Below are positions 1 through 64,000 of a DNA stretch of 64,000 nucleotides, one piece after another. The notes under the pieces are model-generated. The model had not been told where the DNA came from. It did no database searches and saw nothing but the letters and a program-made list of their open reading frames with translations. A program made the position numbers and the translations under genes. The stretch spans positions 32,001 to 96,000 of IMG/VR virus record IMGVR_UViG_3300031867_004305. One strand, given 5' to 3'. Source of the DNA: a virus. Taxonomy: Duplodnaviria > Caudoviricetes. Numbering within the stretch: the first letter of the stretch is position 1; every line of letters begins with the position of its first letter.

Positions 1-3000
1 AACGCTGTAAGATAGCTAATTGACGTTGTAATTTAGTTAATTCATCCTTGCCCTGATTCTGTTCATATTGCTTACGTTCCTTATCTAAAGCTTCACTTAA
101 ACCACTAATATAAGCATCAGACGCATCTTTCAAAGCATCTTTTAATTCAGTTTTTTCATCAATCAATGCTTGTTGACGTGATTCAATAGCCTTTAGTAAT
201 TCTTGCTCTATATCTAACTCATTATCTCTCAACTCTTGAAGTATCTCATTCTGCTTAGTCTGATTTTCTTCAATGTTAGTAAGAGTATCATTATAGCTAT
301 CATATAGATTATCTAATTCATCACGCCATCCATCTATGTTATTCCAGAAATTCTCCATCATTTTAACATAGATGTCATTTTTCTTATCTTTAGAATTATT
401 CTTCTTAACTGCTAAAGTATTTTGATTAATAGATTTCGCAGCTTTAGTACCATCGTCGTTATATAATAAATCACTTAGATTAAATCCTACACTACGTAAA
501 TACTTTAACTGTGCTCTTGCACTCTTAGCATTATTGATTGGTTGACCATTAACATCACGTTCATTCAACTTCTCTAAAATATCTAAGCCACGGCCGCTGC
601 CTGGAGCACCAGAACCTACATACTGTTGTAATCCATTTTCATCGTAAGTGAAAATTTTACCATAATCAGAAGCTTCTAATTCCTTACGCTTGGCATCATA
701 CCAACTCTTTTGTAATTCAACTAGTTCTTTCTGATTTCTTACTTCTTTACGTAGAATGGCAAGTTCCTTCTGATAGGTAGCATAAATTTTATCGCCATTT
801 ACTACAAAATCAGATTGATACTTACTACGCAATGCTTGCTGATAAGTAATGTCTTTTTCTGCTTTCGCAATCTGACGAGTTAAATTATACCAGCGTTGGA
901 TTTCTGCGGTTACAGCTCTATTTTCGCCATTATCATCGGCACCGCCACCGCCTCCACCGCCGCCACCTTTATTGTGTGCGAGGATAGAATTATTACCAAC
1001 ATAGTAGTTGTGATTATTAGATACTTCAAAGTTATAAACTCGAATTGCCATTTCTTCAATATCAATTTCAGAAATAGCGTGTAGAGTTCCATCAGCAAAT
1101 CGTACTAAATTACCAGTTGCCAAAGCAGAAGCAGGAATCCATTCATTACCAATTAAGAAACGGTGAATACCAGTAACTACAAGTTCTTCATCTTCAATGT
1201 GAAGAGTGTAAATATCTTCTTCAACATCGTGAATCATGGTTTGTAGAACTTCACTATATTCATTCTTTCTAGTTTCTTCATTGTAGGAGAGTACAATGTC
1301 ACCTACTTCAATATCTTCGATATTCTTAAAGCCATTACGTGTAGCAATTGGAGTACCAGCAACGAAACATCCGCCGCCTCCTCCGCCACCTTTTCCGCCT
1401 CTACCTGCAAGAGCACCAAGGTCTTTAGCAGAAGCAGTTGCTAAAGATTCCCACATAGCACGTAATTGCTTCAATGCAGATAATGCCGCGGATGCAGAAG
1501 CCATAGCTGGACCGGAAGTTCCGCCAGCAAGAGCAACAGCATTCTTTTCAGAAGTTACTGCATCTCCACGAGAAGATGAACCGTGTTTTAGAAGTTCGCG
1601 AGTCTGTAAGTGATTAAATACTATGGCGTCAGGAGCCAAATCTACGAATTCAGCACCATTCTGCCCTACAACATAATACTTACCACCAGAAACTACAAGT
1701 TCAGGTCCAAGTTCTCCAACAAGTGTTCTGCGGCCGCCAGCTAATGCGGGACCTGTGCCTTTGGAGAGGGCTACGTTGCCTTTAGCTTTAGGAGGAAATT
1801 CAAATTTTTCGATTCCTCCGCCAGTACCAGCACCAGTAGCTTTTACATTCACAGTAACATCCATTGAGAAAGACTTACTAGTAGGTATCCTATTCAACGC
1901 ATCGGCAATTCCCTTTACACGAGAAGCAACATCAGGAATCTGCTTCATAGCAGAAGCTAAATTACTTACCAAAGAACTACGACTTGGAATATCCTTTATA
2001 GCACTAGCTAGGCTCTGTACCGCGGCAGCCTTATTAGGTATCTTAGTCGCAGCGGTAGCTAAGTTCTTGACTTTTGTCGCGGCGACTGTCAAAGAAGCAC
2101 CCATACTAGCGGCAGCAGTTGATAATGCCTTAGCCGAACCTTGGGCTCCGCTAGTATCAACATTTACTGTGGTATTTTGAGTTGTATTGACTGTCTTATT
2201 TTCTGTGGTTTCGGTATCAGTATTAGTCGTACCAGATTGTTGTTGTAAAGTAACGGTAAAAGTCTGATTAGCAAATTGCTTTACAGTATCCCAAATACTT
2301 TCAACCTGAGACTTAATAACTTCCAGCATTCCAGACAAATCGGAGAAATTACTGAAAGAAGCACGGCTAATTTTTCCTACTCCCTGCTGTACTCCTAGCA
2401 AAGAAGAAGAGGTAGTAGAGAAGTCCATTCCTTGAAGTGCGGCTAAACCACTATTAGCAGTCAAATTAGTTGCCCCAACAGTAAGGTTGGAAATATTACC
2501 TTGGCCCTCAGAAATATCTTCTGTCAATGTAAGAGTACCGTCATACGTAGCATTGTTTGCACCAGTAATTTCTAGATTATCAATAGTGGAAGTAGCAGTG
2601 GGAAGATTAATATCAATTAAACCAGCGGCTGACAAAGTTTGAATGTTAGTTAAGTCAATACTATTAAGTTGCTGTCCAGCATCTAATACTTCTTGTATTT
2701 TAGCTTTATATTGTTCTAAAGTAGAAATACCATTTTCCGCACCAGAAACTTGGATTTGTACAGACAAAGAATCAAAATCAGTAACATTTTTTAGTTCAGT
2801 AGCCAGAATAGGATCGGCTTCAACTTCTGTAGTTGCACCATCTACTGAAGCAGTTTTTACTTGAATTTGAACAACTTTATTAGCTGCCCAAGTATTTACT
2901 GCGGCTTCTGCTCCATCCATATTAGCGGTAGTTGTTAAATCAACATTGGTGTCATTAGGCTCAACATCAACATTATATTTACCTACATTAGTCAAATTGC

Positions 3001-6000
3001 CATTTGCATCGAAACCAACGCCGTATTGTGCTAAAGTTGCTACCAAGTTAGCAGTACCATTTACAACAACAGTATTAGAGGAACCATTCTCTCCTACAAA
3101 TGTTATTTGATAAGAAGTCGCGTTTATTTTTGCATCATTAGAAGTTCCTGTTATAGAACCAATTTGACCAACATCAGGATTTTCTTCGCTTAATTTCTTG
3201 TTTGTAGCTTCTATTGTTAGTTGCTCTGAATTACCAGTTGTATTACCAACCGAGCCAACATCAACATCGCCACTATGCTCTAATTCTCCATTTTGTCCTT
3301 CATTTAAAGTAATGGTTAAAGTACCAGCGGTGCCAGTGCTATCTATTGCCCCACTAATTTTTATAGGATTACCTTCAGCTAAAGTAGCCTCTATACCAGC
3401 CGCAGTAAGTTCTAGAGAACCAGCGGTTCCTTTTGCATTTACTGCATCAGTCAAATCAATTACAGTACCATCTGATAATTTAGAAGAAGTTACTGAAGTA
3501 ATTTCTAATGTTTCAACAGTTGCTTTTGCTGTAGCTAGTGGAATTTCTGGAACATCAGCATTAAGATCTTGTTCCGCAGCTTTGGAAATATTTTCAGTAT
3601 TAAAATTAATTTTATTAGGCTTAATTGTAATTTCTGGAATTAGAATCTCTTGAGTTTCTCCTTCTGCTCCAGCAAGAGCAGTTGTCAAACCTTCTGCTAT
3701 TTTTGCACCTATTTGTGCTCCCGCTTCTCCTTCAAAAGCTTTTCCAATTCCGTCCGCAATTTTAGAAACTACTCCTTCTGGATCATAAGATTTTTCAATA
3801 TTTTCTAAAACTTTATCAGTAGTTAATTCTTCTTCAAATCCAGTGACTTCTATACCGCCTGGTATTTCTGCTGTATATTGGCCTTGTTCGTCCGGTCCTT
3901 TTTTTAAAGCTTCTGTAATTGCATTTTCAATTTCAGTTCGACGTGTTTCTTCATCTTTTTGTAAATATTCACCAATTTGTTTTTGAGTACCATTAACTGT
4001 ATTATCTGTCTGATCAGAGAACTCATATTCAACTTGTGCTGTAATACGCTTTTTGATTTTTACTTCTTCCGCTTCACGCTCAGTTTCTGATAATGCTCCT
4101 AATTTATCGGATTGATTTTGTAGTTCTTTTTGATAACGTTCTTCTATCAATCCATCCTTTAATTCCTTAATAGAACCATATTCTTTTCCATTAGGACCTA
4201 TATATTTTACATTACCATTTTCATCTGCTAGTACGTCTATAGTGGTTTGGCCAATAGTAAGAGTACCGTGTGATTTAATTTCAGTTTTTTTACGTTCTGT
4301 TTCATCAGTACTCATTTCAGTTTCTATATTCTCTGCTCCAGCCGCTTTTAGACTTGCTTCTGCAATAGCTTTTTTCGCAGCGGGAGAATCTGCCTTATAG
4401 GTCTGGCCATCAACTGTGATATCACCAGTTTCGGGATCAACTTCTATTAAGCCTCTAGCAACCAAAACAGATTTTACTTGAATTTCTGTAGCTTTACCTT
4501 GACTATAAGCAGTAAATGCTTCTTCTAATTCCCTTTGTAATTCTTCTTGGTTTCCTGTCAATTCTGGGTGCTCTTTCGCTACTAAAGCTAAAGCATCTGA
4601 AACTTCTTCAGATTCCCAATCTATAACATAATGAGTCTTGCCAGAAACAACCACAGAACGCTGTCCTGTTTTTATAACTGTACCATCAGGTAATGTTTGT
4701 TCTAATATATCCCAAACACTTTCGGTTACATTTTCTAAGTTATAATCACCATTCCGTGCGGCTTGATAGAAAGAATTAATTACTTTGGCATATTGTTCCT
4801 CTGTCATTCCCAAATCTTTCCAAGCATCAGCAGCATTTTCAAGTCCACTACGAGCGGCATAAATCATATCTTTTAATGACGTACCGTTTATACTAAGATG
4901 ATCTAAGGCTTTAGCTAAATCTTCATTATAATTTTCAGCTTTTGGATCATGAGTTACTTTATATATACTATCAGCCCATTCTGTATAACCCTTAGTGAAA
5001 TCACCTGCGGCATCTGTTGTACCATTAAAAATCTCACCTAAGTTTAATAATCCATCGCTGTCAACATCAATATCGCCCAGCTTCTCCATCGCAACGACGG
5101 TTTCCATCACCTGAATCGCAGCATCCAGCATAGCAATTTGACTCTCTGCCATAGCCTTGATTCCATCTTGGAAATTATCTTGCATGTTATTCGCACCGGT
5201 AACAAAATTGACGCCCAAACGACTCAAATCTACCTTAACGCCTTCACCATCTACATTAGTTAGAGCATTAGCACCTTGCTCTATTAGATAAGAAGCCATT
5301 TCAGCAGAAGAAGCAAACTTTTGACCATCTACTTCAAGCTGCCCGCTCATAGCGGCAAGATTAGACATTTCATTAACTATGTTGTAGTAATCAGTCAAAT
5401 CTATAGTACCCGCACTCGCAGCTTCATTCATAGTCTTATAAGCTTTACCTACAGAATCCCAATAATTAGCAGGGCCTTGTAGATAGTCGGGCAATTTGCC
5501 ATTCATAAAGTTATAAGAGTCGGGATCGCCTGCTTGTTTATTAGCGATTTGATTATATAAGTCTAGTTGATTCTCAAGTTCAGCATTTTGTTGACGTAAA
5601 CGCTGGGCACGAGCATCACCGGGGTCTTCCGCTTCTAATTTTCTTATCTCATACCAATTTTCACGGATTTGTTTTTGAGTCTCAGCAATGGTAGCCATAG
5701 TATCAGACATACTATCAAAGCCGCCACCCAAATCACCAGTAAGTGAATCATACAAATCATCAAAGACTAGTTGAGCTTTTAGACTATCAATCTTTTGTAG
5801 TTCTTGATATAACTCAATCGCGGACTGTTTGGTTAATTTCATTCCTTCTGCGGTTTTAGTAAACTCTAAGTTTACATTCATATCAAGACTATCAACCATT
5901 TGCTGTAAATTAAAAGCATCAGAATTACTTAGTTTTCCACTAATTCCTTTACTAATAGCGTCAACATAGGATTGTAATACGCTATCTAAAGTGTCAGCTA

Positions 6001-9000
6001 ACTGAGCCATATCAGACTGGAGTAGACCGCCATACTGTTGTGCGTAAGAAGCGATAGTAGAAAGAATGCCAGGTATATTAGCTTCTGAATCTAACTTTAG
6101 AATACCATCTTGTAAATGGCCACCCATACTATTGAGTATATCAATAAAATTATCAAAAGCGGGTACATCATAAGCGCCCTTGTTAACTATTTTACCCTCT
6201 AAAGCTGTTTCAAGTCGCTCACTCAACTGCGTCAAATTCAGCCAGTCTCCGCCTTTCGCATCTCCAAGAGCATTTACTTCTTCAAGAATGTTATTTTCTG
6301 CCTTACGATTCATTTCAATCAAAGAATCATTATAAGTTTTAAAAGCAGAAACATATTCTTCACTATTCGCATCCCAACCCATTAAATCAGCAAAACGAGA
6401 GAAGTCAGCAATCCGCATCTTATTGCCACCCATTAGGTCAATAATACCGGATGTTTCTAAATCATTTATCATCGTTTCAGTTAACTGAATACCAGCATCA
6501 GCTAGTATCTCACCAAAACGAGTGAAAGTCATTCCAGTAGCATCGCCTAATGCGTCTATAGCGGCTTGTTCTCCGTCACGATTTTCTAAGGCTAAAGCTG
6601 CAACCTTATTCAAATCGGCTAGAGTTGCTTCACCGGTGGCTTCTAGTCTAGTCAATAAGTTGTTATAAGCCTCATATAAATTAGCAGCTGTCTCTACAAC
6701 GTACTGTCCACTTTCGCCCAATTCATTTACTTTACCGCCGCTAAGAGCTATTATTTCAGCCGTAGCAGAATCAATGATTTCACCAGGTTTAGCTATAACA
6801 GTATCAATAGCATTAACAAAATTAGCAACCTCATTACGATATGCAGCCTCTATATCACTGTCAGAAAGAGTTGTTCCTTGTGCTTTGGCAATTTCTTCCG
6901 CAGCTTTAACTGCATTTTCTCCACCATCTTTCAAAGCGGAAATTATATTATCAGCATTTAAACCCTCAGTTTCTCCCAAAGCAAATAATACAGCATTATA
7001 ATCTTCAATAGCTTTTTGTAATTCATCTATCTTTAATGCACGAGCAGGGTCACCGTTTGCCATACCTAAGAAGCCAGTTATATCAATAGCTTCGGCAAAT
7101 TGCCGCTTAGTATCATTAATTAGTTGCTCCGCAGCCCAGCGCTCATCACCAGACAAAGAGTTTAATTGCTGACTTAACGATTGAACCGACGCAATTAACC
7201 CAGTAGTGCTATAAACAAATCCATGTACCGTCTCATCATATTCAAATAATGCTGATATATCAAAACTAGTGCCTAATTGCTCATTAACACTGGATACACG
7301 TTTACGCATATCTTCTATACTAGTAGTGCCTTTGCCTTGTAGAGAACTTAAACCAGTTAAAGAAGAAATAATACCATCAATTTCATTAGCTATCATTTGT
7401 TTTAATTCTTCAGTAACTTTTATTTTGCCAGTTTGAATTAATCTATCCAATTCAGCAAGATTCATTTTATAAGTGCCGTCATCTTCTTTTTTAATTAGAT
7501 TACTTATAAAATCATAAGAAGTTCCAAAAATCTCTGCTAATGTAGCTACATTTTCTTCAGTTAACTTATCACGTTTACTTACTATATCAACAAACCTAGC
7601 AGTATTATCAATTTTAGCATTAGCAGATTCTAGTTTTCCACGTAATTCAAGATACTGTTTACTAGTTTTATCCAAAGCACTATTATTTAATATGTTTAAC
7701 ATATTTTCATAACTACTTGATAATTCACCAGTAACCGTATTTACATCGAAATCTTCTAAAGATACTCCATCAATAGAACGAGCTAATTTCTGTCCAGCTT
7801 CATAACTAAAATTATCAAAAGAATCAATAACATCTTTTAGAGCATCATAAGCATTATTTTCATAATCTTTTGCTCGTGCTTGGGCAATTAAAGCGTCTAT
7901 TTCTGTAGCATTTTTGCCAGTCAAATTAGCATAATTTCGTACAAAATCTTCATATGAATCTTGCCAGTCTTTAATTGCGGCAGACATTTCATTAAATGTT
8001 GAAGATTCAATACCAGTATTAGCATAATCTGTAATATTAAAATTATCTATGCCCTTGGATAATAGATCAGATAGGAGAGTGTCAACTCCACCGCGAGCTT
8101 TTTCAACCGCGACTTTTAGTTCGGGTTGATTCGCGGCGTCATATCTTTCTGTGCCAGATAGATATTTGTTAAAGGCTTCTGTGTCGAAAGTTTCTAAAGC
8201 TGGTATGCCAGTAATTCGTGCTTGTTTTCTAGATTTTTGATTAGGCTTTTTCATGAATTGGCCATTTAACAAAGAAGAATAATCACCTTTATTCCAATTT
8301 TCTTGCTGAAATATCATAGCTTGGATTTGTTCTACGGCCATACCATAATCTTCTAGACCATTAAATATATTTTCAAATAATAATTCAATAGTTTTTTGGC
8401 CAGCTTCTGTTAATTGATTCGCTTCATTTATAAGCACTTGACCATTAGAATCTAAATATTTTTTGGTGGTTTCATCATAATTAAATCCATTCGCACTAAG
8501 GAACTCTCTCATTTCTTCAGATAATACTTCCTCAACGTCAGGAATTGAAACTTGATTATTAGAATCTAATAATCCTGCACTTTGTGCCTTCTTTAGATTT
8601 TCTTGTACTTTTTCCGCAGCTTCATTTATATGTTCTCCGTATTTTTGCTGTATTTCGTTAAATGCCTGTTCAGAAAGAATTAATTTATCACCGTTAGATA
8701 TAATATCTGAGCCAATATCTAAATCTACTCCCCAACCTTTAGCTTTATTTACTAACTCATTAGCTTCTTTCATCGTCATTCCAGAAGTAGCCTTAGAAAG
8801 TATTTTAGTATCATCTTCAGCTTTTTCTAATAGTGAGTCAAGTTCTGATTGAATAGAAAGAGCAACATTATCTACTATTCTTTGCTTACGAGCTTCTAGC
8901 TGTTTTACTGTAGATTTAATAACGCTTTGATCTGCTCCTGAAGATTCTATTGATGAAATAGCTTCTTCAATACCTTCTGTAGTATTTAAATTGGATTGAT

Positions 9001-12000
9001 TTAAAATGTTTATTATAGAATTACGATCAAAAGCACTTATATTATCTTGATATAAAGCATTTATTAAATTAGAAGTATTATTACTTAGCTCCCCTGCGGC
9101 CTGGACAAAACCTTGTTTTTCTAATTCATCAATTTGCTTTACCTGTGCTGAAATAAAATCTAAAGCATTAGAAGATAAATCCCTTTTTTCCAATGAAGTT
9201 TTTAATTTTCCTAATGCTGTAGGTAAAGTTTCATCAATTTTTTCACCAGACGTTGTATCATAAATTGGCTCACTATAAGTATTAAAGATGTTATTTAATC
9301 TTTCTATAGAATCTTCTGTAGAAGTATATAAATTATCTATTGCTTCATTTATTGCTTTATTTGATTCGTCCAAATTTAATTCTTTTTTAACATCGTTTGC
9401 TGTAAAAGCGGAAGTATCATTTCCTATTTTTTCTAATATATCTTTTTGTTCTTTATTTAAATCATTATAGCCTTTATAATACTCATTTAAAGCATTTTTA
9501 AAATCATCTGTTTCTTTAAATTGTTCCCAAGTTTTATTATTATTTTTATCCTGTCCCCAAATAGAAGATAATTGTCGAGTAAGTAATAAAGCCCCTTGAG
9601 TATTTTCATTTAAAAACTTCCAATTTTCTTCTAAAGATTTATCAAGTAATAAATAAGAAGAAACAACTGAATTACGTAGCCCAGCATTTTCACCTGATAA
9701 ATTAGCTAATTCAACATTCAATTTATTTAATTGAGAGACATCAAAATTCTTATTAATTAATTCTTTAGTTTCTTCAGATAACGAATTATATGCTTCTAAA
9801 AATTCATTTAATTTTTGTTGTCCAAATTCAGAATTAAAATCATAATTATCTAAATGATTAATGAAATCTTTTACTATCGCTTGTGAAGTTTCAAGGCTTT
9901 GTTCAGTAGAAAAATCAGATGATAAAAGTAAATTGGCAAGTTCATTTAGCCCTTGTAATGAATCAGGAATCTTTTTTCCTGCTTCATTATAAGCTTGAAT
10001 TGACTTGTTAATTTCAGTAGAAAAAGAAGATATGTCTTTTATTTGGTCTAAATCTATTTTAGCCCCAGATCTTTCTACTATATCACGTAAATAATCCGCG
10101 GATGTATCTTGATTTAAAATACCTTCTAAATATTGTCCTACTTCATCAAAATTTAAAAATCCGCCCATAGCATTTCTTAACATGCCATACGCTCGATCTG
10201 CTAGACGTGTACTATTAGCAGTATCATCAAAAGAAAAACTATTATCAGTAATTTCGCCAGAACGATTATTAAGATTTTTAATTTCATTTGCAGTTGTCAA
10301 CATTTTTTGTTGATTTGCTTTTTGTTCACCTACAGCAGCATCATATGTAGCTTGTAGCGTTTTTTGACGTGCAGCCGCTAACATTTCCTCAGCATTTGCA
10401 GTTTCTATAATTATATTACCGCTACTATCAAAACCGCTAATTAATTGGGGAAAAGAATCTGCTAAATCATCAACTGCTTTTTGATATTCTTCAGCTGCTT
10501 CAGCACTTTCATACCTTTTTTCTTTTAATTCATTTACTTTATCTATACCAGTTTGTAAAGTTTTTTCATCTGCTTTAACTTGCTTTGCTGTATTAGAAAG
10601 TTCTTCCGCTTCTTTATTCAAACGCTCTAATTTTTCTTGAGGCGTCTCAATTGCCGTGGCAATTCCATTTATAGCTGTAATAGCTGCCATAGCTACTGTT
10701 ACCCAAGGGAATGGGCCTTTAGTTTCCATAGCTTTCATTACAGAAGATATACCTTTTATAGCTCCGCTTACAAACATTAAAGATCCTGCGAATATTCTAC
10801 TAGAATCTGTAGATTTATCCATAACATTAGCTACAATATTAAGAGCAGAACTAAAATCTAATAAACTATCATAAATCTTTTGGTTTTTAATTTGAGTTAA
10901 AGAACCAGCAAACTCTTTATTTGCTATAGCTAATTCTTTAATTTTTTCTAATGCTTTTTCTGGTCCCTCATTAGCTAATTCTCTTAAAGATTTAGCTTCC
11001 TCATCTGTTATCGCTTTTAAATCTTGTAATCTAGTAATAGCATTTGATATTACTTGAGGATTTATAATTTCACCATTAGAATCTCTCTTAAAAACAATGG
11101 TTTTTGATATATCAGAAAGATCATTTAAACGCTGTTTTGTAACTTCAATTTCTCTATTTATTTCAGAAAAAGAAGAAGAAGTACTTAGACCTTGCCGTAA
11201 TCCTTCATTAAAATCGTTACCAGCTTTTTGCCCTTTTCCTCTTAAATCCAAACTCTCTACATGTCCATCTAAATGACTCTTAAACTGCGTAGCAATAGCA
11301 GATAAACCATTTAATGCTACTGTTTTAATCAAAGAAATAGCATCAGCAATAACAGTCGCAGCACCAATAGGAATCTTTCCAAATAACTTCGGTAAACCAT
11401 TTAATGTATTAATAAAATTAGTAGTACCATCTAAGAGTCCTTTCCATAAATCTTCAGCGCCCAAAGTAGTATAAAACTGCTGATACGCAACTTGTACCTG
11501 ATTCAACTTAGACTCAATAGAATCCAAAGCCTTCAAAGCTTGTAAAGTACCAACATCTTCACTATCATTCGCAACTTCTAGGTTTTCACGCAATAAATCA
11601 CCGTTACTTACCAAAGCTAAGAAACGAGACTGCTGTCTATTACCAGCAAACTGTGTAGCAACATATCTCTGCTGTACTGAACTTAATTGATCCCATACGT
11701 CAGATAATTCAAGAATAACATCAGTAAAGTCTCTAAACTGTCCTTCAGTATCCTTCATAGAAATACCAACAGACTGTAATGCAGAATCTACTTTATTGAA
11801 AGCCATAACCTCGCCTTCAGCATCTACTAAAGTCAGAGGATCTTTGGTTAATTCACCATAACGGCTCGCAATTGACTTCATAGCAGAACCAATATTATTC
11901 GCAGATTCACGAGTAACAGCTACCATAGTAGCGATCATCGCAGAAGTTTCTTCAAATGTAGAACCTACAGATTCCATAGAAGAAGCTGTCCTTGTCATAG

Positions 12001-13609
12001 CTTCTGCCAATTCTTGCTGACTTACAGCTGTATTCGCGGCTAAATTAGAATAAACATCTACAACCGTAGAAGCCTCAGACATTTCCATTTTAAAACCACG
12101 AATGGCGGTTGTCATATAGTCAGTAGTTGTAGCATAATCTAATCCAGAAATCTTAGATAACTTTAATGTTTCATTTGTTAAATTTAAAACATCATTAGTT
12201 TCCAAACCTTGCTGATAGTAAATACGAGAAACTTCATAAGCACCTTTAATGGTAACACCATAATTCTGTGCCATAGCACTATAGGCATCTACTTGCTTCC
12301 ATAAATCAGCAGTAGTCATATCAGTAACTATAGCAATACCATTCATTACACTATCAAGTTCTTTGATATGATTCATCGCATCTCGTATAGCGGTTTTAGT
12401 TAAATTTAAAATCTGATTAAATCCCATAAAATTAGTAATAGCCATTTTTATGGAATTAAATGTTTGCTGTTGCTGCTGTAAACGCATAAAAGCAGCACTA
12501 GCTTGATCTAGTTGATTAGCAAATCCTTGTAATTGTCCTTGCATAGCACTTATGCTACCAACAAAAGCACTATTTGCACTTACATTCTGAACTGCTTCTC
12601 CACGTAATATTGCCAATGCTTGTGCAACACGCTCAATTTCTGCGTTATAATCTGACATTCCTTGACTTAAAGGAGTGCCATTAGCTTTCGCAGCATTCAT
12701 TTTATTATATAGATCTTCTACAGCTTTTTGTAAATTTTCATATTCCGCTACTTTTTGTTTAGCACCAGTTAAGTCTGAGCTATTCTTTTTAAAAGATTCA
12801 TCTAAATTTTTAAAAATATCATTAAAATTGCCCTTTTTAAACGCTTCATTAATTTTACCAAAACTTAGTTTTTGTAATGTAGCTATATCAGCATCGCTTA
12901 CTTCAAATTGTTCTTTTAATATTCGTAAAAATTCTTGTTTTCCACCTGACTTAAATCCAGTACCAGCTTTATTAAGCATTTCTCCCCAATCTTGTTGAGT
13001 AATGCCATTACTTAATAAATTTTTAGCTTTTCCAGTTGCTGTAGCTTGCTCAGTAACTGTATTATTTAATTCATCAAATTTAGCTTTAGCGTTTATTAAG
13101 TCTCCTTCAACTTTTTTAGTACCATTAGCAACAATAGCATCTATTTCATCAAAAGTTTTTCTTATACCATTTTTATCAAGTCTCTCTAAAGTAAGTACTG
13201 ACGCTGAATCTGCGAAAATACCTTGCTTAGTTTTTTCTTTAATACTATCTAATCTTTGCTCTGCTGTTACTATAGCTTGTTCTAAATCATTAAATGCTTT
13301 AGTCTGATTAGAATCAAGTTTAATATCAGAAAACTTTAAATTACCCATAGCTATTTGGGCTTTCATTAAAGTTTCTTCCATTTTCTCTATAGAACGTTCA
13401 GCTTGATCAAATTGTTTTCCAGAAGTAAATCCTTTAGAAGTTTGAACTTGAAATTTCTCCATTTCACGAGTCATTTCATTTATTATTTTAGATAAACCTT
13501 TAAATCCAGAACTATCTGGTTCTAAATGACTCAAAACTTTTTGCAATTCTGCTAAAGATGATTGCATAACATTTAATTTTACGCCAACATCTACAGTAAT
13601 TTGCGCCAT
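1..13609 (-). CDS. Tape measure protein, >4,536 aa, truncated by left window edge
   Basis: ATG at 13609 (MAQITVDVGVKL...) after an SD. The ORF track lists no ORF in this frame, consistent with no stop before the edge, and the segments I translated are open and in frame. Typical TMP core near 11.5-12.4 kb (ANTAVSQQELAEAMTRTASSMESVGSTFEETSAMIATM), a LVGELGPEL motif near 1.7 kb, and position downstream of the tail tube genes. Confidence 0.9.
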   Translation of the reverse strand, partial: MAQITVDVGVKLNVMQSSLAELQKVLSHLEPDSSGFKGLSKIINEMTREMEKFQVQTSKGFTSGKQFDQAERSIEKMEETLMKAQIAMGNLKFSDIKLDSNQTKAFNDLEQAIVTAEQRLDSIKEKTKQGIFADSASVLTLERLDKNGIRKTFDEIDAIVANGTKKVEGDLINAKAKFDELNNTVTEQATATGKAKNLLSNGITQQDWGEMLNKAGTGFKSGGKQEFLRILKEQFEVSDADIATLQKLSFGKINEAFKKGNFNDIFKNLDESFKKNSSDLTGAKQKVAEYENLQKAVEDLYNKMNAAKANGTPLSQGMSDYNAEIERVAQALAILRGEAVQNVSANSAFVGSISAMQGQLQGFANQLDQASAAFMRLQQQQQTFNSIKMAITNFMGFNQILNLTKTAIRDAMNHIKELDSVMNGIAIVTDMTTADLWKQVDAYSAMAQNYGVTIKGAYEVSRIYYQQGLETNDVLNLTNETLKLSKISGLDYATTTDYMTTAIRGFKMEMSEASTVVDVYSNLAANTAVSQQELAEAMTRTASSMESVGSTFEETSAMIATMVAVTRESANNIGSAMKSIASRYGELTKDPLTLVDAEGEVMAFNKVDSALQSVGISMKDTEGQFRDFTDVILELSDVWDQLSSVQQRYVATQFAGNRQQSRFLALVSNGDLLRENLEVANDSEDVGTLQALKALDSIESKLNQVQVAYQQFYTTLGAEDLWKGLLDGTTNFINTLNGLPKLFGKIPIGAATVIADAISLIKTVALNGLSAIATQFKSHLDGHVESLDLRGKGQKAGNDFNEGLRQGLSTSSSFSEINREIEVTKQRLNDLSDISKTIVFKRDSNGEIINPQVISNAITRLQDLKAITDEEAKSLRELANEGPEKALEKIKELAIANKEFAGSLTQIKNQKIYDSLLDFSSALNIVANVMDKSTDSSRIFAGSLMFVSGAIKGISSVMKAMETKGPFPWVTVAMAAITAINGIATAIETPQEKLERLNKEAEELSNTAKQVKADEKTLQTGIDKVNELKEKRYESAEAAEEYQKAVDDLADSFPQLISGFDSSGNIIIETANAEEMLAAARQKTLQATYDAAVGEQKANQQKMLTTANEIKNLNNRSGEITDNSFSFDDTANSTRLADRAYGMLRNAMGGFLNFDEVGQYLEGILNQDTSADYLRDIVERSGAKIDLDQIKDISSFSTEINKSIQAYNEAGKKIPDSLQGLNELANLLLSSDFSTEQSLETSQAIVKDFINHLDNYDFNSEFGQQKLNEFLEAYNSLSEETKELINKNFDVSQLNKLNVELANLSGENAGLRNSVVSSYLLLDKSLEENWKFLNENTQGALLLTRQLSSIWGQDKNNNKTWEQFKETDDFKNALNEYYKGYNDLNKEQKDILEKIGNDTSAFTANDVKKELNLDESNKAINEAIDNLYTSTEDSIERLNNIFNTYSEPIYDTTSGEKIDETLPTALGKLKTSLEKRDLSSNALDFISAQVKQIDELEKQGFVQAAGELSNNTSNLINALYQDNISAFDRNSIINILNQSNLNTTEGIEEAISSIESSGADQSVIKSTVKQLEARKQRIVDNVALSIQSELDSLLEKAEDDTKILSKATSGMTMKEANELVNKAKGWGVDLDIGSDIISNGDKLILSEQAFNEIQQKYGEHINEAAEKVQENLKKAQSAGLLDSNNQVSIPDVEEVLSEEMREFLSANGFNYDETTKKYLDSNGQVLINEANQLTEAGQKTIELLFENIFNGLEDYGMAVEQIQAMIFQQENWNKGDYSSLLNGQFMKKPNQKSRKQARITGIPALETFDTEAFNKYLSGTERYDAANQPELKVAVEKARGGVDTLLSDLLSKGIDNFNITDYANTGIESSTFNEMSAAIKDWQDSYEDFVRNYANLTGKNATEIDALIAQARAKDYENNAYDALKDVIDSFDNFSYEAGQKLARSIDGVSLEDFDVNTVTGELSSSYENMLNILNNSALDKTSKQYLELRGKLESANAKIDNTARFVDIVSKRDKLTEENVATLAEIFGTSYDFISNLIKKEDDGTYKMNLAELDRLIQTGKIKVTEELKQMIANEIDGIISSLTGLSSLQGKGTTSIEDMRKRVSSVNEQLGTSFDISALFEYDETVHGFVYSTTGLIASVQSLSQQLNSLSGDERWAAEQLINDTKRQFAEAIDITGFLGMANGDPARALKIDELQKAIEDYNAVLFALGETEGLNADNIISALKDGGENAVKAAEEIAKAQGTTLSDSDIEAAYRNEVANFVNAIDTVIAKPGEIIDSATAEIIALSGGKVNELGESGQYVVETAANLYEAYNNLLTRLEATGEATLADLNKVAALALENRDGEQAAIDALGDATGMTFTRFGEILADAGIQLTETMINDLETSGIIDLMGGNKMRIADFSRFADLMGWDANSEEYVSAFKTYNDSLIEMNRKAENNILEEVNALGDAKGGDWLNLTQLSERLETALEGKIVNKGAYDVPAFDNFIDILNSMGGHLQDGILKLDSEANIPGILSTIASYAQQYGGLLQSDMAQLADTLDSVLQSYVDAISKGISGKLSNSDAFNLQQMVDSLDMNVNLEFTKTAEGMKLTKQSAIELYQELQKIDSLKAQLVFDDLYDSLTGDLGGGFDSMSDTMATIAETQKQIRENWYEIRKLEAEDPGDARAQRLRQQNAELENQLDLYNQIANKQAGDPDSYNFMNGKLPDYLQGPANYWDSVGKAYKTMNEAASAGTIDLTDYYNIVNEMSNLAAMSGQLEVDGQKFASSAEMASYLIEQGANALTNVDGEGVKVDLSRLGVNFVTGANNMQDNFQDGIKAMAESQIAMLDAAIQVMETVVAMEKLGDIDVDSDGLLNLGEIFNGTTDAAGDFTKGYTEWADSIYKVTHDPKAENYNEDLAKALDHLSINGTSLKDMIYAARSGLENAADAWKDLGMTEEQYAKVINSFYQAARNGDYNLENVTESVWDILEQTLPDGTVIKTGQRSVVVSGKTHYVIDWESEEVSDALALVAKEHPELTGNQEELQRELEEAFTAYSQGKATEIQVKSVLVARGLIEVDPETGDITVDGQTYKADSPAAKKAIAEASLKAAGAENIETEMSTDETERKKTEIKSHGTLTIGQTTIDVLADENGNVKYIGPNGKEYGSIKELKDGLIEERYQKELQNQSDKLGALSETEREAEEVKIKKRITAQVEYEFSDQTDNTVNGTQKQIGEYLQKDEETRRTEIENAITEALKKGPDEQGQYTAEIPGGIEVTGFEEELTTDKVLENIEKSYDPEGVVSKIADGIGKAFEGEAGAQIGAKIAEGLTTALAGAEGETQEILIPEITIKPNKINFNTENISKAAEQDLNADVPEIPLATAKATVETLEITSVTSSKLSDGTVIDLTDAVNAKGTAGSLELTAAGIEATLAEGNPIKISGAIDSTGTAGTLTITLNEGQNGELEHSGDVDVGSVGNTTGNSEQLTIEATNKKLSEENPDVGQIGSITGTSNDAKINATSYQITFVGENGSSNTVVVNGTANLVATLAQYGVGFDANGNLTNVGKYNVDVEPNDTNVDLTTTANMDGAEAAVNTWAANKVVQIQVKTASVDGATTEVEADPILATELKNVTDFDSLSVQIQVSGAENGISTLEQYKAKIQEVLDAGQQLNSIDLTNIQTLSAAGLIDINLPTATSTIDNLEITGANNATYDGTLTLTEDISEGQGNISNLTVGATNLTANSGLAALQGMDFSTTSSSLLGVQQGVGKISRASFSNFSDLSGMLEVIKSQVESIWDTVKQFANQTFTVTLQQQSGTTNTDTETTENKTVNTTQNTTVNVDTSGAQGSAKALSTAAASMGASLTVAATKVKNLATAATKIPNKAAAVQSLASAIKDIPSRSSLVSNLASAMKQIPDVASRVKGIADALNRIPTSKSFSMDVTVNVKATGAGTGGGIEKFEFPPKAKGNVALSKGTGPALAGGRRTLVGELGPELVVSGGKYYVVGQNGAEFVDLAPDAIVFNHLQTRELLKHGSSSRGDAVTSEKNAVALAGGTSGPAMASASAALSALKQLRAMWESLATASAKDLGALAGRGGKGGGGGGGCFVAGTPIATRNGFKNIEDIEVGDIVLSYNEETRKNEYSEVLQTMIHDVEEDIYTLHIEDEELVVTGIHRFLIGNEWIPASALATGNLVRFADGTLHAISEIDIEEMAIRVYNFEVSNNHNYYVGNNSILAHNKGGGGGGGGGADDNGENRAVTAEIQRWYNLTRQIAKAEKDITYQQALRSKYQSDFVVNGDKIYATYQKELAILRKEVRNQKELVELQKSWYDAKRKELEASDYGKIFTYDENGLQQYVGSGAPGSGRGLDILEKLNERDVNGQPINNAKSARAQLKYLRSVGFNLSDLLYNDDGTKAAKSINQNTLAVKKNNSKDKKNDIYVKMMENFWNNIDGWRDELDNLYDSYNDTLTNIEENQTKQNEILQELRDNELDIEQELLKAIESRQQALIDEKTELKDALKDASDAYISGLSEALDKERKQYEQNQGKDELTKLQRQLAILQR
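971..1369 (-). other. HINT (pretoxin-HINT/BIL-like) autoprocessing domain inside the tape measure protein, 133 aa
   Basis: In frame with the TMP: GGKGGGGGG|CFVAGTPIAT...LVVTGIHRF...VYNFEVSNNHNYYVGNNSILAHN|KGGGGGGGG. Shows block A Cys1, block B TxxH, block F/G and terminal His-Asn. Confidence 0.92.
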
Positions 13610-13639
13610 CTCTTCTCACTCTCCTTTTGCCACCAAAAT

Positions 13640-13677
13640 AAAAAAGAGCCACTCCCTATACACTTAGGAAGTGGCTC
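13640..13677 (-). terminator. Intrinsic terminator-like hairpin between tail tube paralog and TMP
   Basis: GAGCCACT...AGTGGCTC inverted repeat followed by a U-rich run on the minus strand. Confidence 0.55.
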
Positions 13678-14521
13678 ATATATCAGCATCAATGTCTTGA
13701 TTGAGACGCGTTATTTTCACTATTAAATTTTTGCTATCATCCGTTTGCTCGGGCAAACCAATGATATTAAAAACAGACGTAGTTGGATCAGCCCTTTCTC
13801 CCAAGCGTAAGTTAATATCACTCACGACTCTTACTTTTGGCATATAAATTAAATTTGTATAATTTAAGCCTTCTTTTTCATCCTTAGAGTAAAACTTACC
13901 CTCAAGAGTGAATAATCCATTAAAGCGTTCTTTTTGAATCAAATAAATTAACGCTTCATCCTTATACTCATAATAATAATCAATTATGTATTGTTTTGTC
14001 GGGTCTGCCGCCGTTTTTAATTCTTTATCCTCATAAACCTCAATGAAAGGAAAACCGCTTTTGGTTTTTAACTTACCATAAACCTTCTTTTGCGCGACAT
14101 CGCGCTCATATTCATAAATAAAAACTTTTTTCTTTGTATATGGAGTTTGTTGAATATAAAATCCATTTTCTGAATCTAAATCAAATGGCCCTTCTCGTTT
14201 CTGTACTAATATAGATTCATTCGGTAGCACCTCTGCCATAGAGGAACTTAAAAGAATAGCCATACTAATAGAAGACATAACGCCTTCGGAAAGGGAGAAC
14301 TGGACTTCTGAACTATCCTCCCAAATAACACGAGGCATATTGGACCAACCGCCTCGCGCCATGACCGGAGTACGTCGTTCAGTTAACATTGAAATATTTA
14401 CATTTTCAAAATAAAGTACCGGTTCTCCTTCTTCCAAGCGTCGGGAACCAAATGTCATAGGAACTTTTGCTTTTAGCACAACTTCATATAATTCTTTTAC
14501 ACCAAAATATTGGTCAATCAT
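13676..14521 (-). CDS. Minor tail tube-like protein (paralog of the major tail protein)
   Basis: N- and C-terminal blocks align by eye with 14580-15551 (GGWSNMPRVIWE vs GGWGNPKLITWD; VVSDINLRLGERADPT vs VLSDVTITLEAEGDPS). Confidence 0.7.
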   Translation of the reverse strand: MIDQYFGVKELYEVVLKAKVPMTFGSRRLEEGEPVLYFENVNISMLTERRTPVMARGGWSNMPRVIWEDSSEVQFSLSEGVMSSISMAILLSSSMAEVLPNESILVQKREGPFDLDSENGFYIQQTPYTKKKVFIYEYERDVAQKKVYGKLKTKSGFPFIEVYEDKELKTAADPTKQYIIDYYYEYKDEALIYLIQKERFNGLFTLEGKFYSKDEKEGLNYTNLIYMPKVRVVSDINLRLGERADPTTSVFNIIGLPEQTDDSKNLIVKITRLNQDIDADI

Positions 14522-14535
14522 TTGATTCACCACCT

Positions 14536-14570
14536 AAAATAAAACTGGGGCTTTCGCCCCAGTTTTATTT
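14536..14570 (-). terminator. Intrinsic terminator after major tail protein
   Basis: AAATAAAACTGGGGC-TTTC-GCCCCAGTTTTATTT perfect hairpin with T tract. Confidence 0.8.
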
Positions 14571-14579
14571 AATTATCTA

Positions 14580-15551
14580 TTAGAGAGAAGAAGTTAGAGA
14601 GCCCTGATCGTCACCAGTAGAAGTAGCATCAGCAGCAGCACCGCCGTAACGGATTAGCTTCATCATTTCCTTCTCGCCGCGCTCGTTGTCAGAACGTAGA
14701 ACGTTTAGGGTCATCTCGAAAGTAGAAGGATCGCCTTCAGCCTCTAGAGTGATAGTAACATCAGATAGTACCTTAGCCTTACCAATTACAAACTGGAAAG
14801 CTTCGTCCTTACCAGTAGCCTGAGAACGCATGAAGGTATCGCCAACTACACGATAAGTGCCTGGGAAAGTATCAGGAGAAATAGTTACTTCAACAGCAGC
14901 GTCGCTGTTAGCAGCGCCAGTAACTTCCTCTTCCCAGAAAATACGAATGTGGTCACCCTGAGCCGGAGCGGTCTCAGTAGCAACGCCCATAGCGTCGTTC
15001 TTGAACTTTAGAACCATATCAGCAGTCATGGTGACAGCCTGACTATTTTCTTCATCATAACTTACCTGAGTACGAACACCAGCTACAGTAGAACCAGTGC
15101 CGCCGCCATAGTTGATAAAGCGGATTGGGTGATTCTTAGTGGCTTTAGGAGTTAGAGTAGAACCAGTAATGTGATCCTTTGGTAGGGGTAGCTTACCATC
15201 AACACCAGCAATAACTTCCTCAGTACGACGTACAATTACAGTTTCAGTAGCAGCTGGCTTATGGATAGCACCGCCTAGCATGAAACGTAGAGACTCAAGA
15301 GAAATTAGAGCGTCTTCTAGAGTTAGGGTAATTTCCTTACCATAGTCCCAAGTGATTAGCTTAGGATTGCCCCAACCACCAGTAGCGTCGGTAGATTCAG
15401 CAGTAGTCTCGATAGTAGAAACCTTTAGGGTATCTAGGAATAGAACGATGTCACCCTTATAAACATTAGACTTAGGGTCATCTTCTAGAGCCTCAAAATA
15501 AACATTGGCAACTTCCTTAATACCATACTTATCAAAAATATTAACAGCCAT
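14580..15551 (-). CDS. Major tail (tube) protein
   Basis: 323 aa, beta-rich, strongly biased codon usage, own terminator, lies between the neck genes and the TMP. Confidence 0.75.
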   Translation of the reverse strand: MAVNIFDKYGIKEVANVYFEALEDDPKSNVYKGDIVLFLDTLKVSTIETTAESTDATGGWGNPKLITWDYGKEITLTLEDALISLESLRFMLGGAIHKPAATETVIVRRTEEVIAGVDGKLPLPKDHITGSTLTPKATKNHPIRFINYGGGTGSTVAGVRTQVSYDEENSQAVTMTADMVLKFKNDAMGVATETAPAQGDHIRIFWEEEVTGAANSDAAVEVTISPDTFPGTYRVVGDTFMRSQATGKDEAFQFVIGKAKVLSDVTITLEAEGDPSTFEMTLNVLRSDNERGEKEMMKLIRYGGAAADATSTGDDQGSLTSSL

Positions 15552-15571
15552 GTGAGTTACCTCCTATAAAA

Positions 15572-16351
15572 TCATGATTTTTCAGAGCTCGCAATGGAAC
15601 GCATCCAGTGCTTTAGTTGTGATTTTTTCAATTTAGCACCAGCCAGAGCGGCTTGATTGTTTATATTAAACTGATCACGCCACCCCATTCTTTTTAGCTG
15701 GTCGTGAAAAGCGTAATATGTAATGTTCCAAATATTTTCCATATTTAGACCGCAATTATTTATTGTAATACTACCGGTCAAATCGGAGAAGTTCAAATCT
15801 GATTTTTCCTTTTGTGCTTGTTTGGCTTTTGCCCTACGCACTTTTTCACGATTCGCACGCATTTGTTCTTTTAATTTTCTTACAGTTGGAGGGTCATCAG
15901 CATTTATGATTATTTCTTCCCCCTCTTGCTCTATAAAGCACATGCGTTTGATAATTCGCTGAAAATCATAAAACTTCTCTTCTGATAATAAGTGTTTTTC
16001 TTCAATAGGCCCTACTATGATTTGTGCTGGCTCCAAAGAAATAGTAATATTTTCATGAGTAAAAAAGAGAAAAGCTTCTTTTAATGTTTGATTTACTTCT
16101 GGATCAATCGCTGAAATCATTAGCAAATATTGAAAATCAGTAAGCTCTTCTAAAAGCTCTTTTAATTCTGTGTCCTCATTACTAACACTAGTAGGTTTTT
16201 CCGCTAACATAATACTTACATATTTTTGAAATATAGAATAACCTAAATCTATTACTTCACCCATTTTTGGTGGATATATAGCACATATGTCATCAAGTAA
16301 AATAGCACTGCCTCGTTGAAATTTAAGTATCTCGTCATCAGTTAAATTCAT
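15572..16351 (-). CDS. Putative tail assembly chaperone
   Basis: Helical 259 aa with C-terminal IWNITYYAFHDQLKR, resembling chaperone C-terminal segments; located in the tail module. Confidence 0.4.
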   Translation of the reverse strand: MNLTDDEILKFQRGSAILLDDICAIYPPKMGEVIDLGYSIFQKYVSIMLAEKPTSVSNEDTELKELLEELTDFQYLLMISAIDPEVNQTLKEAFLFFTHENITISLEPAQIIVGPIEEKHLLSEEKFYDFQRIIKRMCFIEQEGEEIIINADDPPTVRKLKEQMRANREKVRRAKAKQAQKEKSDLNFSDLTGSITINNCGLNMENIWNITYYAFHDQLKRMGWRDQFNINNQAALAGAKLKKSQLKHWMRSIASSEKS

Positions 16352-16859
16352 TTATTTTATACCTCATTGAATATCCTCCAAGCCAAGGAGATAAAGTTAA
16401 ATTATCAGCTCTATAGAATTGTAAATTACCTATACCAGCTAATTTACCTCCATTGAACATTTTATCTATCTCTTCCATAATTAAGTATGGCCGCAAGGAA
16501 GTCTCATTCAAAATCCATTCATCATAAGGACAAGCTATATCAAAACGAATGGTTGATACTTTAAAATCAGGATTTAATTGATTTACAGTAAAATCATCAA
16601 ATACTGAAACTATATATGACATTTTTTCCGTGCTATCATCAAATACTTTTGGAACAATTAAAATTTGTTTGTGTATTAAATCAAGTCCATCCACATCGGG
16701 TTGTTCTTTGTTTGTTATTGGATCAACTTTTTCAAAAGGATCTTTTGTAGGATATTTTAATAAACGGCAAATACGCTGATTTTGCATTAGCTTATTTGCT
16801 ATTTTAAAAGTATTATTACCCATTACAGAAAAGCGTCTTTGTGTTTTATTTAAATCCAT
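16338..16859 (-). CDS. Neck / tail-terminator protein (putative)
   Basis: 173 aa; position in the head-tail block. Confidence 0.45.
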   Translation of the reverse strand: MDLNKTQRRFSVMGNNTFKIANKLMQNQRICRLLKYPTKDPFEKVDPITNKEQPDVDGLDLIHKQILIVPKVFDDSTEKMSYIVSVFDDFTVNQLNPDFKVSTIRFDIACPYDEWILNETSLRPYLIMEEIDKMFNGGKLAGIGNLQFYRADNLTLSPWLGGYSMRYKINEFN

Positions 16860-16868
16860 TCAAATCAC

Positions 16869-18074
16869 CTACCATAATGGAATAATTCTTATAGCTTTAC
16901 TATATTCTTGCCCTTTATAAGTAGCAGTCAATATAAAAGTTCCTAACTTATTTTTAGCATTACCATGAATAACACACTTATTATCATTTTGAGATACAAT
17001 AGTAGCAAAAGTTAAATCGTTTAATATATATACTACTTCTTCATTTATATCAGAAGTTCCTACTAACCTATATGTTGCTTCACGATCAAGACGAATAGTG
17101 TCTGGTCCTTCTATATAAGCAGAAAATTCTTGTTGTTCTTCATTTTCTCCAACAACAACCACAATAGAATTTACTATATCTGGAAATAATTTTAATTGAG
17201 CGGTAAGAGTGACTTCTCCCTTTCCTACAGCAATTAATTCTCCATCTATATTACGTACTATCTTTTTATCTCCACTTATCCATTCTATTTCTTCATTACA
17301 AGTTTGGCCATTTTTAGTCAAAGTGAAAGTAGGTTTAATATGATCTCCCAAATGAAAAATTTGAGTTAATGGAGGTATTAATAATTGATATTTAGCTAAC
17401 TTATCCATATCGGCTATATTTTCCTCCACATCATCATAAATCTTATTAATTTTACCTTCAGTCAAAGATAAATAAATAACTCCAGGCACACTAGTATGAT
17501 CGTATTCAACTACTGTCCAAGATTCTTCTTCTACAATAAAGTTAGTAGCTCTATCAATAGGATAACGCGGCATAAGTAATTCAGCATATTTATTTGGTTG
17601 TGGAGTTATTAATGAATTCCACGTTCTAAAATTAGCTTTTATTTTACTATCTAATGAACTTACAAAATATGCCCAAGATTGTTGTAAATGACCTTCCGCA
17701 TCTATCCACTTCATTAAATAATTACATCTTACTATCCAAAAAGTTCTAAACGTTCCATTAACCTTTTTTTCTTCTTGAATAATAATCCATTTTTCAATAG
17801 TGCCATCATCTAATGTCCAATTTAAAATATCGCCAACTACAATTTTTACATTATTAGCGACTTCAAGGAACATTATTTTCTCATATTCTTTATCTTTACT
17901 GGTAAGTATAATACCATCAAAATATAAACCACGCTCAACCGATAAATTTCTAATTGTATGCGGCGATTCAGCCAACCATTTTTCAAAAGAACGAATACCA
18001 CCATTGCGTATACGCTCAGCAGTTGTTTCGCCTAAATGATTGATGCGAGAAAAGTATACATCTAAATAATTCAT
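16869..18074 (-). CDS. Head-closure/neck protein with C-terminal Ig-like domains
   Basis: Ig-like motif (EWISGDKKIVRNIDGELIAVGKGEVTLTA) and synteny. Confidence 0.55.
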   Translation of the reverse strand: MNYLDVYFSRINHLGETTAERIRNGGIRSFEKWLAESPHTIRNLSVERGLYFDGIILTSKDKEYEKIMFLEVANNVKIVVGDILNWTLDDGTIEKWIIIQEEKKVNGTFRTFWIVRCNYLMKWIDAEGHLQQSWAYFVSSLDSKIKANFRTWNSLITPQPNKYAELLMPRYPIDRATNFIVEEESWTVVEYDHTSVPGVIYLSLTEGKINKIYDDVEENIADMDKLAKYQLLIPPLTQIFHLGDHIKPTFTLTKNGQTCNEEIEWISGDKKIVRNIDGELIAVGKGEVTLTAQLKLFPDIVNSIVVVVGENEEQQEFSAYIEGPDTIRLDREATYRLVGTSDINEEVVYILNDLTFATIVSQNDNKCVIHGNAKNKLGTFILTATYKGQEYSKAIRIIPLW

Positions 18075-18343
18075 TCATTATCTCGCAATTCTAACTCTCC
18101 TATCAAATTCATACATTCAAAAATAGTTTTTCTAAAGTATTCATAAGATAGGTGATGTAATGAATTGAGTTTTCCAAGTAAGGGCCAAAAATTAATACAA
18201 AAAGGCCCCAATCCTTCAAGCTCAATAATAATTGAATCTAAAAACTTTTCCCATTCACCATTTTTTTCTTTTTCACAAAGCACACCATAAAGACGACCCT
18301 TTAATTTATTCTTATAGCCGTCAAAAGTAACATCATAAGGCAT
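18071..18343 (-). CDS. Hypothetical virion-module protein
   Basis: Overlaps both neighbours; likely start MPYDVTF. Confidence 0.55.
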   Translation of the reverse strand: MPYDVTFDGYKNKLKGRLYGVLCEKEKNGEWEKFLDSIIIELEGLGPFCINFWPLLGKLNSLHHLSYEYFRKTIFECMNLIGELELRDNE

Positions 18344-18827
18344 TTTTCTTACCCGCCAATTTTTTAAATAAAACTGCTGGGCGTTTTGCACGCGAACGGT
18401 CATAAATACCTTCCGCACGCCGCACATCATTAGCAATGGCGGCCTCCAGCTTATTTAATTTATCTAAATGATTTGCTTGTGAAAAATCTTTATCGGCATA
18501 AAGCTGTCGTATGTTCTCCCAACTAGCAATACAACGTTTTACCCACTCATGCTTCATATATAAAGCAAGTAATTGAATCTCATCATTAGTTAAATCTTCA
18601 ACAAATTGATAGTGCTTTAATTTATGTGTACTATCATCGTCGCTATCATCAAATTCAATTTCTTCTTTATCCAAACTAACTCGCGGATATTTGAACCTAA
18701 AAATTGCGATGTTAAGGAGTTCTTGCCAATCCCGCTCTACAATGGCGAGTTCTTCCTCAAGAGTCCATTCATCCGCGGTTATTCGTGCTAGAAAGGCATC
18801 ATACACCTTGAGAAAGGGCGTTGCCAT
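18333..18827 (-). CDS. Head-tail adaptor protein (putative)
   Basis: Helical 164 aa, two genes downstream of the capsid gene; DFSQANHLDKL C-terminal segment. Confidence 0.55.
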   Translation of the reverse strand: MATPFLKVYDAFLARITADEWTLEEELAIVERDWQELLNIAIFRFKYPRVSLDKEEIEFDDSDDDSTHKLKHYQFVEDLTNDEIQLLALYMKHEWVKRCIASWENIRQLYADKDFSQANHLDKLNKLEAAIANDVRRAEGIYDRSRAKRPAVLFKKLAGKKNAL

Positions 18828-18830
18828 AGA

Positions 18831-19280
18831 TTACTTCTCTTCGGCCTGATGTTTTACAGAAATAGCCTGAATTACATCAATGCCACAATAAGTTTTGATT
18901 AGAGCGGTAAAAGCATTATCAGTAATATTATTATCTACTACATACTGTACAATAGTATCTTTTGCAGCGGAAGGCGCAATTTTAATATATTTAGCAAAAG
19001 CTGTAATATCTCTATTATCAATAATCTTGATAATTTCGTCTTTATCCATGACGTTGGTAGGAGTTTCAATAACAGCACGCTCTTCTTGTACACCATCAAT
19101 CTTGATATAACCGCCGCGAATCATATTCTGAATACCTGGCTCATACATTAAATCTTCATACTCGCTAGGAGTCAAAGTAATAATGCGTCCGGGCGCAAGA
19201 CTACGCGAATGCATAGTACCGTTTGTAGAACCAACAACAACAGTAGCAGAACTAATATTCTTTAAAGTAATTTTTGCCAT
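18831..19280 (-). CDS. Hypothetical protein downstream of capsid gene
   Basis: Strong SD (AAGGAGG), 149 aa. Confidence 0.7.
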   Translation of the reverse strand: MAKITLKNISSATVVVGSTNGTMHSRSLAPGRIITLTPSEYEDLMYEPGIQNMIRGGYIKIDGVQEERAVIETPTNVMDKDEIIKIIDNRDITAFAKYIKIAPSAAKDTIVQYVVDNNITDNAFTALIKTYCGIDVIQAISVKHQAEEK

Positions 19281-19308
19281 AATAATTTCCTCCTTTAACT
19301 CAAAAACA

Positions 19309-19342
19309 AAATGGGGCGGGCGAGATTCTCACCCACCCCATT
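19309..19342 (-). terminator. Terminator after major capsid gene
   Basis: AATGGGG(C/T)GGG...CCC(A/G)CCCCATT hairpin followed by TTTGTTTTT on the minus strand. Confidence 0.6.
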
Positions 19343-19364
19343 GAAGTGATTTTATATATATTGA

Positions 19365-20471
19365 TTAGCCGTTTGGATGTGCGGCAGTATAAGCACTGGC
19401 AATAGCAGAATCTAGATTATCATTATAATCCTTCCAACCATCGGCCTCAATACCAGCATTGTAATAGATGCCCCAATAATTAGGAGTACCAATCATGCCA
19501 ATACCAACCTTTAGATAGCCTTGTAGAACGATAGAATTATCGCCCTCATGGTCATCCCACTCACGGAAATAAGGAGAGCCCTCAAAGCCTAGCTTGATTA
19601 GCTTTTCCTTGCCAGCAGGAATTACATAAGCGAAAGAAGGATTCATAACTAACTTCTCATTCTTCTCATCAGTATAAGACTGTGGCATTACAACAACTGG
19701 GAAGCCACGGAAACGGCCAATATAGCCACGCTCGCGCACTTCAATCATATCCTGATCAGAAATCTTGGTAGTATTGTTATAAACAATAGCATTTACCATT
19801 TCAGCTGCAAACTCAGGAGTGCAGTAGATTACTGGAGAACCATAAGCAGCAACAACGTTGCAAAGCTTTACCATAGCGGCTGGATCAAAACTAGAAGCAA
19901 TGACCTTATTCTTGGCTGGACGACCAGCTAGATTCCAAGAACTTAGTAGGGTCTCCTGAACCATTTCAAAGATGCGGTCAACAATACCTTGCTGAATAAT
20001 ATCATAAATATCAGTCATGTTCTCAACGCCATCAAGATAACGCTCGAAATCAACATAACCGGCTCCGCCAATAGCCTGTGGATATACGTCAAAACGATCA
20101 CGGTCTAGACGGAAGGTCTCATAGTTACCAGACTCGGTGGCACGAGTAACAAACTGACGACCACGCTGCTTGCCACGAGTTACACGGAACTCTAGGCGAG
20201 AACCCTGTGGTACACGAATAACTTCGCAGAACATATCTAGTGCGTTCTGGATATTCTGTGGTAGAACCTCTTCTAGGTTCTGCTCTAATAGCTCAAATAG
20301 CTCAATCTTATTGCGACGATACTTGGCACGACTAAAACGACCCTTGTCATCGCATAGTAACTTGACTAGCTCATCATGTAGAGCAGCCTCATAGTCATAA
20401 TTCTCGGCAGCGAACTCGGCTGGAACCTTGCGGCCGAAAACACCATTCATTAGAATCTGTAGATTATTCAT
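19365..20471 (-). CDS. Major capsid protein
   Basis: ~368 aa, GGAGG SD, strong codon bias, follows scaffold and auxiliary capsid gene, followed by a terminator. Confidence 0.8.
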   Translation of the reverse strand: MNNLQILMNGVFGRKVPAEFAAENYDYEAALHDELVKLLCDDKGRFSRAKYRRNKIELFELLEQNLEEVLPQNIQNALDMFCEVIRVPQGSRLEFRVTRGKQRGRQFVTRATESGNYETFRLDRDRFDVYPQAIGGAGYVDFERYLDGVENMTDIYDIIQQGIVDRIFEMVQETLLSSWNLAGRPAKNKVIASSFDPAAMVKLCNVVAAYGSPVIYCTPEFAAEMVNAIVYNNTTKISDQDMIEVRERGYIGRFRGFPVVVMPQSYTDEKNEKLVMNPSFAYVIPAGKEKLIKLGFEGSPYFREWDDHEGDNSIVLQGYLKVGIGMIGTPNYWGIYYNAGIEADGWKDYNDNLDSAIASAYTAAHPNG

Positions 20472-20486
20472 AGTTCGCACCTCCTA

Positions 20487-21116
20487 TTATAGACTAATAA
20501 TCTGATACTTAACGCCGGGCTCGCCGTTAGGTACAGTATAGAACTTAACAACCTTAGCATAAATGCCAGAATTTGGCTTGGTAGCAGTAATCTTAGGAAC
20601 AGCAGAACCAGCAACGGGAACTACATATAGAGGAGTAGTGTCGATAGCTTTTAGAGCATCAAATAGAACTTCTTCAGAAGTCTTTTCACTACCAGTAGTA
20701 GTTACAGCTTTGAATTCGCTATCATCGTACTGTAAACAGTTTGTAGTTACAGTATCACCAATACCAAATAAACCAACACGAGGATAGTCGCCAGCAATCT
20801 TGCGACCAAAGGTCTGTAGACCATAATGGAAAATATCATATTCCTTTTCAGTAGTATAAACAATACCAATAGGCTTATCAGTAGCAGCAGCTGGAGAAGC
20901 AATAACGCCCGCGGCCTTATCTGCAACAACCCACATACCATTCTCACAAGGAGCGTTTAGAGTGAATTCTGCACCTAGTGGGGTCTGTGAAACTACCATA
21001 CCAGTCTTTGGGAAAGCTACCTGGTTTAGCTCTAGAGTAGCATATAGCTTCTCGCCTGGGCGATACTTGCTAGAATAGCTATTGGCACTTGTTAGTGGAA
21101 ATCTCTTCATAGCCAT
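20487..21116 (-). CDS. Capsid decoration/auxiliary protein
   Basis: Between scaffold and MCP, same codon bias, beta-rich (CENGMWVVADKAAG). Confidence 0.55.
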   Translation of the reverse strand: MAMKRFPLTSANSYSSKYRPGEKLYATLELNQVAFPKTGMVVSQTPLGAEFTLNAPCENGMWVVADKAAGVIASPAAATDKPIGIVYTTEKEYDIFHYGLQTFGRKIAGDYPRVGLFGIGDTVTTNCLQYDDSEFKAVTTTGSEKTSEEVLFDALKAIDTTPLYVVPVAGSAVPKITATKPNSGIYAKVVKFYTVPNGEPGVKYQIISL

Positions 21117-21130
21117 AATTGTTTCCCTCC

Positions 21131-22420
21131 TTAGTTTTTACGATACTTTTTCATAAATTGAGCGAATTGATCTTCTTCAGGATCTGGTAGTGGCACTTTC
21201 ATTTCTTTTTCTTCACTGCCAGCGATCTTTGAATTAGCAAAAGTGATTGCTAATTTAGATTCCAATTCATCATAAGAAAAGTCATTAGCCGCTTCTTTAA
21301 TTGGACTAATTTCTTCTTCACTCATTATTTTTTCATATTTTTCTACCAAATCATTCTTACGAGCATTTTCAGCTTCTACTGCTTGATTCTCATAAGTCTG
21401 TAGAGTAGTTTGTAATTGTTCGTTTTGCGCGCGTAAAGTTTCAAGTTCAGTATTTGCGCTGGTTTGGAACGCTTCAAGTTCGTTGATACGAGTTTGGGCG
21501 TTCTCATAGTTTGATTGTAATTCGTTGTAGGAGTTTTGTAAGTCGTTGAATTGCTGTTGGAGAGCTTCAAATTCAGAAGGTTCTTCATTTTCGGGTTCTT
21601 CAACAACTTCTTCCTCATTTTCAGTAGATTCTGTTGTTTCCTCAGTTGTAACTTCTGTTTCAACAACTTCCTCAGCCTGAAATGAATCAGGAGTTTCTTC
21701 TACTTGAGGATTTTCAACCTGATCTACAACTTCTTGATTTTCAAACTCATTCATTGGTTGTTCTCCTCCTTCATTATTTTTTTCTGCCTCTTCAACTTGT
21801 GTTTTGAGGTCAAACAGAAGTGAAGAGAACTTCTCATATTGAGAATTATAAGTATCATCATTCTTTGAGAAGAATGAGGACACGGAAAAACAAGGTTCAT
21901 GTTCGCCAATAATACAAAAACCTAACATACTAGCTTTAGTATAAACAAAGTATTCAATTCCGTCAATACGGGTCCAAGCCCCATCAATTGAATTAGGATC
22001 TAATTCCATACTTTGATTTTGCCCAAAAACTTTATTAGCTTCTTCAAAATAATTGGTGAATAAAATAATTGAAAATACAGCGTAGTCTCGAATAACACCA
22101 TCTGTGTCTTCAAAAGGTTCCCATCCTAAAAAACTTTCTACATAACCATAGGCATTTGCCAAAGTTGGGCCACTATGAGAAGCCCAACTTTGTGTTTCCG
22201 GGTCAAAAAAACCAACTACTGGTGTAGTTCCTTGTGTAGCAGAATTGATAAGTTGTTCCGCTACTTTTTCAGTAATGTAAGAGCCATTGCGGTTTCCATA
22301 CTTAGTAAAAACACGCACTTTGAGGCGGCCCAAGTTAGGATTTGACTCCGAAATTCTTTCGATGGGAGAAGAGACTACAACACTATCAAAATAAATAGGT
22401 ATTTGTCTATCCATAGTCAT
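21131..22420 (-). CDS. Prohead protease-scaffold fusion
   Basis: N-terminal globular part (NRNGSYI, QSMEL, GFCIIG..EPCF) plus a Glu-rich coiled-coil C-terminus; an internal SD+ATG precedes MNEFENQ. Confidence 0.7.
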   Translation of the reverse strand: MTMDRQIPIYFDSVVVSSPIERISESNPNLGRLKVRVFTKYGNRNGSYITEKVAEQLINSATQGTTPVVGFFDPETQSWASHSGPTLANAYGYVESFLGWEPFEDTDGVIRDYAVFSIILFTNYFEEANKVFGQNQSMELDPNSIDGAWTRIDGIEYFVYTKASMLGFCIIGEHEPCFSVSSFFSKNDDTYNSQYEKFSSLLFDLKTQVEEAEKNNEGGEQPMNEFENQEVVDQVENPQVEETPDSFQAEEVVETEVTTEETTESTENEEEVVEEPENEEPSEFEALQQQFNDLQNSYNELQSNYENAQTRINELEAFQTSANTELETLRAQNEQLQTTLQTYENQAVEAENARKNDLVEKYEKIMSEEEISPIKEAANDFSYDELESKLAITFANSKIAGSEEKEMKVPLPDPEEDQFAQFMKKYRKN

Positions 22421-22426
22421 TCTCCT

Positions 22427-23998
22427 TTATCCCGCGGCCGCAATATTGGCCTGAGTTTTCTCGGACTTTTCTTCATCGGGGAGTTCTGGACGACCTCCCT
22501 TATTATTTATGTCTTTGTTCTGCTGAGAACTTGTAGTATTTTGTGACGAATTTGTATTTTTTCCTTCATTAGCTACTGCCGTGCCAGAAGTAGTATAAGA
22601 GGACTGTAATGGAATCATTTTACTAGACATATCTAAGAATTCATTTTCAAAATTCATTAAAGATAATTGATCCATTTGTTTAATTCCCATTGCTACTCCC
22701 GCAAACATTTTAGAGTAACCATATTGAGCACCACTGAAATAAGCACCTTGTAGGTCTTTACGATTAAATACCGTAGTGGGAAGAATCTCAAAATCAAAAG
22801 TTAATCCAGTGCGAGAAAATTGGTCATTCAAATGAAATTTTATCCAAGTTTCATATACATTTAAGAAACCCTGCATAAGTGCTTCATCTTTTTTTATGGC
22901 ATACGCTAATGTAGAGCTACCATCCGCATTAAAAATTATAGAACTACGGCCTAATGCGTCATAAGCGTTTTTCTTATATTTTTCAATACGGTCAGCAGAT
23001 TGAGTCGCGGCGGAAGATTCTTGTAAACTTTCTAAATCTGTTTCACCAAATGTAGTAAGTACATCAACAGTGTCAATATCACCAAGCATATCCGCAACAG
23101 AAGAATGAATATCCGCTACTTCATCAAGCTGAAAAACTAGTTCGCCGTCAGAAGTAATAGGCATCCTTTCAATAAGTAATTTATACAATTCGTTTTCATC
23201 ACGTTTTTCTTCTCGTTTTACAGCATCTTTTAATTGTTTTAAATCAGGAATACTAGAAATTAAAAGAGGCGTTTGATCTCCAGAAAAACAAAAACATACC
23301 CCGCCCGCGGCAGCAGGTATTTCTACCCACGAGTCAAGCATACGGCGGCTACCTTCCCACGCATACCAAGCTTCTTGGACTTCTTCAGGAAAAGTAGAAA
23401 GCATTTCTAATTTTAATTCTCGTGTTTGAAATTTATCAAAATAAATTAAGTTAAATTCTAGAATATTAAGATTATTCATATCCTTAAAACGGGTACGACA
23501 ATACTCTAAAGGTAATTCATGAATTACTGCTTTATTACCATCTTTTCTTAAAATACCATTATATACCCCTGTTTTTAACCATTCAGTAGTAATTCGCATT
23601 AAAGTATTAGGTAAATCAAGTGCGTCAACAAAGTGACAAGCATTATAAAATGCTTTTAAAATTTGTGCCTTGGATCCCTTACCTTCTTCAAACACAGGAA
23701 TAACCATAGTATCATATAAAAATAAATGTGCTAAAAAGTCTATATTATTTCTATATTCGCCATTAGTACGATAATAATAACGAGATAATTCCCTTAAATC
23801 TTGTAGGTCTCCTTCACAAATAATTCGTTCTATTTGTTCTAAAGTGAAATCTTGATAACTAACTGGATCACTTCTGCGATATCCCCAACGAGAATATGCA
23901 CGATCTCCAATTGGTAAACGTGGACTACGATTTTTTATTGCAACTTTAAAATTAGTAAAATCATATTTTTCTCTATTATTGATGTTCACTTTATTCAC
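22427..23998 (-). CDS. Portal protein
   Basis: 523 aa directly after the terminase; C-terminal GGRP motif common in portals. Confidence 0.75.
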   Translation of the reverse strand: MNKVNINNREKYDFTNFKVAIKNRSPRLPIGDRAYSRWGYRRSDPVSYQDFTLEQIERIICEGDLQDLRELSRYYYRTNGEYRNNIDFLAHLFLYDTMVIPVFEEGKGSKAQILKAFYNACHFVDALDLPNTLMRITTEWLKTGVYNGILRKDGNKAVIHELPLEYCRTRFKDMNNLNILEFNLIYFDKFQTRELKLEMLSTFPEEVQEAWYAWEGSRRMLDSWVEIPAAAGGVCFCFSGDQTPLLISSIPDLKQLKDAVKREEKRDENELYKLLIERMPITSDGELVFQLDEVADIHSSVADMLGDIDTVDVLTTFGETDLESLQESSAATQSADRIEKYKKNAYDALGRSSIIFNADGSSTLAYAIKKDEALMQGFLNVYETWIKFHLNDQFSRTGLTFDFEILPTTVFNRKDLQGAYFSGAQYGYSKMFAGVAMGIKQMDQLSLMNFENEFLDMSSKMIPLQSSYTTSGTAVANEGKNTNSSQNTTSSQQNKDINNKGGRPELPDEEKSEKTQANIAAAG

Positions 23999-25773
23999 CC
24001 CCTTTTTCTAGGACTGAAAAAGGCATATTGCCCAAAGTTCTTTTTCTTTGCTTTTCGCGCAGCTTTATCTTCATAATACTTTACTCTATAAAGACAGTAT
24101 TCAAGTGCAGAAAAGCGGTCTTTAGGGGTAGAAGCTGAAATACGCTCTACTTTAAATTGATTTTGAACACCAGTAGGCTTCAGCTTTAAATTATTTAATT
24201 CATCCATAAGACGAGAAGTCATTTCATAAGGAAGTAAATAAACTCTGCGATCATATAATGACATTTTTTTGCCACGAATTGTTTTTAATAATTTATCTTT
24301 TACTATTCTTTCGCTTGCAAGAAAAGATACGGAACCATTATTTATTTGTGAGAAAAAATTAGAATGAATTAAATCATCATTAGAAGAGCCAGCTTTAATA
24401 TCATATATAATAGCATTAAGCTCCGGTAAAGGTTCATCCATTTCTTTCTTTTTATCAGGCGGTAAATGATTTTCGTCATTAAAAGTAAAATAAGCAGGAA
24501 ATTTTTCTCCTGTATCTTTATTAAAAGAAGGAAGTACCATCGCATCTAGCAAGCCAATACCTGGGCCATTACCGTCAATAACTATTTCGCGTGGATTATA
24601 TAATTGTATAAGTTTTTTAAGACGCGGTGCTTGCTCTGTAATATAATTCGCGCCATGAATAACTTCTGTATAAACGATATTCTTTTTAAAACCATTCGCA
24701 TTCGGCATAACTTTAGCTACCATAATTGCAGTATTAGCAGAATATCTGGCTACGTCTACCCCAATCATATAAAATGTATTTGGATTTGTAGGATTTTCTT
24801 GTGCTTTACGCTCACATTTTAATAAAGTTCTACGTTTGCTTAGACGTTTAGAATCAAGCCATGCTTCTTTACTATTTCCAGTCCAAATAGACAATGACTC
24901 ACGAGCGAATGAATCTTCATTCATCGTATTGGAATAACGTTGATCCATTAACGTAGCTTTATCAATTAAGCCATAACGTAAAGGAACTTCATATGAAAGA
25001 CCCCAAACAAAATATTCTTGCGGCCGCAAAACAGCATTTACAGCACACTCAATAAGTTTGCTATACATAAATACAGTTTTTTCGCGCGCAGTAGTAATGA
25101 AGATTTGGGCAGCTGTAGGTTCTTCTGGATTAAGAGATCCATCTACTTCACGGCGTGCTACGTTCATTTGAGGAAGTAATACTTCATTATAATCTTCTTC
25201 CTCAATTGTCGCACATTCCTCCAATATACCGGCGGTAGCGCGCAGACCACGGCTTGTATCCTTTGAGACAACAGTAATCATACTACCGTTGCGGAAACGA
25301 AGCTCATAGTAGTTACCACTCTTTTTCTCACCTTGCTGTCCGCCGCTTTCACGTGTCTGTAATTCTTTTTGTAGCATAGGCCAATGGCGCCAAATTTCAT
25401 TGAATTTGGCCTCAGCGATTTTTATTACTGTACCCTTTACATCAGAAGAAATGAAAATGTTGGAACCAGGTAGAAGGACCGCACGCACAACAGAACTTAA
25501 ATAAGCTGTGAAAGATTTAGAAGTAGCACGAGTAGCAGTCCAATAGTGATAACGGTATCGCATTGAAGCACGAAGTGCAATACGCTGATAGAAGAATAAA
25601 TGAAAATGTTTTTTATCATTTTCTGGTTGTATTGCGTCCAAAAATAAATCCGGATACAACAACCAATAATTTAAATAAGAAGTAAAAAGAGATTGATTAT
25701 CATCAAGAAATTGTTTAGTAAGTATTACACCTTTTTCTAGCGCAATACCATCACGAATAAATGTTTCCGCCAT
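23995..25773 (-). CDS. terL: Terminase large subunit
   Basis: Walker A-like ATRATSKS, Walker B-like GILEE, motif III ITTA, RNase H-like nuclease GVDVAR...IDGNG...DRFSA. Confidence 0.9.
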   Translation of the reverse strand: MAETFIRDGIALEKGVILTKQFLDDNQSLFTSYLNYWLLYPDLFLDAIQPENDKKHFHLFFYQRIALRASMRYRYHYWTATRATSKSFTAYLSSVVRAVLLPGSNIFISSDVKGTVIKIAEAKFNEIWRHWPMLQKELQTRESGGQQGEKKSGNYYELRFRNGSMITVVSKDTSRGLRATAGILEECATIEEEDYNEVLLPQMNVARREVDGSLNPEEPTAAQIFITTAREKTVFMYSKLIECAVNAVLRPQEYFVWGLSYEVPLRYGLIDKATLMDQRYSNTMNEDSFARESLSIWTGNSKEAWLDSKRLSKRRTLLKCERKAQENPTNPNTFYMIGVDVARYSANTAIMVAKVMPNANGFKKNIVYTEVIHGANYITEQAPRLKKLIQLYNPREIVIDGNGPGIGLLDAMVLPSFNKDTGEKFPAYFTFNDENHLPPDKKKEMDEPLPELNAIIYDIKAGSSNDDLIHSNFFSQINNGSVSFLASERIVKDKLLKTIRGKKMSLYDRRVYLLPYEMTSRLMDELNNLKLKPTGVQNQFKVERISASTPKDRFSALEYCLYRVKYYEDKAARKAKKKNFGQYAFFSPRKRG

Positions 25774-26698
25774 TTAAATCACCAAGAAGAGCATCTTCAT
25801 CTTCATAAGCGATGTTTGCTGTTTCATCAAATTCTACTTCTTCATTTTCAATATTCTCTAGTCGTTCTGTGAGATTGAAACGTTCACGCTTGTCTTCTAC
25901 TTGTTCTGCGAAATTGCCTTCATTTACTACTAGGCGACGCAAGTAATTTTGAATGTTTTGCATACAGAAATCAACATCATCTTTTGGTTCTGTATGCCAT
26001 TTGGGATGCCAACCTTTTTTGCCGTAGTATACCATAAGTTCACCTACCGATTCGAAGTCTGCGGCATTTTTGGCATTAGAAGCTTCAAATTTGGCTATTT
26101 TAATTATGTTGTCGCGGGCGTCCATATCCTTTTTAATATCTAGGCCTTCGCGCAAACCTTTTTTAATGCGTAATTCAATTTCGCAGAGGTCGCGGGCGTA
26201 GTGCTCTAAGATAGGAGTGGAAACGTTTTGCGTAGCGATTATTTGGTTGTAGTATTCTTCAAGAAAGAGTAATTCATCTGGCGTGTAAGCGGGAGACCAA
26301 GTTTTTTTAAGTTTGCGCATTTTGGCTTCGCTTAATTCCTTGATTTCATCATCTATTGTTTGTTCTTCGCGCGCAATGCGCCATCTTTCATTTTCGTCAG
26401 ACCAAGATACGGAATTATATCTTTCATCTAAAAGTGTGTTAAAGTAAGCCGAAAGCGTGCGGTCGCCATGTATTTTATAAAGCGATGTCCATTTGTCCAT
26501 ATCAAAAGGCAAATCCAAGTATTGACAAAGTTTGTCAACTTCTTGGAAGTTGTCTTGACGCACCATTTTTTCAAGGCAAGAAGTACAAATAAGAGAGAGG
26601 TGACCCGGGAAGAATGGTGATTCAGTATGAGCAAAATCATATGATGGTTTTTCTTGTTTACATTTTAGGCAGCGTCGAGTCTTTATTGCGTCTGTCAT
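25751..26698 (-). CDS. Zn-finger protein upstream of terL (possible small terminase)
   Basis: CLKC...CTSC N-terminus; overlaps the terL start. Confidence 0.45.
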   Translation of the reverse strand: MTDAIKTRRCLKCKQEKPSYDFAHTESPFFPGHLSLICTSCLEKMVRQDNFQEVDKLCQYLDLPFDMDKWTSLYKIHGDRTLSAYFNTLLDERYNSVSWSDENERWRIAREEQTIDDEIKELSEAKMRKLKKTWSPAYTPDELLFLEEYYNQIIATQNVSTPILEHYARDLCEIELRIKKGLREGLDIKKDMDARDNIIKIAKFEASNAKNAADFESVGELMVYYGKKGWHPKWHTEPKDDVDFCMQNIQNYLRRLVVNEGNFAEQVEDKRERFNLTERLENIENEEVEFDETANIAYEDEDALLGDLNGGNIYS

Positions 26699-27968
26699 GT
26701 TCAGATTGACCTCCTTTTGCTATGCGTTTTTTGCGCTCACATTCTTTACAGTTGGAGGCGTATTTATCCTTGCGGCTGTTATTAGTAGCGAAAAAATAGT
26801 TGTTGCGTGGTAGCCATTGTTTACAGGTGAAGCATTGTTTTCGCTCCGATTGTGGAGTGGTTAAAAGCATACGATGCTTTGTGGCGGCTGCCGCGATTTT
26901 TTCTGGGATTTCTTTGGAGAGAATAGTACAGAGATGATTTTCGTTGTATTTTAATCCAAATTTTTCTTGTAGTTCAGCTACAATGACTGGATAAGGTGCT
27001 TTATCTATTTTTCGCGTAAGAATATATTCGCGCACAGGAGAAAATCCTACCATATCAAAATAGCGGTCAAAATCATACAGTAAGGTGCGGCCCCAACTGT
27101 CGAGTTTTTCGCCCAATTCCATATAGATGGCGCTATAGTGGTTAATGAGGGCTTTGATGTGTGCGGGATTCTCCCAATCAAATGAGTGTCGGCGCACAAC
27201 CCATTTTACTTCTTCTTCTCCTGTATCGGGATTTATTCTTGTTTCGTAGTCCGCGATGTTGCGGGAGATGGTATGGAGAAGAGCGTTGTCTACGCGCGTT
27301 TGCCATTGGTCGAGGGGCATCCAGTAACAAGCATCGGAGTCCCAATTGTAAGTTTGCGATTTTGGTGGAGTGACAGCAAGAAAGTGGAGAGTGGGTTTGT
27401 AGCTGTCTTTAAGGTAGTATTGGTGGCGCTTTATATCTATGAGGGCATGTTTGAATTGATAGAAGCGATAGGAGTCGGTGAATAGTTGGGTGTCTTCGTC
27501 GGGCGGGACTGTGCCTTCGTTTACTGCCTTGATGTGGTCTAGGCGGTCGATAGTTTCCCAGAGTTGGGTCATTCCGGGGACATCGCTATCGCCGGGGTCG
27601 ATGAGGTTGCCTTCTTTATCGTATTTGGGGCGGCGTATGGTAGGTTTTTTCTTTGTATAGATGTAGCGTGTTTCGAGTGTTTGGAGATTTTGTTGGTCGC
27701 TTAAGGGATTGTCGAGAATTTCGTCTAGTGAATGAACTTTGTCCGCGGCACGCTGAAATGATTTGTAGCGTTTGTCGGAATCGGTTGTTTCGCCTCGTTG
27801 GACGGAATTTTTACCTGTTTCATCTTTGCCATAAAGGATGTAAGAGGCCATTTGTTCTAATTCAGAGTTGGTAGGGTTGGTTTCGAGCGTGTCAAGAATG
27901 TCTTCTACTGCGCGAAGACGGTCTGTGTCGCGTTCGATGGAATAGTCGAGTGAGTACTTTTTTTTCAT
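26658..27968 (-). CDS. Hypothetical protein with C-terminal Zn finger, first gene of the structural block
   Basis: CFTC...CKEC at the C-terminus; SD GGAG before the ATG at 27968. Confidence 0.65.
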   Translation of the reverse strand: MKKKYSLDYSIERDTDRLRAVEDILDTLETNPTNSELEQMASYILYGKDETGKNSVQRGETTDSDKRYKSFQRAADKVHSLDEILDNPLSDQQNLQTLETRYIYTKKKPTIRRPKYDKEGNLIDPGDSDVPGMTQLWETIDRLDHIKAVNEGTVPPDEDTQLFTDSYRFYQFKHALIDIKRHQYYLKDSYKPTLHFLAVTPPKSQTYNWDSDACYWMPLDQWQTRVDNALLHTISRNIADYETRINPDTGEEEVKWVVRRHSFDWENPAHIKALINHYSAIYMELGEKLDSWGRTLLYDFDRYFDMVGFSPVREYILTRKIDKAPYPVIVAELQEKFGLKYNENHLCTILSKEIPEKIAAAATKHRMLLTTPQSERKQCFTCKQWLPRNNYFFATNNSRKDKYASNCKECERKKRIAKGGQSEHDRRNKDSTLPKM

Positions 27969-28012
27969 TTGCTTACATCTCCGTTTGGGAGATACAACTT
28001 CCTTCATTTTAC

Positions 28013-28041
28013 AGTTTAGCATATTTTGAGGATTTTGTCAA
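28013..28041 (-). promoter_or_regulatory. sigmaA-type promoter heading the structural block
   Basis: TTGACA-17bp-TAAACT with extended TG. Confidence 0.65.
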
Positions 28042-28171
28042 GTGTTTGGGTTTTAAAATTGGGCGGGATGGAATTTCAGGCCGGGTGTGGAATTTGGGCA
28101 GCCCTTAACATAAACTTAACATAAACTTAACATTTTCCTTAAATATAGCCCCGGGGTCGGCCGGGCGAGTC

Positions 28172-28517
28172 ACTTTAGTCTGCTAAAGTGGTGTCGTGGC
28201 ATCACTTTACTATAGTAAAGTGACAATTTAACATAAATTTAACATTTTAATATCACACTTTAGCATATTAAAGCATGAAATTCTACCGCAGGGGTAGGAT
28301 TATTTCATATTCAAAAAACCCAGTAGTATGGTGGTATTTTATTTTATCAACGGCACACACGATAACCACCTGGCCCATCGTTTTAGTAGGAAAAGATGGT
28401 AGGGGCCCACTTTAGCATACTAAAGTGCTAAAGTGCTAAATCCTACTGTTTGGCAAGACTTTCATATAGTAAAGTGCTAAATCCTACCGTGAGAATACAC
28501 TTTCATATACTAAAGCG
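28172..28517. repeat. Cluster of CACTTTA-N6-TAAAGTG palindromes
   Basis: Copies near 28172, 28203, 28256, 28408, 28458 and 28498; further copies near 31490, 31610, 32286 and 46549. Confidence 0.85.
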
Positions 28518-28523
28518 AGGGCT

Positions 28524-28964
28524 TTACGCCCTCGCCATCGCTTTTGCTATTGTGGTTTCATTCGCAAGACTTGCGGATTCAAATTTGATTTGGTATTTTG
28601 TACCGTTGATGGTGATATCGCCGTCGATGTAGTAGGGGATGGAATCTTTGTGCCACTCTTGCCCGGCGTTTTCGGTGATCCACTGTTCGAACGCTTCGCC
28701 TTTATTCTTCCGGCTTGCGAGGACTTCCGAGGCGGTACCGATGTAGGCGGCACCCATGTTAATCAGGCGGTGGCGGGCGATGGTGTTCATCCGAATGCGA
28801 AGCTTGCGAGCACCACCGTGGGAAGTGCTTTCCCTGTCCATGCCAACCAGCCACTCAGGCAGGTCGTTCAGGTAGATGGTGTAAACCTTGTCATTCATCA
28901 GGAAGCCGATGATGTAGGCCATCGCGGCGGTAGTGGCTTTGTAGGCGTTCAGCAGGTTCATCAT
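28524..28964 (-). CDS. Small PD-(D/E)xK-like protein
   Basis: NKGEAFE...DGDI...YQIKFESASL motif; own promoter and SD. Confidence 0.5.
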   Translation of the reverse strand: MMNLLNAYKATTAAMAYIIGFLMNDKVYTIYLNDLPEWLVGMDRESTSHGGARKLRIRMNTIARHRLINMGAAYIGTASEVLASRKNKGEAFEQWITENAGQEWHKDSIPYYIDGDITINGTKYQIKFESASLANETTIAKAMARA

Positions 28965-29063
28965 GGTGGTTACCTCTCTTTCGTTGCTTTCTAGGTATAT
29001 TATACACCTTGACCGGGCAGATGTCAATAAGGTTTATGTTAACTGTGTGTTAAAGGTTGAGGC

Positions 29064-29231
29064 TTACGCCTCAACCTTCCAGTCGTGGCGGATGCGCTCC
29101 AGCGGCCACCCATCACGGTCGATGGTGTGCTCCCACACGTTGCCATTCTCATCAAGGTAGGCGATGTGCGTCAGGGTGATCGGCCAACCGTCGCGGTCGA
29201 TGGTGTGCTCGTAGGCGGTGATCTTCTTCAT
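29064..29231 (-). CDS. 55-aa protein with duplicated EHTIDRDGWP motif
   Basis: Own promoter and SD; internal repeat. Confidence 0.7.
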   Translation of the reverse strand: MKKITAYEHTIDRDGWPITLTHIAYLDENGNVWEHTIDRDGWPLERIRHDWKVEA

Positions 29232-29462
29232 TTTGTAGCACCTCTCTCTCATTTCTTGACTATATTATAGCACACTGGAATAGCAATGTCAATAGGTTTT
29301 TTGCGAATTAACAGACGCTTAACAATCGACGTCCGCAGGTCCAGGTCTTGGTTAGTCATACCTAACTCGTGCCTTCACTCCTCCCTGTCCTTCCTTTCCG
29401 GTGCAACTATATTATAGCAAAAAAGAAGGCTTTTGTCAAGCCCTCTTTGTGTTAAGTTGATA

Positions 29463-29627
29463 TTAAAGAATACCAGTTATTTTTGCCACCAGCGGAGACA
29501 AGATCAGCATTAACAGACCAGCGATCATGCCCCAATTTACCAACCAATGAGGATCATCAGCATGGGCGATGCCCACAAAGCAAGCAACTACAGCAATTAT
29601 CACATACACAGGAAGAATCCACATCAT
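29463..29627 (-). CDS. Two-TM micro membrane protein (paralog of 34213 and 40692)
   Basis: Manual translation MMWILPVYVIIAVVALLVGIAHADDPHWLVNWGMIAGLLMLILSPLVAKITGIL. Confidence 0.7.
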   Translation of the reverse strand: MMWILPVYVIIAVVACFVGIAHADDPHWLVNWGMIAGLLMLILSPLVAKITGIL

Positions 29628-29833
29628 TGTTTTTCTCTCCTTTTTTTTCTCTCTTTCGTTGACACTATTATAGCATATAGCCGGGCGTTTGTCAATACTT
29701 TTTTATGTAAAGTATGTGTAAACTTCTCCGCCGGTCAAATATGATTAGTTAGTGAAAACTAACTCCACTGGCCGAGTTAGTTCAGACTAACTAACTCTCT
29801 AATATAAAAAATAAAGGGTTTGCACCCTTTATT

Positions 29834-30124
29834 TTAGAAATTGAAATTATCAATTGTACCACAATAGCGACAGGAAACAATCACATCGTCGTAAATAATT
29901 TCCGTGTTATTATCATCCATCAGACAAGCACACAAGTCATTAACATTCCAGTCCTCACAGCCGTAAAACTGCCAAATGTTCCCGTTCGCGTCAACCACGT
30001 CCACCAAATCAGTAGAATAGTCAACATTGACAACCTTAGTAACCATTGCGTAATCCTCAGCGAGAGCATTAACACCAACCACCATCAGCACGACCACCAT
30101 CAGCATCATAATCGTGTTCTTCAT
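29834..30124 (-). CDS. Small secreted/membrane-anchored protein
   Basis: Signal peptide-like N-terminus (ALA/E), own promoter. Confidence 0.7.
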   Translation of the reverse strand: MKNTIMMLMVVVLMVVGVNALAEDYAMVTKVVNVDYSTDLVDVVDANGNIWQFYGCEDWNVNDLCACLMDDNNTEIIYDDVIVSCRYCGTIDNFNF

Positions 30125-30285
30125 TGTTGTTTATCTCCTTTGCTTTTGTTGTATATAGTATAACACACATCTATTCACTTGTCAATACCTTTTTGTGTTT
30201 TCTTTTGTAAAATCTATATTAAGCGTCTGGCCGGCCAGAAAGTTAGTTTAGACTAACTAACTGATCCAATAAAAAAAGATGGGGA

Positions 30286-30444
30286 TTATTCATCCCCATC
30301 AATCCAGCCCATCGCAAACTCATAGGCGATCTCAATGATCGTGTAATCGTTCGCGCGCTCGCACTCATTGAAGAAGTAGATCGTGGCAGGGTGTTCGAAA
30401 CCGAAAGCGCGAATCACGTTGTTTTTCATCTCATTGATCTTCAT
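30286..30444 (-). CDS. 52-aa hypothetical protein
   Basis: AAGGAGG SD, own promoter, terminator hairpin over the stop (MKINEMKNNVIRAFGFEHPATIYFF...). Confidence 0.65.
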   Translation of the reverse strand: MKINEMKNNVIRAFGFEHPATIYFFNECERANDYTIIEIAYEFAMGWIDGDE

Positions 30445-30539
30445 TATGGGTTCCTCCTTGCTTTTGATGTAATTATTTTACCACACGCCAAGACCTTTGT
30501 CAAGAGGTTTTGAAAAAATTTTTTTGTTAAGATTCGGGA

Positions 30540-30710
30540 CTACTCGATGTAGTCCCGAACCTCGTCGTTCGTCAGGTCCAGTTCCTCAGCGATGACTTCC
30601 ACCGCCTCATCGATCCAGAACAACTGTTCCTCAGCGGTCAGGTCCTCCCACGCGCCCATCAGATTCTCGTTGATGTAGGCATCCATCATGGTATTGATCT
30701 TGTTAGTCAT
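30540..30710 (-). CDS. 56-aa highly acidic protein
   Basis: MTNKINTMMDAYINENLMGAWEDLTAEEQLFWIDEAVEVIAEELDLTNDEVRDYIE; SD and promoter. Confidence 0.7.
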   Translation of the reverse strand: MTNKINTMMDAYINENLMGAWEDLTAEEQLFWIDEAVEVIAEELDLTNDEVRDYIE

Positions 30711-30884
30711 TGTGGTGTCCTCCTTGCTTTTGTTGTATTCATTATAACACCTATCCGGCTATTTGTCAATACCTTTTTTGTATTTTTCTTTGTAAAGTTT
30801 GTGTTAAGCCTCCGGCCGGCCCGCGCGAGTTAGTTTATGCTAACTAACTATTATATTAATAAAAAAAGAGGGCTTAAACCCTCT

Positions 30885-31031
30885 TTATGCTACATACCCT
30901 TCGATCATTGCGGCTACTTCATGTGCCCACATATAATCATTGTATGCGCCATAGAACCATTTTTCTCCATCAACAACACGGTAAACGATAAAGCGATAAT
31001 TGGTAGCGTAGGCAGGCATGTTGTTAATCAT
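30885..31031 (-). CDS. 48-aa protein (paralog of 31202-31318)
   Basis: FIVY...FYGAYND..WA.E.AAM shared with the neighbour; own promoter and terminator. Confidence 0.7.
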   Translation of the reverse strand: MINNMPAYATNYRFIVYRVVDGEKWFYGAYNDYMWAHEVAAMIEGYVA

Positions 31032-31201
31032 TTTGATTACCTCTCTCATTTGATGTATATATTATAGCATAAAGTATCGAGAATGTCAATACCCTTTTAA
31101 AAAATTTCTTTGTAAAATCTAAGTTAATGATCTGGCCGGCCAGAAAGTTAGTTATAACTAACTAACTATTAAAATATATAAAAAAGAAGGCTTTTCAGCC
31201 T

Positions 31202-31318
31202 TCAAGCAACTTTTCCGCCCACCATAGCAGCATATTCTTTAGCCCACTGCAGATCATCAAAAGCACCGTAAAAATACTTGATGCCCTTTTCCTCAACGTA
31301 TACGATGAACTTCTTCAT
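31202..31318 (-). CDS. 38-aa protein (paralog of 30885-31031)
   Basis: MKKFIVYVEEKGIKYFYGAFDDLQWAKEYAAMVGGKVA; AAGGAGG SD. Confidence 0.7.
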   Translation of the reverse strand: MKKFIVYVEEKGIKYFYGAFDDLQWAKEYAAMVGGKVA

Positions 31319-31489
31319 TGTTGTTTCCTCCTTGCTTTTGATGTATTTATTATAACATGCCTTTGTTATTTTGTCAATACCTTTTTGTGTTAATTGTGTA
31401 TTAACTTATTTATTTCCAGGATCGTGATTAGTTTAATTAAACTAACCGCTTTTCTGGCCTGCATAATGGGCCAGAACTTATTGATTCAT

Positions 31490-31629
31490 TACTTTATCAT
31501 AGTAAAGTGATTCAAATTTGCCCTACAGGCCAATTTTAGCGGGCCAGGCAACCGGCCGGTTTATTATTCGCGCGAAATCGCCTTAAAACGAAAATTTGAA
31601 TCACACTATCACTTTACCATAATAAAGTG
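31490..31629. repeat. Nested inverted repeat centred on AACCGGCCGGTT
   Basis: GTGATTCAAATTT (31507-31519) and AAATTTGAATCAC (31592-31604) share their dyad centre with the palindrome at 31550-31561. Confidence 0.75.
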
Positions 31630-32029
31630 ATAAATATAATGAACTGGCCGGACCAGTTAGTTTTGACTAACTAACTATTACAAAAATATTACAGCTTTAT
31701 GCGACTTTCTTTTGTGAGGGCGTTTTTAAGGGGTAAAACAACCGGCCGGTTTATTATACACGAAAAAAACGGCTCTACGCGGCGATACGAAAAAAATGCA
31801 CAAAAAGTTAAACCGAAATATTAATTCCAGGTTAAGAAACACTCTACGAAAACGATTTCCGCAGGCCAAATTAACATATCCATAACACTTTTTCTTAATC
31901 TTTTGTGCAATTTTTTTCAGTCGTAGGCCACGGGCATTTTGAACAAAAATTAAATATGAAATACTTTTGTAATAATTAAATAGTTTTGTAATAATCACTG
32001 GCCGGGAGTTTGACTATCTTTGACCTTTG

Positions 32030-32320
32030 ACTTTCATCATAGTAAAGTAGTAGCATAGTAGCATGGTAAAGTAATAGCATAGCATCATAATAAAGTGGCA
32101 CCATAGTAGTATAACATCATAGTAAAGTAGTAGTATGATAACATGATAGCATAGTAAAGTGATAATATAGCATCATAGTAAAGTGGTAGCATGGTAGTAT
32201 GATAAAGTGGTAGCATAGTAAAGTGGCAGTATGGTAAAGTGGCAACATAATAAAGTGATAGCATAGTAGCATAGTAAAGTGGCACCACTTTACCATGATA
32301 AAGTGGTAGTATAGTGATAA
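32030..32320 (+). repeat. Degenerate tandem repeat of CATAGTAAAGTGRYAG-like units
   Basis: About 10 or more TAAAGT-containing units plus CATAG fragments; the unit equals the right half of the CACTTTA-N6-TAAAGTG palindrome. Confidence 0.85.
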
Positions 32321-32660
32321 CAAGCCGGCCAGTTAGTTTAGACTAACTAACAAGAGTTAGTTATAACTAACTATGGGGTCCCCCGTATATTATACCACAT
32401 CAATGTTAACTGCGTATTATCCTCATATTAAAAGTATATGAAGTTTTTTGTTAAGAATAGGTTAAGAAATGATCCGGCCCGCGAGTTAGTTTAAACTAAC
32501 TAATCAACTGGTGGTTGCACAACCTGGAGTAGAATCAACCTGGAGTAGCAAATTCTACCATAGGTTGAATCTCACAACTTTACATGGATTTAATCAAAAA
32601 ATGCTTACCAGTTAACATTGATCTGTTATAATGTATACAGTTGAAAGAGAGGTGCTTGAA

Positions 32661-33128
32661 ATGAAGATGACCCGCGAAATTAACCTGACTTACACCTACG
32701 ACGCCACGCGTAAGGGAGCCAAGTACAGTATCAACGGAGGCGAAAGCTGGCTCAATGGTGGCGAGTTCGCGGAAGCTGTCGCCAAGGCACTCCACGGGCT
32801 GGATCCCCGGAAGGACGCTAACACCCGCTTCGACGAAGGCTCCGACGTGCCCGAGTTCCACGCGAGCGTCAAGAGCTCCAAGGCGAGCCTGACCAACATG
32901 AAGCTGGCTGACAGCTTCGAGGCAAGCCTGACTGCCTACTTCGAGCAGGTGGCAAGCTCCGAGTTCTGGTACGTGACTACCACCGACGAGCTGGCTACCA
33001 TCTACAAGATGAACGCCACGAAGTTCGAGCGGTTCCTGCGGAAGTTCGCTAAGCTCAACGAGCGTGGGGTCATCCGGATCGCGGCCACCAGCTCCAAGAT
33101 GCTGGCATGGTTGGACGCCAACGCCTAA
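32661..33128 (+). CDS. Small PD-(D/E)xK-like protein, related to 28524-28964
   Basis: NGGEFAE...GSDV...SVKSSKASL motif. Confidence 0.5.
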   Translation: MKMTREINLTYTYDATRKGAKYSINGGESWLNGGEFAEAVAKALHGLDPRKDANTRFDEGSDVPEFHASVKSSKASLTNMKLADSFEASLTAYFEQVASSEFWYVTTTDELATIYKMNATKFERFLRKFAKLNERGVIRIAATSSKMLAWLDANA

Positions 33129-33728
33129 CGGCGAGCGTCCAACCACCTGGCTGGGAAATTAACAAAACCTTAACTTGACAAGCTACGCCAGCTGTGATAT
33201 AATGAGTACAACGAAAGGCAAGGAGGAAATGAGAATGAAGATGTGGCTGGTTGACTACCGCGGCACCGACGGTGCCACCTACACCCGCAGGATGTCCTGC
33301 GAGGTCCTGGAGCTCCTGGAGGAGCTTGGGCCCCAATACGGGGTTGAGGTCTTGGGAGCTATTGAGCTTCCTTGACCTCAAGGTATAAAACGAAAGCAAT
33401 TAACCAAATACAAATTTCACTAAAACTTAACTTGACAACTGAATAAATCCATGATATAATAAGTCCATCAAAGGAAAGGAGAAAACAAAATGTTTGAGAT
33501 TTACAAGATCAGCACTGACAGGATTATCCTGTCTGGTCTCTCCCTGCGTGAGGCGCAGGCTCTCCGCCTGACTTGGGCGGATCGGGCGGACTTGATTGTC
33601 CGCCCCATGGCCTAACGGAGAGCATAGGCTCTCCGCTGGCCGGCCCGTTTATTAACAAACTCTTAACTTGACAATTCTCTTTTTAAGTATTATAATATAT
33701 ACAGAAAGTAAGGAAAGAGGTAATCAAA

Positions 33729-34100
33729 ATGTTGTTCGGACGTAAAAAGAGGATGCTTAAGCGTGAACGCGAAATGTATTGGGAGTGTTCTGGTGAATGG
33801 TACTTTCGCGTGGAATACCATGAGGATTTCGCTCCCACGCCTTCTTACATGTACTTTGAAAGTTTGCGAGACGCAGAATATTGGGCAAAGACTGATCGCC
33901 GTGCTTCTTTCATTCTGTGTGTAACTGACAGACAGGGCAACAGGATTATAACTGACTGGACTGGTTATACTGGTGCTGGTACTGTTAATATGTGGACTAA
34001 TATAATGGGGCGTCAAGTTCTTGACTTGCGAAAAGACCATAATGAGTTGTGGGTATCCAACAACAGTCCTCGTGCCAAAGAAGTAAAACAGGGATTGTAA
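33729..34100 (+). CDS. Hypothetical protein
   Basis: Own promoter at 33669, SD, hairpin at the stop. Confidence 0.7.
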   Translation: MLFGRKKRMLKREREMYWECSGEWYFRVEYHEDFAPTPSYMYFESLRDAEYWAKTDRRASFILCVTDRQGNRIITDWTGYTGAGTVNMWTNIMGRQVLDLRKDHNELWVSNNSPRAKEVKQGL

Positions 34101-34212
34101 AATCCCTGTTAATTTACTGGCCGGCCCGCAACTTAACATACTCTTAACACAAAACCTATTGACTTTCCTGGCTCAATGGTGTATACTAGTATCAGAAAGT
34201 GAGGGAAAGAAA

Positions 34213-34389
34213 ATGAAGTTTTTGATGATTCCTTATGTGTTAGTTGCTTGCCTGTTTGGTTTCTTTGGTATTCTCCATGCGAATGATGTTGATGAAAATG
34301 ACTACTTCAAAGTTAATTGGCGTATGATTGTTTTCCTTATTATGATGATGTTGTCACCCATTCCAGCTAAGATCTTTGGTTTGCTTTAA
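34213..34389 (+). CDS. Two-TM micro membrane protein
   Basis: VNW.MI...M..LSP..AKI.G.L shared with 29463-29627. Confidence 0.7.
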   Translation: MKFLMIPYVLVACLFGFFGILHANDVDENDYFKVNWRMIVFLIMMMLSPIPAKIFGLL

Positions 34390-34461
34390 CAAAAACTTAA
34401 CTTGACAACCACCAACCAATCTGCTATAATAAATACAGAAAGAGCGAAGGGAGTAATTCAA

Positions 34462-34713
34462 ATGAAGTTCTACATGGTCATGTGTCACAGAGGTCATTGC
34501 GGAGTGGGTCACAGCACTGAAATCAAGTTCGCAATCGCGGCGAACAATCTGCTCGAAGCGTGTGACAGGGCAAAGCGGATGCCGAGCGTGAAGCATACGC
34601 GAATGGCAATCTACGGCAAGGAAATCACCGAGGAAGAATATAGAGAGTATCGCTCCATTAGTGCTTACGAACGCTTCAATCAGAGCCAGCACAAATCTCA
34701 ACGCAGACGTTAA
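34462..34713 (+). CDS. Small His/Cys-containing basic protein
   Basis: Promoter at 34402, SD; CHRGHCG. Confidence 0.7.
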   Translation: MKFYMVMCHRGHCGVGHSTEIKFAIAANNLLEACDRAKRMPSVKHTRMAIYGKEITEEEYREYRSISAYERFNQSQHKSQRRR

Positions 34714-34836
34714 GTCTGCGTTAACTTTCTGGCCGGGCATCAACTTAACATAGAATTAACTTGACTTCTTACAAAATCTATGCTATACTATATACAACAA
34801 GTGAAGGAAACACTTTAAAACCAGGAAGGTAAGAAA

Positions 34837-35100
34837 ATGAAGAAGATTATTACTATTGCTTTGATTATCACTCTGTGCTTGACTCTCACCGCGTGCCAAA
34901 TTGGCAATCGCAAAATCGGTTTCGACACTACGCAAACTTTCCGTTGGGCTATTGTTCAATTGGGCAACGGTGAACTGATTGAAGGTTCTGTAGATTCTTG
35001 GCGAGACTTTGACAACTCTGACACTATTCAAGTTACTATTAATGGCATTACTTACTTAACTCACTATAGTAATGTCATCCTAACGACCGAGAAGCCTTAA
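34837..35100 (+). CDS. Lipoprotein
   Basis: Signal peptide with lipobox LTAC. Confidence 0.7.
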   Translation: MKKIITIALIITLCLTLTACQIGNRKIGFDTTQTFRWAIVQLGNGELIEGSVDSWRDFDNSDTIQVTINGITYLTHYSNVILTTEKP

Positions 35101-35197
35101 TAGCTTCTCGGTTATATTTATGTTAAATTCGCAGCCGGCCCGTGACTTAACAAACAATTAACTTGACTTCGCATCAAAAATATGCTATTATATATAT

Positions 35198-35370
35198 GTC
35201 GAAAGGAAAGAGGGAGTGATTCCATTGGGTTAGAGTAAGGGGCAACAGACCACTTGGCGGTGGAGAACTGACCTCACGATTACATGAAAACCGTTCCCCA
35301 TTAACCTTGGGCAAGTTAATGATGTTTGAAGCCTACCGCGAGAGACTGATCAACTCTCGCGGTTTGTTAT
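35198..35370 (+). ncRNA. Candidate structured ncRNA (~170 nt)
   Basis: Promoter TTGACT-17-TATTAT at 35163, no credible ORF, several stems, ends in terminator ACCGCGAGAG..CTCTCGCGGT-TTGTTATTT. Confidence 0.55.
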
Positions 35371-35900
35371 TTTAATGTTAATTTTCTGGCCGGCCAGAAA
35401 TGTTAATTCTATGTTAACTATCCTAAAAACACTTGACATTTTATTTTACTTATGATATAATAATTACAGAAAACAAACGAGAGGAGACATCCTAAAATGA
35501 CAAAGCACAATTTCATTTCTACATGGGAAGATCTGAGCGATCAGGAACAAGTTTACATGTGGTGGGAATATAACGCGGCGAACCCTAATGAGGAAATTTC
35601 ATTTTCTGAGTTCGATGAAATGATGGCGGGATTCACTTTCGAGTGAATCCCATTTCATTTTAATTTTTAATTTAATGTTAAGGTACTGGTCGGCCAGCGA
35701 GTTAGTCATAACTAACCCACCTCTTTTTTATTTATTATACCATTCCAATTTCATTTTCGCAAGCACAATAATGTTAATTTCATTTTAAATTTTCACCCGG
35801 CCCGAAATGTTAAATCCAGGTTAAATCATCCTTTAACCTCTTGACTTTTGCCGTCGCCTGCTGTATAATATATACAGAAAGAGGAAAGGAAGTAAACAAA

Positions 35901-36341
35901 ATGAAGCAGACGATCTGGTTTGACATGGACGGCACTATCGCGAACCTCTACGGCGTGGAAAATTGGCTCCCGATGCTGATTGACAGCAATCCCGCTCCCT
36001 ACAAGCTGGCGACTCCGCTGGTCAACATGAACAAGTTGGCGCGGACGCTGAACAAGCTCCAGCGAGCTGGCTACAAGCTCGGTATCATCAGCTGGCTGAG
36101 CAAGTCCAGCACTCCCGAATATGACAAAGCTGTGACCGCCGCGAAGCTATGGTGGCTCCGCAAGCACCTTAACTCGGTAAAGTGGGATGCGGTTAACATC
36201 GTCGCCTATGGTCGCAACAAATGGGACGTGTGCGGTGAAGGAATCCTGTTTGATGACGAAAAACCGAACCGTGACAATTGGGGCGGTGAAGCCTTCCACC
36301 CTGACGAAATGATGAAAGTTCTGTCGAGCCTGACCGCTTGA
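35901..36341 (+). CDS. HAD-superfamily phosphatase (5'(3')-nucleotidase-like)
   Basis: WFDMDGT motif I and ILFDD motif IV. Confidence 0.8.
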   Translation: MKQTIWFDMDGTIANLYGVENWLPMLIDSNPAPYKLATPLVNMNKLARTLNKLQRAGYKLGIISWLSKSSTPEYDKAVTAAKLWWLRKHLNSVKWDAVNIVAYGRNKWDVCGEGILFDDEKPNRDNWGGEAFHPDEMMKVLSSLTA

Positions 36342-36672
36342 CAGAACTTTAACATTCGGCCCAGCCCGCAATTTAACACATAATTAACTTGACTTCATAC
36401 ATAATTTTTGCTATACTATATACAGAAAGAGGGAATGAAAGATGAATGAACTTGATAACATTCGTGTGTGGATTATGCGTCAACCTGCTTCTCCCGCAAT
36501 TCGCACAATGCGACTTCACCTATTCGATCTCTATCGTTATGGCGAAGAATACGAAAAGATTTACCAAATGGTAGAAGAACTAACAAATAATTAACTTGAC
36601 ATCCTCTCCAAACTCTGCTATAATAAGTACATAAGAGAAGGAAAACTCTTCCAAACCAGAAAGGGAAACAAC

Positions 36673-36996
36673 ATGACTAAGATGGAGATTCGCACCAACG
36701 TTAAGACCGCCGTTGCCGAGCAGTTTACTGAGTTTTTCGCCAACGCAATCCAGATCGACGACTTCACCTATGTGATCCCGATGGGAACCGCTGAGGATAA
36801 TGGTCGTCCGCTGTTCGCCAAGGTTGAGATTTCCTGTCCCAACTGGTACGCGACCGCCAAGACTGAGCCCTTCAACATCGACGCCAAGGTGGAGGCGTAT
36901 AACGCCGAGCTTGCCGAGCGTGCGGAGAAGGCCGCGGAAAAGGTACGCAAGGCCGCGGAAAAGGAAGCCAAGCGTAAGGAGAAGGAAGGGGAGTAA
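36673..36996 (+). CDS. Paralog family A protein (Lys/Glu/Ala-rich helical tail)
   Basis: Aligns by eye with 37374, 41763 and 44547; shares the leader motif. Confidence 0.75.
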   Translation: MTKMEIRTNVKTAVAEQFTEFFANAIQIDDFTYVIPMGTAEDNGRPLFAKVEISCPNWYATAKTEPFNIDAKVEAYNAELAERAEKAAEKVRKAAEKEAKRKEKEGE

Positions 36997-37373
36997 CCCC
37001 TTCCTTCTTTTGTTATATCTGTGTTAAAAATCGGGCCGGGCTCCCGCTTAACATTTTCTTAATGAAAGAATGCGGGAAAGAAAATCAAAGCACCAAGAAT
37101 AATAATAGCAGTAGCTATATCAATAGTGATATTACGAGTATTAGTGTACATTTTTACAATGTCTTTCCACGTCAGACGATAGAACCACATCCGCACTTTG
37201 TAACCAGTAGTATTTCGCACATTTCGTTTCATATTGCTTACCTCACTTTCTATAAATAGTATAGCATATTTTATCCTTAAAAGCAATGACTTAAAGTTTT
37301 TTATATTATGACAAAATTATGCCAATCACCCGGCCCGGTTAGTCATAACTAACTGCCAATCAAAAAAGGAGGC

Positions 37374-37697
37374 TTACGCCTCCTCCTTCTTTGCCTTAGC
37401 CTTGGCTACCTTGGTAGCCTTTTCGGCATCCTTGATAGCCTTGGCATCAGCCTTGATCTTCTTCTCAGCTTCCCACTCTTCCGCGACCTCATAGGGGTCG
37501 AACGCCTTAGACACCTTGGTGTCCTTGTACGCCTTGGACTTGACGGTGACTTCCGTCCAAACTTCCTGACCGTCAACAGTCTGGAGGATGGCGAAAGACG
37601 CATCCGCGAACTTGACAGCCTCGTTCTCCATCAGGGCAGGCATGATAGCTTCGATGGTCATCTGACGAGCGGTGGACTTGATCTCATTAGCGTTCAT
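37374..37697 (-). CDS. Paralog family A protein
   Basis: As above; inverted cassette. Confidence 0.75.
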   Translation of the reverse strand: MNANEIKSTARQMTIEAIMPALMENEAVKFADASFAILQTVDGQEVWTEVTVKSKAYKDTKVSKAFDPYEVAEEWEAEKKIKADAKAIKDAEKATKVAKAKAKKEEA

Positions 37698-37948
37698 ATT
37701 ATTCCCTTTCTGGTTTTTGAGCCTTTTCCTTGGCTTCTGTAATTATTATAGCAGATTCAGCGACGCTTGTCAAGTTAATTCTTTATTAACTTTGGCTCTG
37801 TCCCCAGTGCCCAACTCACGCCGTCCTTACCTCTGCCCTTGGAACAATTATATTATAGCAGAATTTCCGCCAGGAGTCAAGCACTTTACAAAAACTTAAC
37901 AATCGCGGGCCGGCCAGAGAGTTAACATAGAAATAACAAAGAAACCGC

Positions 37949-38485
37949 TTACGCGGTTTCTTCATCTTCACATTCTTCAATGTAAGCATAATCTACAATC
38001 ACAGGTTGATGATGTCTAATGCCCCAATTCCAATCATGAAAATCAGTTAAACCAATACTTCTAATCCAACTCAATTCATCATAAGAGAGCATTTGTTCAA
38101 ATGTATATTTGTGACAATTAGGGCCTATTGCCTTGATACGCGGCATAATAGAAAAGATATAACCGCGATAGGTTATAAGCGTAGTTTCCGCGAACAGATA
38201 TTCATAACCAGCATCGCAAGCCATTTTATAAACCGCCGCTTCACGTTCACAGCCACCAATGTCCGCAACACATTCCGCATCATAATCCCACTTAATGACA
38301 TAATCAGAAGTAAGAAGGGCAATACGTGCGGAACCAGCTTCTGAAGAAACACGCCGCGAAGGATGATCGCAAATATAGCGACCTACTGCCTGTTTTACAT
38401 CCCATTCGGAAAACAGGTTATTTTCGATATAGGGAAAAATAGACTTCAAAAACTGGAAAGCACGAGTACGATAATCGGATTTCAT
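37949..38485 (-). CDS. Minimal protein kinase-like protein
   Basis: GSARIA, YVIK, CERE, DFHDWNWG and IVDY match kinase-fold motifs; paralog of 60578. Confidence 0.65.
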   Translation of the reverse strand: MKSDYRTRAFQFLKSIFPYIENNLFSEWDVKQAVGRYICDHPSRRVSSEAGSARIALLTSDYVIKWDYDAECVADIGGCEREAAVYKMACDAGYEYLFAETTLITYRGYIFSIMPRIKAIGPNCHKYTFEQMLSYDELSWIRSIGLTDFHDWNWGIRHHQPVIVDYAYIEECEDEETA

Positions 38486-38679
38486 TTTATTTGCTCCCTT
38501 CGCTTTTCTATATATAGTATATACCAGTATGCTTATAATGTCAAGTTAATTTTATGTTAAGTTTCGGGCCGGGTGATTGTTAATTTCATTTTAAGTTATT
38601 ACCCGGCCCGCCAATGTTAAATCCAGGTTAACTTTCCCATTAAGCACTTGACATTTCATTCAGATTCTGCTATACTATA

Positions 38680-38726
38680 TACAGTTGAGGGCGAGGGAAA
38701 CACTTCCCAAAACCCGAGACAACTTC
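38680..38726 (+). ncRNA. Candidate short ncRNA, module 1
   Basis: Promoter at 38649, no ORF before the next promoter, AGTTG/CAACT closing stem. Confidence 0.4.
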
Positions 38727-38773
38727 ACGAAATCTTAACTTGACAAGGTTGGGAAATCGTGATATAATGAGGA

Positions 38774-38903
38774 TGTTGAGAGGACAAGAGCCAACTTGAA
38801 TAAAAATGGCCACAAACAGACTGCCAAGTAGAGAACGGGATTTATGAGCGTACACCTTTGGTTAAGGCACTGTTATTGTCTCCCGAAATAAAAACTCTCA
38901 ACA
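38774..38903 (+). ncRNA. Candidate structured ncRNA (~130 nt), module 1
   Basis: Promoter at 38740; closing stem TGTTGAGAG/CTCTCAACA; inner GACAA/TTGTC, AACAG/CTGTT and TGCC/GGCA; possible pseudoknot CGGGA/TCCCG. Confidence 0.55.
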
Positions 38904-38993
38904 AACTCTTAACTTGACATTATACCAAATCTGTGGTATAATAAATACATCAAAGGGAAGGAAAACCCACCAAACCAGAAAGGACAAAACACT

Positions 38994-39329
38994 ATGAAGA
39001 AGAACACCATCACCGCTCTGTACAACTACTTCGTGAACTCCGACGACACCATCGACCTGTCCGCTGTGGTTGAGGACATTCGTGCTGAGTATGAGCGTAC
39101 CACCGCGAAGTCTCAGGAGAAGGCTAACGCCTACGATACCGCGAAGCCCATCGTGTTCGGCGTCATGACTGAGCCGATGACGGTCAAGGAGATTTTCGCC
39201 AAGTGCGAGAACGACCTGCCCGATGGCTTCACCTCGCACAAGATCCAATATGCTTTGCTGAACTACTGGTGCGACGAGGTTGCCAAGATTGACAACGGCA
39301 AGGCTCCCTTCACCTACATGGTGAAGTGA
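38994..39329 (+). CDS. Paralog family B protein (helical N-terminus, winged-helix-like C-terminus)
   Basis: MTVKEIF..C...LPDGFTSHKIQY.LL...DEV.K motif shared with 42528 and 43451. Confidence 0.75.
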   Translation: MKKNTITALYNYFVNSDDTIDLSAVVEDIRAEYERTTAKSQEKANAYDTAKPIVFGVMTEPMTVKEIFAKCENDLPDGFTSHKIQYALLNYWCDEVAKIDNGKAPFTYMVK

Positions 39330-39517
39330 GACTAAACCGCCCTTCGGGGCGGTTTTCTTTTACATTTCATTCTGTTAAGTTTTCGTTAATTTTCGGGCCG
39401 GGCGTGGAGTTAACAATCATTTAACTTGCCCGGCCGCGAGTTAACACAATCTTAACTTGACTTTTATTCCTGGCGAATGTATAATAGATACAGAAATTAG
39501 GAAAGGAACTAAACAAA

Positions 39518-40228
39518 ATGATTCTTAACATCACTGACCGTTACATTCTGATTCTGGACGTTGAAACCGCAAACGACACCATCGACGCTATTGTCTATGA
39601 CATTGGCTTCATGTTGGTTGACCTTTACACAAACGCAATCTGTGAGCAGGGTTCTTTCGTAATTCGTGACACTTTCGTTTATGAACGCGAACTCGTAAAG
39701 GTTGCCTACTACGGCGATAAGATTCCTGAATACGTCGCAGACATTCAGCAGGGAAAGCGTCAAATGATTGACTTTTTGACGGCAAGGCGTCATATTCTTA
39801 ACTTGATGGAAAAGTATGATTGCCATACGGTTGGGGCGTACAATTGTAACTTTGACCGCAACGCTCTTAACACAACTCTCCGTTTCTTAACGAAATCTAA
39901 ATATCGCTACTTCTTCCCTTACTCTACTAATTTTGTGTGTATTTGGAATATGGCTTGCGATACCATCTGTCAGACAAGCGAATATAAAACGTTTGCCGAG
40001 ACTAACCGCCATTATTCCAATCATGGCAAAAATTATCGTGCCACCGCAGAGGTTGTTTACTCATTCTTAACAAATAACCCTGACTTCCACGAGGAACACA
40101 AAGGTTACGATGATGTTAAGATTGAAAAGGAAATTATGGAAAAGTGTCTGGAATATGACAAGAACTTTAAGGGAATAAAAAGAAACTGTTGGCAAAAAGT
40201 CAAACGGGGAGCACTCGCTCTCCGTTAA
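39518..40228 (+). CDS. DEDDh 3'-5' exonuclease
   Basis: LDVET, AYNCNFD and EEHKGYDD motifs. Confidence 0.85.
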   Translation: MILNITDRYILILDVETANDTIDAIVYDIGFMLVDLYTNAICEQGSFVIRDTFVYERELVKVAYYGDKIPEYVADIQQGKRQMIDFLTARRHILNLMEKYDCHTVGAYNCNFDRNALNTTLRFLTKSKYRYFFPYSTNFVCIWNMACDTICQTSEYKTFAETNRHYSNHGKNYRATAEVVYSFLTNNPDFHEEHKGYDDVKIEKEIMEKCLEYDKNFKGIKRNCWQKVKRGALALR

Positions 40229-40332
40229 TTTTATGTTAAGTTTCGGGCCGGCCGACCTTTACACAGAATTAACTTGACTTCTCTCTTGAATTTTGATATA
40301 CTATATATAGAAAAAGAAAGGAGATTTCAACT

Positions 40333-40587
40333 ATGACTGTTAAGGAATTGATTAAGGAACTCCAGAAAATGCCCGAAGATGCTGTTGTACTCGGCGATAT
40401 GTATCTTAATCAGTATTGCGTTATTGATACAGTTGAATATGATGACGCGACGAACACCATCTCGTTCTATGGCGAGGATACTTTTGAAGAACCTGACATT
40501 CCCGATGATGTAGACGAGACTAACTACGACCCCTACTGCGGTTGTGATATGTTTGAAATCTGCGGATCAATTGATGAGGAATGGTAA
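40333..40587 (+). CDS. Small acidic protein
   Basis: MTVKELIKEL start, Asp/Glu-rich, own promoter. Confidence 0.7.
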   Translation: MTVKELIKELQKMPEDAVVLGDMYLNQYCVIDTVEYDDATNTISFYGEDTFEEPDIPDDVDETNYDPYCGCDMFEICGSIDEEW

Positions 40588-40691
40588 TTAACCATTCCTT
40601 AACATTGGCCGGCCCACCATTTAACACAATCTTAACTTGACTTCCGCGTGCGAATCGTGTATAATTATATCAGAAAGTGAGGAATGCCATT

Positions 40692-40847
40692 ATGTTAGCG
40701 TTTAGCATTATTATTTTCATTTGGGGACTGTCGGGAATTTGTGGGTTGATAAATTGTAAAAAAGAAAGGATAATTTGGGAACTCTTAATTTTTGGAATTA
40801 TGATTCCTTTTCTACCTGTTTTTGCTAAACTATGTGGTTTAATATAA
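40692..40847 (+). CDS. Two-TM micro membrane protein
   Basis: Manual translation MLAFSIIIFIWGLSGICGLINCKKERIIWELLIFGIMIPFLPVFAKLCGLI. Confidence 0.6.
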   Translation: MLAFSIIIFIWGLSGICGLINCKKERIIWELLIFGIMIPFLPVFAKLCGLI

Positions 40848-40908
40848 ACTTAACTTGACTTTTATTTCCCTATCTGTTATAATAATTCCAGAAAGTGAGG
40901 AAACGCAA

Positions 40909-41049
40909 ATGGAAAAGAAAAATCAGAACCGCGAAACTTGGGTCGGCTATCGCCCCTCCGTCATTCCCGCGAAGAAGAAGAACAAGAAACGCGACCGCAA
41001 AGAAGGCAAGCAGATTTGCCGTAATGCTATGAAAGGAGAAAAGGATTAA
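40909..41049 (+). CDS. 46-aa basic peptide
   Basis: Promoter at 40855, SD; RPSVIPAKKKNKKRDRK. Confidence 0.6.
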   Translation: MEKKNQNRETWVGYRPSVIPAKKKNKKRDRKEGKQICRNAMKGEKD

Positions 41050-41762
41050 TGAGCTTTTGGAAAAAACAAGAATATTGGTATATTATTGATGAAAAATTTT
41101 TCGGATATAACCCTTATTGGTGGGGCGGTTGTGCGGTTGATAATAATTTAAATGGAAATAATAAAGGACTATATAGAACAATATGTCGCGTAGCAAAAAA
41201 TAAAAAACGTAAATCTCGCATAATAGAAAGGAAAATAAAAAATGCGAACCAATCTTGAAATCGCCGCCGAACTTATCGCCGCGGACGTCCGTAATCTCAA
41301 TAATATTGAGGAATATTGTGGCTATCCCGATTTCAATCGGCTTGATGGTATTGAACGCGACAAACTTTCTAAAATGGTTGATGAACTATTAATCATTATC
41401 TATCGGCGGCAAAACCGCCAGCGAATGGAATGGGAGAATAGTTAGTTCTCCCTAACTCCGCCCGGCCCGAGATTTAACAAACTTTTTACTTGACTTTTCC
41501 TGGATTTTGTGTTATAATAATTATAGAAAGTGAAAGGAGAAAGTCAAATGATTATTAACATCACTATTGACACCGATAACAATTTTGTTTGGGCAGTAGA
41601 TGAAAATCAGGAAACCAGCATTGACTATTCCGCGTGTGATCTTTCCGCAATATCCGTAGAAGAAATTATTAACGATTTCTTAACTTGACTTCTCCCGTCG
41701 AATCTGCTATACTATATCCAGAAGGTGAAGGAAAACACCACAAACCAGAAAGGATAACGCCC

Positions 41763-42167
41763 ATGAGTAAGGCTTCTCTTGAAACTGAAATCCGCAACAA
41801 CGTTCTCCAGACCATCATTGACGCCGTGAATCCCATCAGCGACATTCTCCCGATTAGTGCCAGCGAACTCGCTCTCCCCATCGTTGACAGCGAGGGCAAC
41901 GAAAAGTTTGCCGTTATCAAAGTCAGCATTCCTCGCGGTGAGCGTGACGGCAACGGCGGTTACATCCCCTTTGACGGTTACGCCGCCGCCGAGGATTGGA
42001 AACTGGTACTTGCGGATCGTGCCGATAAGGCGGCGAAACGCAAGGAAAAGGCGGAACGTGCCGAAAAGGAAAAGGAAAGGAAACGACAGGCACGCAAGGT
42101 TGTAAAAGACCTTAACACGGTGGGCTTTAAGGCTCTCGTGTCCCAGCCGATTAATGAGGGTGAGTAA
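41763..42167 (+). CDS. Paralog family A protein
   Basis: Alignment by eye; leader motif. Confidence 0.75.
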   Translation: MSKASLETEIRNNVLQTIIDAVNPISDILPISASELALPIVDSEGNEKFAVIKVSIPRGERDGNGGYIPFDGYAAAEDWKLVLADRADKAAKRKEKAERAEKEKERKRQARKVVKDLNTVGFKALVSQPINEGE

Positions 42168-42278
42168 TCACCCTCTTTGTTATTTTTATGTTAATTTTCA
42201 GGCCGGCCCGCTTTGTTAAGATTGTGTTAAATACTCCTAGAACTACTTGACTTTGAGTGGAGATTCTGCTATACTAAT

Positions 42279-42339
42279 ATTGTTGAGAGGGCAAGAAAAC
42301 CTCAAGACAAAAGGGTGAAAGTCCCACCCCTCTCAACAA
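42279..42339 (+). ncRNA. Candidate short ncRNA, module 2
   Basis: Promoter at 42248; 12-bp closing stem TTGTTGAGAGGG/CCCTCTCAACAA. Confidence 0.55.
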
Positions 42340-42527
42340 AATCTTAACTTGACAAACTCCAAGATTTCTGCTATAATGATTACATCAGAGAGGGAAACGA
42401 GAGGTTCAAAGTTCGAGAGGTTCCGAGAGAACTTAACAGAGACTTAACTTGACAAACTACTCCCAATCTGATATAATAAAGACAAGAGAGGGGAAGGAAA
42501 ACCCCACAAACCAGAAAGGGAATCATT

Positions 42528-42923
42528 ATGAAGAACACCATGACTTATGCCGTCGCTCTGTCCACCGCTATCGAGACCATGAAGGACACCAATCCCGAAG
42601 TTGCGGAGCGTCTGACCGCTCTGCGTGCGACCCTTGCGAAGCGTTCCCAGCGTAGCGAGGATTCCAAGGCTAAGGCTTCTGCGAAGCGGAAACAGCAGAA
42701 CGCCGAGAAGCGTGCCGAGATGTGTGCGGAGATCGTGCCGATTCTGCGTGAGGTCATCACCACGGACATGACCGCGAAGGAAATCTTCGCCGTTGCTCAG
42801 GATCGTCTGCCGAAGGACTTCACCGCGAACAAGGTTCAGGCGATTCTCCTGCGTGAGATGAAGGACGAGGTTATCAAGACCGAGACCAAGGGCAAGGCGA
42901 ACACCTATCGCCTTGCGGAGTGA
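42528..42923 (+). CDS. Paralog family B protein
   Basis: TAKEIF...LPKDFTANKVQAILL...DEVIKTETKGKANTY. Confidence 0.75.
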   Translation: MKNTMTYAVALSTAIETMKDTNPEVAERLTALRATLAKRSQRSEDSKAKASAKRKQQNAEKRAEMCAEIVPILREVITTDMTAKEIFAVAQDRLPKDFTANKVQAILLREMKDEVIKTETKGKANTYRLAE

Positions 42924-43086
42924 TAGAAGGGGCTAACGCCCCTTCTTTTTTTTATGGCGAGTTAGCCAGGACTAACTCGGCCGGGTAATGTAAAATGTTT
43001 GTTAAGTAATCGCCCGGCCCGCGATTTAACATAATCTTTACACAGAAAAGTATTGACAACCAGCGGATTTTCTGCTATACTATTAT

Positions 43087-43174
43087 TGTCGGTGGGGGAA
43101 ACGGGAGCGCGCAGGCGCAAGCGCGTTGTGGTAATTAGAAACATGCAACAGTTGATCGGCCACCTAAAGCCGAC
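43087..43174 (+). ncRNA. Candidate GC-rich ncRNA, module 3
   Basis: Promoter at 43053; GTCGG/CCGAC closing stem; internal GCGCGC..GCGCGT hairpin; no ORF. Confidence 0.5.
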
Positions 43175-43230
43175 TTAACAAAATCTTAACTTGACATTAC
43201 AGCCTAAAAGTGCTATAATGAATACATCAA

Positions 43231-43349
43231 GGGGAGCGAACGTGGCATCAGGGGAGCCACCACGGTAAGTCGCAAGACGATTGCGTAGGCCACTTGCAAA
43301 AGAGGGTCGTCCCATGAGGGATGGAGTTCAATTCTCCCGCTCTCCACCA
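43231..43349 (+). ncRNA. tRNA-like RNA with alanine-type acceptor (G3:U70), extra arms and encoded CCA
   Basis: 5' GGGGAGCG pairs with CGCTCTCC, followed by A-CCA; T arm GGAG-TTCAATT-CTCC; promoter TTGACA-17-TATAAT at 43191. Confidence 0.7.
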
Positions 43350-43450
43350 GATTATAACAGAATCTTAACTTGACAAATAGTTGAGAATCTGATATAATAA
43401 ATACATCAAGAGGACAAGGAAAAGTCCTAAAAACCAGAAAGGGATTTACT

Positions 43451-43840
43451 ATGAAGAATACCATCACTCGCGTTGACGCTCTGAACTACGCTATCAATGC
43501 CATCGACCAGTGTACCGAAACCGATGTTGAGGTCGTCGCTATCCTCGAGAAGATTCGCGATCAGATCGCGAAGCCTCGCAAGACCAGCGACACCGCCAAG
43601 GCGAACGCCAAGGCGAAGCGTGCGAACGCTCGTGCGGAACTGATGAAGGATGTTCTGCCCATCCTGCGGGATGCTCTGACCGAGGGCGGTACCGCCAAGG
43701 AAATCTTTGAGCGGTGTGCCGATATGCTCCCCGAAGATTTCACCAGTGCCAAGGTACAGTACATTCTGCTTCACGAACTGGCGGACGAGGTCGTTAAGAC
43801 CGAAGCCAAGGGTAAGGCGAATGTCTACACCCTGCGGTAA
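43451..43840 (+). CDS. Paralog family B protein
   Basis: TAKEIFERC...LPEDFTSAKVQYILL...DEVVKTEAKGKANVY. Confidence 0.75.
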   Translation: MKNTITRVDALNYAINAIDQCTETDVEVVAILEKIRDQIAKPRKTSDTAKANAKAKRANARAELMKDVLPILRDALTEGGTAKEIFERCADMLPEDFTSAKVQYILLHELADEVVKTEAKGKANVYTLR

Positions 43841-43974
43841 AAACAGAGGGCGAAAGCCCTCTGTTAATTTTTTGTTAAAAATCGGGCCGGGCCGTTAGTT
43901 AACCAAATCTTTACTTGACTTCTATCAAAATTGGGAGTATAATAATTATAGAAAAAAGAAAGGGGATACCGATT

Positions 43975-44184
43975 ATGGCTATCAACATTCGTCACACTTA
44001 CAGCACTCACGTTGAGATTACTTTCTATGCTGAAGATGGCATTACCCTGCGTTGTCGTGATTGCGGACAGATGGACGACATCGCCGAGCAGGTTTGTGAA
44101 GTTCTGGTTAAGCACGACTTTGCTTATGCCGATATCTGCTCCGCCGAAACTGGCGAGGTTCTCATGGTGATTGAGCGGACTTAA
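43975..44184 (+). CDS. Hypothetical protein
   Basis: Own promoter at 43915, SD. Confidence 0.65.
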   Translation: MAINIRHTYSTHVEITFYAEDGITLRCRDCGQMDDIAEQVCEVLVKHDFAYADICSAETGEVLMVIERT

Positions 44185-44291
44185 CGTCCGCTTAACATCT
44201 TCGCCCGGCCCACCCATGTTAAGTTTCTGTAAACCTATTGACTTTTGATCGCGATTTATGGTATTATATATATGTCAGGAGGGAACAGGAA

Positions 44292-44471
44292 ATGTTAGAT
44301 AAAGCCATTAAATCAGGCAAAGAACATCGTAAACCTTATTACGATACACGACGTTTTGATTGTACTTGTCGCAATCATGGTTCTTGTGATTGGTGTAAAG
44401 CAAATCGACTTTACCAGATTACCAGAGAAAAAGACAAAGCAAACAACAAACTTAATGAATACTTTACTTGA
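44292..44471 (+). CDS. Small Cys/His-rich basic protein
   Basis: CTCRNHGSCDWC; own promoter at 44238. Confidence 0.65.
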   Translation: MLDKAIKSGKEHRKPYYDTRRFDCTCRNHGSCDWCKANRLYQITREKDKANNKLNEYFT

Positions 44472-44546
44472 CAAATCCCAAATCCTGTGCTATAATATAA
44501 TCAAGAAGTGAAGGAAAACACTTACAAACCAGAAAGGGTCTACACT

Positions 44547-44882
44547 ATGAAGATTTCCAAGGCTATCGTCGATTCCAACATCCGCACCGCTATCTTCAAT
44601 GCTCTGAACGTTGCCAACATCGAAGGATTCCACAAGATCAACGACCGCCAGTATGGTTGTATCGTTGAGGATGTCAACGGCGAACGTCGCTACGCTCGCG
44701 TGGGTGTCATCGTTGCCGAGGTCCGCGAGGACTGTACCGCCGATGAACTGATGGCGTCTGAGATCGCGGACTACAACGCGAAGCAGGAAGCCAAGGCGAA
44801 GCGTGCCGAGGAACGCAAGGCGAAAGCCGAGCGTGACAAGGCGAAGCGTGAAGCCACCAAGAAGGAAAAGGAAGGGGAGTAA
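44547..44882 (+). CDS. Paralog family A protein
   Basis: Ends KEKEGE like 36673; leader motif. Confidence 0.75.
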   Translation: MKISKAIVDSNIRTAIFNALNVANIEGFHKINDRQYGCIVEDVNGERRYARVGVIVAEVREDCTADELMASEIADYNAKQEAKAKRAEERKAKAERDKAKREATKKEKEGE

Positions 44883-45012
44883 TCCCCTTCCTCCCGAAGG
44901 TTAACTTCATGTTAATTTTCGGGCCGGGCCAGAACTTAATCAAATCTTAACTTGACATTTCATTCAAAGCGGAGTATACTATATACAGAAAGAAACGAAA
45001 GGGGACTTCACA

Positions 45013-45246
45013 GTGGGCGTTTACATCGTGACTACCAATTACTTCATGAATGGCTTCTTCGGCATTTACACCACTGTCAAGCGTGCGCGTATTGCGCTTG
45101 AACAGTACTTTGCGGATGACGATGATGTCGTTGCGTTTGAGGACGTAGACAATTACAGCTATACCTTCACCACTCGTAACGGCGCACAGTTCAGCGCGGA
45201 AATTATGTGGGCCGATATTGACGAAGAATTCAAGGAGGATGAATAA
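45013..45246 (+). CDS. Small acidic protein
   Basis: Promoter at 44952, GTG start after SD. Confidence 0.6.
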   Translation: MGVYIVTTNYFMNGFFGIYTTVKRARIALEQYFADDDDVVAFEDVDNYSYTFTTRNGAQFSAEIMWADIDEEFKEDE

Positions 45247-45249
45247 TTT

Positions 45250-45441
45250 ATGAAGTGTCCTAATTGCGGAAATGAAATCTACGCGATCGATACCCTTGAT
45301 AGTGATTGTTGCGGTGACTCTTATTTTGATCGCGTTGAAGGCACTTGCCCCAATTGCGGCAAATCATGGCGATGGATTGAGGTTTTCACCTTTGACCATT
45401 GTGAAAACATAGAAGAAATAAAAGAGGACGACCATCTTTGA
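45250..45441 (+). CDS. Zn-ribbon protein
   Basis: Two CPNCG motifs. Confidence 0.7.
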   Translation: MKCPNCGNEIYAIDTLDSDCCGDSYFDRVEGTCPNCGKSWRWIEVFTFDHCENIEEIKEDDHL

Positions 45442-45504
45442 TGGTCGTTAACTTTATGTTAAAAAAACGGGCCGGGCAACATCTTAACAAAAAATTAAAG
45501 TGGG

Positions 45505-45858
45505 CTATTCGCCCACTTTAACCCATTCCAATTTTATCCAATCATATTCATACAAACCTACTTCATCATGCGGTAATTCATAACCAAAATAAGAATCAAT
45601 CAATTCCATAGCTTCATGCGAAATAATTTTCTTTACACGAATTTTTTCGCATCTGTCGAAAGCATATTTAATAGCATCTAATCCTTGCTCTACTCCGTTT
45701 AAAAAAATCCAGATATACCCGCCATTTTTCCCAAAGAAATCATAAGCATTAAAAAACTCTTCCAACAGATCAAAAGCCTTGCCCTCATATTCTTCGCATT
45801 CTTCAAAGTTATCAAACTCAGTGTCATCATAAGCAACATAAGTAACAACTTCACGCAT
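45505..45858 (-). CDS. Acidic hypothetical protein (inverted cassette)
   Basis: Own minus-strand promoter near 45918, SD. Confidence 0.7.
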   Translation of the reverse strand: MREVVTYVAYDDTEFDNFEECEEYEGKAFDLLEEFFNAYDFFGKNGGYIWIFLNGVEQGLDAIKYAFDRCEKIRVKKIISHEAMELIDSYFGYELPHDEVGLYEYDWIKLEWVKVGE

Positions 45859-46591
45859 ACTCAGTATCTCCTTTCCTTTTCTACATATATAATATCATAA
45901 ACCCAACCCAAAGTCAAGTTAAATCCAGGTTAATAAACCGCCCGCCGCGAACTTTACATAAACTTTACACAAACTCTGTTGCTTCTTAACAGTCGAATAT
46001 GGTATTATATACATACAAAAGGAAAGGGGATTTCAAAAATGTTGAAGTTCATTATCATGCTCGCGGTTTCCATTTGGCTCACTTCCTCTCTGTTTATGCT
46101 GTTCTTTTGGGCGAATGCTTTCATCACTACCTTGCGGAAAGATGGTAAAATTTTCCTGATGCCGTTTGGTCAATTCCTCTATTTCCACTTCTGCCCTATT
46201 GTACATACTGTCAAGTGCTTTAAAATCATGCGACAAATGGCCGAATTGACGAAACGCGGAGTGTAAACTCCGCGTTAAGTTTTCGCCCGGGCAGTAATGT
46301 AAATTCTATGTTAAGGAATTACCCGGCCCGAAATTTAACAAAAAGTCAACATAAACCCTCGCACAGATTTAACATTACTATGGTATAATATCGGGGGAGG
46401 CACCAGTTAGCCTAAACTAACCGAGTTAGTTGTGGCTAACTAACTTTTTCGGGCTTCGGGCTTCCCCTCTTCAGTATAGCACACTTTGTGTTAAGAATCA
46501 AGCATTTTTGTGTTAAGTTTAGGTTAAGTTCACACTTTAGCATGGTAGCACTTTAGCATGGTAAAGTGGTAAATCCCTAAAGTCCTACTAT

Positions 46592-46898
46592 TTGACTATA
46601 GTATAAATTTATGTTATAATTATTTTAGAAAGGGAGGGTTATATTACACGGCAAGCTGGAAACGGGCCCGCGAGCTGGAAGCTGGACAAGCTGGATACGA
46701 GCTGGAAGCTGAATCACCGGCCAGCTGGAACCAACGCCACACGAGCTGGAAATTCCTGGCCAGGCTGGCGAGCTGGAAAGCTGATGCCAAGTATTTGACA
46801 AGCTGGAACTTTCTGGCCCGTTAGGAGCCATATAGAAGCTGGAATTTTTTAAAAAAAATATCCCATTCTAGTATAACATAAATTATTTATTTTGTCAA
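46592..46898. repeat. AGCTGG(AA) direct-repeat array between convergent sigmaA promoters
   Basis: About 10 perfect and 3 near-perfect copies at 46654-46843; TTGACT-17-TATAAT (+, 46592-46620) and TTGACA-17-TATACT (-, 46898-46870). Confidence 0.8.
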
Positions 46899-47016
46899 AT
46901 AAATAATTATTTTTTATTTTAAAATAAAATTTTTTTATTTATTAAAATAAATTAAAATAATTTAAAAATAATTAAAATACTTTTCTTTTGAGAAAATAAA
47001 AATTGGAGGTACGAAA

Positions 47017-47265
47017 ATGTATTACCGTGAAGTCATAAAACACCCTTTTGGCGAACATGTCGTAAGTGATTTTATTACATCTGACATATTAGGCATCGGG
47101 GCGAAAAATAAAAAACTTTATAAATGTTATTCTAATGAGCTGGTATACGATTGGGTGGAAAGCTGGGGAGAAAATATGACACCAGAAGATTTTCACTTTC
47201 ATTATATATTTGACACATCTAAATTTGATTGGTATATTAACTTAAAGGAGCATATAATAGAATGA
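47017..47265 (+). CDS. Hypothetical protein coupled to the helicase gene
   Basis: GGAGG SD; overlaps the next start. Confidence 0.6.
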   Translation: MYYREVIKHPFGEHVVSDFITSDILGIGAKNKKLYKCYSNELVYDWVESWGENMTPEDFHFHYIFDTSKFDWYINLKEHIIE

Positions 47266-48512
47266 AAGAAGGCTTACACCTATCCGACGCCCTGACCATA
47301 GAAAAACCACAATATCAACGCGGGCGTCTTAATCTTTTGGTAGCCCAGACTGGCCAGGGCAAAACAACCGCCGCAGTCCATACTATTCCAGAACAGCTTG
47401 GCATTCAGCCGCAACGTTGCCTCATCCTTATAGATACCACAATGGGAGAAGAAGAAAAAATAGCACTTGACGAATGTCAAATGTGGGGCGAGAAGCTGGA
47501 AAAGCCCTACATCCTCAATTATCAAAAATTCGCCGCAATGGTCAAACGGGGCGAAATCACAGCTTCAATGTTTGACTATATCGCGTGCGACGAAATTCAT
47601 AATCTAATAAAATACGTAAGAATAGACGAAGCAAATATCTGGCGTCGCAATCCAGAAAGTGATAGAGAAGTCATTTGTTTACTACTCGCACACGAGTCAC
47701 TTTCTTACGTGGCCATAGATACACTTCTCCACTGGGCAGAGCTACAAGGTATATGGTGGTTTGGTCTCACAGCCACCGCGGACAGCCTAGAAAAATGGCC
47801 ACGACTTAAATCTTACATCAATGAAATTCAAATTCAAGAACAGTTAATGGCCTATGAAGTATTCCAGAAATACTCCTACACCAATGTTCATACATTACTC
47901 GAATCTAACCCAGAAGTCAAACGCCTTATCTTCGCACCTACTATAGAACTCGCAGAACAATTCGCACACGAAATCGAAGAAAAAACAGGACGCAAAGTAA
48001 TGTGTCTTTGGTCACGCAGGTCTACCAAACAAATGTCTACTACTCAATTAACCACTATAGAACATCTCCAACACCAACATAGTTATCCAGATAATATAGA
48101 TGATATTATAGCCACAGAAGCCTATGCCACAGGCTGGAACCTAATAGATGATAACGTTCAAATCGTAATCGTTCATAGCGGAAACAAAGACATCCAGATA
48201 CAATTTCCAGGGCGTAAACGAGGTGACTGGCAAATACAATATAACTATGACAGTCAAGCTGCTATAAATGAAAAACGTGTTATTCGTAAGCAGCTGGCCA
48301 GAGAAGAAGTAGCTAACACAAAATGGAATTTACCCACTGAATATCTAGACAGACGATTAACTAAAAAAGATAAAGAACAACTTATTAAAGAAATAGGGTA
48401 CCCAAAGAAATGGACTTCACTTAAAAAAGATTTGGAACCATTCTATACAATTACACAAACTGGGACAGGAATAAACTACGGACATATAATTTCAGAAAAG
48501 TCAAATATTTGA
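47262..48512 (+). CDS. SF2 (DExH) helicase-like protein
   Basis: AQTGQGKT, CDEIH, LTAT, TEAYATGWN and QFPGRKR correspond to motifs I, II, III, V and VI. Confidence 0.85.
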   Translation: MKEGLHLSDALTIEKPQYQRGRLNLLVAQTGQGKTTAAVHTIPEQLGIQPQRCLILIDTTMGEEEKIALDECQMWGEKLEKPYILNYQKFAAMVKRGEITASMFDYIACDEIHNLIKYVRIDEANIWRRNPESDREVICLLLAHESLSYVAIDTLLHWAELQGIWWFGLTATADSLEKWPRLKSYINEIQIQEQLMAYEVFQKYSYTNVHTLLESNPEVKRLIFAPTIELAEQFAHEIEEKTGRKVMCLWSRRSTKQMSTTQLTTIEHLQHQHSYPDNIDDIIATEAYATGWNLIDDNVQIVIVHSGNKDIQIQFPGRKRGDWQIQYNYDSQAAINEKRVIRKQLAREEVANTKWNLPTEYLDRRLTKKDKEQLIKEIGYPKKWTSLKKDLEPFYTITQTGTGINYGHIISEKSNI

Positions 48513-48529
48513 CTGGTAGTAAAAATCAC

Positions 48530-48586
48530 TTGAAAAAAAACGGGTCCGGGGGTGTATACTATACCCCCGGACTCAAATTTTTTCAA
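48530..48586. terminator. Long hairpin (possibly bidirectional terminator)
   Basis: TTGAAAAAA..GGGTCCGGGGGTGTA-TAC-TATACCCCCGGACTC..TTTTTTCAA. Confidence 0.6.
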
Positions 48587-48677
48587 ATCTTTAAATGGTA
48601 GTGTTTGCTTGGAAATAAGGTAAAAACTATTTTTTAATTTTAAAAGTCAAATATTTGACAAAAGTGGAAATTTGGCG

Positions 48678-48852
48678 CACTACCATCTACTCTACCTACC
48701 ATTTCTCCCCTACCTTTCCTACCCTACCGAAATTTTTCCTACCAAATTTTTCGTGTCCTGCCAATTGCCCCGTCCTACTCCCTACTTATTACCATACCTA
48801 CATCCTTCCTATCTTTTGTTTACTAGGATGTACCCTTCTGGAAACCTACCCA
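48678..48852 (+). repeat. CCTAC/CTACC-rich pyrimidine tract
   Basis: About a dozen C(C)TAC(C) units, strongly strand-biased. Confidence 0.65.
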
Positions 48853-48977
48853 CTTTCTTTTTCTTCTCGTTGAAAAGGAATTTACGCGGCTTTGGTAAGT
48901 TTCAATAAATAGTTTTATTCAAACTTGACAATTCACGCAATTCATAGTATAATAAAAGAAAAAAGGAGTAAATAATT

Positions 48978-49211
48978 ATGGCTTTCAACGCACTCGCAAT
49001 GGCACACATCACCAAGCAATATCGAGCTGACATGCTCACCTATTGGCAAAAGCTCGTAAAGAACATTGAGTGGTCAGCATACCACGGTTATGATTACTAT
49101 GTGCTTGACCCTCATGAGTGGCAACATATAGACAGGTTGCGTGAATATGGGTTTGAAGTTGTATATGATGATGTTTCGCATCAAGATGTTGTAAGATGGG
49201 ATAATGTATAG
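48978..49211 (+). CDS. Paralog family C protein
   Basis: Promoter at 48925; LREYGFEV...VRW. Confidence 0.65.
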   Translation: MAFNALAMAHITKQYRADMLTYWQKLVKNIEWSAYHGYDYYVLDPHEWQHIDRLREYGFEVVYDDVSHQDVVRWDNV

Positions 49212-49216
49212 TATAA

Positions 49217-49551
49217 CTGGAATTTCATTTTCATTTCAATTTCATTTCTAGAACTGGAATTTCATTTTCATTTTCCCTAAAACATGCGGTTGGAATTTCA
49301 ATTTCATTTTCTCCCGCAATTTCATTTTGGAATTTCATTTTCATTTATCCTGAAACTTTGCCCCTATAATTTCATTTTCAAATGCCCCTTAACCTACCCG
49401 CTACAATTTCATTTTCATTTCTCCCATAATAATGGAAATGGAATTTCATTTTCATTTCTCCCTATACTAGGCCGTCGCGTTGCGACGGCTCGTGGTCCCA
49501 ACTTTTTCGCTACGCGAAAAAGTTGGAATCCACGGAATTTCATTTTCATTT
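49217..49551 (+). repeat. Direct repeats of (GG)AATTTCATTTTCATTT
   Basis: About 9 copies with variable spacers; two hairpins at 49470-49527. Confidence 0.8.
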
Positions 49552-49632
49552 GAAAGGAGATGTGCGGCCGCAACTACTACATTTGACTTTCCCAAAATTC
49601 CATGGTATAATTAAAAAAAAGGAGAGAAAAAT

Positions 49633-49914
49633 ATGACAGGTGAAGAATTCAATAATGTATTAAAAGATTTTAGTATGATAGCAACCAACGATGAAATTTG
49701 TGCGGCAGAAGCCAATGAAATCGCAATGGAAGCAATAGCATCAATAGAACGTCCCGTTGTTATGCGACGAATACGTGAGGCCGCAAATCAAGGCAAGTTT
49801 CAAACTTTTATTGATTGGGTATCAACCGATACAATTGAGTGGCTAGAACAAGAATTAGGATTTGAAACTGAATCGTGTGGTGGAGGAAGAATAGTAAAAT
49901 GGAGAAGAGTGTAA
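49633..49914 (+). CDS. Paralog family C protein
   Basis: IREAANQGKF...LGFET...VKW. Confidence 0.65.
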   Translation: MTGEEFNNVLKDFSMIATNDEICAAEANEIAMEAIASIERPVVMRRIREAANQGKFQTFIDWVSTDTIEWLEQELGFETESCGGGRIVKWRRV

Positions 49915-50192
49915 TTAAATTTTGTGCCGAAGGTATGCGTGAACTTACTACCAAATCTCAACGCTCATTAGAAAATAAAGAATTTGAAAATGCCAAGGAT
50001 AAAATTATTGCGGCCGCGCAACAAGGACGTTATTCCCTACTTTTAACCCTGGAGTGTCCTGTTACAATTAAAAATTTACAAGCATTAGGTTTTGAAGTTC
50101 GTTATGCTACTGACATACCCATCACAGCATATGCGTCTGGTAAAATTCTAAATTACTATGATGTAAGTTGGCTTGACAAGCCAACATTTTAA
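49875..50192 (+). CDS. Paralog family C protein (start uncertain)
   Basis: IIAAAQQGRY...LGFEV...VSW. Confidence 0.6.
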   Translation: MWWRKNSKMEKSVIKFCAEGMRELTTKSQRSLENKEFENAKDKIIAAAQQGRYSLLLTLECPVTIKNLQALGFEVRYATDIPITAYASGKILNYYDVSWLDKPTF

Positions 50193-50280
50193 AGTAGTAT
50201 CCCAATGAAAAATTTCTAAATGAAATAAAAAGTCATAAAATTGTGGATGATAGAATACTTAATTTATGGAGGAAAGATAA

Positions 50281-50478
50281 ATGGATATTAGACAAGAATT
50301 ACAAAAAGCCATAGAATTAGGTGTTTCTATTAGTTTTATTGCTAGGAAAATTAATAAAGACCCCTCAACATTAAATAAATGGCTTCATGGCACTAAAAAT
50401 GTTTCATTAGAAGTAGAAAAGGCAGTCCAAGAAACATTAATAGAACTTAAAGAAGCGTGGATGAATATTATGTCATAG
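50281..50478 (+). CDS. XRE-like HTH protein
   Basis: SISFIARKINKDPSTLNKWLHG. Confidence 0.8.
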   Translation: MDIRQELQKAIELGVSISFIARKINKDPSTLNKWLHGTKNVSLEVEKAVQETLIELKEAWMNIMS

Positions 50479-50513
50479 TTATCCACAATTCTTTGGATTG
50501 TGGAGGAATAATT

Positions 50514-51434
50514 ATGAAAAGTTTAGATTTAGTAGGACAAAAATTTAATTATTTAACTGTATTAGAGCGAGACTATGAATATCAAAAAGCAAAAAATTCA
50601 GATAAAGTCTTTTGGAAATGTCGATGTAAATGTGGAAATATAACCCATGTTATAACCAATCATTTAACTTCTGGCAAAGTAAAATCTTGTGGTTGCTATA
50701 AAAAAGAAGTTATACATAACAATCATAGTCATAAATTATTAGGTCAAAGATTTGGTCGATTACTAGTAATTGAAGAAACCAATAAAAGAAAGTATGGAGA
50801 TATTGTATGGAAATGTAAATGTGATTGTGGTAATATAAAAGAAATAACGACACGTAATCTTATTTCCGGCGATACAGTTTCTTGCGGCTGCTATCATAAT
50901 GAATTATGGAAAAAACAAATTACTAATGATAAAATAGGAAAAATTTATGGTAAACTTACAGTTTTAGAAAAAACTAACAAAACAGTCGCAGGTGATTGGA
51001 TTTGGAAATGTAAATGCGAATGTGGTAGTATTGTAGAAGTATCATCCGCTTCCTTACAAAGCGGCCATACAATTTCATGCGGATGTATCAAATCAAAAGG
51101 TGAAGAAAAAATAAGTCAAATATTAAATCAAAATCAAATTCCATTTGAAAAACAAAAAACCTTTAATACTTGTATTTTCCCAAAAACTAACGCCCTATTA
51201 TTTTTTGATTTTTATATTGATAATAAATTTTTATTAGAATATGACGGTATACAACATTTTGAACCAATTGGTGGATGGAATACAGAAGAGAGTGTTCAAC
51301 AAACACAATTAAGAGATAACTACAAAAATCAATGGGCGAAAGAAAATAATATTCCATTAAAAAGAATTCCATATTGGAAATTAAATGATTTAACAATAGA
51401 AGATATTATGTCTGATGAATATTTAATAACTTGA
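50514..51434 (+). CDS. Putative homing endonuclease: three WKCxCxCG..SCGC repeats plus a PD-(D/E)xK/Vsr-like domain
   Basis: Repeated Cys domains; SKGE...FDFY...LEYDGIQHF...D..KN. Confidence 0.75.
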   Translation: MKSLDLVGQKFNYLTVLERDYEYQKAKNSDKVFWKCRCKCGNITHVITNHLTSGKVKSCGCYKKEVIHNNHSHKLLGQRFGRLLVIEETNKRKYGDIVWKCKCDCGNIKEITTRNLISGDTVSCGCYHNELWKKQITNDKIGKIYGKLTVLEKTNKTVAGDWIWKCKCECGSIVEVSSASLQSGHTISCGCIKSKGEEKISQILNQNQIPFEKQKTFNTCIFPKTNALLFFDFYIDNKFLLEYDGIQHFEPIGGWNTEESVQQTQLRDNYKNQWAKENNIPLKRIPYWKLNDLTIEDIMSDEYLIT

Positions 51435-51481
51435 CAAATTATTAAAATTATAATATAATATATACAGAAAGGAGAGAAAGT

Positions 51482-52627
51482 ATGGAACTTTTGAATTATA
51501 TTAACTCTCATGAAAATTGGGAACAAGAACTTTCTCAGATGCCATATTCACTTAAAATTTCTCACAATGGCCCTTATGTACTTTTTAAGTATCAGCAATT
51601 TCTTTCTGATATGGGTCTACGTATCTGTCAAGAAGCACGTGGTGCTATTTTTCGCAAGGATGAAGAAGGCCATTATGTGCCTATTTCTGTTGCTCTGTGG
51701 AAGTTCTTCAATGCGACCGAACCTTATGCTGATACTGACATACTAGATTGGAATAGTGCCATTATCAGTGAAAAAGTTGATGGTAGTCTTTGCCGCCTAG
51801 CCTACGACCATTACGATAAGATTTGGCTTTTGTCTAGCAATGGTACTATTTTTGCACGCGATGTAGACGCAGGAAATACCAATTTTGAAGAAATCTTTAT
51901 CCACATTTTAGGCGGCAAAAAGAAATACGAAGAACTATTAGAAAAGTTGAATAAAGATTATTGTTATTTCTTTGAAATGGTCTCTCCTTATAATGTAATT
52001 TGTATTCATTATAATGAACCTGCTATTTACTATCTGGGCCGTCGTAATATGATTACTATGAAAGAAGATGACTATGTATTGAAGTTTGATAATATCAAGC
52101 ATCCTAAGACATATAAGTTATTTTCTTTGAGTGATTGTACTCGTGCGGCCGAAGAGTACAAAAACGATTTTGAGGGATTTGTAGTGCGTGATGCAGAATG
52201 GCATCGTGTAAAAATCAAAACTCCTTGGTATATTGCCATCCACAAAATGCGTGGTAATGGCCCGCTGACTGTTCTGCGTGTGGTAGAAATGTTTCAGGCT
52301 GGAACTCTTGATGATTTTGTTGCTTACTATCCCGAGTTTAAGGATTTCACTGATGATGTGGTTCAGCGTATTCGCTACTACATTGAAGTGTGTGATACTG
52401 CGTTCAAGGTAGTTATTAGTGTTGTAGGAGCAATGGGTGAGCGTCGTGATTTTGCTATGTATGCGAACACCTATATGCCTATCGTGCGTTCTTTCCTATA
52501 CGCACGGCTAGATGAAAAGGTGAAGGATGGTAGCGATTACCTGATGAATATGCGTGCACGCACTCTGGCTTCTTACATTATGGCAGAAATGGAAACGACC
52601 AAGATTGGAGCAGTAGAAGATGAATAG
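51482..52627 (+). CDS. RNA ligase (T4 Rnl1-like)
   Basis: EARG, KFFN, EKVDGS (KxDG), FEMVS and EGFVV..KIK motifs. Confidence 0.85.
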   Translation: MELLNYINSHENWEQELSQMPYSLKISHNGPYVLFKYQQFLSDMGLRICQEARGAIFRKDEEGHYVPISVALWKFFNATEPYADTDILDWNSAIISEKVDGSLCRLAYDHYDKIWLLSSNGTIFARDVDAGNTNFEEIFIHILGGKKKYEELLEKLNKDYCYFFEMVSPYNVICIHYNEPAIYYLGRRNMITMKEDDYVLKFDNIKHPKTYKLFSLSDCTRAAEEYKNDFEGFVVRDAEWHRVKIKTPWYIAIHKMRGNGPLTVLRVVEMFQAGTLDDFVAYYPEFKDFTDDVVQRIRYYIEVCDTAFKVVISVVGAMGERRDFAMYANTYMPIVRSFLYARLDEKVKDGSDYLMNMRARTLASYIMAEMETTKIGAVEDE

Positions 52628-52880
52628 AGCATGTGAAAGATATTTTCAAGAAGATATTTTAGAGCCCGATAACACTACTGTGCGACAAGCATATTATGCT
52701 GGTTTTCGCCGTGCCTATAATCTAACAGGCAGACAGGCAGAATGGAAGCGTGTGGATAATATGGCAGTTTGTACTAACTGCAATTGTGCTGTAGATAAAT
52801 ATATTAGTATCCATTATGACTTCTGCCCGCGATGCGGTATGAGAATGTGGGAACATAACAATGAAAAGGAAAAAGTATAA
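52620..52880 (+). CDS. Zn-ribbon protein
   Basis: CTNC...FCPRCG. Confidence 0.65.
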   Translation: MNRACERYFQEDILEPDNTTVRQAYYAGFRRAYNLTGRQAEWKRVDNMAVCTNCNCAVDKYISIHYDFCPRCGMRMWEHNNEKEKV

Positions 52881-53371
52881 TGACTAATACAAAGAAAATT
52901 ACTTTTACTGCCATTGGAATTGCCTTGTATGTCGTGTTAAGTATGAGTATGAAGATACCGCTTATCGCACATATCAGTCTTGATTTAGGCTATATTGCTT
53001 TTGCACTTTATTGTTATCATTTCGGTACAATTTCTGGAATGATTGTCGGCGGAGTTGGATGCGTTTTAATTTCCCTAATTACTACCGGTTGGTTCCCGCC
53101 AGGATGGTTTCTTGGTAATTTAGTTATTGGTTTAATTTGCGGCTGCCTTTATAGGCATAATGCTACTATTAATAACATTATTATTACTATCATTGCGGTA
53201 GCGATTGGCATTTTAGGAATTAAAACAGTAATAGAATGTAAACTATATGGTATCCCTTATGCTGTAAAGATTCCAAAGAATGCTATTGCTTTTATTACTG
53301 ATGCGATTGTAATGAGTGCAGGTACTTTATTCGCACGAAATAAAACAATTGAGAGGATTTGCCATGAATAA
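52880..53371 (+). CDS. ECF transporter S component-like membrane protein
   Basis: About 5 TM segments; ITFTAIGIALYVVL (AxxxA), ISLDLGY, G...G..VG. Confidence 0.75.
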   Translation: MTNTKKITFTAIGIALYVVLSMSMKIPLIAHISLDLGYIAFALYCYHFGTISGMIVGGVGCVLISLITTGWFPPGWFLGNLVIGLICGCLYRHNATINNIIITIIAVAIGILGIKTVIECKLYGIPYAVKIPKNAIAFITDAIVMSAGTLFARNKTIERICHE

Positions 53372-53561
53372 AGTTGTAGAAATCCTTATGCGGCGAGACG
53401 GCATCACACAGAATGAGGCCGAAAATCTTGTTGATGAATGCAGGGAAGAAATGGAACAAGCTATTGCGTACGGCCGCTACTTTGAAGCAGAGGATATTCT
53501 TGCTTCTTATTTGGGACTAGAACCAGATTATGTGTTTGATATTTTGATGTAGGAGATACAA

Positions 53562-53858
53562 ATGAAGAAGATTATTATATTTATTTTGCTTTGCGTGCTA
53601 GCCTTCTCTCTATGTGCTTGCGGCAACACCACTACTACGTTTGATGGCAACAAACCAGCCCTTAGTGATAAGTTTGCTGTTATTAGATTGGATAGTGAAG
53701 GTTTCCTCGGTGATAAGATTGAATACATCTATGATAAGGAAACAAAGATTGTATATATGTATCTTTGGGGTGGCTATCACGCTGCACTTTCTCCTTACTA
53801 TATAGTGGTAGACGGAGAACCTACTGTTGCTATCTATGGCGTAAATTATGGAGGATAA
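53562..53858 (+). CDS. Lipoprotein
   Basis: Lipobox LCAC; DKETKIVY. Confidence 0.7.
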   Translation: MKKIIIFILLCVLAFSLCACGNTTTTFDGNKPALSDKFAVIRLDSEGFLGDKIEYIYDKETKIVYMYLWGGYHAALSPYYIVVDGEPTVAIYGVNYGG

Positions 53859-54567
53859 TATGAGTATTAGAGATAGAATTATCAAGTTTTTCGGCGGCTA
53901 TACGTTACAAGAATACTTTAAGTTTACTGATAGTATTACTAAGAGTAGTGCTTCTTTGGTAGACGAATTAAATGCTATTCAAAAACAAGTATCAAAACTA
54001 GATAGTTATGTTAATGGCTTAGAAAAGGCTATTGATAGTGCGAAAAATATGGATGTATGTGTAGTTACTCGCACAGAAAAGCCTATCATTTCTCTTGAAG
54101 TATCTAAAGTTTTGCCGCAAATAGAATATAATGATTTAGAGTTGGAAGATTATGTTAGAGGCGATATTGCACGCGAAGTCGGTATGAAAATGCTAGAACA
54201 AAATTTAATTACTTTTGCTATCACACCAGATGACACGTATGATAATTACACTATTCATGCGAAGGCAAAGGTAGTAGGACCATAAGACTAAACCTTTTGG
54301 TATAGTCTTATTTTTTGACTTTTATCAAAATTTATGATATAATAAAACAAAAGGAGAGGATAATGATGGAAGAAATCTTATCGCGTATTTATGATCTTAT
54401 TCATATTGCTTCTCGTGCGAAAAAGAATTCGGTAAATGTTTCCGTACCAAATGATTGTCTAGATGGTGTTCTTTTTGATTTATATGATTGCCATTATCAT
54501 ATTAAAGTGGCAGGGTATGATGAAGCACTACAAGAGGTATTCTTAACTATTTCTTGGGAGGAAGATT

Positions 54568-54858
54568 ATGAGTAATTTTTGGACTGCAGCCGAAGCACGT
54601 GAACATTCTCTTTTTGCCCTCAATCTTGAAGCACAGCAACAGCAACAAGTTCTTGATGAAATTAAACATAACATAGAAACTAACGCGGCGAAAGGACAAT
54701 TTTGCTGTTATTACCATTGCCCTATCCATATGGCAGAATGGGCAAAAGAATTTCTAGAAAGCAAGTGTTTTAAAGTAACTGATTTTAAACATTTAAATGG
54801 TATAGAAACTATTTTCTACATTGACTGGAGTATAAAAAAGAATGATAGCACTAGATAG
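54568..54858 (+). CDS. Paralog family C protein
   Basis: AAEARE...NAAKGQF...LESKCFKV...IDW. Confidence 0.65.
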   Translation: MSNFWTAAEAREHSLFALNLEAQQQQQVLDEIKHNIETNAAKGQFCCYYHCPIHMAEWAKEFLESKCFKVTDFKHLNGIETIFYIDWSIKKNDSTR

Positions 54859-55478
54859 AGAAATGCCTAAAACTTGTTTGGAGTGCCCTTGTCTTCAAAC
54901 TTATATTATTCCTGACGATAACGCAGATACAGAAGCTTGGATACGTTTTTGTGCGGCTAATAATTATACGCTGTACCATACTACTGCGGAAGAGTATTAT
55001 GCTAGTGAAAAAGTAAGAGAAGAATGGGTTCACTTTCCTAAATTTGAAGTATGTCCTTGGGTAGAAGTAGGAAATGCTGGTTTAAAATGGACTATAACTA
55101 TTCCTGAAGGGTGAAATATAATGACTGGACAAGAAAAGGTTTACAATGATTTTTGTAATTGTGTTGCGTTTCCAAAACAGTGTGAGAAATGTACATTAAA
55201 AAATCGTTGTGATTTTAAAAAATATGGTAAGGCTGAAATTCCGCTCAATCTTGCTGTAAATGTAATGTTTTTACTTAAAACGATGCTACAAGCAGAAACT
55301 GAATATCGTATTCCTAAGAAAGTTACGCACACCGCCACCATATATAAATGCTGTACTTGTCCTTCTTGCGGAAATGTTGTAGATAGATTTGATACATTAT
55401 TTGGACAAAAAGTACGTGTTTTAAAAGCATATTGTGAGTATTGCGGCCAAGCACTTGATTGGACAGATGTAGAAAATA

Positions 55479-55736
55479 ATGAAGGAGAGAACATTAATGA
55501 CGTTACGGAATTGTCCACTTTGCGGTGGAGCTGATTTACATTTCTTTGAAGCAGGTCTTGCTCGTCGTGACGCAAATGATATGTGGTTTACTGAACGCAC
55601 AGAAAAATTTATTGAATGTAATACTTGCGGTCACGAAGCTTCTGGTTGGAGTGAAGAAGAAGCCATAGAAGAATGGAATACAACAGAACCCTATGATTGG
55701 GAAATAAAGTGGTGGAAAAATAAATGTGGTATGTAA
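55479..55736 (+). CDS. Lar (restriction alleviation)-like Zn-ribbon protein
   Basis: LRNCPLCGG...CNTCG...EEAIEEWN. Confidence 0.65.
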   Translation: MKERTLMTLRNCPLCGGADLHFFEAGLARRDANDMWFTERTEKFIECNTCGHEASGWSEEEAIEEWNTTEPYDWEIKWWKNKCGM

Positions 55737-56011
55737 AAAAGAAAATACCAGTTCAAGCAGTCCAAATACCTGAAAATGATTTTGTAAAAGAAGGGACGAA
55801 CTGGTTACGTGATAAAGCACCCCAGTGGCTAATTGATAATTGTGCCCTGGGGACTGTGTATTATTCAGAAGAAGGAATGGTTGTTTCTACCTTAGAGGGC
55901 GATATGCTTTGTCCTTGGGGTAGTTATATGATTTGCGGAGTTAAAGGTGAATTATATCCTTGCCGCCGCGATGTATTTGAAGAAACTTATGAACCGATAG
56001 AGAAACGATGA
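55724..56011 (+). CDS. Conserved phage protein (PGDYG-like)
   Basis: STLEGDM...G.YMICGVKGELYPC...FEETYE. Confidence 0.6.
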   Translation: MWYVKKKIPVQAVQIPENDFVKEGTNWLRDKAPQWLIDNCALGTVYYSEEGMVVSTLEGDMLCPWGSYMICGVKGELYPCRRDVFEETYEPIEKR

Positions 56012-56243
56012 ATAAAATTACAATAACAGACATAACAATTCCAAATAAGGAGAAAGAAATTGCGATTACACATGCAATTCTTATTATAGAAGATTATGAT
56101 TACACATTTAGTAAAGAAACCAAGTGGCTATGTATGCCACAATTGCCGCATGAAACAGCAGGAAATTAAAGATACCTGCTGGTTTTGTGGTTATTTTTTC
56201 TCTAACTATGAAGTTGTGATGTTGGAGAATTATAAGGAACAAC

Positions 56244-56612
56244 ATGAAAACTAATAAAGGAACCGATTTAGAAGTAGCAATACATGGCGGTATATACGCT
56301 ATTATGGTAGACAAAAAGCCTATTTATATAGGATATACTATGAGGCCATTTCCAGAAAGATTTCAAGAACACAAAGAACGTATTGCGGGATTAGCATATC
56401 CAAATATTTCTCTGTATGAAAATATGACTGAATATGAAAAGAAAAATTATTATTTTTCTATTTTATTTGATGTAGAAAAGGTAAAATATCAAAGAAAAAT
56501 GAATGGCCCTTTCAATCGCAGAGAGCTAAAATGTATTGAATGTGCTTTTATTTATGCTTTGAAGCCGAAATATAATATAGATGGACTTATTAAACCTTAT
56601 TCATTTTTATAA
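56244..56612 (+). CDS. GIY-YIG nuclease domain protein
   Basis: GIYAI...IYIGYT...RFQEH...E...P.YN. Confidence 0.8.
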   Translation: MKTNKGTDLEVAIHGGIYAIMVDKKPIYIGYTMRPFPERFQEHKERIAGLAYPNISLYENMTEYEKKNYYFSILFDVEKVKYQRKMNGPFNRRELKCIECAFIYALKPKYNIDGLIKPYSFL

Positions 56613-56932
56613 GGTATTAGGAATCGCGGCAAAGCCGCGAATTTTGGGGGATAAAATGATTAAAGCAAAGGAATTTTCTAATGCTGGTGAACTTCAACAT
56701 ATTATTAATACTCACAATATAAAAAGAGAAGACATTATTGATATAAAATGGGCAGCGACTAGTCATTGCAGTACTTATGGTTTGCTAGTCTATGAATTAC
56801 CAATAGAACCATCTGTAAATGATATTCCTGTTCCAGATTTTATCTATTCAGAATTTGGACTCTAAAAATATTTGACAAAATCCCCAATTTCTGCTATAAT
56901 AATTATAGTAAAGAGAGAGGGGATAATTCATT

Positions 56933-57223
56933 ATGGAGATTATGAAGGCTACCACCGCTCGTATTATGACCGTTAAAGCAATTGAAGCTAAACGTGCTCG
57001 TCTGTTAGAAAATATGAATAGTCGTATTCTTGCTACTATTTCAGCGGGACAATTTGAATGTAATTTCAGAGTAGATTCTCCTGTTCTTCAAGACGAACTC
57101 TTTGATTATTTTACTTCTCTTGGGTATGATGTAAAATTTATGCCTAATGAGAAGAATGGTCTGAAGTATTATGACCCCGATAGCCGTATTATGACTATTT
57201 CTTGGGAGGATGCTATACAGTGA
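56933..57223 (+). CDS. Paralog family C protein
   Basis: ATTAR...AGQF...SLGYDV...ISW; promoter at 56872. Confidence 0.65.
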   Translation: MEIMKATTARIMTVKAIEAKRARLLENMNSRILATISAGQFECNFRVDSPVLQDELFDYFTSLGYDVKFMPNEKNGLKYYDPDSRIMTISWEDAIQ

Positions 57224-57806
57224 TTGTCAAACCTTGTCCTAATTGTGGCCGTCTACCCAAAATCAAAGAAGGTTGTCGTCGTAAAAACGGTAATCGTTTT
57301 TATATGATTGGTTGTCCTAATTTATGCTTTGTATTGAAAACAAAAGATAGATGGACTGGATATCATGCGGCTTGGCTTTCATTTGAAGGCGATTATGATT
57401 ATAATATGATGTATAAAAAATGGAACGAGGAATTAGAAAGTGAGTAAATTTTGCTGTGTTTGCGGCTGCGAGATTAAGGAGCATGAACCTTATTATTGTG
57501 TTGCACCCAATACCTTTACTTGCTTCAGCGATGAATGCCATACTAAGTATCGGTGGGATTTGCTCGCGGCCAGATATGTGGTGCCTGGACAACATGAATA
57601 TTTTGTTGTCAACGGTAAACTCTATCAGATTGGCTCTGATAAGGATGAACCTCGTGGTATGAGCAGCCGCTTCTATGTTATAATGTTTGAAGATAATCAT
57701 GTAGTTACCACACGTTCTCTTTGGTTCATTGGCGACGTCCCGAAATCCAAGCGTAAGATTTTTAAGCAGAATGCGTACTTTATTCAGAAAGGAGCATGTG
57801 GAGATT

Positions 57807-58688
57807 ATGCCTGAATTTGTTATGACGGTCGGTATTAGCGGTAGTGGTAAGAGTCGTTGGTGCTATAATCAGCATAACATTGCCACCGATATAGTGGCGG
57901 ATTCCGATGAAATCAGGAAAGAGCTGTGGGATGATGCTAATGACCAGCAGAACCCCGATAAGGTATTTAGTGAAATGTTCGCACGCACTAAGTCCGCTCT
58001 TTCTCATAATATCAATGTTTTTTACTGTGCGACTAATCTTGCGATGAGGCATCGTATTCATACTCTCAAGCAGATTAAGCGTCTTTTTCCTGATGTAAAG
58101 TGCCGTGCCGTTGTATTTAATACTCCTCTTTCCATTTGTAAGGAATGGAATAAGAAGCGTGAACGTCAGGTTCCTAATTGGTTGTTTGAGCGGCAGATTA
58201 AACAATTCCAGATGCCTGTATACAATGAGGGCTGGGATTCCATTGGAATAGTTACTCCCGCGGAATATGATGTAAAGAAGTTCGCAGAAAATATGTGGAA
58301 CGATGTGCGTGCGACAGGCTCGCAGGATAATCCGCACCACACTCTTTCTCTATACGATCATCTGCTTGATTGTATTAATAAGGTTAGTGTTACTGGTCTG
58401 TCTTATAACGAGCAGATAAATATGTATTCCGCCGCAGGAATACATGACATTGGCAAAGCTTACACTCGTAGTTATGATGGAAACGGAATAGCACATTACT
58501 ATTCTCATGATAACTACGGTGCATATCTTGCTATGAATATGGGACTACCTATTGAAGTTATTCAACTGGTTTGTTACCATATGAAGCCTTATGATACCAA
58601 CGCTTCTTATGTATGGGAAAAGCGTTTGGGGGAAGAATTGTGGAAGAAAGTTCTTATTCTACATGATGCGGACGAAAGGAGCCATTAA
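57807..58688 (+). CDS. Polynucleotide kinase (P-loop) fused to an HD domain
   Basis: GISGSGKS, DSDEIR, ATNL; HH...H...HDIGK...H. Confidence 0.85.
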   Translation: MPEFVMTVGISGSGKSRWCYNQHNIATDIVADSDEIRKELWDDANDQQNPDKVFSEMFARTKSALSHNINVFYCATNLAMRHRIHTLKQIKRLFPDVKCRAVVFNTPLSICKEWNKKRERQVPNWLFERQIKQFQMPVYNEGWDSIGIVTPAEYDVKKFAENMWNDVRATGSQDNPHHTLSLYDHLLDCINKVSVTGLSYNEQINMYSAAGIHDIGKAYTRSYDGNGIAHYYSHDNYGAYLAMNMGLPIEVIQLVCYHMKPYDTNASYVWEKRLGEELWKKVLILHDADERSH

Positions 58689-59322
58689 TATTATGAAATA
58701 TTATAGCCGTGAAATTCTTGAACAGTATCTCAAAGATACTCGTTTAAATAAGATTTTAGATATTATAGATGAAACTGAGCCACATTTAACGGAAGATAAA
58801 ATTGTTCCCGCAAATATTAACGTGCGGTTTTGCCGCGATTGCCCTCTATTTGAGCCTAACTACTGGCAAAAAGACCCAGTAGTTACAAGTGGATGGTGTA
58901 AGCGTATGTCATATTATGAAACTATGGAATATGAACCGCCTTTTTATGTTTATGTAAATAGCAATAGTTTCTGTAATGAAGATGATATAGGTGATGAAGA
59001 TGGATAGTATTCTTATCATACTTATAATTATATTTTTTCTAATATGGTTTAATAACTACAATAAGGGTGGCTTTACCTAATGAAAGTATTATTTCCCAAA
59101 TATCCAGGGCTTCTCGCCATTTGTAATGGGTGTGGAGCCCTCCTTCAATATACGCCAGCGGATATTTATGGCACAGTAATCTATTGTCCTCAGTGTAAGG
59201 CAACAACAGAAGTGCCTTATAATAAAGGATATGATGGTTTTGTAAAAAATCCAAAAACTTTGGAAGAAAATGCCAAAGAAAGTTGATAAATAAATTACTT
59301 TATTTATGAAAGGAGGGGTAAA

Positions 59323-59520
59323 ATGACAAGTAAAGAAAAATTACAGTTCTTTGTAGATAACGGTATGTCATTAAGTTATATTGCTAATCGTATGAAAGTA
59401 GATATTACTACTTTAAGTAAGTGGCTTCATAATCAAAAAGGTATTTCTACAAAGAATGAAGAAAAAATGATTTTTACTCTTCAAAATATAGTTGAAGAAT
59501 TTCAACATTCTTTGGAGTGA
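59323..59520 (+). CDS. XRE-like HTH protein (paralog of 50281)
   Basis: SLSYIANRMKVDITTLSKWLHN. Confidence 0.8.
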   Translation: MTSKEKLQFFVDNGMSLSYIANRMKVDITTLSKWLHNQKGISTKNEEKMIFTLQNIVEEFQHSLE

Positions 59521-60257
59521 TTAAAATGGGTAAATTAATAGATTTAACTGGTCAAGTTTTCGGTGAATTAACGGTTTTAGCAAGAGATTATGATTATGTA
59601 AAAGAACATAACATAAAACAAAATAGGCCATATTGGAAATGTAAATGTTCTTGTGGTACGATAACCACTGTATCTGGTGGAAATTTAACGCAAGAAAATG
59701 GCGTAAAAAGATGTATGAATTGCCGTAACAAAAACATGGTACACGATATAACTGGTCAAATATCTGGTAATTTAACTGTATTAGAATATAGCAAAACTGT
59801 TAATAGAAAAGCATATTTTAAATGTTTATGTAAGTGCGGTAATATTATAGAGGCGTGCGGCAGAGATTTAAATCAAAAGAAAATTCAAAGTTGTGGTTGT
59901 ATAAATTCAAAAGGAGAACAAACTATTATACAATTATTAGAAGAAAATAATATTCCATTTGAAAAACAAAAATCTTTTAACACTTGTCGCTCTCCGCAAA
60001 CAAATAGTTTATTATTTTTTGACTTTTATGTTGATAATAAATTCTTATTAGAATATGACGGCATACAACATTTTAAATATTATAAAAGTGGTTGGAATAC
60101 AAAACAACAATTTCTTTTAAATAAAGAACAAGATGAATATAAAAATAAGTGGTGTAAAGAAAATAATATTCCATTAAAAAGAATACCATATTGGGAGTTA
60201 GATACTTTAACTATAAATGGAATTATGAGTGATTTATTTTTAATTAAGGAGGGTTAA
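59517..60257 (+). CDS. Putative homing endonuclease (paralog of 50514)
   Basis: Two Cys repeats; FFDFYVDNKFLLEYDGIQHF nearly identical to 50514. Confidence 0.75.
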   Translation: MIKMGKLIDLTGQVFGELTVLARDYDYVKEHNIKQNRPYWKCKCSCGTITTVSGGNLTQENGVKRCMNCRNKNMVHDITGQISGNLTVLEYSKTVNRKAYFKCLCKCGNIIEACGRDLNQKKIQSCGCINSKGEQTIIQLLEENNIPFEKQKSFNTCRSPQTNSLLFFDFYVDNKFLLEYDGIQHFKYYKSGWNTKQQFLLNKEQDEYKNKWCKENNIPLKRIPYWELDTLTINGIMSDLFLIKEG

Positions 60258-60577
60258 TATGTATCAAGAATATCTTTATTTTACCAGAGAAGGATGGATT
60301 TGTCCTAGATGTAAAATAATTTTAAATCCTTCTATGAATTTTTGTCCTTATTGTGGTATGAAAGAACAAACATTTGCTACTACCACCGCGAAGCCTGAGT
60401 GGATTTATAAAGAAGATAGAACTACAGGTGATGTTTTTCCTACTATGACTTGGCAGGACGCAGTATGGTTGGAGAAGTTTAGAGATGATTGTTAGTAAGG
60501 CAGTAGTTTATATTTGACTTTTTTCTAATTTTCTGCTATAATAGATATAGAAAGAAACGAGAAAGGAAAAAAACATT

Positions 60578-61366
60578 ATGAATAAGAATGAGATTTTCGC
60601 ACACTTTTCTTCTATTCTTGATACTATGCTCGACACTTCTCTTTACTTTGACACCTTCTTTCAGCGTCCGTTTTCTCTGCCAGAAGATATCGAAGGTAGT
60701 ATCGACGATGAAGCTGTGCCCGAAAATCTCTCTATTCATTTTGGGGCCTCTCGCGGTTGTATTGTAGACAACGCTTATGATTACGTCGTGAAGTTCGATG
60801 TAGAAGAAGATAATGAAGGGTGCGTTTGTGAGCGGGAATACCATATCTATCAGCACGCGAAGGAAATGGGAGTAGCAGATTATTTTGCTGAGTCTATCTA
60901 TCTTGGCACTTACGTCAAGAAGATTATGTTCTACGATTGTTCTTCTGTTAATTACTATGTAGATAATTATTACTACGACCCTGAATGTTATGAGAAGAGT
61001 TTCATGGAGCATGAAGATGAATTTGGCTCTATTCATGAAATTGTAATCTCCATTCCGCTCTATGCCTATCCCAAGGCAAAGCATCATTATCCTTCTTGTG
61101 TTGGAAATGATGAAGAAATTTGTAAGACTGCCGCACGCAAGATTATGTCTCCCCTGCGGGAGAACCTTTCTGTTGCGATTGAATTCATTCATGAATATGG
61201 CGAAGAAGCCTACCATACCATTACTGATTTTCTTTACAATGAGAACGTAAATGATATTCATTTTGGTAATGTGGGCAACATTGGGGATAGATATGTAATT
61301 ATTGATTATGCTGGCTATCACTGTGGTGATAGCTACTACGATGACAAGAGTGAAAGCGAAGAATAA
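60578..61366 (+). CDS. Protein kinase-like protein
   Basis: GASRGC, YVVK, CERE, DIHFGNVG and IIDYAG motifs. Confidence 0.7.
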   Translation: MNKNEIFAHFSSILDTMLDTSLYFDTFFQRPFSLPEDIEGSIDDEAVPENLSIHFGASRGCIVDNAYDYVVKFDVEEDNEGCVCEREYHIYQHAKEMGVADYFAESIYLGTYVKKIMFYDCSSVNYYVDNYYYDPECYEKSFMEHEDEFGSIHEIVISIPLYAYPKAKHHYPSCVGNDEEICKTAARKIMSPLRENLSVAIEFIHEYGEEAYHTITDFLYNENVNDIHFGNVGNIGDRYVIIDYAGYHCGDSYYDDKSESEE

Positions 61367-61434
61367 TATATACTTGACTTACTTTCTATTTTCTGATATA
61401 ATAATTATATCAAAGAGAGAAAGGAAATATTATT

Positions 61435-61860
61435 TTGAAAAGTGATAGCCATTTGTTTAAGTTGGCACGAGAATGTAGTTTCAAATCTGATTATAGTGGT
61501 TGCGGGCGGGCCCGCATAGGAGCGGTAATATCCTATAAAGGCACCGTACTTGCGAAAGGTTTTAATACCGACCGCACGCACACCGACCAAGCCAAATATA
61601 ATAAATGGCGTTATAAAGATTGCGGGAATAAGTACCTGCCTTCTAAGAGCCATGCAGAAATGATGTCACTTTCTAAAATAAAATACTTGGATATTGATTT
61701 TTCTAAAGTTCATATCTATGTTTATCGTGAACTTAGGGACGGTAAGTTAGGAATGGCTAGACCATGCCCTGCTTGTATGGCCGCGATTAAGCGACTTGGA
61801 ATTAAGAATATTCATTATACAACAGACAATGGTTATGCTACAGAAAGGATAACAGAATGA
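61435..61860 (+). CDS. Zn-dependent nucleotide/cytidine deaminase family protein
   Basis: HAE...RPCPAC. Confidence 0.85.
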   Translation: MKSDSHLFKLARECSFKSDYSGCGRARIGAVISYKGTVLAKGFNTDRTHTDQAKYNKWRYKDCGNKYLPSKSHAEMMSLSKIKYLDIDFSKVHIYVYRELRDGKLGMARPCPACMAAIKRLGIKNIHYTTDNGYATERITE

Positions 61861-62555
61861 AAGTAGTAGGAAAGGTATTATTTGGCTCGCAAAATTACTA
61901 CCTTGACAATTCTGATTCCGACTTTGATTACAAACTCCTCATGATGCCGGAATTCAATGATTTTTATACCTATCATAAAGTAGATAAAAATGACTTGCCT
62001 GAAGGATACGACCACGAACACTACAATGTTATGAGCGTTCTCAAGTTTGACGAGAACCTCCGCAAGGGTAATGTCAACGCACTGGAAATGCTTTTCTCAC
62101 GCGAACAAGAGCTTTCAGACAATATGGCATCTTATTTTGGTATGGCCAAACTTGTTTATAATGAAGGGTATCTTTTTACAGTGTGGGATACTTTTCTCGC
62201 TACCGTAGAAGGTATGGTGAAGAACTCGCTTGACCGCTATGGGGTTAACCGCAAGTCTGCTTCGCGTGCTTTGTATCTTATCAATTTTTGTTCTTTTGTA
62301 GCCAAAGATGACTTTGCGGTTGATAAGTATACTTGGGGTGAATATGAAGTGTTCGCGGCTGCACGCGAACTTCGCTATAACGAAGAAAAGAAACTCCCCA
62401 CACGCGAGGAACTTCTTACCATGTTTGAGGATATGAAGTATGGAACAGAAGTGTATCGTAAGCGTTATCGTCCTTATTCTGCGGTAAATTGGAATGATTT
62501 TCTCGCTCTTTGTATGCGGGAAGCAGTAAAGACTTCACTAAGGAGAGAACTATGA
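61857..62555 (+). CDS. Pol-beta-like nucleotidyltransferase (T4 NrdC.4/RlaP-like)
   Basis: FGSQNY.L....SDFD and KGNVNALEML. Confidence 0.75.
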   Translation: MKVVGKVLFGSQNYYLDNSDSDFDYKLLMMPEFNDFYTYHKVDKNDLPEGYDHEHYNVMSVLKFDENLRKGNVNALEMLFSREQELSDNMASYFGMAKLVYNEGYLFTVWDTFLATVEGMVKNSLDRYGVNRKSASRALYLINFCSFVAKDDFAVDKYTWGEYEVFAAARELRYNEEKKLPTREELLTMFEDMKYGTEVYRKRYRPYSAVNWNDFLALCMREAVKTSLRREL

Positions 62556-63131
62556 CATTATTTAAAAATAAGAAGCGTGAAAAGCCAGCACTGCTCTATG
62601 TTCTAGATGAAAAATTACGCGAAGCACGTGAGAAGAAAGAAAACTGTTTCTACTACCCGTTATGGGATCATGAAGTGCTTCTTGCTACTTCTTGGGCAGT
62701 AAGTCATCACATGATGGTAGAAAAAGACCATCAAACTGATAATAACATTTTTTATAAATTCTGGGGCGTTAAGTAAGGGAGGAAATACTGTGAATAAGCT
62801 ACAATATGACGACATTTATACAGAATGGGTTGAATCTAGAAACTTTTTAAGTTTCGATGATTTTGAAGAAGAAGAAAGTTATGCCAGAGCAATCTTTGGG
62901 CTTTATCATTGACAATTTTTCACCCTTTCAGAAAAATAGTAATGTTATTTATACTTTTCACCTTTATGGGCGCCCTTATTGTATTCGCAGTATAGACAAA
63001 TTTAAATGGGGACAACCTGAATTTCCTGAAAAAGATATAGAAGATAATTACACAACTTACTTAATATATGATACCTATGAAGAAGCACGTAATTATGTAG
63101 ACAGTATGAAAAAAGTAGAAGGAAGTAGAAT

Positions 63132-63659
63132 ATGAATTGGATGAATGTATTTTCTCATAGTTGGCGACCACGCTATTATTTAACCCATCCTTGGCGTTTT
63201 ATCCAAGAAGTGTGGTACAATATTCGTGATGCGTGGCATCGTGCAACTCGTGGTTATTGCTACCGTGACGCGGCTGATATGGATGAATATTTACTTCATA
63301 GCATACCCGCACTTTTGCGTGAAGTAGCAGAAGGACCGGCCTACCCAGGGATTAAACCTTTTGAAACTTACGAGAAGTGGCAAGATTTTTGTAATTCTCT
63401 CGCGGATGTATTTGAAGCAGTCCAAGAGGAAAATTGGAGTGAAGGCCATAATGAATGGCAGGAAGAATGGGAAAAAGCATTCGATGTTCTTCATCCGCAT
63501 TCCAATATTACCATTACTCAAGATATGACAGAAGAAGAAGCAAGAGAAGTTTGCTCTCTCTATTGGGAGCGTGAGAAGGAATTACGCAAAGAACGTGAAG
63601 GGATCATCCAAGATGCATATGCTACACTAGTAAAATATCATGATTATTTCTGGATTTAA
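63132..63659 (+). CDS. Hypothetical protein
   Basis: 175 aa Trp-rich ORF coupled to the upstream gene. Confidence 0.6.
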   Translation: MNWMNVFSHSWRPRYYLTHPWRFIQEVWYNIRDAWHRATRGYCYRDAADMDEYLLHSIPALLREVAEGPAYPGIKPFETYEKWQDFCNSLADVFEAVQEENWSEGHNEWQEEWEKAFDVLHPHSNITITQDMTEEEAREVCSLYWEREKELRKEREGIIQDAYATLVKYHDYFWI

Positions 63660-64000
63660 GGAGGAAAAGGATTTATGTTTTTTACAAATAAGGTTGCTAT
63701 TGATCGTATCAATTATCGTATCAATCTACTAAAGGCTCGCGGAGAAGAAATGAATAAGCGTCTTATCAATGCTCTTCTGCGTGAAAAGCGAAAGTTGGAG
63801 GAATAGAAATGCCCGAAATTATTACTAAAAGCACTGAGTTGCTTTCATTATATAATCGTCCTACTTTATATTATATTGTAGAATACTATGATAAAGATGT
63901 TCTTAGTAGTGAACGTTATAATTTACTGCGTAATGAAATTATAGAACATCCAACTACTTACATTGAGCGTCTTGATGCTGGTGTATATAGAATTTGGACT

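Follow-up and report, generated by a model that had tools for sequence, protein, structure and literature searches.

What kind of element separates the small, apparently early genes of a large uncultured phage, and does it also serve to gain, lose and invert them? The initial annotation of this locus described single-gene cassettes in both orientations, bounded by a symmetric spacer, and suggested an integron- or shufflon-like platform. The window, i.e., the whole stretch of DNA analysed, comprises 64,000 bp (positions 32,001 to 96,000 of IMG/VR record IMGVR_UViG_3300031867_004305) of a 181,042-bp genome. The phage is a large siphophage with SPbeta/Geobacillus-E3-like structural genes; its terminase is of this type, with identity of at most 38%, and a search for sequence similarity to known phages found none. 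The array occupies 28.1–46.9 kb of the window and is organized as follows:

28070–46900 (no strand assigned): hyperplastic region of putative early genes, with about 40 small ORFs, about 43 sigma-A-type promoters and about 32 palindromic junction elements
28524–31400 (minus strand): leftward block of eight to nine single-gene cassettes
31400–32640 (no strand assigned): divergence region separating the leftward from the rightward block, with no convincing ORF
32605–46330 (plus strand): about 30 cassettes that form the rightward block, two inverted islands among them

The ORFs have a mean length of 88 aa, and among the 20 that were tested none had a Pfam match above the family's curated cut-off. 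The promoters counted are strict and near-consensus, in agreement with the initial annotation, which gave nearly every small gene a promoter of its own. Promoter-like sites number 101, compared with 40 in shuffled sequences, and terminator-like sites 46, compared with 17 expected; at each junction, the terminator precedes the promoter. The divergence region contains an 8-bp-period repeat array (32030–32310; units TAAAGTG/CATAGTAG) as well as CACTTTA..TAAAGTG palindromes.

The junction element starts with a terminator hairpin and a pair of GTTAA boxes spaced by 11 bp; then come a CG-centred GC palindrome with the core GGCCGGCC or GGCCGGGC, two TTAAC boxes, and TTGAC (the -35 box). Both of the sites first given as examples of the dyad (40225–40280 and 44900–44957) do carry it. 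The main variants are these:

40203–40302 (plus strand): typical element; hairpin 40203–40226, GTTAA boxes 40224–40239, core CGGGCCGGCCG 40244–40254, TTTAC/TTAAC boxes 40258–40273, -35 box 40274–40279, -10 box 40297–40302
44866–44980 (plus strand): second example, terminator first; GTTAA boxes 44900–44915, core 44920–44930, right arm, -35 box at 44952
35363–35461 (plus strand): direct-type element; core 35388–35395, GTTAA boxes in the same orientation on both sides, -35 box 45 bp away
42332–42477 (plus strand): tandem core-less promoters, with only the TTAACA-N5-TTAAC arm beside the -35 box

The spacer deviates from the symmetric form in several copies. The right-hand boxes are direct, not inverted, at cores 35388, 38602, 42201, and 46284, and in the direct-type element the inner flanks form a TTTCTGG/CCAGAAA hairpin. 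In the leftward block (28.5–31.4 kb), a AGTTAGTT...AACTAACT palindrome replaces the left arm; on the minus strand, such a junction reads terminator, this palindrome, GGCCGGCC core, TTAAC/TTTAC boxes, and TTGACA about 48 bp from the core. Some array promoters have the right arm only, without a core. Sites similar to the tandem core-less promoters occur at 38723–38942 and 43174–43398, and each of the tandem promoters is placed to drive a predicted ORF-less transcript of about 100 nt. The repetition itself is confirmed, but the number of copies was initially overestimated: the array holds about 32 true core-plus-arm elements rather than about 40.

These elements are restricted to one part of the genome, as the window alone had suggested. 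In the whole-genome motif search every copy fell in the array, and all 10 GGCCGGCC, 23 TTAACTTGAC, and 34 GTTAA-N5-7-GTTAA sequences of the genome lie within 60–80 kb (28–48 kb of the window). With up to one mismatch, TTAACTTGAC has 33 matches (6.9 expected), and TTWACA-N5-TTWAC has 35, all of them between 28105 and 46314 (0.42 expected). The element array is far above chance, and the observation is real. There are two classes of promoter: the genome has 26 of the TTAAC-TTGAC class, all in the array, and 56 plain sigma-A promoters elsewhere.

At least 12 related IMG/VR contigs share the same element grammar, with three core alleles, namely GGCCGGCC, ACGT, and CCGG. In elements of the ACGT and CCGG types the palindrome is sharp and 34 bp long, TGTAAATTA-N6-ACGT-N6-TAATTTACA. 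The contig G001 has the ACGT core in 21 of 22 elements, while G003 mixes CCGG, ACGG, ACGT, and CCGT cores and L157 carries ACGT cores in its upstream part and GC-type cores downstream; this coexistence of core types in L157 and G003 argues against a strictly allele-specific factor. The core lies 26, 37, or 48 bp from the -35 box, i.e., in helical-turn steps. Measured from the core centre, 23 of 26 ACGT/CCGG-type elements have a distance of 27 bp, and the GC type has clusters of distances at 24–28, 35–38, and 47–50 bp; the core stands at about -61, -72, or -83 relative to the inferred start site. This phasing suggests a protein-binding regulatory site, and the palindrome, with its TTWAC boxes, 11-bp period, and CG-centred core, is most likely a binding site coupled to the adjacent promoter. 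Mere addition or loss of 11-bp box units is another possible origin of the 11-bp steps.

The initial annotation held that a stable gene order among relatives would speak against shuffling. Order and content in fact vary widely: the cassette families of the relatives keep a conserved skeleton, on which indels, replacements, tandem duplications, and translocations are numerous. The nearest strain has a gene layout identical to that of this phage. About 31 independent presence/absence events were counted after manual removal of duplicates, in comparisons at 78–95% identity, so that crossover positions are uncertain by a few bp. In 15 of them the crossover maps to the core or no more than 4 bp from it, which is the clustering of breakpoints at the GC core that had been predicted. 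The core makes up 7% of the intergenic DNA (binomial P ~6e-10), and only 15% of the pairs of adjacent elements have it as their longest exact repeat (P ~2e-5); crossovers at the core exceed the expectation from the longest shared repeat about 3-fold. The remaining crossovers fall in arms, promoters, or leaders; all of the ~31 lie inside the composite element and none in an ORF, which is attributed to selection against gene disruption. Three junctions illustrate these events:

39371–39485 (plus strand): double element with no gene between its cores (39394–39404 and 39428–39438)
42156–42275 (plus strand): hybrid element, core 42201–42211, with the crossover at the core relative to a 438–463-bp cassette present in the contig G002
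44180–44270 (plus strand): hybrid element, core 44202–44211

The double element is the scar of a 530–670-bp cassette that is kept in four relatives (G002, L002, L007, and L059). At its junction, TTAACTTG|CCCGGCC, a -35 box runs directly into the edge of the following core, and at least this one junction is an imprecise deletion. In the hybrid at 44180–44270, the left half corresponds to the element that lies upstream, in G002, of a 378-bp cassette found only there, and the right half to the element downstream of that cassette, which places the crossover within the 8–9-bp core. The hybrid junctions retain an intact core. The preference for the core over longer promoter homologies exceeds what homology length alone would give, and GC-rich annealing or an unrecognised enzyme could account for it.

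Inversion is a separate matter. Two sets of cassettes run against the rightward block:

37059–38545 (minus strand): island in reverse orientation, made up of three cassettes (57, 107, and 178 aa); cores 37032, 37904, and 38565 bound and divide it
45505–45920 (minus strand): single cassette (117 aa) in reverse orientation, flanked by cores 45468 and 45938

Both are bounded by the same element, as first described. However, the idea that cassettes invert at the spacer was not borne out: a recent inversion with mappable breakpoints was sought among the relatives and none was found, and oppositely oriented homologues share only 44–49% protein identity. The families of the three-cassette island are on the minus strand in every relative that has them, at varying positions in the array.

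The initial annotation saw no recombinase in the window. This holds for the complete genome, in which a six-frame HMM search found neither a tyrosine nor a serine recombinase; PF00589 had no match genome-wide, with positive controls. RecT, ERF, RecA, and YqaJ were also searched for and not detected, a search of the phage genome with YopR of SPBc2 as the query was negative at E ≤ 1, and the phage encodes no Trans_reg_C domain. It does encode type II topoisomerase subunits, one GyrB-like and one GyrA-like (the latter at the genome start, read by eye).

Promoter/stem-loop elements (PeSLs) are known to shuffle cassettes in T4-like phages (Arbiol, Comeau and Krisch, 2010, PMC2839356; Comeau et al., 2014, PMC4122927), and the analogy initially drawn with them is apt. 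Both systems have composite motifs with crossovers inside. In both, a terminator and a strong host-type early promoter flank small ORFan genes in hyperplastic regions, relatives differ by insertions, deletions, and replacements, and a dedicated recombinase is known for neither. However, PeSLs belong to T4-like myoviruses, whereas the array belongs to a large siphophage with an SPbeta-like terminase and Gram-positive-type extended -10 promoters. The array also adds, between terminator and promoter, a 30–56-bp palindrome that PeSLs do not have, and its element sequence differs from the PeSL consensus. In addition, its crossovers favour the GC core, whereas those of PeSLs were mapped between the -10 box and SD/ATG or to AT-rich parts. 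What is new relative to known PeSLs is the palindromic core, with its three alleles, serving as a hotspot.

In SPbeta, a phage with a related terminase, a repeated element is likewise found in the promoter regions of early-region genes: the SPBRE, about 10 copies of a 15-bp motif, are operators bound by the recombinase-fold repressor MrpR/YopR (Kohm et al., 2023, PMC10516654). Both phages have the same layout, with structural genes leftward and small genes with stem-loops rightward. However, SPBRE is a demonstrated operator, whereas the binding role of the array palindrome is predicted, and SPBRE is not known to be linked to cassette shuffling. Palindromes annotated in the SPBc2 record, e.g., TTGTAATGCATTACAA, which lies about 60 bp ahead of the start codon of yopM, are unrelated in sequence to the array element. 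An SPBRE/MrpR operator system is not supported here: this genome contains neither a YopR homologue (E ≤ 1) nor a Phage_integrase domain (PF00589).

Integron attC/attI sites and Rci shufflons resemble the array in their single-gene units, the imperfect palindromes between these, the presence of both orientations, and breakpoints at a short conserved core. The array nevertheless lacks defining features of both. It has no IntI, PF00589 being negative genome-wide, and nearly every cassette has a consensus promoter and a terminator of its own, unlike promoterless integron cassettes under a common Pc; its junctions are also not uniformly precise. Unlike in shufflons, there is no Rci-type or other tyrosine/serine recombinase in the genome, and the units are independent genes, not C-termini that alternate in a single gene. 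These features, the roughly half of crossovers that lie off the core, and the imprecise junction leave the initially proposed integron- or shufflon-like mechanism unsupported. The host-takeover module of phage SPO1 also clusters many small early genes with multiple strong sigma-A promoters; to our knowledge, neither a palindromic junction element nor element-centred shuffling has been described there.

The array is probably a PeSL-like regulatory cassette system, in which a palindromic, allelic core acts as a recombination hotspot and cassettes are exchanged through short homologies without a dedicated integrase. Each small gene would act as an independent unit that has a host sigma-A promoter and an intrinsic terminator of its own, and the composite junction element would join it to the next. 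The fixed helical phase of the core, together with a promoter class found only in the array, suggests that the early genes may be controlled as a group, by shut-off or activation. The same element would offer a short shared sequence for cassette exchange, deletion, duplication, and replacement. The concentration of crossovers at the GC-rich palindromic core suggests that the exchanged unit runs from half-core to half-core, and it would then comprise right arm, promoter, gene, terminator, and left arm. Recombination itself may depend on general processes that act on short homologies or are linked to replication, as has been suggested for the PeSLs of T4.

It is also conceivable, if rather unlikely, that the element is a purely transcriptional signal (terminator U-tract, UP-like or activator site, promoter) with no special role in recombination; the hotspot would then be apparent, as only junctions that rebuild the element survive selection and GC-rich identity anneals best. 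The core-less promoters that keep the right arm alone, the overlap of the left arm with the T-rich terminator tail, the phasing of the core with the -35 box, and the location of every crossover in non-coding DNA are all consistent with such a signal. However, crossovers in promoter spacers or leaders also rebuild functional units, with longer exact repeats, and yet are rarer than those at the core, and gene-less double cores persist as scars. This core preference, about 3-fold over the longest-shared-repeat expectation, could be explained by a site-specific platform, integron- or shufflon-like in function, in which an unrecognised phage or host enzyme (a nuclease, topoisomerase, or novel recombinase) excises, inserts, and inverts cassettes at the core and the core alleles set who can exchange them. 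The intact core of hybrid junctions, a palindrome able to act in either orientation, and the uniformity of cores per genome (e.g., in G001) point the same way, as do the phage-encoded topoisomerase subunits and the half-site hybrids ACGG and CCGT of G003, although point mutation could equally yield the latter. We consider this platform improbable, given the negative searches for tyrosine/serine recombinases (six-frame HMM, complete genome) and for YopR/MrpR-like proteins, the half of crossovers in arms, promoters, or leaders, the -35 box fused to a core edge, the promoters carried by the cassettes themselves, and the failure to find a recent inversion among relatives. It is equally doubtful that the core is at once a genuine recombination site of such an enzyme and an operator for the early promoters, with GGCCGGCC, ACGT, and CCGG as compatibility groups. 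If true, this would mean a phage-borne cassette platform, recombinase-independent or with a novel recombinase, and exchange among co-infecting phages.

Two further proposals concern the arms and the DNA structure of the element. In B. subtilis, PHO boxes follow the grammar TT(A/T/C)ACA with 11-bp periodicity (quoted in PMC11870197), and the sequence of the TTWACA-N5-TTWAC arms, their variants (TTAACA, TTTACA, TTCAC), their period, and their 35 matches fit it. The arms could then be sites for a host regulator of the OmpR/PhoB family, tying early expression to host phosphate or some other signal of a two-component system; the factor would have to come from the host, as the phage has no Trans_reg_C protein. 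This is very unlikely: the motif is short, promoters with consensus -35, -10, and TG elements should need no activation, PhoP-activated promoters normally have no -35 box, and the arms, unlike PHO boxes, are inverted pairs around a core. A structural role, as a cruciform, gyrase site, topological insulator between strong close-packed promoters, or back-up bidirectional terminator, is suggested by 7-bp hairpins followed by T-rich sequence at some GC-type cores (35383–35400, 30226–30239, and 31642–31658) and by the GyrB-like and GyrA-like proteins of the phage. Most GC-type copies, however, have no conserved hairpin potential, and the inner spacers of the ACGT/CCGG-type consensus are not complementary; with non-complementary N5-6 spacers a long cruciform would be poor, and this role is extremely improbable.

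Beside these regulatory elements, paralogues are scattered through the array, as the initial annotation stated, and two of its genes deserve mention:

42528–42923 (plus strand): gene for one of three paralogous proteins, the others being at 38994–39329 and 43451–43840
39518–40228 (plus strand): largest array gene (236 aa), with DEDDh 3'-5' exonuclease motifs

The AlphaFold2 model of the 42528–42923 product has a long helix and a C-terminal winged-helix domain, which makes the three paralogues candidate DNA binders. In the product of the largest gene, the motifs DxE, NxxFD, and H-x3-DD (H194, D198/D199) are invariant among nine homologues.

The window spans positions 32001-96000 on one 181,042-bp phage contig, in which structural genes, transcribed leftward, lie left of the cassette array, and genes for a helicase, an RNA ligase, a kinase/HD protein, a deaminase and other nucleotide and replication functions lie to its right. 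The tail module comprises a single ORF of 5,158 codons (window 2-13609; genome 30133-45609), presumably the tape measure, which would imply an unusually long tail. The leftward structural genes also include the following:

23995-25773, left of the array: large terminase, at most 38% identical to the terminases of Geobacillus virus E3, Enterococcus, Brevibacillus (YonF-like) and large Bacillus siphophages

No match was obtained when 8 kb of the array was compared by megablast with 50,697 phage records, and thus no close relative is found among those isolates. A pattern scan of IMG/VR and a terminase search brought up many related contigs, of which several are complete (157-184 kb).

Over its 18.8 kb, the array holds about 40 ORFs, 88 aa long on average, together with 43 strict sigma-A promoters, and promoter-like and terminator-like sites are each about 2.5-fold above shuffled expectation. 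Both junctions chosen as examples in the initial annotation have the structure it described: an intrinsic terminator hairpin, GTTAA-N6-GTTAA, a GC core, TTAAC-type boxes and a TTGAC -35 box, followed by a 17-bp spacer and an extended -10. With at most one mismatch, TTAACTTGAC occurs 33 times (6.9 expected), and the arm pattern TTWACA-N5-TTWAC 35 times (0.42 expected), always between 28105 and 46314. The restriction of the element to the array also holds genome-wide, since all 10 copies of GGCCGGCC, all 23 of TTAACTTGAC and all 34 of GTTAA-N5-7-GTTAA lie at 60-80 kb of the genome (window 28-48 kb). The element is indeed repeated, although true core-plus-arm copies number about 32 and not the 40 or so first estimated. 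Several variants exist: in the leftward block (28.5-31.4 kb) the left arm is replaced by a AGTTAGTT..AACTAACT palindrome, several direct-type elements carry their right-hand boxes in direct orientation with the -35 farther off, and some tandem promoters are core-less and keep the right arm alone. Two other readings of the core were rejected. An RNA hairpin fits few GC-type copies, the ACGT/CCGG-type consensus having no complementary inner spacers, and for restriction sites the observed/expected ratios of CCGG, GGCC and ACGT outside the arrays are unremarkable.

The arms are a class mark of array promoters: among the roughly 80 consensus sigma-A promoters of the genome (anchored on the -35 box), TTAACA-N5-TTAAC abuts the -35 in only 26, every one of them in the array, while promoters elsewhere have no arm. 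From the core centre to the first -35 base, 23 of 26 ACGT/CCGG-type elements measure 27 bp; GC-type arrays show clusters at 24-28, 35-38 and 47-50 bp, and the leftward block falls in the 48-bp class. Assuming standard promoter geometry, the dyad centre would lie near -61, -72 or -83, on one helix face. The 11-bp steps could also have a trivial origin in the gain or loss of box units. Helical phasing, palindromic symmetry and the strong conservation of the boxes against unconserved spacers together point to a predicted protein-binding site functionally coupled to the promoter.

Three array paralogues (38994, 42528 and 43451) were modeled by AlphaFold2 (pLDDT 81) as a long helix with a C-terminal winged helix, whose closest PDB folds, PadR-, Fur- and ArsR-type regulators, are weak matches (E 5e-3 and above); on this model, they are only candidates for binding the element. 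The box grammar matches that of the Bacillus subtilis PHO box, TT(A/T/C)ACA with 11-bp periodicity (as quoted in PMC11870197); this resemblance between sequences is a lead and not a result, and no OmpR-type domain was found in the phage. A search outside the array for a core-specific factor, by co-variation (alike in the window phage and the related genome G002, divergent in G001 and G003), retrieved a permease, PhoH, nucleoside deoxyribosyltransferases and the like, with no DNA binder among them. As for the other array products, the largest gene encodes a DEDDh exonuclease, as judged by invariant motifs. Comparison of 20 array proteins with Pfam gave no match above a family's curated cut-off, comparison of 10 with PHROG no informative match, and PDB sequence searches with array proteins were empty. 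Four paralogous small proteins (36673-36996, 37374-37697 on the minus strand, 41763-42167 and 44547-44882) combine an alpha/beta head (about 80 aa) with a long helical tail that is rich in Lys/Glu/Ala and ends in KEKEGE. They are kept in all relatives, one of them at 96-98% identity, and their confidently modeled fold has no PDB match.

Three core alleles are distinguished among the relatives: (i) GGCCGGCC-type cores, in G002, G004, G005, L088 and L097; (ii) the ACGT type, a sharp 34-bp palindrome, TGTAAATTA-N6-ACGT-N6-TAATTTACA, in G001, L077, L078 and L084-86; and (iii) the CCGG type, otherwise the same 34-bp palindrome, in G003, L087 and L105. All three share a central CG and outer TTAA(C) boxes. 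Cores vary very little within a genome, as in G001 (ACGT in 21 of 22 elements); G003 has a mixture (CCGG 13, ACGG 4, ACGT 2, CCGT 1). Core type does not track terminase identity, since the terminases of the window phage, G001 and G003 are 94-97% identical over their aligned parts (full length only for G001), yet the cores differ. The 1.3-kb contig L157 (ENA ERZ28653696 scaffold_343633) encodes a 134-aa protein identical to that of window 41763-42167, with an ACGT-type element upstream (285-330) and a GC-type element downstream (1008-1060). It is direct evidence for recombination, by way of cassette genes held in common, between arrays that differ in core allele.

The initial annotation had suggested a platform for gaining, losing and inverting cassettes. 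Gene order is unstable among relatives, and the GC core is the favored breakpoint. Protein families reveal a conserved skeleton with many insertions, deletions, replacements and tandem duplications, and some translocations. A few families lie in opposite orientation between genomes or blocks, at only 44-49% identity. Gain and loss at the core are supported by the crossover mapping described below, whereas inversion breakpoints are unmappable, the oppositely oriented homologues being too diverged in DNA. The window phage and G002 are collinear at 70-91% DNA identity except for whole-cassette indels, three of which were examined by eye. Core 44202 of the window phage is a hybrid, since its left half agrees with the G002 element that precedes a 378-bp cassette and its right half with the one that follows this cassette; core 42201 has the same hybrid pattern relative to a 438-463-bp cassette. 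The double core 39394/39428 is the scar of a 530-bp cassette and records an imprecise event, in which TTAACTTG is joined to CCCGGCC, a fusion of the -35 box and the edge of the following core that involves 1 nt of microhomology. Only one very close strain came to light, a 26-kb ENA contig, and its gene layout is identical.

Three-way crossover mapping, automated and covering the window phage, G001-G005 and about 50 loci of IMG/VR, yielded 59 clean events. Removal of structural-gene events and, manually, of duplicates left about 31 independent array events, a list that rests on this manual de-duplication and whose positions, from comparisons at 78-95% identity, are good to a few bases rather than base-exact.

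Table. Location of crossovers in the cassette arrays.
At or within 4 bp of the core: 15 events (3 in ACGT-type arrays)
In the arms: 4 events
In the promoter, leader or RBS: 10 events
At terminators or other sites: 2 events
In ORFs: 0 events

Of the 8.1 kb of intergenic DNA, 7% lies in cores or within 4 bp of them, against which 15 of about 31 events gives a binomial P of ~6e-10. Adjacent element pairs whose longest exact repeat is the core number only 24 of 155 (15.5%), and against that share P is still ~2e-5. For these reasons, the core is a real hotspot, beyond what homology length would predict, and the unit exchanged extends from one half-core to the next. An unrecognized enzyme acting at the core could account for such a preference, but we consider this improbable. 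The annotation had seen no recombinase in the window, and a six-frame HMM search of the whole genome, in which control genomes scored positive, likewise found no Phage_integrase or Resolvase. RecT, ERF, RecA and YqaJ domains were also not found in the complete genome by six-frame HMM searches in which control genomes were positive, nor was a homologue of the SPbeta recombinase-fold repressor YopR/MrpR. The original observation is confirmed and extended, and its interpretation was half right. Cassette shuffling with the GC core as favored breakpoint stands, so that the outcome which the annotation had named as its refutation did not occur; the features that define an integron or shufflon are absent, because no dedicated recombinase was found, the cassettes carry promoters of their own and not all junctions are precise.

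In large phages, it is in the early "ORFan" regions that genes for host takeover and anti-defense turn over fastest. To our knowledge, how such regions are reshuffled without wrecking regulation has been detailed mainly for T4-like phages, through promoter-early stem-loop (PeSL) cassettes. The array would represent a PeSL-like solution arising in an unrelated clade, that of large uncultured siphophages, and what it adds is a defined palindrome between terminator and promoter, helically phased with the promoter, present as three alleles and with crossovers concentrated at its center. The PeSL system is the best functional match and likewise has no known recombinase; its authors speculated on a DNA-binding helper (PMC2839356, PMC4122927). 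The element offers a concrete site at which to test whether homology alone drives cassette shuffling or an enzyme assists it, and whether a junction-bound regulatory protein can create a recombination hotspot. It is also a simple sequence tag with which to find and delimit variable regions in metagenomic phage genomes.

Repeats of other kinds mark three regions that border and subdivide the array. CACTTTA-N4-8-TAAAGTG palindromes occur at both ends and in the middle (28170-28520, 31490-31640 and 46530-46600), and constitute a second operator-like motif, distinct from the cassette element. The copy at 46592 is directly upstream of a consensus promoter, a layout also present in G001, G002 and G003. 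Downstream of this promoter, a putative ORF-less transcript contains about ten AGCTGGA(A) repeats (46650-46840), and in G001 and G003, too, promoters have GCTGGA runs of this kind ahead of them. At 32030-32310, exactly where leftward and rightward early transcription diverge, about 35 tandem units of 8-bp period (CATAGTAG / TAAAGTGG) differ in copy number from L063/L075 by 248 bp; these iteron-like units may mark an origin or a partition site, or form a regulator array. Upstream of each winged-helix paralogue gene are two ORF-less segments of about 90-170 nt, driven by promoters (38646-38990, 42245-42520 and 43053-43445) and with related starts (GTTGAGAGG...). The segment at 43227-43350 has a tRNA-like end (GGAGTTCAATTCTCC..CCACCA) and an 8-bp acceptor-like closing stem; ARAGORN and Rfam scans of the array, this segment included, found no tRNA or known RNA.

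Outside the window, genome 164-175 kb encodes two nucleoside 2-deoxyribosyltransferase paralogues, a xanthine/uracil-family permease, PhoH-PIN and a GIY-YIG endonuclease. Several of the proteins encoded there are far closer to those of G002 than to those of G001 or G003, and hence reflect module-level mosaicism. In L100 (IMG/VR 3300032030_000399), L099 and L097, insertions of 1,058, 1,008 and 1,272 bp interrupt conserved genes in or beside the terminase region, probably as introns or insertions of homing endonucleases, and have no relation to the cassette element. The genome of the window phage shows strong depletion of GCGC (observed/expected 0.26, versus 0.69-0.90 in G001-G003), and it alone among these four encodes a C-5 cytosine methyltransferase (genome 173427-174371, outside the window). 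GATC is avoided outside its array (0.38) and not inside (0.83), as in G002; unlike in these two, it is avoided in the arrays of G001 and G003.

Follow-up and report, generated by a model that had tools for sequence, protein, structure and literature searches.

The 181,042-bp genome of a rumen phage carries eight copies of a short RNA leader, about 36 nt long, each placed downstream of a sigma-70-type promoter and ahead of a start codon. All eight are inside the window, the 64,000-nucleotide stretch analyzed here, and a search of the whole 181,042-bp phage for further copies found none outside these eight. The leader opens with a hairpin (stem P1) whose loop reads AAGGAAAA in seven copies and AAGGAAA in the remaining one, at 34804, and it ends in a tail joined to the Shine-Dalgarno (SD) sequence. 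The pattern AAGGAAA-N(3-8)-AAACCAGRAAGG gave 8 matches in the window and 0 in 100 shuffles. The first-pass annotation of this DNA had described eight hairpins, one with a loop a base shorter than the others, and its positions, all eight of its stems and the short loop proved correct.

Copy 1 lies at 34797..34832 on the plus strand (P1 AAGTG/CACTT, loop AAGGAAA, tail AAAACC-AGGAAGG, 39.4 bits), behind a promoter at 34761-34789 and ahead of a lipoprotein-like gene at 34837-35100. Four of the copies with the AAGGAAAA loop precede genes of family A: copy 2 at 36631..36667 on the plus strand (P1 AAGAG/CTCTT, 52.1 bits; promoter 36596-36624; gene 36673-36996), copy 3 at 37702..37738 on the minus strand (P1 AGCC/GGCT, 49.2 bits; promoter 37773-37745; gene 37374-37697, minus strand), copy 5 at 41721..41756 on the plus strand (P1 GGTG/CACC, 53.7 bits; promoter 41685-41713; gene 41763-42167) and copy 8 at 44504..44540 on the plus strand (P1 AAGTG/CACTT, 51.0 bits; promoter 44468-44496; gene 44547-44882). 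The other three, all on the plus strand, precede genes of family B: copy 4 at 38951..38986 (P1 GGG/CCC, 45.8 bits; promoter 38914-38942; gene 38994-39329), copy 6 at 42487..42522 (P1 GGGG/CCCC, 52.7 bits; promoter 42449-42477; gene 42528-42923) and copy 7 at 43409..43445 (P1 AGGAC/GTCCT, 51.0 bits; promoter 43370-43398; gene 43451-43840). Upstream of copy 4 are two more promoters with small RNA genes.

The assignment of these genes to four members of family A, three of family B and one lipoprotein-like protein was confirmed, and both families are real paralog sets (24-31% identity within A, 33-40% within B). The eighth gene encodes a lipoprotein-like signal peptide and has a single weak Pfam match, below the cut-off. 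The model of B (pLDDT 82) consists of a coiled coil and a winged helix, the latter a weak match (E 0.05-0.09), and a fold search with the model of A (pLDDT 93) gave no match. RNA binding by A or B would be hypothetical.

Promoters and Ribosome-Binding Sites

The promoters in front of the leader are the strongest of the cassette array. All eight copies lie 9-17 nt downstream of a -10 box, and six of the eight promoters (those of copies 2, 3, 4, 6, 7 and 8) match the consensus at 12/12 positions. The motif genes also have their own terminators and appear made for high expression. One rumen RNA-seq run yielded contigs on seven of the eight motif genes, a weak hint of expression. The annotation had the transcripts starting with the hairpin, which is nearly the case in the source phage, where the hairpin begins 2-6 nt from the predicted 5' end. 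The claim does not extend to every transcript: tandem promoters further upstream also precede the three B genes, and in other phages the motif is preceded by another hairpin or by a longer leader, and the hairpin therefore does not always open the transcript.

The AGAAAGG tail, 8-12 nt from the ATG, is complementary to the last 7-8 bases of Firmicute-type 16S rRNA (CCUUUCU-3'); in a motif-carrying Ruminococcus isolate, the 3' end of the 16S gene reads CACCTCCTTTCTAAGG. The SD duplex of the leader always falls on the 3'-terminal part of the anti-SD. Its energy is -9.2 to -10.1 kcal/mol in seven copies and -7.9 kcal/mol in copy 1, whereas the duplexes of neighboring cassette genes are stronger, at about -12 kcal/mol.

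Structure of the Leader

Relatives supply about 150 distinct leader copies with about 33 different Watson-Crick stems. P1 is 3-6 bp long and its sequence is free. The P1 covariation score (alignment A4) was reached by none of 500 shuffles and every slid control collapsed, which upholds the earlier observation that the stem changes yet stays paired and indicates that P1 is under selection for pairing. Taken alone, the hairpins are weak (-3.7 to -7 kcal/mol, z-scores near 0), as expected for a fold that is completed by tertiary contacts or by a partner.

A second pairing, P2, joins the loop to the tail. The loop starts with AA (L1) followed by two P2 bases, usually GG; the tail partner, usually CC, abuts AGAAAGG, and in rare copies the distance from CC to the SD differs by one or two bases. 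In 130 of 149 copies the P1 3' strand and L3, an A-rich linker that ends in AAA in nearly all copies, together span 9-10 nt. The third and fourth loop bases vary in step with the dinucleotide directly before AGAAAGG, forming the loop/tail classes GG/CC, CG/CG and AG/CU plus one GG/UC wobble. In scans that left the pairing partner free, tail CG was the sole partner of AACGA loops (about 10 distinct copies, on 6 different stems), AAAGA loops on motif-type stems had tail CT, and the only non-CC tail accompanying loop GG was the wobble-compatible TC. Both P2 positions are complementary in 141 of 148 distinct copies, compared with a maximum of 120 in 10,000 shuffles. Mutual information of 0.84 bit is seen for a single pair of positions, loop base 3 and the second base of the tail (G:C 61, C:G 10, A:U 3). 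Leaders can spread by duplication and the variant classes may stem from few events; the compensatory changes that count as independent would then be of at least two kinds, found on at least six stems.

The classes also coexist in single genomes. A 180,932-bp relative has eight GG/CC copies and one CG/CG copy, and a 178,943-bp phage has one GG/CC copy and three AG/CU copies, which argues for pairing within the RNA and against a single sequence-reading protein. Judged by these patterns, P2 is under selection for pairing. The comparison thus points to RNA-RNA pairing of loop and tail inside the leader, a new result that goes beyond the first reading, and the covariation indicates that the element is a miniature H-type pseudoknot directly next to the SD, with a P1 of 3-6 bp, a P2 of 2 bp and A-rich loops. 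With only 2 bp, P2 is not stable by itself, and the fold must be completed by a partner, be it the ribosome, a protein, an ion or a ligand. The core of the annotation, a structured leader under selection that is common to a gene set and joined to the SD, is strengthened.

Among phages with proteins of only 25-45% identity, conservation is strict at the AA, in the A-rich L2 and L3 and at the ACC-AG. Simple stacking would seem to require less conservation than is seen at loop bases A1, A2 and A5 and in the context of ACC-AG; such strict conservation of unpaired bases is typical of a binding site.

Distribution

Across phages and other mobile elements of gut and rumen Clostridia, many unrelated genes are preceded by the leader, the host having been inferred from metagenome bins and from one isolate that carries other mobile elements. 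It is found at 8-10 genes per genome and upstream of at least 74 protein clusters, mostly small proteins without known function; those downstream genes that were scanned against Pfam received no assignment. Two leader-carrying Ruminococcus elements have no protein in common with the phage within the flanks examined. Among 151 genomes of that bacterial family the leader is present in two, restricted to mobile elements and absent from host operons. An Rfam search, which the annotation had proposed, returned no match at the gathering threshold in the window and none at E values up to 5 in 34700-44700. The leader matches no described RNA family in Rfam.

Possible Modes of Action

The leader shows no tie to CsrA, nor any to the A and B proteins. 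The reading that we favor, while holding it tentatively, is that of a portable cis-acting leader for translation initiation, a miniature pseudoknot of about 36 nt joined directly to the SD and working via the host machinery. We infer host machinery, most simply the 30S subunit itself, from the presence of the leader in Ruminococcus elements without shared proteins and before at least 74 clusters. The AGAAAGG tail would pair with the 16S rRNA 3' end, placing P2 end to end with the SD/anti-SD helix, and loop G3 would follow the rRNA 3' end in the same polarity. The resulting P1-P2-SD stack could stabilize the docking of 30S subunits where an mRNA has a weaker SD than the neighboring genes do, and might also shield the 5' region. 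Flush stacking depends on the exact mature 3' end of the host 16S rRNA, and one extra 3' base would break it. Enhancement rather than repression is the least secure step of this scheme.

A less likely candidate is a translational operator, in which a trans-acting RNA-binding protein, from the host or from an unrecognized phage gene, would recognize the pseudoknot and the conserved adenines. Bound beside the SD, it would block the 30S subunit and shut off a whole class of early genes. The winged helix in the B model would suit such a role, the match being weak; a winged helix in Roquin binds RNA hairpins. The strictly conserved unpaired bases, the fixed position beside the SD, a weak fold that requires a partner and the regulon-like sharing of one element by many genes all favor an operator. 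Its scope would be like that of T4 RegA, and its form like that of the operators of T4 gene 43 or gene 32. RegA, the hairpin operator of gp43 and the pseudoknot of gene 32 are precedents (PMC3014915). However, the phage encodes no CsrA homologue and none of RegA, and the leader occurs in Ruminococcus elements sharing no phage protein in the flanks read and in assemblies without A or B. A phage-encoded partner would thus have to differ between elements. The coexistence of three P2 classes in one genome also counts against an operator, as any protein must read shape and not the bases of P2.

The annotation had also suggested an autoregulatory site for the A and B proteins. This finds no support as a general rule, as the leader precedes at least 74 clusters and is present where A and B are absent: among five motif-bearing assemblies, none has a B homologue and one has an A homologue. 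An autogenous operator confined to the mRNA of its own binder was likewise rejected, with the leader preceding two families, the lipoprotein-like gene and many others.

It is unlikely that the leader is a minimal riboswitch-like pseudoknot in which a small molecule or ion completes P2 and so adjusts how many phage genes are translated according to the host's state. Ligand-completed contacts of this kind have precedents in preQ1 binding by preQ1-I and in guanidinium binding at the 2-bp kissing contact of guanidine-II. The short P1, the A-rich L3 and the very short P2 beside the SD, in about 30 nt, are like those of the smallest riboswitches; the fold is unstable unaided and its unpaired purines are highly conserved. 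However, no common metabolic theme appears among the genes controlled (at least 74 clusters), and the restriction to mobile elements, with no copy in host operons, is unfavorable too. The preQ1-I specificity cytosine is absent, and no Rfam riboswitch model matched even at E values up to 5. P2 leaves the SD uncovered, making a switching logic hard to see.

Slightly more doubtful is a leader that acts as an mRNA stabilizer only, with a 5'-proximal hairpin and a bound ribosome protecting the transcript from 5'-end-dependent decay by RNase J/RNase Y. The Bacillus aprE leader, STAB-SD and the SP82 polypurine stabilizers protect against such decay. In the source phage the hairpin is close to the predicted 5' end, the genes appear geared to high expression, and the loop is polypurine with an SD-like AAGGA, all of which would suit a stabilizer. 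But the hairpins are weak and often not terminal, and the conserved loop, the conserved ACC and the loop-tail covariation would be left unexplained. The STAB-SD idea does not hold for the variant loops, as AACGA and AAAGA are unable to pair with the anti-SD.

The annotation had likened the leader to CsrA/RsmA operators, which now seems very improbable. A CsrA dimer would span two GGA sites, one in the loop and one at the SD. Hairpin loops of the GG class do contain AAGGA, and a GGA lies within or just after the SD in seven of the eight window copies, about 22 nt downstream of the loop, a spacing that suits a CsrA dimer. However, AACGA and AAAGA loops without GGA are conserved in diverged phages alongside canonical copies, and the GGA at the SD is often missing outside the window, many relatives reading AAAGGC, AAAGGT or AAAGGGT. 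The phage has no match to CsrA (PF02599), and of five motif-bearing bacterial assemblies one has CsrA and the isolate Ruminococcus sp. Marseille-P6503 has none, the true host being uncertain. With loop-tail covariation having no role in the model, dispensable GGA, no csrA in the phage and none in four of the five assemblies, a CsrA operator is largely refuted.

It is possible, though we would not presume it, that the portable leader represents a previously undescribed minimal class of pseudoknot, a plug-in translation controller carried on Clostridia phages and mobile elements and acting as a docking enhancer or as a sensor. As an enhancer, its 2-bp helix would extend the SD/anti-SD helix by stacking with the 16S rRNA 3' end. 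As a sensor, it would be the smallest known, a host metabolite or ion completing the fold and gating a class of early phage genes.

Comparison with Known Systems

Like CsrA/RsmA sites, the leader can present a GGA in a hairpin loop and a second purine-rich site at the SD, but its GGA is dispensable (in the CG and AG classes) and its loop pairs with its tail. In guanidine-II (mini-ykkC) the functional tertiary contact is made of only two C-G pairs between ACGR motifs, and the CG class of the leader reads ACGA in both loop and tail. Guanidine-II, however, uses two separate hairpin tetraloops, whereas in the leader one partner is single stranded, the main class is GG/CC and no Rfam model matches.

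The preQ1-I riboswitch (RF00522) is an H-type pseudoknot of about 30-35 nt with a short P1, an A-rich 3' loop along P1 and a very short loop-tail P2 at a Firmicute-type SD (PMC11625349), an architecture that the leader shares in the covariation of P1 and P2 and in its AAA-ending L3. In preQ1-I a specificity cytosine, as UC or AC, stands just before the P1 3' strand (PMC11625349). In the leader the two bases at this place are AA in all eight window copies and most relatives and CA or TA in a minority, and no C is conserved in the second of them. Its loop is all purine, AAGGA(A)AA, and its P2 is 2 bp long and stops before the SD instead of covering it. The leader also differs in having no queuosine gene link, no covariance-model match and many copies per phage genome before unrelated genes.

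The T4 gene 32 pseudoknot and gene 43 hairpin operator are phage leaders, too, with a small pseudoknot or a conserved-loop hairpin leading into an A-rich single strand and then the SD, and they control translation initiation (PMC3014915). They are single-gene autogenous operators bound by gp32 and gp43 (PMC3014915), whereas the present leader serves 8-10 genes per genome and at least 74 clusters, also in elements without A or B. In this breadth it resembles the RegA regulon of T4, in which many early phage mRNAs have one post-transcriptional signal in common at the ribosome-binding site, about 30 mRNAs being targets of RegA (PMC3014915). The sites of RegA lack structure, are rich in A+U and take in the AUG (PMC3014915), whereas the leader is structured and lies upstream of the SD.

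Position of the leader in the phage

The window comprises bases 32001-96000 of an IMG/VR phage record (181,042 bp) that is rated complete and has an overall GC content of 36.6%. Between 28 and 46 kb of the window the DNA is richer in GC and is organised as an array of single-gene cassettes, each consisting of a sigma-70-type promoter, a short leader, one small ORF and a terminator. The DNA runs containing this stretch are bovine gut/rumen metagenomes, and a search of deposited phages with the region gave no near match. The pattern AAGGAAA-N(3-8)-AAACCAGRAAGG, which captures a leader motif of about 36 nt lying directly before the Shine-Dalgarno sequence (SD), has eight matches in the window (34797 to 44540) and none in 100 shuffles; the same pattern found no further copy in the rest of the phage. 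The hairpin stems quoted for these eight copies in the first-pass annotation are all correct. The genes behind the motif are the four paralogs of family A, the three paralogs of family B and one lipoprotein-like gene.

Perfect promoters (12/12) precede six of the eight copies. The region holds ten such promoters in all, and three of the four that lack the leader drive small non-coding RNAs. SD strength is uniform in the motif genes (-9.2 to -10.1 kcal/mol in seven copies and -7.9 in copy 1), whereas neighbouring cassettes have stronger SDs of about -12. In every motif gene the pairing partner of the SD is the 3'-terminal CCUUUCU of Firmicute-type 16S rRNA; in the isolate Ruminococcus sp. Marseille-P6503, the 16S gene ends in CACCTCCTTTCTAAGG on its 3' side. 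The A and B genes (window 36673-44882) have GC3 values of 0.60-0.82 compared with 0.22-0.61 in neighbouring cassette genes, a difference that may stem from codons adapted to high expression or from a separate origin of these genes. Assembled contigs from the rumen RNA-seq run X24 lie on seven of the eight motif genes, a weak hint of expression, and cover the A and B genes but none of the roughly 15 non-motif cassettes between them, all of which are covered by the DNA runs; contig cover gives no expression levels, DNA carry-over is possible, and one X24 RNA contig reaches into a -10 box. This cover was rejected as proof of differential expression, and missing cover carries no weight.

The array has other repeated features. 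Between cassettes (window 28000-46500, e.g., 35383-35400, 37040-37050 and 39400-39440) there is a repeated spacer containing a GGCCGG(C/G)C palindrome with TTAAC/GTTAA boxes on either side. In the array promoters TTGAC is extended on its upstream side by TTAAC, a feature absent from the rest of the genome. A run of degenerate short repeats with CATAGTAAAGTAGTAGCAT-like units lies at window 32020-32110, at the junction of the minus-strand structural genes with the plus-strand cassette array; it is a possible origin or iteron region. On the minus strand, an ORF of more than 4,536 codons (window 2-13609) extends beyond the window start.

Two more consensus promoters lie ahead of each B gene (window 38648-38910, 42247-42445 and 43053-43365) and drive short non-coding stretches closed by long-range stems (e.g., GTTGAGAGG...CCTCTCAAC), none of which was recognised by Rfam or ARAGORN. 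There is no terminator between these stretches and the next promoter; thus, transcripts of each B gene may begin at three nested positions. One such RNA (window 43231-43349) ends in GGAGTTCAATTCTCCCGCTCTCCACCA, equivalent to a tRNA-like T arm, 3' acceptor strand and encoded CCA, and this end pairs with GGGGAGCG at the start of the same RNA. ARAGORN called no tRNA or tmRNA at these positions.

The leader folds as a hairpin and a mini-pseudoknot

A search with a family B protein pattern retrieved 23 loci from related viral contigs, and in these loci the leader occurs in about ten copies per phage, before A, B and other genes. Canonical copies from all sources carry approximately 33 different Watson-Crick stems. 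In A4, an alignment of leader copies in which the hairpin stem (P1) can be scored and the loop-tail pairing (P2) counts only as invariant, 87.7% of cells are paired compared with 68% in shuffles, and the covariation score is 0.43 compared with 0.12 (none of 500 shuffles scored as high). Sliding the partner by one column lowers pairing in A4 to 38-50%. Pairing and covariation above shuffles, together with this collapse, establish that the leader hairpin is real. It is weak (-3.7 to -7 kcal/mol, z-scores of -1.1 to +0.5). The inverted repeat is not read as a DNA operator, since its half-sites covary rather than stay conserved. A mini-hairpin between CC and the SD GG, which appears in minimum free energy folds, was also rejected, being only 2 bp and lost in the class with CG in both loop and tail.

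The MAFFT alignments (A3, A4 and A9) set length differences at the 5' end, leaving 7- or 9-nt loops out of register, and the model-guided alignments (A5 and A8) misplaced some loops of the CG class. Given that A4 scores P2 only as invariant, P2 statistics were scripted from parsed copies. P2 was tested by scanning sequence collections with one side fixed and the other free, anchored on promoters against chance matches; the matches listed by a first, unanchored scan were mostly chance, and the -35 and -10 boxes were then added.

A minority of leaders in the B-anchored loci have the loop AACGACA, and every one of these has the tail AAACGAG instead of AAACCAG. If loop bases 3-4 pair antiparallel with the tail dinucleotide, the change of loop base 3 from G to C is compensated exactly by that of the second tail base from C to G. 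Whenever position 3 of the loop is C, the tail is CG (about ten distinct copies with six different stems, before different genes). AAAGA loops on motif-type stems have the tail CT, an A:U class found in two contigs, and one AAAGAT loop has the tail TT (A:U plus G.U). The single true motif with a GG loop and a non-CC tail has TC, giving G:C plus G.U, while one copy (locus L169), with loop CA and tail CG, keeps one of the two P2 pairs. Both P2 positions are complementary in 141 of 148 distinct copies, a set that leaves out the scan that forced the canonical form, compared with a mean of 108 and a maximum of 120 in 10,000 shuffles. Most of the seven copies that deviate are doubtful and look like chance matches of the pattern scan. 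Loop base 3 and the second tail base share 0.84 bit of mutual information (G:C 61, C:G 10, A:U 3), whereas no other combination tried exceeds 0.17.

Whole-record searches showed that the classes, named by loop bases and tail dinucleotide, are mixed inside single genomes (eight GG/CC plus one CG/CG; six plus two; one GG/CC plus three AG/CU). In 130 of 149 copies, 9-10 nt separate the loop end from the tail dinucleotide. Loop-tail covariation, mixed classes and fixed spacing together define the leader as an H-type mini-pseudoknot, comprising P1 of 3-6 bp, loop L1 (AA), P2 of 2 bp, loop L2 of 3-5 nt (mostly A) and an A-rich loop L3 of 3-7 nt that ends in AAA. P2 abuts AGAAAGG directly, with zero spacing.

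The leader is carried by mobile elements of Clostridia

When prokaryotes were scanned with one genome per species, 112 stretches contained the canonical form. Matches with a stem of at least 3 bp have a start codon behind them and, in most cases, a promoter ahead of them, and nearly all are in Clostridia-binned contigs (Acutalibacteraceae, Oscillospiraceae, Christensenellales, Ruminococcus and Lachnospiraceae). Stemless matches, which act as an internal control, are scattered over other phyla and lack a start codon. The isolate Marseille-P6503 has two copies, one beside a Zot-like assembly gene and the other beside an XRE-type regulator, indicating that both are in mobile elements. The Zot-like gene (PF05707; locus L269, 3645-4442) adjoins its leader copy, as would be expected if an element resembling a filamentous phage has integrated in this isolate. 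Only two of 151 sampled genomes of this isolate's family have a match; thus, the leader is not a host regulon. The flanks read showed no proteins common to the Ruminococcus elements and the phage.

Some phages have an additional hairpin, GGTTGAGGGAAACAACC, between promoter and leader, so the motif need not be 5'-terminal. This hairpin and its variants lie upstream of motif copies in other Clostridia phage contigs (loci L221, L233, L252, L265, L275 and L311), and the small RNA genes of the window open with similar TTGAGGG/TTGAGAGGG starts (compare 38684-38725 and 42283-42335).

Possible modes of action

What is established is where the leader lies, how it folds, that it goes with the strongest promoters, that it is portable and that it does not depend on phage proteins; all that goes beyond these points we infer. 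The leader is tentatively regarded, with a little under an even chance, as a cis-acting element that works with the ribosome. The mature 3' end of Bacillus 16S rRNA is ...CCUUUCU. If a Bacillus-like mature end is assumed, loop G3 would directly continue from the rRNA 3' end with unchanged polarity, and a single stack could arise from P1, P2 and the SD/anti-SD helix. This reading would account for the lack of any gap between the tail dinucleotide and AGAAAGG, for a 2-bp helix needing a partner and for the presence of the leader in unrelated elements that share one host clade.

It is rather unlikely that the leader is instead recognized by a repressor protein that reads its shape, although such a protein would explain the strict conservation of the unpaired adenines at least as well as action with the ribosome. 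The phage has no RegA homologue. The first-pass annotation had suggested autoregulation by A or B proteins, which is not supported as a general rule, as among five motif-bearing assemblies none has a B homologue and one has an A homologue, and the protein clusters behind the leader number at least 74. The B model has long helices and a winged helix (pLDDT 82), and its fold matches are all weak (winged-helix, PadR, ArsR, Fur, forkhead and ROQ-like). The A model is confident (pLDDT 93), with a helix, a three-stranded sheet and a long Lys/Glu-rich helix, and a fold search with it returned no match. For A, B and the lipoprotein-like gene, Pfam and PHROG gave nothing above cut-offs. Matches in the protein database were unnamed homologues only.

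A ligand sensor of preQ1-I-like design is possible at a low probability and has no support from gene context. Slightly less probable still is a plain 5' stabiliser, which explains too little of what is observed. The resemblance to CsrA operators noted in the first-pass annotation is essentially excluded as an explanation, as CsrA has no match in the phage or the isolate and is matched in only one of the same five assemblies, and the variant classes lack GGA.

Significance and comparison with known systems

The covariance model called for by the first-pass annotation (R1) was built and finds copies cleanly, with true copies scoring 29-55 bits and chance matches at most 17 bits. Among the early genes of a large group of uncultured phages, the leader marks those with putatively the strongest expression, which aids annotation. 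Firmicutes have a long anti-SD tail and depend little on S1. The leader offers a compact and easily tested model for the effect of RNA structure just upstream of the SD on initiation in these bacteria, and should it prove to be a translational enhancer, it could be used in Clostridia as a short expression part.

Rfam has no matching family at the gathering threshold or at E-values up to 5, and neither Rfam nor the searched literature yielded a description of a portable 36-nt leader across different kinds of mobile elements of rumen and gut Clostridia. Small pseudoknots and hairpin operators at ribosome-binding sites are already known (PMC11625349, PMC3014915). The known small SD-adjacent pseudoknots are riboswitches or single-gene phage operators, whereas here an interchangeable 36-nt leader is found on dozens of unrelated genes. 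Judged against Rfam and the searched literature, the consensus, the multi-copy portable use, the spread in mobile elements of Clostridia and a 2-bp P2 that abuts the SD rather than covering it are new.

Follow-up and report, generated by a model that had tools for sequence, protein, structure and literature searches.

Stacked promoters in an uncultured rumen phage are predicted to drive short, mostly folded RNAs ahead of three related winged-helix genes

Why would a phage line up several strong promoters before a single small gene? An uncultured rumen phage of 181 kb raises this question three times, with three related winged-helix genes that each lie behind a very strong promoter stack. As predicted from sequence, these stacks drive short, protein-free RNAs, most of them folded. 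We analysed a 64,000-nt stretch of this phage, hereafter the window (positions 32,001 to 96,000 of IMG/VR record IMGVR_UViG_3300031867_004305). An initial annotation had placed nine promoters and three paralogous family B genes here and had not recognised the arrangement as a described system. We found all nine promoters within 1 nt of the positions it gave, and the three genes were open, paralogous and where it had put them (B2 and B3 share 50% identity, B1 and B2 28%). Its last point was matched by our own comparison, as no described system with this promoter/RNA/B-gene layout was found in the literature or databases compared. The three modules are laid out as follows, each promoter starting at its TTGAC-N18-TATAAT site:

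38648..38676, + strand: promoter P1a, TTGACA-17-TATACT, TG-extended
38740..38768, + strand: promoter P1b, 12/12 consensus, TG-extended
38914..38942, + strand: promoter P1c, then a leader with a hairpin (loop AAGGAAAA) and a ACCAGAAAGG RBS
38994..39329, + strand: B1 gene, 111 aa, family B winged-helix protein
39334..39355, + strand: intrinsic terminator, end of module 1
42247..42275, + strand: promoter P2a
42349..42377, + strand: promoter P2b, 12/12 consensus, TG-extended
42449..42477, + strand: promoter P2c and leader hairpin
42528..42923, + strand: B2 gene, 131 aa; modelled basic helix at residues 23-76 and winged helix at 64-131
42925..42946, + strand: intrinsic terminator, end of module 2
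43053..43081, + strand: promoter P3a
43191..43219, + strand: promoter P3b, 12/12 consensus, TG-extended
43370..43398, + strand: promoter P3c and leader hairpin
43451..43840, + strand: B3 gene, 129 aa
43842..43865, + strand: intrinsic terminator, end of module 3

Window-wide, TTGAC-N18-TATAAT sites numbered 56 against 2.95 expected (0/100 shuffles). The second and third promoters of every set ('b' and 'c') match the consensus at 12/12 with a TG extension, and a TYAAC box is present at all promoters of the array. Terminators were found in the modules only behind each B gene, with none between the units and B.

The stretches between promoters had been described as ORF-free, and this description stood: none of the six contains an SD-preceded ORF, and the small ATG or TTG frames inside the units are not kept in homologues. 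A similar unit proposed on the minus strand, before a family A gene, also proved real, and in relatives such a unit lies before 12 of the 14 A2 orthologues. The units of the window are:

38683..38739, + strand: u1a, small hairpin GGGAA/TTCCC, weakly paired ends
38775..38913, + strand: u1b, ~130 nt, 8-bp closing stem
42282..42348, + strand: u2a, hairpin RNA closed by GUUGAGAGGG/CCCUCUCAAC, 10-12 bp, fold z = -3.1
42384..42448, + strand: u2b, polypurine with repeated GAGAGG, no start codon, longest ORF 0
43088..43190, + strand: u3a, outer stem GUCGG/CCGAC and inner GC-rich hairpin
43231..43349, + strand: u3b, tRNA-like RNA of 119 nt, member of a covarying family
37880-37852 and 37773-37745 (region 37745..37880), - strand: stacked promoters flanking uA
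~37847-37778, - strand: uA, ORF-free, before family A gene 37697-37374

Paired ends had been reported for five of the six units in the modules. They are clear in four (u1b, u2a, u3a and u3b), whereas those of u1a are weak and u2b has none; in u1b, GUUGAGAG (38775-82) pairs with CUCUCAAC (38895-902). Folding was no better than in shuffles for u3a (z = -0.7), uA (z = -0.5) and u2b (z = +2.1, with no predicted structure). Known variants number three for u1b, nine for u3a, one of which has the outer stem CAAGG/CCUUG, and 12 for u2b. The view that the layout is kept while the RNA sequences differ was right about the layout, but the units are not unrelated: TSS-proximal motifs (GTTGAGAGG, ACATCA[A/G]...GGG and GGGAAAC) are common to them, and an SD-like purine run opens every unit, where coding cassettes have their RBS. 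Two units do not resemble RNA cargo. The sequence of u1a aligns to the flanks of a relative's tRNA-Lys: L040 has a cassette with tRNA-Lys(UUU), and u1a corresponds to its leader and trailer, the 75-nt tRNA being exactly missing. It appears to be an emptied tRNA-Lys cassette. u2b is probably an unstructured polypurine leader only; as in a STAB-SD, its SD-like tract is accessible, lies close to the 5' end and is not followed by a start codon, and u2b is a candidate SD-like 5' stabiliser.

We compared the modules with 73 related rumen-phage loci, which share ancestry, so that counts among them are not independent. ORF-free promoter units precede B1, B2 and B3 genes at means of 1.61, 1.20 and 1.57 per gene, against 0.09 over 362 other genes and ~0 for most named neighbours; they also occur upstream of A2-type and a few other genes. 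The placing of promoter units before a paralogous gene is kept across these loci and is not due to chance, which supports the module as a feature conserved within a phage clade. The units make up about 60-75 families by sequence. From one relative to another, a unit is retained at about 90% identity or else gives way entirely to a different one: without a family filter, identities were bimodal for units and unimodal for 4-fold sites. Among units still recognisable, to which this test is confined, interiors are ~90% identical compared with ~66% at 4-fold sites of the downstream gene (271/276 pairs). Most units fold, and internal helices covary. At contig ends of related fragments no transcript-like boundaries were seen.

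These comparisons bear on whether the units are functionless leftovers of promoter-to-promoter recombination, emptied or truncated. u1a, exactly a tRNA-Lys cassette minus its tRNA, has the look of such a remnant, as has u2a, which opens like a B leader (its first ~30 nt are similar to that of B2) with the gene missing; turnover is high, and many families were observed only once or twice. However, units that are kept are under strong constraint, the closing stem recurs across unrelated families, the tRNA-like family covaries, and the units are concentrated before one gene family and not dispersed. No unit family showed homology to a coding gene, so the units are not decayed ORFs either. We therefore consider it very unlikely that they are debris.

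Most units have a common plan: the predicted transcript opens with a purine-rich 5' arm, which pairs with a 3' arm adjoining the next promoter, giving closing stems of 10-17 bp that differ by family. The duplex energy of a unit's own arms averaged -13.9 kcal/mol, compared with -9.7 kcal/mol for mismatched arms (reached in 0/5000 permutations). The 3' arm overlaps the TYAAC box, and part of the complementarity is thus forced by the next promoter. Such inverted arms (GTTRR...YYAAC) might instead work at the DNA level, as sites for a DNA-binding protein, possibly B, or as attC-like exchange hairpins. The TYAAC box that the arms include also flanks ordinary spacers (GTTAA...TTAAC around the GGGCCGGCCC palindrome), the strand asymmetry of wobble pairs was not significant (G.U vs A.C 21:11, p = 0.11, mostly one recurrent position), and B has a winged helix, as in the repressors of many operators. 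Yet the arms begin exactly at the predicted +1, their core motif order is opposite to that of attC, and there is covariation in the internal hairpins and the tRNA-like fold, for which a palindrome bound by a protein would have no need. An IntI-type tyrosine recombinase (PF00589) was absent from the complete 181-kb genome, with controls matched 14/14. A DNA-level element is in our judgement highly improbable.

The tRNA-like acceptor that the initial annotation had noted belongs to u3b. In this RNA, G3:U70 lies in an acceptor stem of 8 bp, A73 is present and CCA is encoded; it further has a D-like hairpin, a variable middle and a T stem of 4 bp whose loop is UUCAAUU. There is no anticodon arm, so u3b could not replace a decoding tRNA. 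Its family ranges from 63 to 160 nt, with T-loops UUCAAUU, UUCGACU or UUCAAAU and an encoded ACCA; in each of the four sequence types the acceptor and T stems stack to 12 bp, divided 8+4 or 7+5. Both partners had changed in nine pairs, versus 2.7 in shuffles (0/500), and 92.9% of alignment cells were paired compared with 43-60% when the structure was slid. G3:U70 is present in 7/7 aligned members; one further type (L003) lacks it. We ruled out u3b as a canonical tRNA, despite its acceptor/T-stack, UUCRANY T-loop and 3' CCA: ARAGORN found 0 tRNAs in the window, the Rfam search of the window gave no tRNA rows at E <= 10, and RF00005 had no match at 43231-43349 (genome 75231-75349) even at E <= 1, while recovering the genome's own tRNA cluster at or above the gathering score. 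u3b was also rejected as a tmRNA, since it has the alanine identity elements G3:U70 and A73 but lacks a tag frame and pseudoknots; ARAGORN called no tmRNA, Rfam gave no match, and the family has no conserved frame. True tRNAs do occupy unit slots elsewhere, tRNA-Lys(UUU) before B1-type genes in three relatives and tRNA-Asn in two others, which suggests that these slots express RNAs needing to be processed out. The phage's 19-tRNA cluster sits apart from the early small-gene array that holds the units.

Could the units simply boost expression of B? They would then be modular 5' UTR pieces whose interior sequence has no function of its own, the extra strong promoters together with a 5'-terminal stem or SD-like polypurine guarding the B mRNA against 5'-end-dependent decay in a Firmicute. 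STAB-SD and the SP82 polypurine stabiliser would be comparable, the stabiliser concept being listed in PMC3997798 (refs 106, 179). The missing terminators between units and B, the purine run at the RBS position of coding cassettes, the free exchange of interiors, and u2b as an unstructured polypurine tract lacking a start codon are all consistent with a booster. It does not sit well with interiors far better kept than synonymous sites, with covarying internal helices, or with slots occupied by real tRNAs and CCA-ended tRNA-like RNAs; moreover, in most units the closing stem hides the purine run, so that 30S binding would be blocked. We regard a mere booster as unlikely.

We next consider the B proteins, which had been called basic and winged-helix-like. 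A structure model (pLDDT 85) agrees, with a long, Lys/Arg-rich basic helix of 54 residues and a winged helix (H-T-H and beta wing), and no Pfam or PHROG matches were found for the family. Residues 64-131 superpose on Z-alpha over 58 residues (Z 9.3, rmsd 1.2 A), and among the top structural matches are Z-alpha and Roquin ROQ, both winged helices that bind RNA, but the DNA-binding domains of Fur, PerR, ArsR, MarR and PadR score alike (Z 8-9). Z-alpha contacts Z-form nucleic acid through Asn and Tyr of helix 3 and Trp of the wing. In an alignment by eye against these contact residues, only an aromatic, the invariant Y127, fits, and B proteins differ from one another at the Asn and Tyr positions. 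By its modelled fold, B would be a nucleic-acid-binding protein with a generic wHTH, a fold equally suited to DNA-binding regulators. The initial annotation had proposed that B binds or delivers diverse RNA cargo; B might bind the shared closing stem or the tRNA-like fold, and stabilise, deliver or use the variable RNA. The tight, conserved linkage of units to B paralogues, the basic helix with its RNA-binding structural matches, and a T-arm and ACCA signature in 16/36 distinct B3 upstream regions argue for such a partnership. Beyond the generic fold match and the Z-alpha contacts, which by eye seem not to be kept, however, units also precede A2-type and other genes, and 5' arm types are not tied to any particular B paralogue. 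An RNA-protein system is, on this evidence, quite unlikely.

We tentatively favour, at a little short of an even chance, stacks of early stable-RNA cassettes before the B genes, with an early role in host tRNA/translation or defence. Two to three near-consensus host sigma-A promoters would fire in series, the upstream ones each transcribing a short ORF-free RNA. As the promoters are serial with no terminator in between, transcripts would be nested, transcription continuing through the next unit and B to the terminator behind B. Host RNases would cut out the folded elements, which would accumulate as small stable RNAs, with RNase P and 3' trimming acting at the tRNA-like element and at the relatives' true tRNAs and other nucleases at closed stems; the closing stem at the predicted +1 of most RNAs would shield the 5' end. 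Cargo varies by slot and by phage, from tRNA-Lys in relatives through alanine-type tRNA-like RNAs without an anticodon arm to dozens of hairpin RNAs, and whole cassettes are swapped through recombination between the repeated promoters. The RNAs might act early in infection as replacement tRNA, tRNA mimic or decoy, and B, made from the same transcripts, may be an RNA partner or a mere downstream neighbour. Also encoded in the window are an RNA ligase of the T4 Rnl1 type and a kinase/HD protein, which points to conflict over tRNA cleavage. Within the window, u1a and u2b are exceptions to the stable-RNA reading, and a further observation counts against it: since no unit has its own terminator, all could be plain 5' UTR.

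In the tRNA regions of T4 (with its 'species 1 and 2' RNAs) and T5, phage tRNA clusters include extra small stable RNAs that are not known to have a function; host RNases release the tRNAs and the stable tRNA-like RNAs from shared transcripts. The modules of this phage and its relatives likewise hold tRNAs or tRNA-like RNAs in a co-transcribed array, with processing presumed here, but every RNA has its own consensus promoter, most are closed-stem and not tRNA-shaped, and they are stacked before one protein family in an early small-gene array, off the 19-tRNA cluster. u3b shares with the tRNA-like domain of tmRNA and the alanine minihelix G3:U70, A73, CCA, a UUCRANY T-loop and a 12-bp acceptor-T stack; unlike tmRNA, its family has no tag frame or pseudoknots, measures 63-160 nt and has a D-like hairpin, with ARAGORN and Rfam silent. 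Integron cassettes are also swappable and bounded by imperfect inverted repeats ending GTT/AAC, whereas here each cassette has its own promoter, the core motif order is reversed and no integrase was found. In bacterial and phage Y RNAs (YrlA), the two ends of the molecule pair in a stem that adjoins a tRNA-like module (PMC4201824). Only relatives L054 and L058 have a T-arm followed by a D-arm-like hairpin inside the closing stem, in YrlA order; most units lack a T or D arm, the window has no Rfam match, and no Ro60/TROVE gene (PF05731) was found in the complete phage record, in which control profiles matched. Bacillus STAB-SD and polypurine 5' stabilisers, as listed in PMC3997798 (refs 106, 179), are like u2b and the 5' arms in having an SD-like tract without a start codon, but in most units the tract is paired and the interiors are conserved and structured. 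Lastly, phage tRNAs can resist anticodon nucleases, as T5 tRNA-Lys does against PARIS (PMC11455837, which cites PMC10264068). While the window's own units contain no true tRNA, relatives' slots hold tRNA-Lys(UUU) and two tRNA-Asn under strong early promoters, and this phage also has the Rnl1 ligase and kinase/HD protein.

The parent virus record, of which the window is positions 32001-96000, is a single sequence of 181,042 bp, rated complete, and at about 28-47 kb of the window it carries a small-gene array in which almost every gene has its own promoter. Within the window, TTGAC-N18-TATAAT with at most one mismatch occurs at 56 sites against 2.95 expected, a count reached by none of 100 shuffles. 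The nine promoters that the initial annotation had placed before the winged-helix genes B1, B2 and B3 were all recovered, no more than 1 nt from its positions, and promoters 2 and 3 in every set are TG-extended and agree with the consensus at 12 of 12 positions. From these consensus promoters and the strong Shine-Dalgarno sites we infer that the host is a Firmicute. The three B genes had been called paralogous, and their frames are indeed open, with 50% identity between B2 and B3 and 28% between B1 and B2. The stretches between the stacked promoters, here termed units (u1a and u1b before B1, u2a and u2b before B2, u3a and u3b before B3), had been described as ORF-free; we found no frame preceded by a ribosome site in any of the six, and their small frames are lost in homologues. 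Also present is uA, the minus-strand unit reported before a gene of family A, the second small-gene family nearby, at 37374-37697. Intrinsic terminators lie behind each B gene and nowhere else in the modules, so RNA from an upstream promoter must read through the next unit and B.

Genes and terminators of the three modules
38994-39329, + strand, B1 gene, open frame
39334-55, + strand, intrinsic terminator
42528-42923, + strand, B2 gene, open frame
42925-46, + strand, intrinsic terminator
43451-43840, + strand, B3 gene, open frame
43842-65, + strand, intrinsic terminator

Every promoter at 28000-47000 has TYAAC-N4-TCTTAAC immediately 5' of TTGAC, and ordinary spacers in this region hold additional inverted GTTAA boxes flanking a GGGCCGGCCC palindrome, a layout which may be a protein-binding arrangement or an UP-like element. 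The minus-strand half of the array contains another ORF-free promoter unit, 118 nt long (29410-29293, - strand). Outside the modules, a frame that stays open for over 4536 codons (2-13609, - strand) runs off the window, and a phage gene at 52880-53371 (+ strand) codes for the S component of an ECF-type riboflavin transporter (PF07155, E = 1e-14).

The B family has at least 352 relatives in metagenome protein collections. A search for B among 50,697 GenBank phage records gave none, and a DNA search of GenBank phage records also returned nothing. Related loci for comparison numbered 73, each drawn from a rumen or gut metagenome assembly, and we classified each of their promoters by the presence or absence of a Shine-Dalgarno-preceded ORF downstream. 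The initial annotation had suggested looking for ORF-free promoter units upstream of B genes in related phages, and they do lie there, at 1.20-1.61 per gene against 0.09 for 362 other genes. These counts make the module a trait that is conserved across this phage clade.

Mean number of ORF-free promoter units upstream of each gene class in the 73 loci, which share ancestry, so that the counts are non-independent events
B1: 1.61
B2: 1.20
B3: 1.57
A2-type genes (a family A gene type in relatives): 0.86
362 other genes of the same loci: 0.09
Most named neighbour genes: 0.00-0.10

At one related locus, L008, a B gene is flanked by homing-endonuclease genes of the GIY-YIG/NUMOD (8688-9536, - strand) and HNH/NUMOD4 (10555-11070, + strand) types, which shows mobile elements to be active in the array.

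The 261 units comprise 182 distinct sequences in 78 clusters, about 60-70 of which are true unit families. In nearly all units the first bases, from the predicted +1, form a purine-rich arm (for example GTTGAGAGGG, GTTCCAAGGGG, GTTGAAGGGG and GTCGGTGAGGG), and most also have a complementary 3' arm that abuts the next promoter. When each family was represented by a single unit, pairing energy averaged -13.9 kcal/mol for a unit's own arms and -9.7 for cross-family arms; 0 of 5000 permutations attained the own-arm mean. These closing stems reach 10-17 bp in about half of the families; their inner part is family-specific, and the outermost bases of the 3' arm coincide with the TYAAC box that every array promoter carries 5' of its -35. 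The inverted arms may act in DNA, and the excess of G.U over A.C that would prove pairing at the RNA level was not significant (21:11, p = 0.11), but the phage has no integrase, which speaks against a DNA-level role. Among the units of the window, folding was best for u2a (10-bp terminal stem, z = -3.1) and u3b (z = -2.7), followed by u1a (a small hairpin, z = -2.1) and u1b (8-bp terminal stem, z = -1.9); u3a was weakly better than shuffles (z = -0.7), uA on the minus strand gave z = -0.5, and u2b had no structure (z = +2.1). The last of these occurs in twelve variants and has repeated GAGAGG. Together with the Shine-Dalgarno-like 5' arms, u2b fits another explanation, in which the units may be promoter-plus-stabiliser parts of the B 5' UTR and nothing more; for the 5' stabiliser concept, PMC3997798 points to its references 106 and 179.

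Unit interiors are under constraint. Interiors of the same family are about 90% identical, compared with about 66% at 4-fold sites of the next downstream gene, and among recognisable same-family pairs, to which this test applies, the unit was more conserved than the downstream 4-fold sites in 271 of 276 phage pairs. When the comparison was repeated without the family filter, at orthologous downstream genes, unit identity was bimodal, with one mode at 0.5-0.6 (unrelated sequence), another at 0.8-1.0 and few values between, and the 4-fold sites were unimodal. By this bimodality, units are either kept or replaced, without drifting. Descent from decayed ORFs, which the initial annotation had raised against its own proposal, does not explain the units, as none of the true unit families has homology to a coding gene; the coding matches that arose traced to artefacts of the classification, to a tRNA or to gene fragments placed in the wrong class. 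Rfam searches at the gathering score and at E <= 10 yielded chance-level rows only (the best, rli48, scored 24.6 bits where the cut-off is 100), and a search of the phage genome for antisense targets of the units found none (best E = 0.05). The ends of 23 short related contigs, checked for transcript-like boundaries, break within promoters or genes, as expected of DNA assemblies.

The tRNA-like acceptor noticed in the initial annotation belongs to u3b (43231-43349), which is a tRNA-like RNA. Its 8-bp acceptor pairs GGGGAGCG with CGCUCUCC and includes G3:U70. The discriminator base is A and CCA is encoded; a D-like hairpin is present alongside a 4-bp T stem whose loop reads UUCAAUU. Homologues of 63, 71, 109, 119 and about 160 nt have the middle replaced and the other parts kept, and the acceptor and T stack together always measure 12 bp. 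In an alignment of seven members, nine pairs changed on both sides, compared with 2.7 in shuffles (0/500), 92.9% of cells pair, compared with 43-60% when the structure is slid, and the G.U at pair 3 is invariant. Neither ARAGORN nor the Rfam tRNA model nor the tmRNA models called u3b. Among the nine variants of u3a, one exchanges the outer stem GTCGG/CCGAC for CAAGG/CCTTG around a homologous interior; u1b and u2a, with three and two variants, fall below what the covariation test needs.

True tRNAs also occupy the unit slots. In three independent relatives (L012/13, L040/41 and L053), ARAGORN identified tRNA-Lys(UUU) within slots ahead of B1-type genes, and at two further loci it identified tRNA-Asn(GUU) just after B3-type genes.

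tRNA genes at related loci
L012 6771-6845, tRNA-Lys(UUU)
L040 1849-1923, tRNA-Lys(UUU)
L053 1844-1919, tRNA-Lys(UUU)
L048 3894-3968, tRNA-Asn(GUU)
L051 2974-3048, tRNA-Asn(GUU)

The L012 tRNA was considered as an ochre suppressor, and this was rejected on the ARAGORN reading of tRNA-Lys(UUU). The presence of real tRNAs suggests that the slots express RNAs which need excision from read-through transcripts to work. Over its full length, the window's u1a aligns to the leader plus the trailer of the L040 cassette, and precisely the 75-nt tRNA is missing. Units may be recombination debris, a reading that holds at least for u1a. Other units have partial tRNA features: those at L054 395-505 and L058 1180-1292 place a T-arm and then a D-arm-like hairpin within the closing stem, and an aberrant unit at L065 3465-3583 has an acceptor, D and T arms and an odd middle, without CCA. 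A T-arm plus ACCA signature was found in 16 of 36 distinct upstream regions of B3, 3 of 25 of B1 and 0 of 39 of B2.

Both tRNA-Lys and tRNA-Asn are known targets of anticodon nucleases, and in T4 a ligase/kinase-type pair repairs tRNA-Lys cut by such a nuclease. The window encodes a T4 Rnl1-type RNA ligase (PF09511, E = 2e-13 by hmmscan of the ORF; 51482-52627, + strand) and an AAA_33 kinase plus HD-domain protein (57729-58688, + strand), which by their domains look like an RNA (tRNA) repair pair. A CCA-adding enzyme (PF01743) was not found in the phage. The PARIS defence is neutralised by a phage tRNA-Lys (PMC11455837).

B had been proposed to be basic and winged-helix-like, and the B2 model (pLDDT 85) agrees, predicting a 54-residue Lys/Arg-rich helix followed by a C-terminal winged helix. 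The latter scores Z 8-9.3, equally for Z-alpha and for the Fur/PerR, ArsR, MarR and PadR DNA-binding domains, which settles the fold and not the ligand; B may be a binding partner of the unit RNAs. Neither A nor B proteins scored above threshold against Pfam and PHROGs, and for B nothing was found in the PDB by sequence profile or by Foldseek at E <= 0.001. In the ESM Atlas, the matches to B were unnamed viral clusters only, and its weak HARE-HTH and HTH_24 feature matches are leads only. The family A model is good (pLDDT 90): a helix and a three-stranded sheet are combined with a long, charged helix, and there is no informative structural neighbour (best Z 5.2, to the long helix only).

A common 5' leader precedes the genes of families A and B and one gene besides; it comprises a short hairpin with a AAGGAAAA loop and then ACAAACCAGAAAGG. 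The hairpin stem differs between genes, and the stems covary. GGA in the loop and GGA in the ribosome-binding site are reminiscent of CsrA-type sites.

Copies of the shared leader
34790-34840
36625-36672
38943-38993
41714-41762
42478-42527
43399-43450
44497-44549
37744-37698, - strand

Two other elements of the array stand apart from the B modules. One, about 200 nt long (35192-35400, + strand), is an ORF-free promoter unit with its own terminator and is kept in L004, L008 and L015; one of its hairpins, ATTAAC..GTTAAT, becomes ATTGAC..GTCAAT in L008 and ATTGAT..ATCAAT in L004 by compensatory changes. This unit is probably a structured RNA that stands on its own, and it has no Rfam match. The other, at 46649-46850 and 46880-47000, comprises about ten copies of AGCTGGAA between convergent promoters at 46592 (+) and 46898 (-), adjoining a very A+T-rich palindromic stretch. 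By their resemblance to iterons and an unwinding region, these may mark a replication origin.

The best-supported reading is that the units are stacked early stable-RNA cassettes co-transcribed with B. Host RNases would release the unit RNAs from read-through transcripts, and the RNAs would accumulate and serve tRNA supply, mimicry or counter-defence. A more ambitious proposal, which we consider rather unlikely, is that the units form a fast-evolving early small-RNA library of dozens of families that share a scaffold, either a closing stem or a minihelix of the alanine acceptor/T type, and carry a swappable interior, and that with co-expressed B they make RNA-protein particles which mimic tRNA or other host RNAs and disarm RNA-targeting defences or seize translation. 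If true, it would be an RNA-based counterpart to protein anti-defence islands.

Non-coding RNAs of phages have been little mapped, and in early small-gene regions it is mostly the proteins alone that are read. The system described here is conserved, testable and sequence-rich: its structured, promoter-driven RNAs fall into some 60 families at least, anticodon-less alanine-type tRNA mimics among them, and they lie beside real tRNA-Lys cassettes and putative RNA-repair genes, in an important gut ecosystem. Should the RNAs be released and active, the phage repertoire for counter-defence and host takeover would extend from proteins and whole tRNAs to RNA mimics, and a large unannotated protein family, B, would gain a function. 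Were the units 5' UTR stabilisers only, they would still provide a natural collection of parts, strong promoters and leaders, for use in Firmicutes.

The nearest known systems include the T4 and T5 tRNA regions with their extra stable RNAs, nuclease-resistant phage tRNAs, the tRNA-like domain of tmRNA and the alanine minihelix, the Bacillus 5' stabilisers, and bacterial and phage Y RNAs (PMC4201824); the full layout is shared by none of these. The complete record holds no Ro60 gene, and the T-arm-then-D-arm order of the YrlA Y RNAs resembles that of the L054 and L058 units.

What the first reader, a model, noticed from the sequence alone, without database searches (positions are those of the whole stretch)
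43231..43349. Non-canonical tRNA-Ala-like RNA (119 nt, 8/4 acceptor/T fold, four internal arms)
It has an encoded CCA, discriminator A, a G3:U70 alanine determinant and a TTCAATT T-loop, but an 8-bp acceptor with a 4-bp T stem. Four hairpins (CGTGG/CCACG, GTC-GCAA-GAC, CTT-GCAA-AAG, GTCCC/GGGAT) replace the normal D/anticodon/variable arms. CTTGCAA could present a UGC (Ala) anticodon but lacks a proper stem. The ends resemble a tmRNA tRNA-like domain without a message region. Possible roles: decoy for anticodon nucleases, SmpB/EF-Tu/AlaRS sponge, or an allo-tRNA-like species. Standard tRNA finders may miss it.
Basis: partly seen in the sequence, partly recalled or inferred. Interest (0 to 1): 0.8.

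Follow-up and report, generated by a model that had tools for sequence, protein, structure and literature searches.

The report
Phage tRNA-alanine mimic without anticodon arm
A large rumen phage makes, from its own very strong early promoter, a 119-nt RNA that keeps the alanine-accepting end and elbow of a tRNA but cannot read codons; relatives carry swapped versions of it, so it is a real, previously undescribed tRNA mimic, probably a decoy in the phage-host fight over tRNAs.

Summary
Window 43231-43349 (+) encodes a structured RNA with an 8-bp acceptor stem, a 4-bp T stem, a canonical T loop, G3.U70, A73 and an encoded CCA. A perfect sigma-70-type promoter lies 11 nt upstream. ARAGORN and Rfam (tRNA and tmRNA models included) do not detect it.

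It is not a one-off. At the same cassette position in about 30 related rumen-phage contigs I found five versions (61-158 nt), and two more elsewhere in those arrays. Four different acceptor sequences keep the 8/4 frame and G3.U70 through compensatory changes. On a model-fitted alignment, 97.9% of cells pair, against 45-61% in slid controls, and 14 pairs show changes on both sides.

The central part is exchangeable. There is no anticodon stem, but the tRNA-Ala(UGC) loop signature UUGCA survives in four of the five G3.U70 classes.

The phage also carries a T4-like tRNA-repair kit, and relatives place tRNA-Lys(UUU) in the same arrays.

Best reading: an RNase P-processed, probably alanylated, non-decoding tRNA-Ala mimic that acts as a decoy for a tRNA-directed host factor. 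The structure and the family are shown. Processing, charging and function are inferred. It is a new variant of the tRNA-like RNA kind. The scan has not noted it on other DNA.

The parts
43191..43219 (+). Dedicated promoter: TTGACA, 17 bp, TG-n-TATAAT (12 of 12 consensus positions, extended -10)
   Evidence: The same promoter precedes the RNA in relatives.
43226..43230 (+). Predicted short 5' leader (about AUCAA) that RNase P would remove
   Evidence: Inferred from the distance to the -10 box. Not measured.
43231..43349 (+). The 119-nt tRNA-Ala-like RNA (class A)
43231..43238 (+). Acceptor stem 5' strand (8 nt), G3 of the G3.U70 pair at 43233
   Evidence: 8 of 8 pairs always paired, 3 with compensatory changes, G.U invariant.
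43242..43260 (+). D-like arm: 5-bp stem GUGGC/GCCAC, 9-nt loop AUCAGGGGA (GGG = G18-G20 equivalents)
   Evidence: compensatory changes at 3 of 5 pairs. Loop is AUCRGGGNA in classes A, B and E.
43261..43286 (+). Extra arm X (P2/P3): irregular helix with invariant GGUAA...GAUU, capped by the GUC-GCAA-GAC GNRA hairpin
   Evidence: P3 covaries (GUC/GAC, AUC/GAU, ACC/GGU) and the loop is GNRA in 13 of 14 sequences (GCACA in one). The P2 register is ambiguous.
43288..43308 (+). P4: GGCC/GGUC-closed 13-nt loop carrying CUUGCAA (the tRNA-Ala UGC anticodon-loop sequence). Probably a remodelled anticodon arm.
   Evidence: Homology of position with the tRNA-Ala variable loop GGGUC is an inference.
43309..43322 (+). 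P5: GUCCC-AUGA-GGGAU hairpin at the variable-arm position
   Evidence: The loop varies and carries a 2-nt insertion in L029. The arm is absent in class E.
43323..43337 (+). T arm: 4-bp stem GGAG/CUCC, canonical loop UUCAAUU
   Evidence: compensatory changes at 2 of 4 pairs.
43338..43349 (+). Acceptor 3' strand (U70 at 43343), discriminator A (43346), encoded CCA (43347-43349)
   Evidence: One relative reads CUA instead of CCA (L007).
43370..43398 (+). Next consensus promoter. The RNA has no terminator of its own, so read-through runs into the next gene.
43451..43840 (+). Downstream 129-aa 'family B' gene (helical N-terminal part plus C-terminal winged helix). Terminator at 43842-43865.

Best explanation
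This is the gene of a phage-encoded, non-decoding mimic of tRNA-Ala(UGC).

Shown:
- A conserved, covarying RNA fold: an 8-bp acceptor stem stacked on a 4-bp T stem (12 bp, as in tRNA), a canonical T loop, and a D-like arm with GGG.
- The full bacterial alanine identity set by sequence (A73, G2-C71, G3.U70, G4-C69, a G20 equivalent).
- No anticodon stem.
- An exchangeable central domain.
- Its own consensus early promoter.

Inferred:
- The transcript starts about 5 nt upstream.
- RNase P cuts it at G1, and it is trimmed to the encoded CCA.
- It forms a tRNA-like elbow and is charged with alanine by the host AlaRS.
- It cannot be used in decoding.

Inferred, and the weakest step: made in bulk early in infection, it serves as a decoy. 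It offers the tRNA-Ala acceptor end and the single-stranded UUGCA loop to a host factor that acts on tRNA-Ala. That factor is most likely a tRNA-directed anti-phage nuclease or toxin.
For: Structure and family:
- Five RNA versions sit between the same flanks in related contigs, and two more lie elsewhere in those arrays.
- Across 18 distinct RNAs all 12 frame pairs are always paired. Compensatory changes occur at acceptor pairs 4, 5 and 7 and T-stem pairs 1 and 3.
- The D-like stem and P3 also covary.
- On the model-fitted alignment, 97.9% of cells pair against 45-61% when slid; 14 pairs show changes on both sides against 0-1; 0 of 500 shuffles reach this.

Alanine identity:
- G3.U70 is invariant across four unrelated acceptor sequences (GGGGAGCG, GGGGCGAG, GGGACGGG, GGGGUAUG).
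- Other G.U pairs in the same RNAs flip to G-C or A-U.
- The bacterial alanine identity set is listed in PMC9976931.
- 8/4 tRNAs with G3:U70 insert alanine in E. coli, and 8/4 tRNAs occur in phages and rumen Clostridia (PMC5389517).

tRNA-Ala ancestry or mimicry:
- UUGCA is present in the central part of classes A, B, E and G and absent in the non-G.U classes D and F. The chance per class is 0.02-0.10.

Expression signals:
- A perfect promoter.
- In L020, class G lies 4 nt upstream of a true tRNA-Lys, laid out like a tRNA operon.

Context:
- An early array of strong promoters.
- A T4 Rnl1-type ligase and a kinase+HD enzyme 8-15 kb downstream, and a second RNA ligase among the tRNA genes.
- tRNA-Lys(UUU) cassettes in relatives.
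- Phage tRNAs are known counter-defences (bioRxiv 10.1101/2023.03.15.532788).
- The RNA was not found in 150 other genomes of the putative host family.
Against:
- There is no terminator, so the RNA could simply be part of a longer transcript.
- Five of the eight acceptor pairs are invariant, not only G3.U70, so shared descent from a tRNA-Ala explains part of that conservation.
- Class E has A4-U69 instead of G4-C69.
- Class C (61 nt) lacks the UUGCA loop.
- Classes D and F occupy the same kind of cassette without G3.U70.
- No defence system that targets tRNA-Ala is identified in any host.
- The host assignment rests only on two phage-like contigs binned into one Acutalibacteraceae MAG. That bin has 135 tRNA hits and is clearly mixed.
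Confidence: 0.45

Rival explanations
1. Processing mark or scaffold. The acceptor/T minihelix is there only so that RNase P and 3' nucleases cut the read-through transcript, or so that it protects and presents the variable central domain. That domain would be the functional part (an aptamer or protein-binding RNA). Alanylation would be irrelevant.
For: - There is no terminator between the stacked cassettes, so long read-through transcripts must be cut.
- The central domain is swapped between relatives while the frame is kept.
- Neighbouring cassettes also encode RNAs closed by 5'/3' helices.
Against: - The RNA has its own consensus promoter, and another promoter follows it, so punctuation is not needed.
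- Class C has almost no cargo yet keeps the frame.
- G3.U70 is kept in four acceptor sequences although RNase P does not need it.
- The P4 loop is conserved across classes A, B and E.
Confidence: 0.2
2. Translation-apparatus sponge or alanine donor. The charged or chargeable mimic would do one of two things. It could titrate AlaRS, EF-Tu, SmpB or a T-box leader, causing host shut-off or rewiring. Or it could deliver alanine to a non-ribosomal acceptor.
For: - It has the complete alanine identity set and a 12-bp acceptor/T helix.
- It has a very strong early promoter.
- From memory, not read here: alanine minihelices expressed in E. coli inhibit growth by competing for AlaRS. This is Hipps and Schimmel 1995, seen only as reference 119 in PMC9976931.
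Against: - The phage itself needs AlaRS and EF-Tu.
- The phage has no AlaRS, SmpB, FemAB-type transferase or CCA-adding gene that would point to such a pathway.
- A T-box would need a properly presented anticodon.
- These roles do not explain the exchangeable central domain or the conserved UUGCA loop.
Confidence: 0.2
3. A decaying pseudo-tRNA-Ala with no function of its own.
For: - It looks derived from a tRNA-Ala(UGC): acceptor end, GGG D loop, UUGCA, and GGUC after the loop.
- tRNA finders reject it.
Against: - Compensatory changes maintain every helix.
- It has a dedicated perfect promoter.
- The same frame is kept in at least four diverged classes across about 30 contigs.
- The inserted arms are themselves structured, with GNRA caps.
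Confidence: 0.05
4. A working decoding tRNA of unusual shape (allo-tRNA-like), or a miniature tmRNA.
For: - 8/4 tRNAs work in translation (PMC5389517).
- CUUGCAA equals a tRNA-Ala(UGC) anticodon loop, and the phage's own tRNA-Ala has the same 7-mer.
- The ends resemble a tmRNA tRNA-like domain.
Against: - No class has a 5-bp stem closing a 7-nt loop around UGC. The loop is 12-22 nt on a 3-4-bp stem.
- UGC becomes UAC in L029, and U33 is lost in L031.
- The phage already has a cloverleaf tRNA-Ala(UGC).
- There is no open reading frame part or pseudoknots, no tmRNA call by ARAGORN or Rfam, and no SmpB gene.
Confidence: 0.04

Closest known systems
Allo-tRNAs and other 8/4 tRNAs (Mukai et al. 2017, PMC5389517)
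   Same: - A 12-bp acceptor branch split 8/4.
- Some carry G3:U70 and are alanylated in E. coli.
- 8/4 tRNAs are reported in phages and in bovine rumen Clostridia.
   Different: Allo-tRNAs keep a normal anticodon arm and a long variable arm, and they decode. This RNA has no anticodon stem, has an extra arm between the D-like arm and P4, and has an exchangeable centre.
tRNA-like domain of tmRNA
   Same: An alanine-accepting end with G3.U70, A73 and CCA, a canonical T loop, no anticodon, and a non-decoding use of a tRNA shape.
   Different: tmRNA is 7/5, lacks a D stem, and carries pseudoknots and a tag reading frame, and it works with SmpB. Here the frame is 8/4 with a 5-bp D-like stem, there is no message part, there is no ARAGORN or Rfam hit, and the phage has no SmpB gene.
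Phage T4 species 1 RNA (rnaC, 139 nt) of the tRNA gene cluster
   Same: A phage-encoded stable small RNA with a T-arm (CCGGG-UUCGAAU-CCCGG), paired ends and a long structured insert. That its function is unknown is from memory.
   Different: - There is no sequence or model similarity: model R1 gives no hit on the T4 locus.
- The T4 acceptor is imperfect and has no G3.U70 or encoded CCA in the annotated span.
- It sits inside a tRNA operon, not under its own early promoter.
Alanine minihelix (acceptor/T helix with G3.U70; Francklyn and Schimmel 1989, cited in PMC9976931)
   Same: Class C (61 nt) is close to a natural minihelix: a 12-bp helix, G3.U70, ACCA and one small hairpin.
   Different: The minihelix is a laboratory construct, whereas these are natural genes. 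The larger classes add a D-like arm, the X arm, and the P4 and P5 arms.
Phage tRNAs used against tRNA-targeting defences (for example T5 tRNA-Tyr against retron 78, bioRxiv 10.1101/2023.03.15.532788)
   Same: tRNA-shaped RNAs encoded by large lytic phages as counter-defence. The same arrays in relatives hold tRNA-Lys(UUU).
   Different: Those are functional tRNAs that replace cleaved host tRNAs. This RNA cannot decode, so it could only act as bait or competitor.

Membership tests
Canonical tRNA (Rfam RF00005, ARAGORN) | Cloverleaf recognised by the covariance model at 29 bits or more, or by ARAGORN | tested here: not met
   No hit at gathering thresholds, and none at E<=10 on 42900-43500. Relatives' copies also score below threshold, while true tRNA-Lys genes in the same loci score 68-75 bits.
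Canonical tRNA (Rfam RF00005, ARAGORN) | Anticodon arm: 5-bp stem and 7-nt loop | tested here: not met
   P4 is a 3-4-bp stem with a 12-22-nt loop in classes A, B and E.
Bacterial tRNA-Ala identity set (PMC9976931) | A73, G2-C71, G3.U70, G4-C69 | tested here: met
   All four are present in the window RNA. G3.U70, G2-C71 and A73 are invariant in 18 of 18 RNAs of classes A, B, C and E. Class E has A4-U69.
Bacterial tRNA-Ala identity set (PMC9976931) | G20 in the D loop | tested here: inconclusive
   The D-like loop AUCAGGGGA has a GGG run that can supply G18, G19 and G20. The numbering is by analogy only.
Bacterial tRNA-Ala identity set (PMC9976931) | Actual charging with alanine | not testable with these tools
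   Needs an AlaRS assay or an acid-gel northern.
tmRNA | Tag reading frame with resume codon, and pseudoknots | tested here: not met
   The RNA is 119 nt with no such part. ARAGORN in tmRNA mode and the Rfam tmRNA models give nothing.
Allo-tRNA (8/4 or 9/3) | 12-bp acceptor branch split 8/4 | tested here: met
   A 7/5 reading needs a U-C mismatch.
Allo-tRNA (8/4 or 9/3) | Functional anticodon arm and use in decoding | tested here: not met
   There is no anticodon stem. Decoding itself was not tested.
T4 species 1 RNA (rnaC) | Sequence or structure homology to rnaC | tested here: not met
   Model R1 finds nothing in the T4 locus L045. The folds differ.
Y RNA-like (YrlA) | Match to the Rfam Y RNA or YrlA models | tested here: not met
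   No Rfam hit of any kind. A Ro-binding helix formed by the termini (a YrlA feature recalled from memory) is excluded here because the termini form an acceptor stem ending in ACCA.

The most novel reading that the evidence does not exclude
These RNAs are the first RNA-only tRNA-mimic counter-defence. They would be alanyl-chargeable, anticodon-stem-less baits that soak up a host anti-phage effector aimed at tRNA-Ala, either at its acceptor end or at its UUGCA anticodon loop. The exchangeable central domain and the cassette swapping between phages would record an arms race. The phage's own tRNA-Ala(UGC), which has a non-canonical elbow, would be the resistant replacement.
Probability: 0.25. Interest if true: 0.9.

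Novelty: new variant of a known kind. Interest (0 to 1): 0.75.

Why it matters
tRNA-shaped RNAs that do not decode are few: tmRNA, viral 3' tRNA-like structures, mascRNA, and the T4 species 1/2 RNAs. In most cases they revealed new biology.

Here a whole set of natural, covarying mimics exists:
- They are 61 to 158 nt long.
- They keep only the alanine-accepting minihelix, the elbow and a loop with the tRNA-Ala anticodon sequence.
- They sit under consensus early promoters in a hypervariable cassette array.
- The phage that carries them also has a tRNA-repair kit.

If they are charged and act as bait, that would extend the known phage tRNA counter-defences from replacement tRNAs to pure decoys. 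It would also give a natural counterpart of the alanine minihelix.

The family provides ready-made natural variants for studying AlaRS, RNase P, EF-Tu and tRNA-targeting toxins. It also shows that tRNA finders and Rfam miss a class of phage tRNA-like genes.

Tried and rejected
- **Standard finders.** ARAGORN (tRNA and tmRNA) and Rfam, at gathering thresholds and at E<=10, give nothing at the site.
- **Cultured phages.** blastn of the 801-bp region and tblastn of the downstream protein gave no match.
- **MAFFT alignments of classes A and E (A1, A2).** These mis-register the class E acceptor by one column. I used segment parsing and a model-based alignment instead.
Rejected in favour of GUGGC/GCCAC, because L002 and L007 break the former and keep the latter.
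- **Coding reading.** Minus-strand ORFs of 46 and 84 aa overlap the site. I rejected them because relatives differ by a 2-nt insertion (L029), by whole-domain swaps and by paired changes.
- **Phage partner genes.** AlaRS, CCA-adding enzyme, SmpB, FemAB and RtcB were not found in the phage.
- **Host homologues.** Model R1 gave no hit in 150 other genomes of the family of the MAG that holds two such contigs.
- **Neighbouring family B protein.** No Pfam or PHROG family. The model shows a winged helix with only weak PadR/Fox-like matches. No link to the RNA could be shown.
- **Literature.** Five searches found no description of such phage RNAs.

Full report
**What is there**

The window is bases 32001-96000 of a 181-kb IMG/VR phage record, 36.6% G+C, judged complete. 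ARAGORN finds 19 tRNA genes at 134-157 kb of the genome and none in the window.

- GGGGAGCG pairs with CGCUCUCC, 8 bp, with G3 opposite U70.
- GGAG-UUCAAUU-CUCC forms a 4-bp T stem with a canonical T loop.
- The end is A-CCA.
- A 7/5 split would need a U-C mismatch.

The fold is more stable than shuffles (-48.2 kcal/mol, z = -2.9). A scan for this 8/4 frame finds it once in the genome, apart from three true tRNAs that also fit 7/5. It finds none in ten shuffles. It is the only T-arm-like hairpin in the window. Rfam reports nothing here, even at E<=10.

**Expression signals**

- A perfect TTGACA-17-TGnTATAAT promoter ends 11 nt before G1. This predicts a leader of about 5 nt.
- No terminator follows. 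The next perfect promoter (43370-43398) drives a 129-aa gene, which ends at a terminator at 43842-43865.
- The region 41-46 kb is an array of such promoters. It contains paralogous genes of about 130 aa and several short promoter-driven non-coding units.
- Earlier first-reader notes on this genome describe the same array.

**Relatives**

Exact-pattern scans with the RNA's ends and with the conserved downstream flank gave about 30 contigs. They come from viral and metagenome collections, plus two contigs binned into an Acutalibacteraceae MAG.

Between near-identical flanks lie five different RNAs:

| Class | Length | Notes |
|---|---|---|
| A | 119 nt | this window and about 11 distinct variants |
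| B | 158 nt | |
| C | 61 nt | |
| D | 73 nt | |
| E | 109-112 nt | |

A frame scan of the fetched loci added two more:

| Class | Length | Notes |
|---|---|---|
| G | 72 nt | directly upstream of a true tRNA-Lys(UUU), with a 4-nt spacer |
| F | 72 nt | homologous to D |

**Covariation**

- In the 18 distinct RNAs of classes A, B, C and E, all 12 pairs of the 8/4 frame are always paired.
- Compensatory changes occur at acceptor pairs 4, 5 and 7 and at T-stem pairs 1 and 3. G3.U70, A73 and the T loop are kept.
- Class G adds a fourth acceptor sequence (GGGGUAUG), again 8/4 with G3.U70.
- The D-like stem (12-16/26-30) changes on both sides at three of five pairs. Only this register survives in L002 and L007.
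- The GNRA hairpin covaries: GUC/GAC, AUC/GAU and ACC/GGU.
- A covariance model built from class A finds classes E and B at 52-64 bits and class C weakly.
- On the resulting alignment, 97.9% of cells pair against 45-61% when partners are slid. Fourteen pairs have changes on both sides against 0-1, and no shuffle of 500 reaches this. That alignment is fitted to the model, so it leans towards the structure. Helices 1, 2 and 6 are also unambiguous by direct parsing.

**Anatomy**

Classes A, B and E share this order:
1. Acceptor (8 bp).
2. D-like arm (loop AUCRGGGNA).
3. A variable arm X. In A and E it is a long irregular helix with invariant GGUAA...GAUU and a GNRA cap. In B it is a three-way junction.
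4. P4, a large loop closed by GGC(C)/G(G)YC.
5. A hairpin P5 (A, B) or six bases (E).
6. T arm (4 bp).

The P2 register inside X is ambiguous: three registers each fit part of the data.

P4 carries UUGCA, positions 33-37 of a tRNA-Ala(UGC) anticodon loop:
- The pentamer is present in classes A, B, G and two of three E sequences.
- It is absent in classes C, D and F. The chance per class is 0.02-0.10.
- In class A, P4 is followed by GGUC, like the variable loop GGGUC of ordinary tRNA-Ala genes in the MAG.

I read P4 as a remodelled anticodon arm whose stem was lost. That is an inference. No class has a 5-bp stem with a 7-nt loop, UGC becomes UAC in L029, and U33 is lost in L031. Decoding is therefore very unlikely.

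**Alanine identity**

The bacterial set is A73, G2-C71, G3.U70, G4-C69 and G20 (PMC9976931).
- The window RNA has the first four, plus a GGG run in the D-like loop.
- 8/4 tRNAs with G3:U70 are processed, alanylated and used in E. coli, and 8/4 tRNAs occur in phages and rumen Clostridia (PMC5389517).
- G3.U70 stays fixed across four acceptor sequences, while other G.U pairs in the same RNAs flip to Watson-Crick pairs. This argues for selection on that pair.
- The caveat is that pairs 1, 2, 6 and 8 are invariant too, so shared ancestry explains part of it.
- Classes D and F are 7/5 and lack G3.U70. They form a second tRNA-like family in the same arrays.

**Context**

- The phage encodes a T4 Rnl1-type RNA ligase (51482-52627) and a P-loop kinase+HD protein (57729-58688). 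Together these look like a tRNA-repair kit.
- A second RNA ligase lies among the tRNA genes.
- Relatives carry tRNA-Lys(UUU) inside the cassette arrays.
- The phage has no AlaRS, CCA-adding enzyme, SmpB, FemAB or RtcB.
- The RNA is absent from 150 other genomes of the MAG's family and from cultured phages.

tRNA damage by the host therefore seems to be a main pressure on this phage. The array also looks like an accessory early region with cassette exchange.

**Mechanism**

Shown: a conserved, structured, promoter-driven RNA gene family with a tRNA-Ala acceptor/T frame and no anticodon arm.

Inferred from established tRNA biology:
- RNase P cuts at G1. The 12-bp helix, T loop/D loop elbow and RCCA end are its known recognition features (from my own knowledge).
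- The 3' end is trimmed to the encoded CCA.
- AlaRS charges the RNA.

Least certain is the role. I favour a decoy for a host factor that acts on tRNA-Ala. The reasons are that the conserved parts are exactly the tRNA-Ala recognition surfaces, the RNA cannot decode, it is made early from a consensus promoter, and it sits in a hypervariable array of a phage equipped against tRNA attack.

Rival readings, weighed in their own section: a processing mark or scaffold, a sponge for AlaRS, EF-Tu or SmpB, an alanine donor, a relic, or a decoding or tmRNA-like role.

**Comparison and novelty**

The nearest known things are:
- 8/4 allo-tRNAs: same frame, but they decode.
- The tmRNA tRNA-like domain: same alanine end, different frame, and a message part.
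- The alanine minihelix: class C is nearly one.
- T4 species 1 RNA: a T arm and a long insert, annotated only as a small stable RNA, and no homology.

Five literature searches found no description of such phage RNAs. I class it as a new variant of the tRNA-like RNA kind.

Noticed in passing
window 42276-42340, 42378-42440, 43089-43176: Three more promoter-driven, ORF-free units. Two are closed by long 5'/3' helices (GUUGAGAGGG/CCCCUCUCAAC; GUCGGU/GCCGAC). The unit at 43089-43176 has a homologue in L013, and other RNAs replace it in L002, L007 and L008. The unit at 42386-42436 is a run of GAGAG-containing repeats with no stable fold.
   Followed up: partly
L010:3829-3901, L003:978-1049 (-), L018:2229-2300: A second tRNA-like family (classes D and F, about 72 nt). 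It has a 7-bp acceptor (with a bulged U in D), a 5-bp T stem, A73-CCA and no G3.U70. It has no D arm and one covarying hairpin. In L003 and L018 it lies one cassette upstream of the class A or B RNA.
   Followed up: partly
L020:6950-7400: One promoter drives three RNAs in a row: a roughly 100-nt RNA with a T-loop-like hairpin (AGGG-UUCAAGU-CCCU), then the class G Ala-like RNA, then a true tRNA-Lys(UUU). The next cassette RNA also contains a T-loop-like hairpin (UGG-UUCAAAU-CCA).
   Followed up: no
window 51482-52627 (+) and 57729-58688 (+); genome 145551-146063: A T4 Rnl1-type RNA ligase (PF09511), a P-loop kinase (AAA_33) fused to an HD domain, and a second RNA ligase (PF09414) among the tRNA genes. 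Together they look like a tRNA-repair kit.
   Followed up: partly
genome 137679-137752 (outside the window): The phage's own tRNA-Ala(UGC) has a non-canonical elbow: T loop AGCGUUA instead of UUCRANY, and D loop AAUAGUA without GG. Its anticodon loop CUUGCAA equals the 7-mer in P4 of the mimic, and its acceptor GGGGUAU equals that of class G.
   Followed up: partly
window 43451-43840, 42528-42923, 44547-44882, 38994-39329: Paralogous proteins of about 110-130 aa that follow the ncRNA cassettes. Each has an N-terminal helical part, a Lys/Ala-rich linker and a C-terminal winged helix (AF2 pLDDT 83; weak PadR/Fox-like matches). None matches a Pfam or PHROG family.
   Followed up: partly
window 2-13609 (-), genome 30133-45609: A single open reading frame of 5158 aa.
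   Followed up: no
L003:12328-12545 and 12842-12934: Group I intron matches (Rfam RF00028, 90 and 58 bits) in a related phage contig.
   Followed up: no
JAZQHA01 contigs (L043, L044; G001): An Acutalibacteraceae MAG of 2.3 Mb holds two contigs with these cassettes (class A and class C) and gives 135 tRNA-model hits. The bin therefore mixes bacterial and large-phage DNA. As a host clue it is weak.
   Followed up: partly
L004/L040, L036, L041: Several metagenome contigs begin or end inside the RNA or its promoter. This fits assembly breaks at a polymorphic cassette.
   Followed up: no
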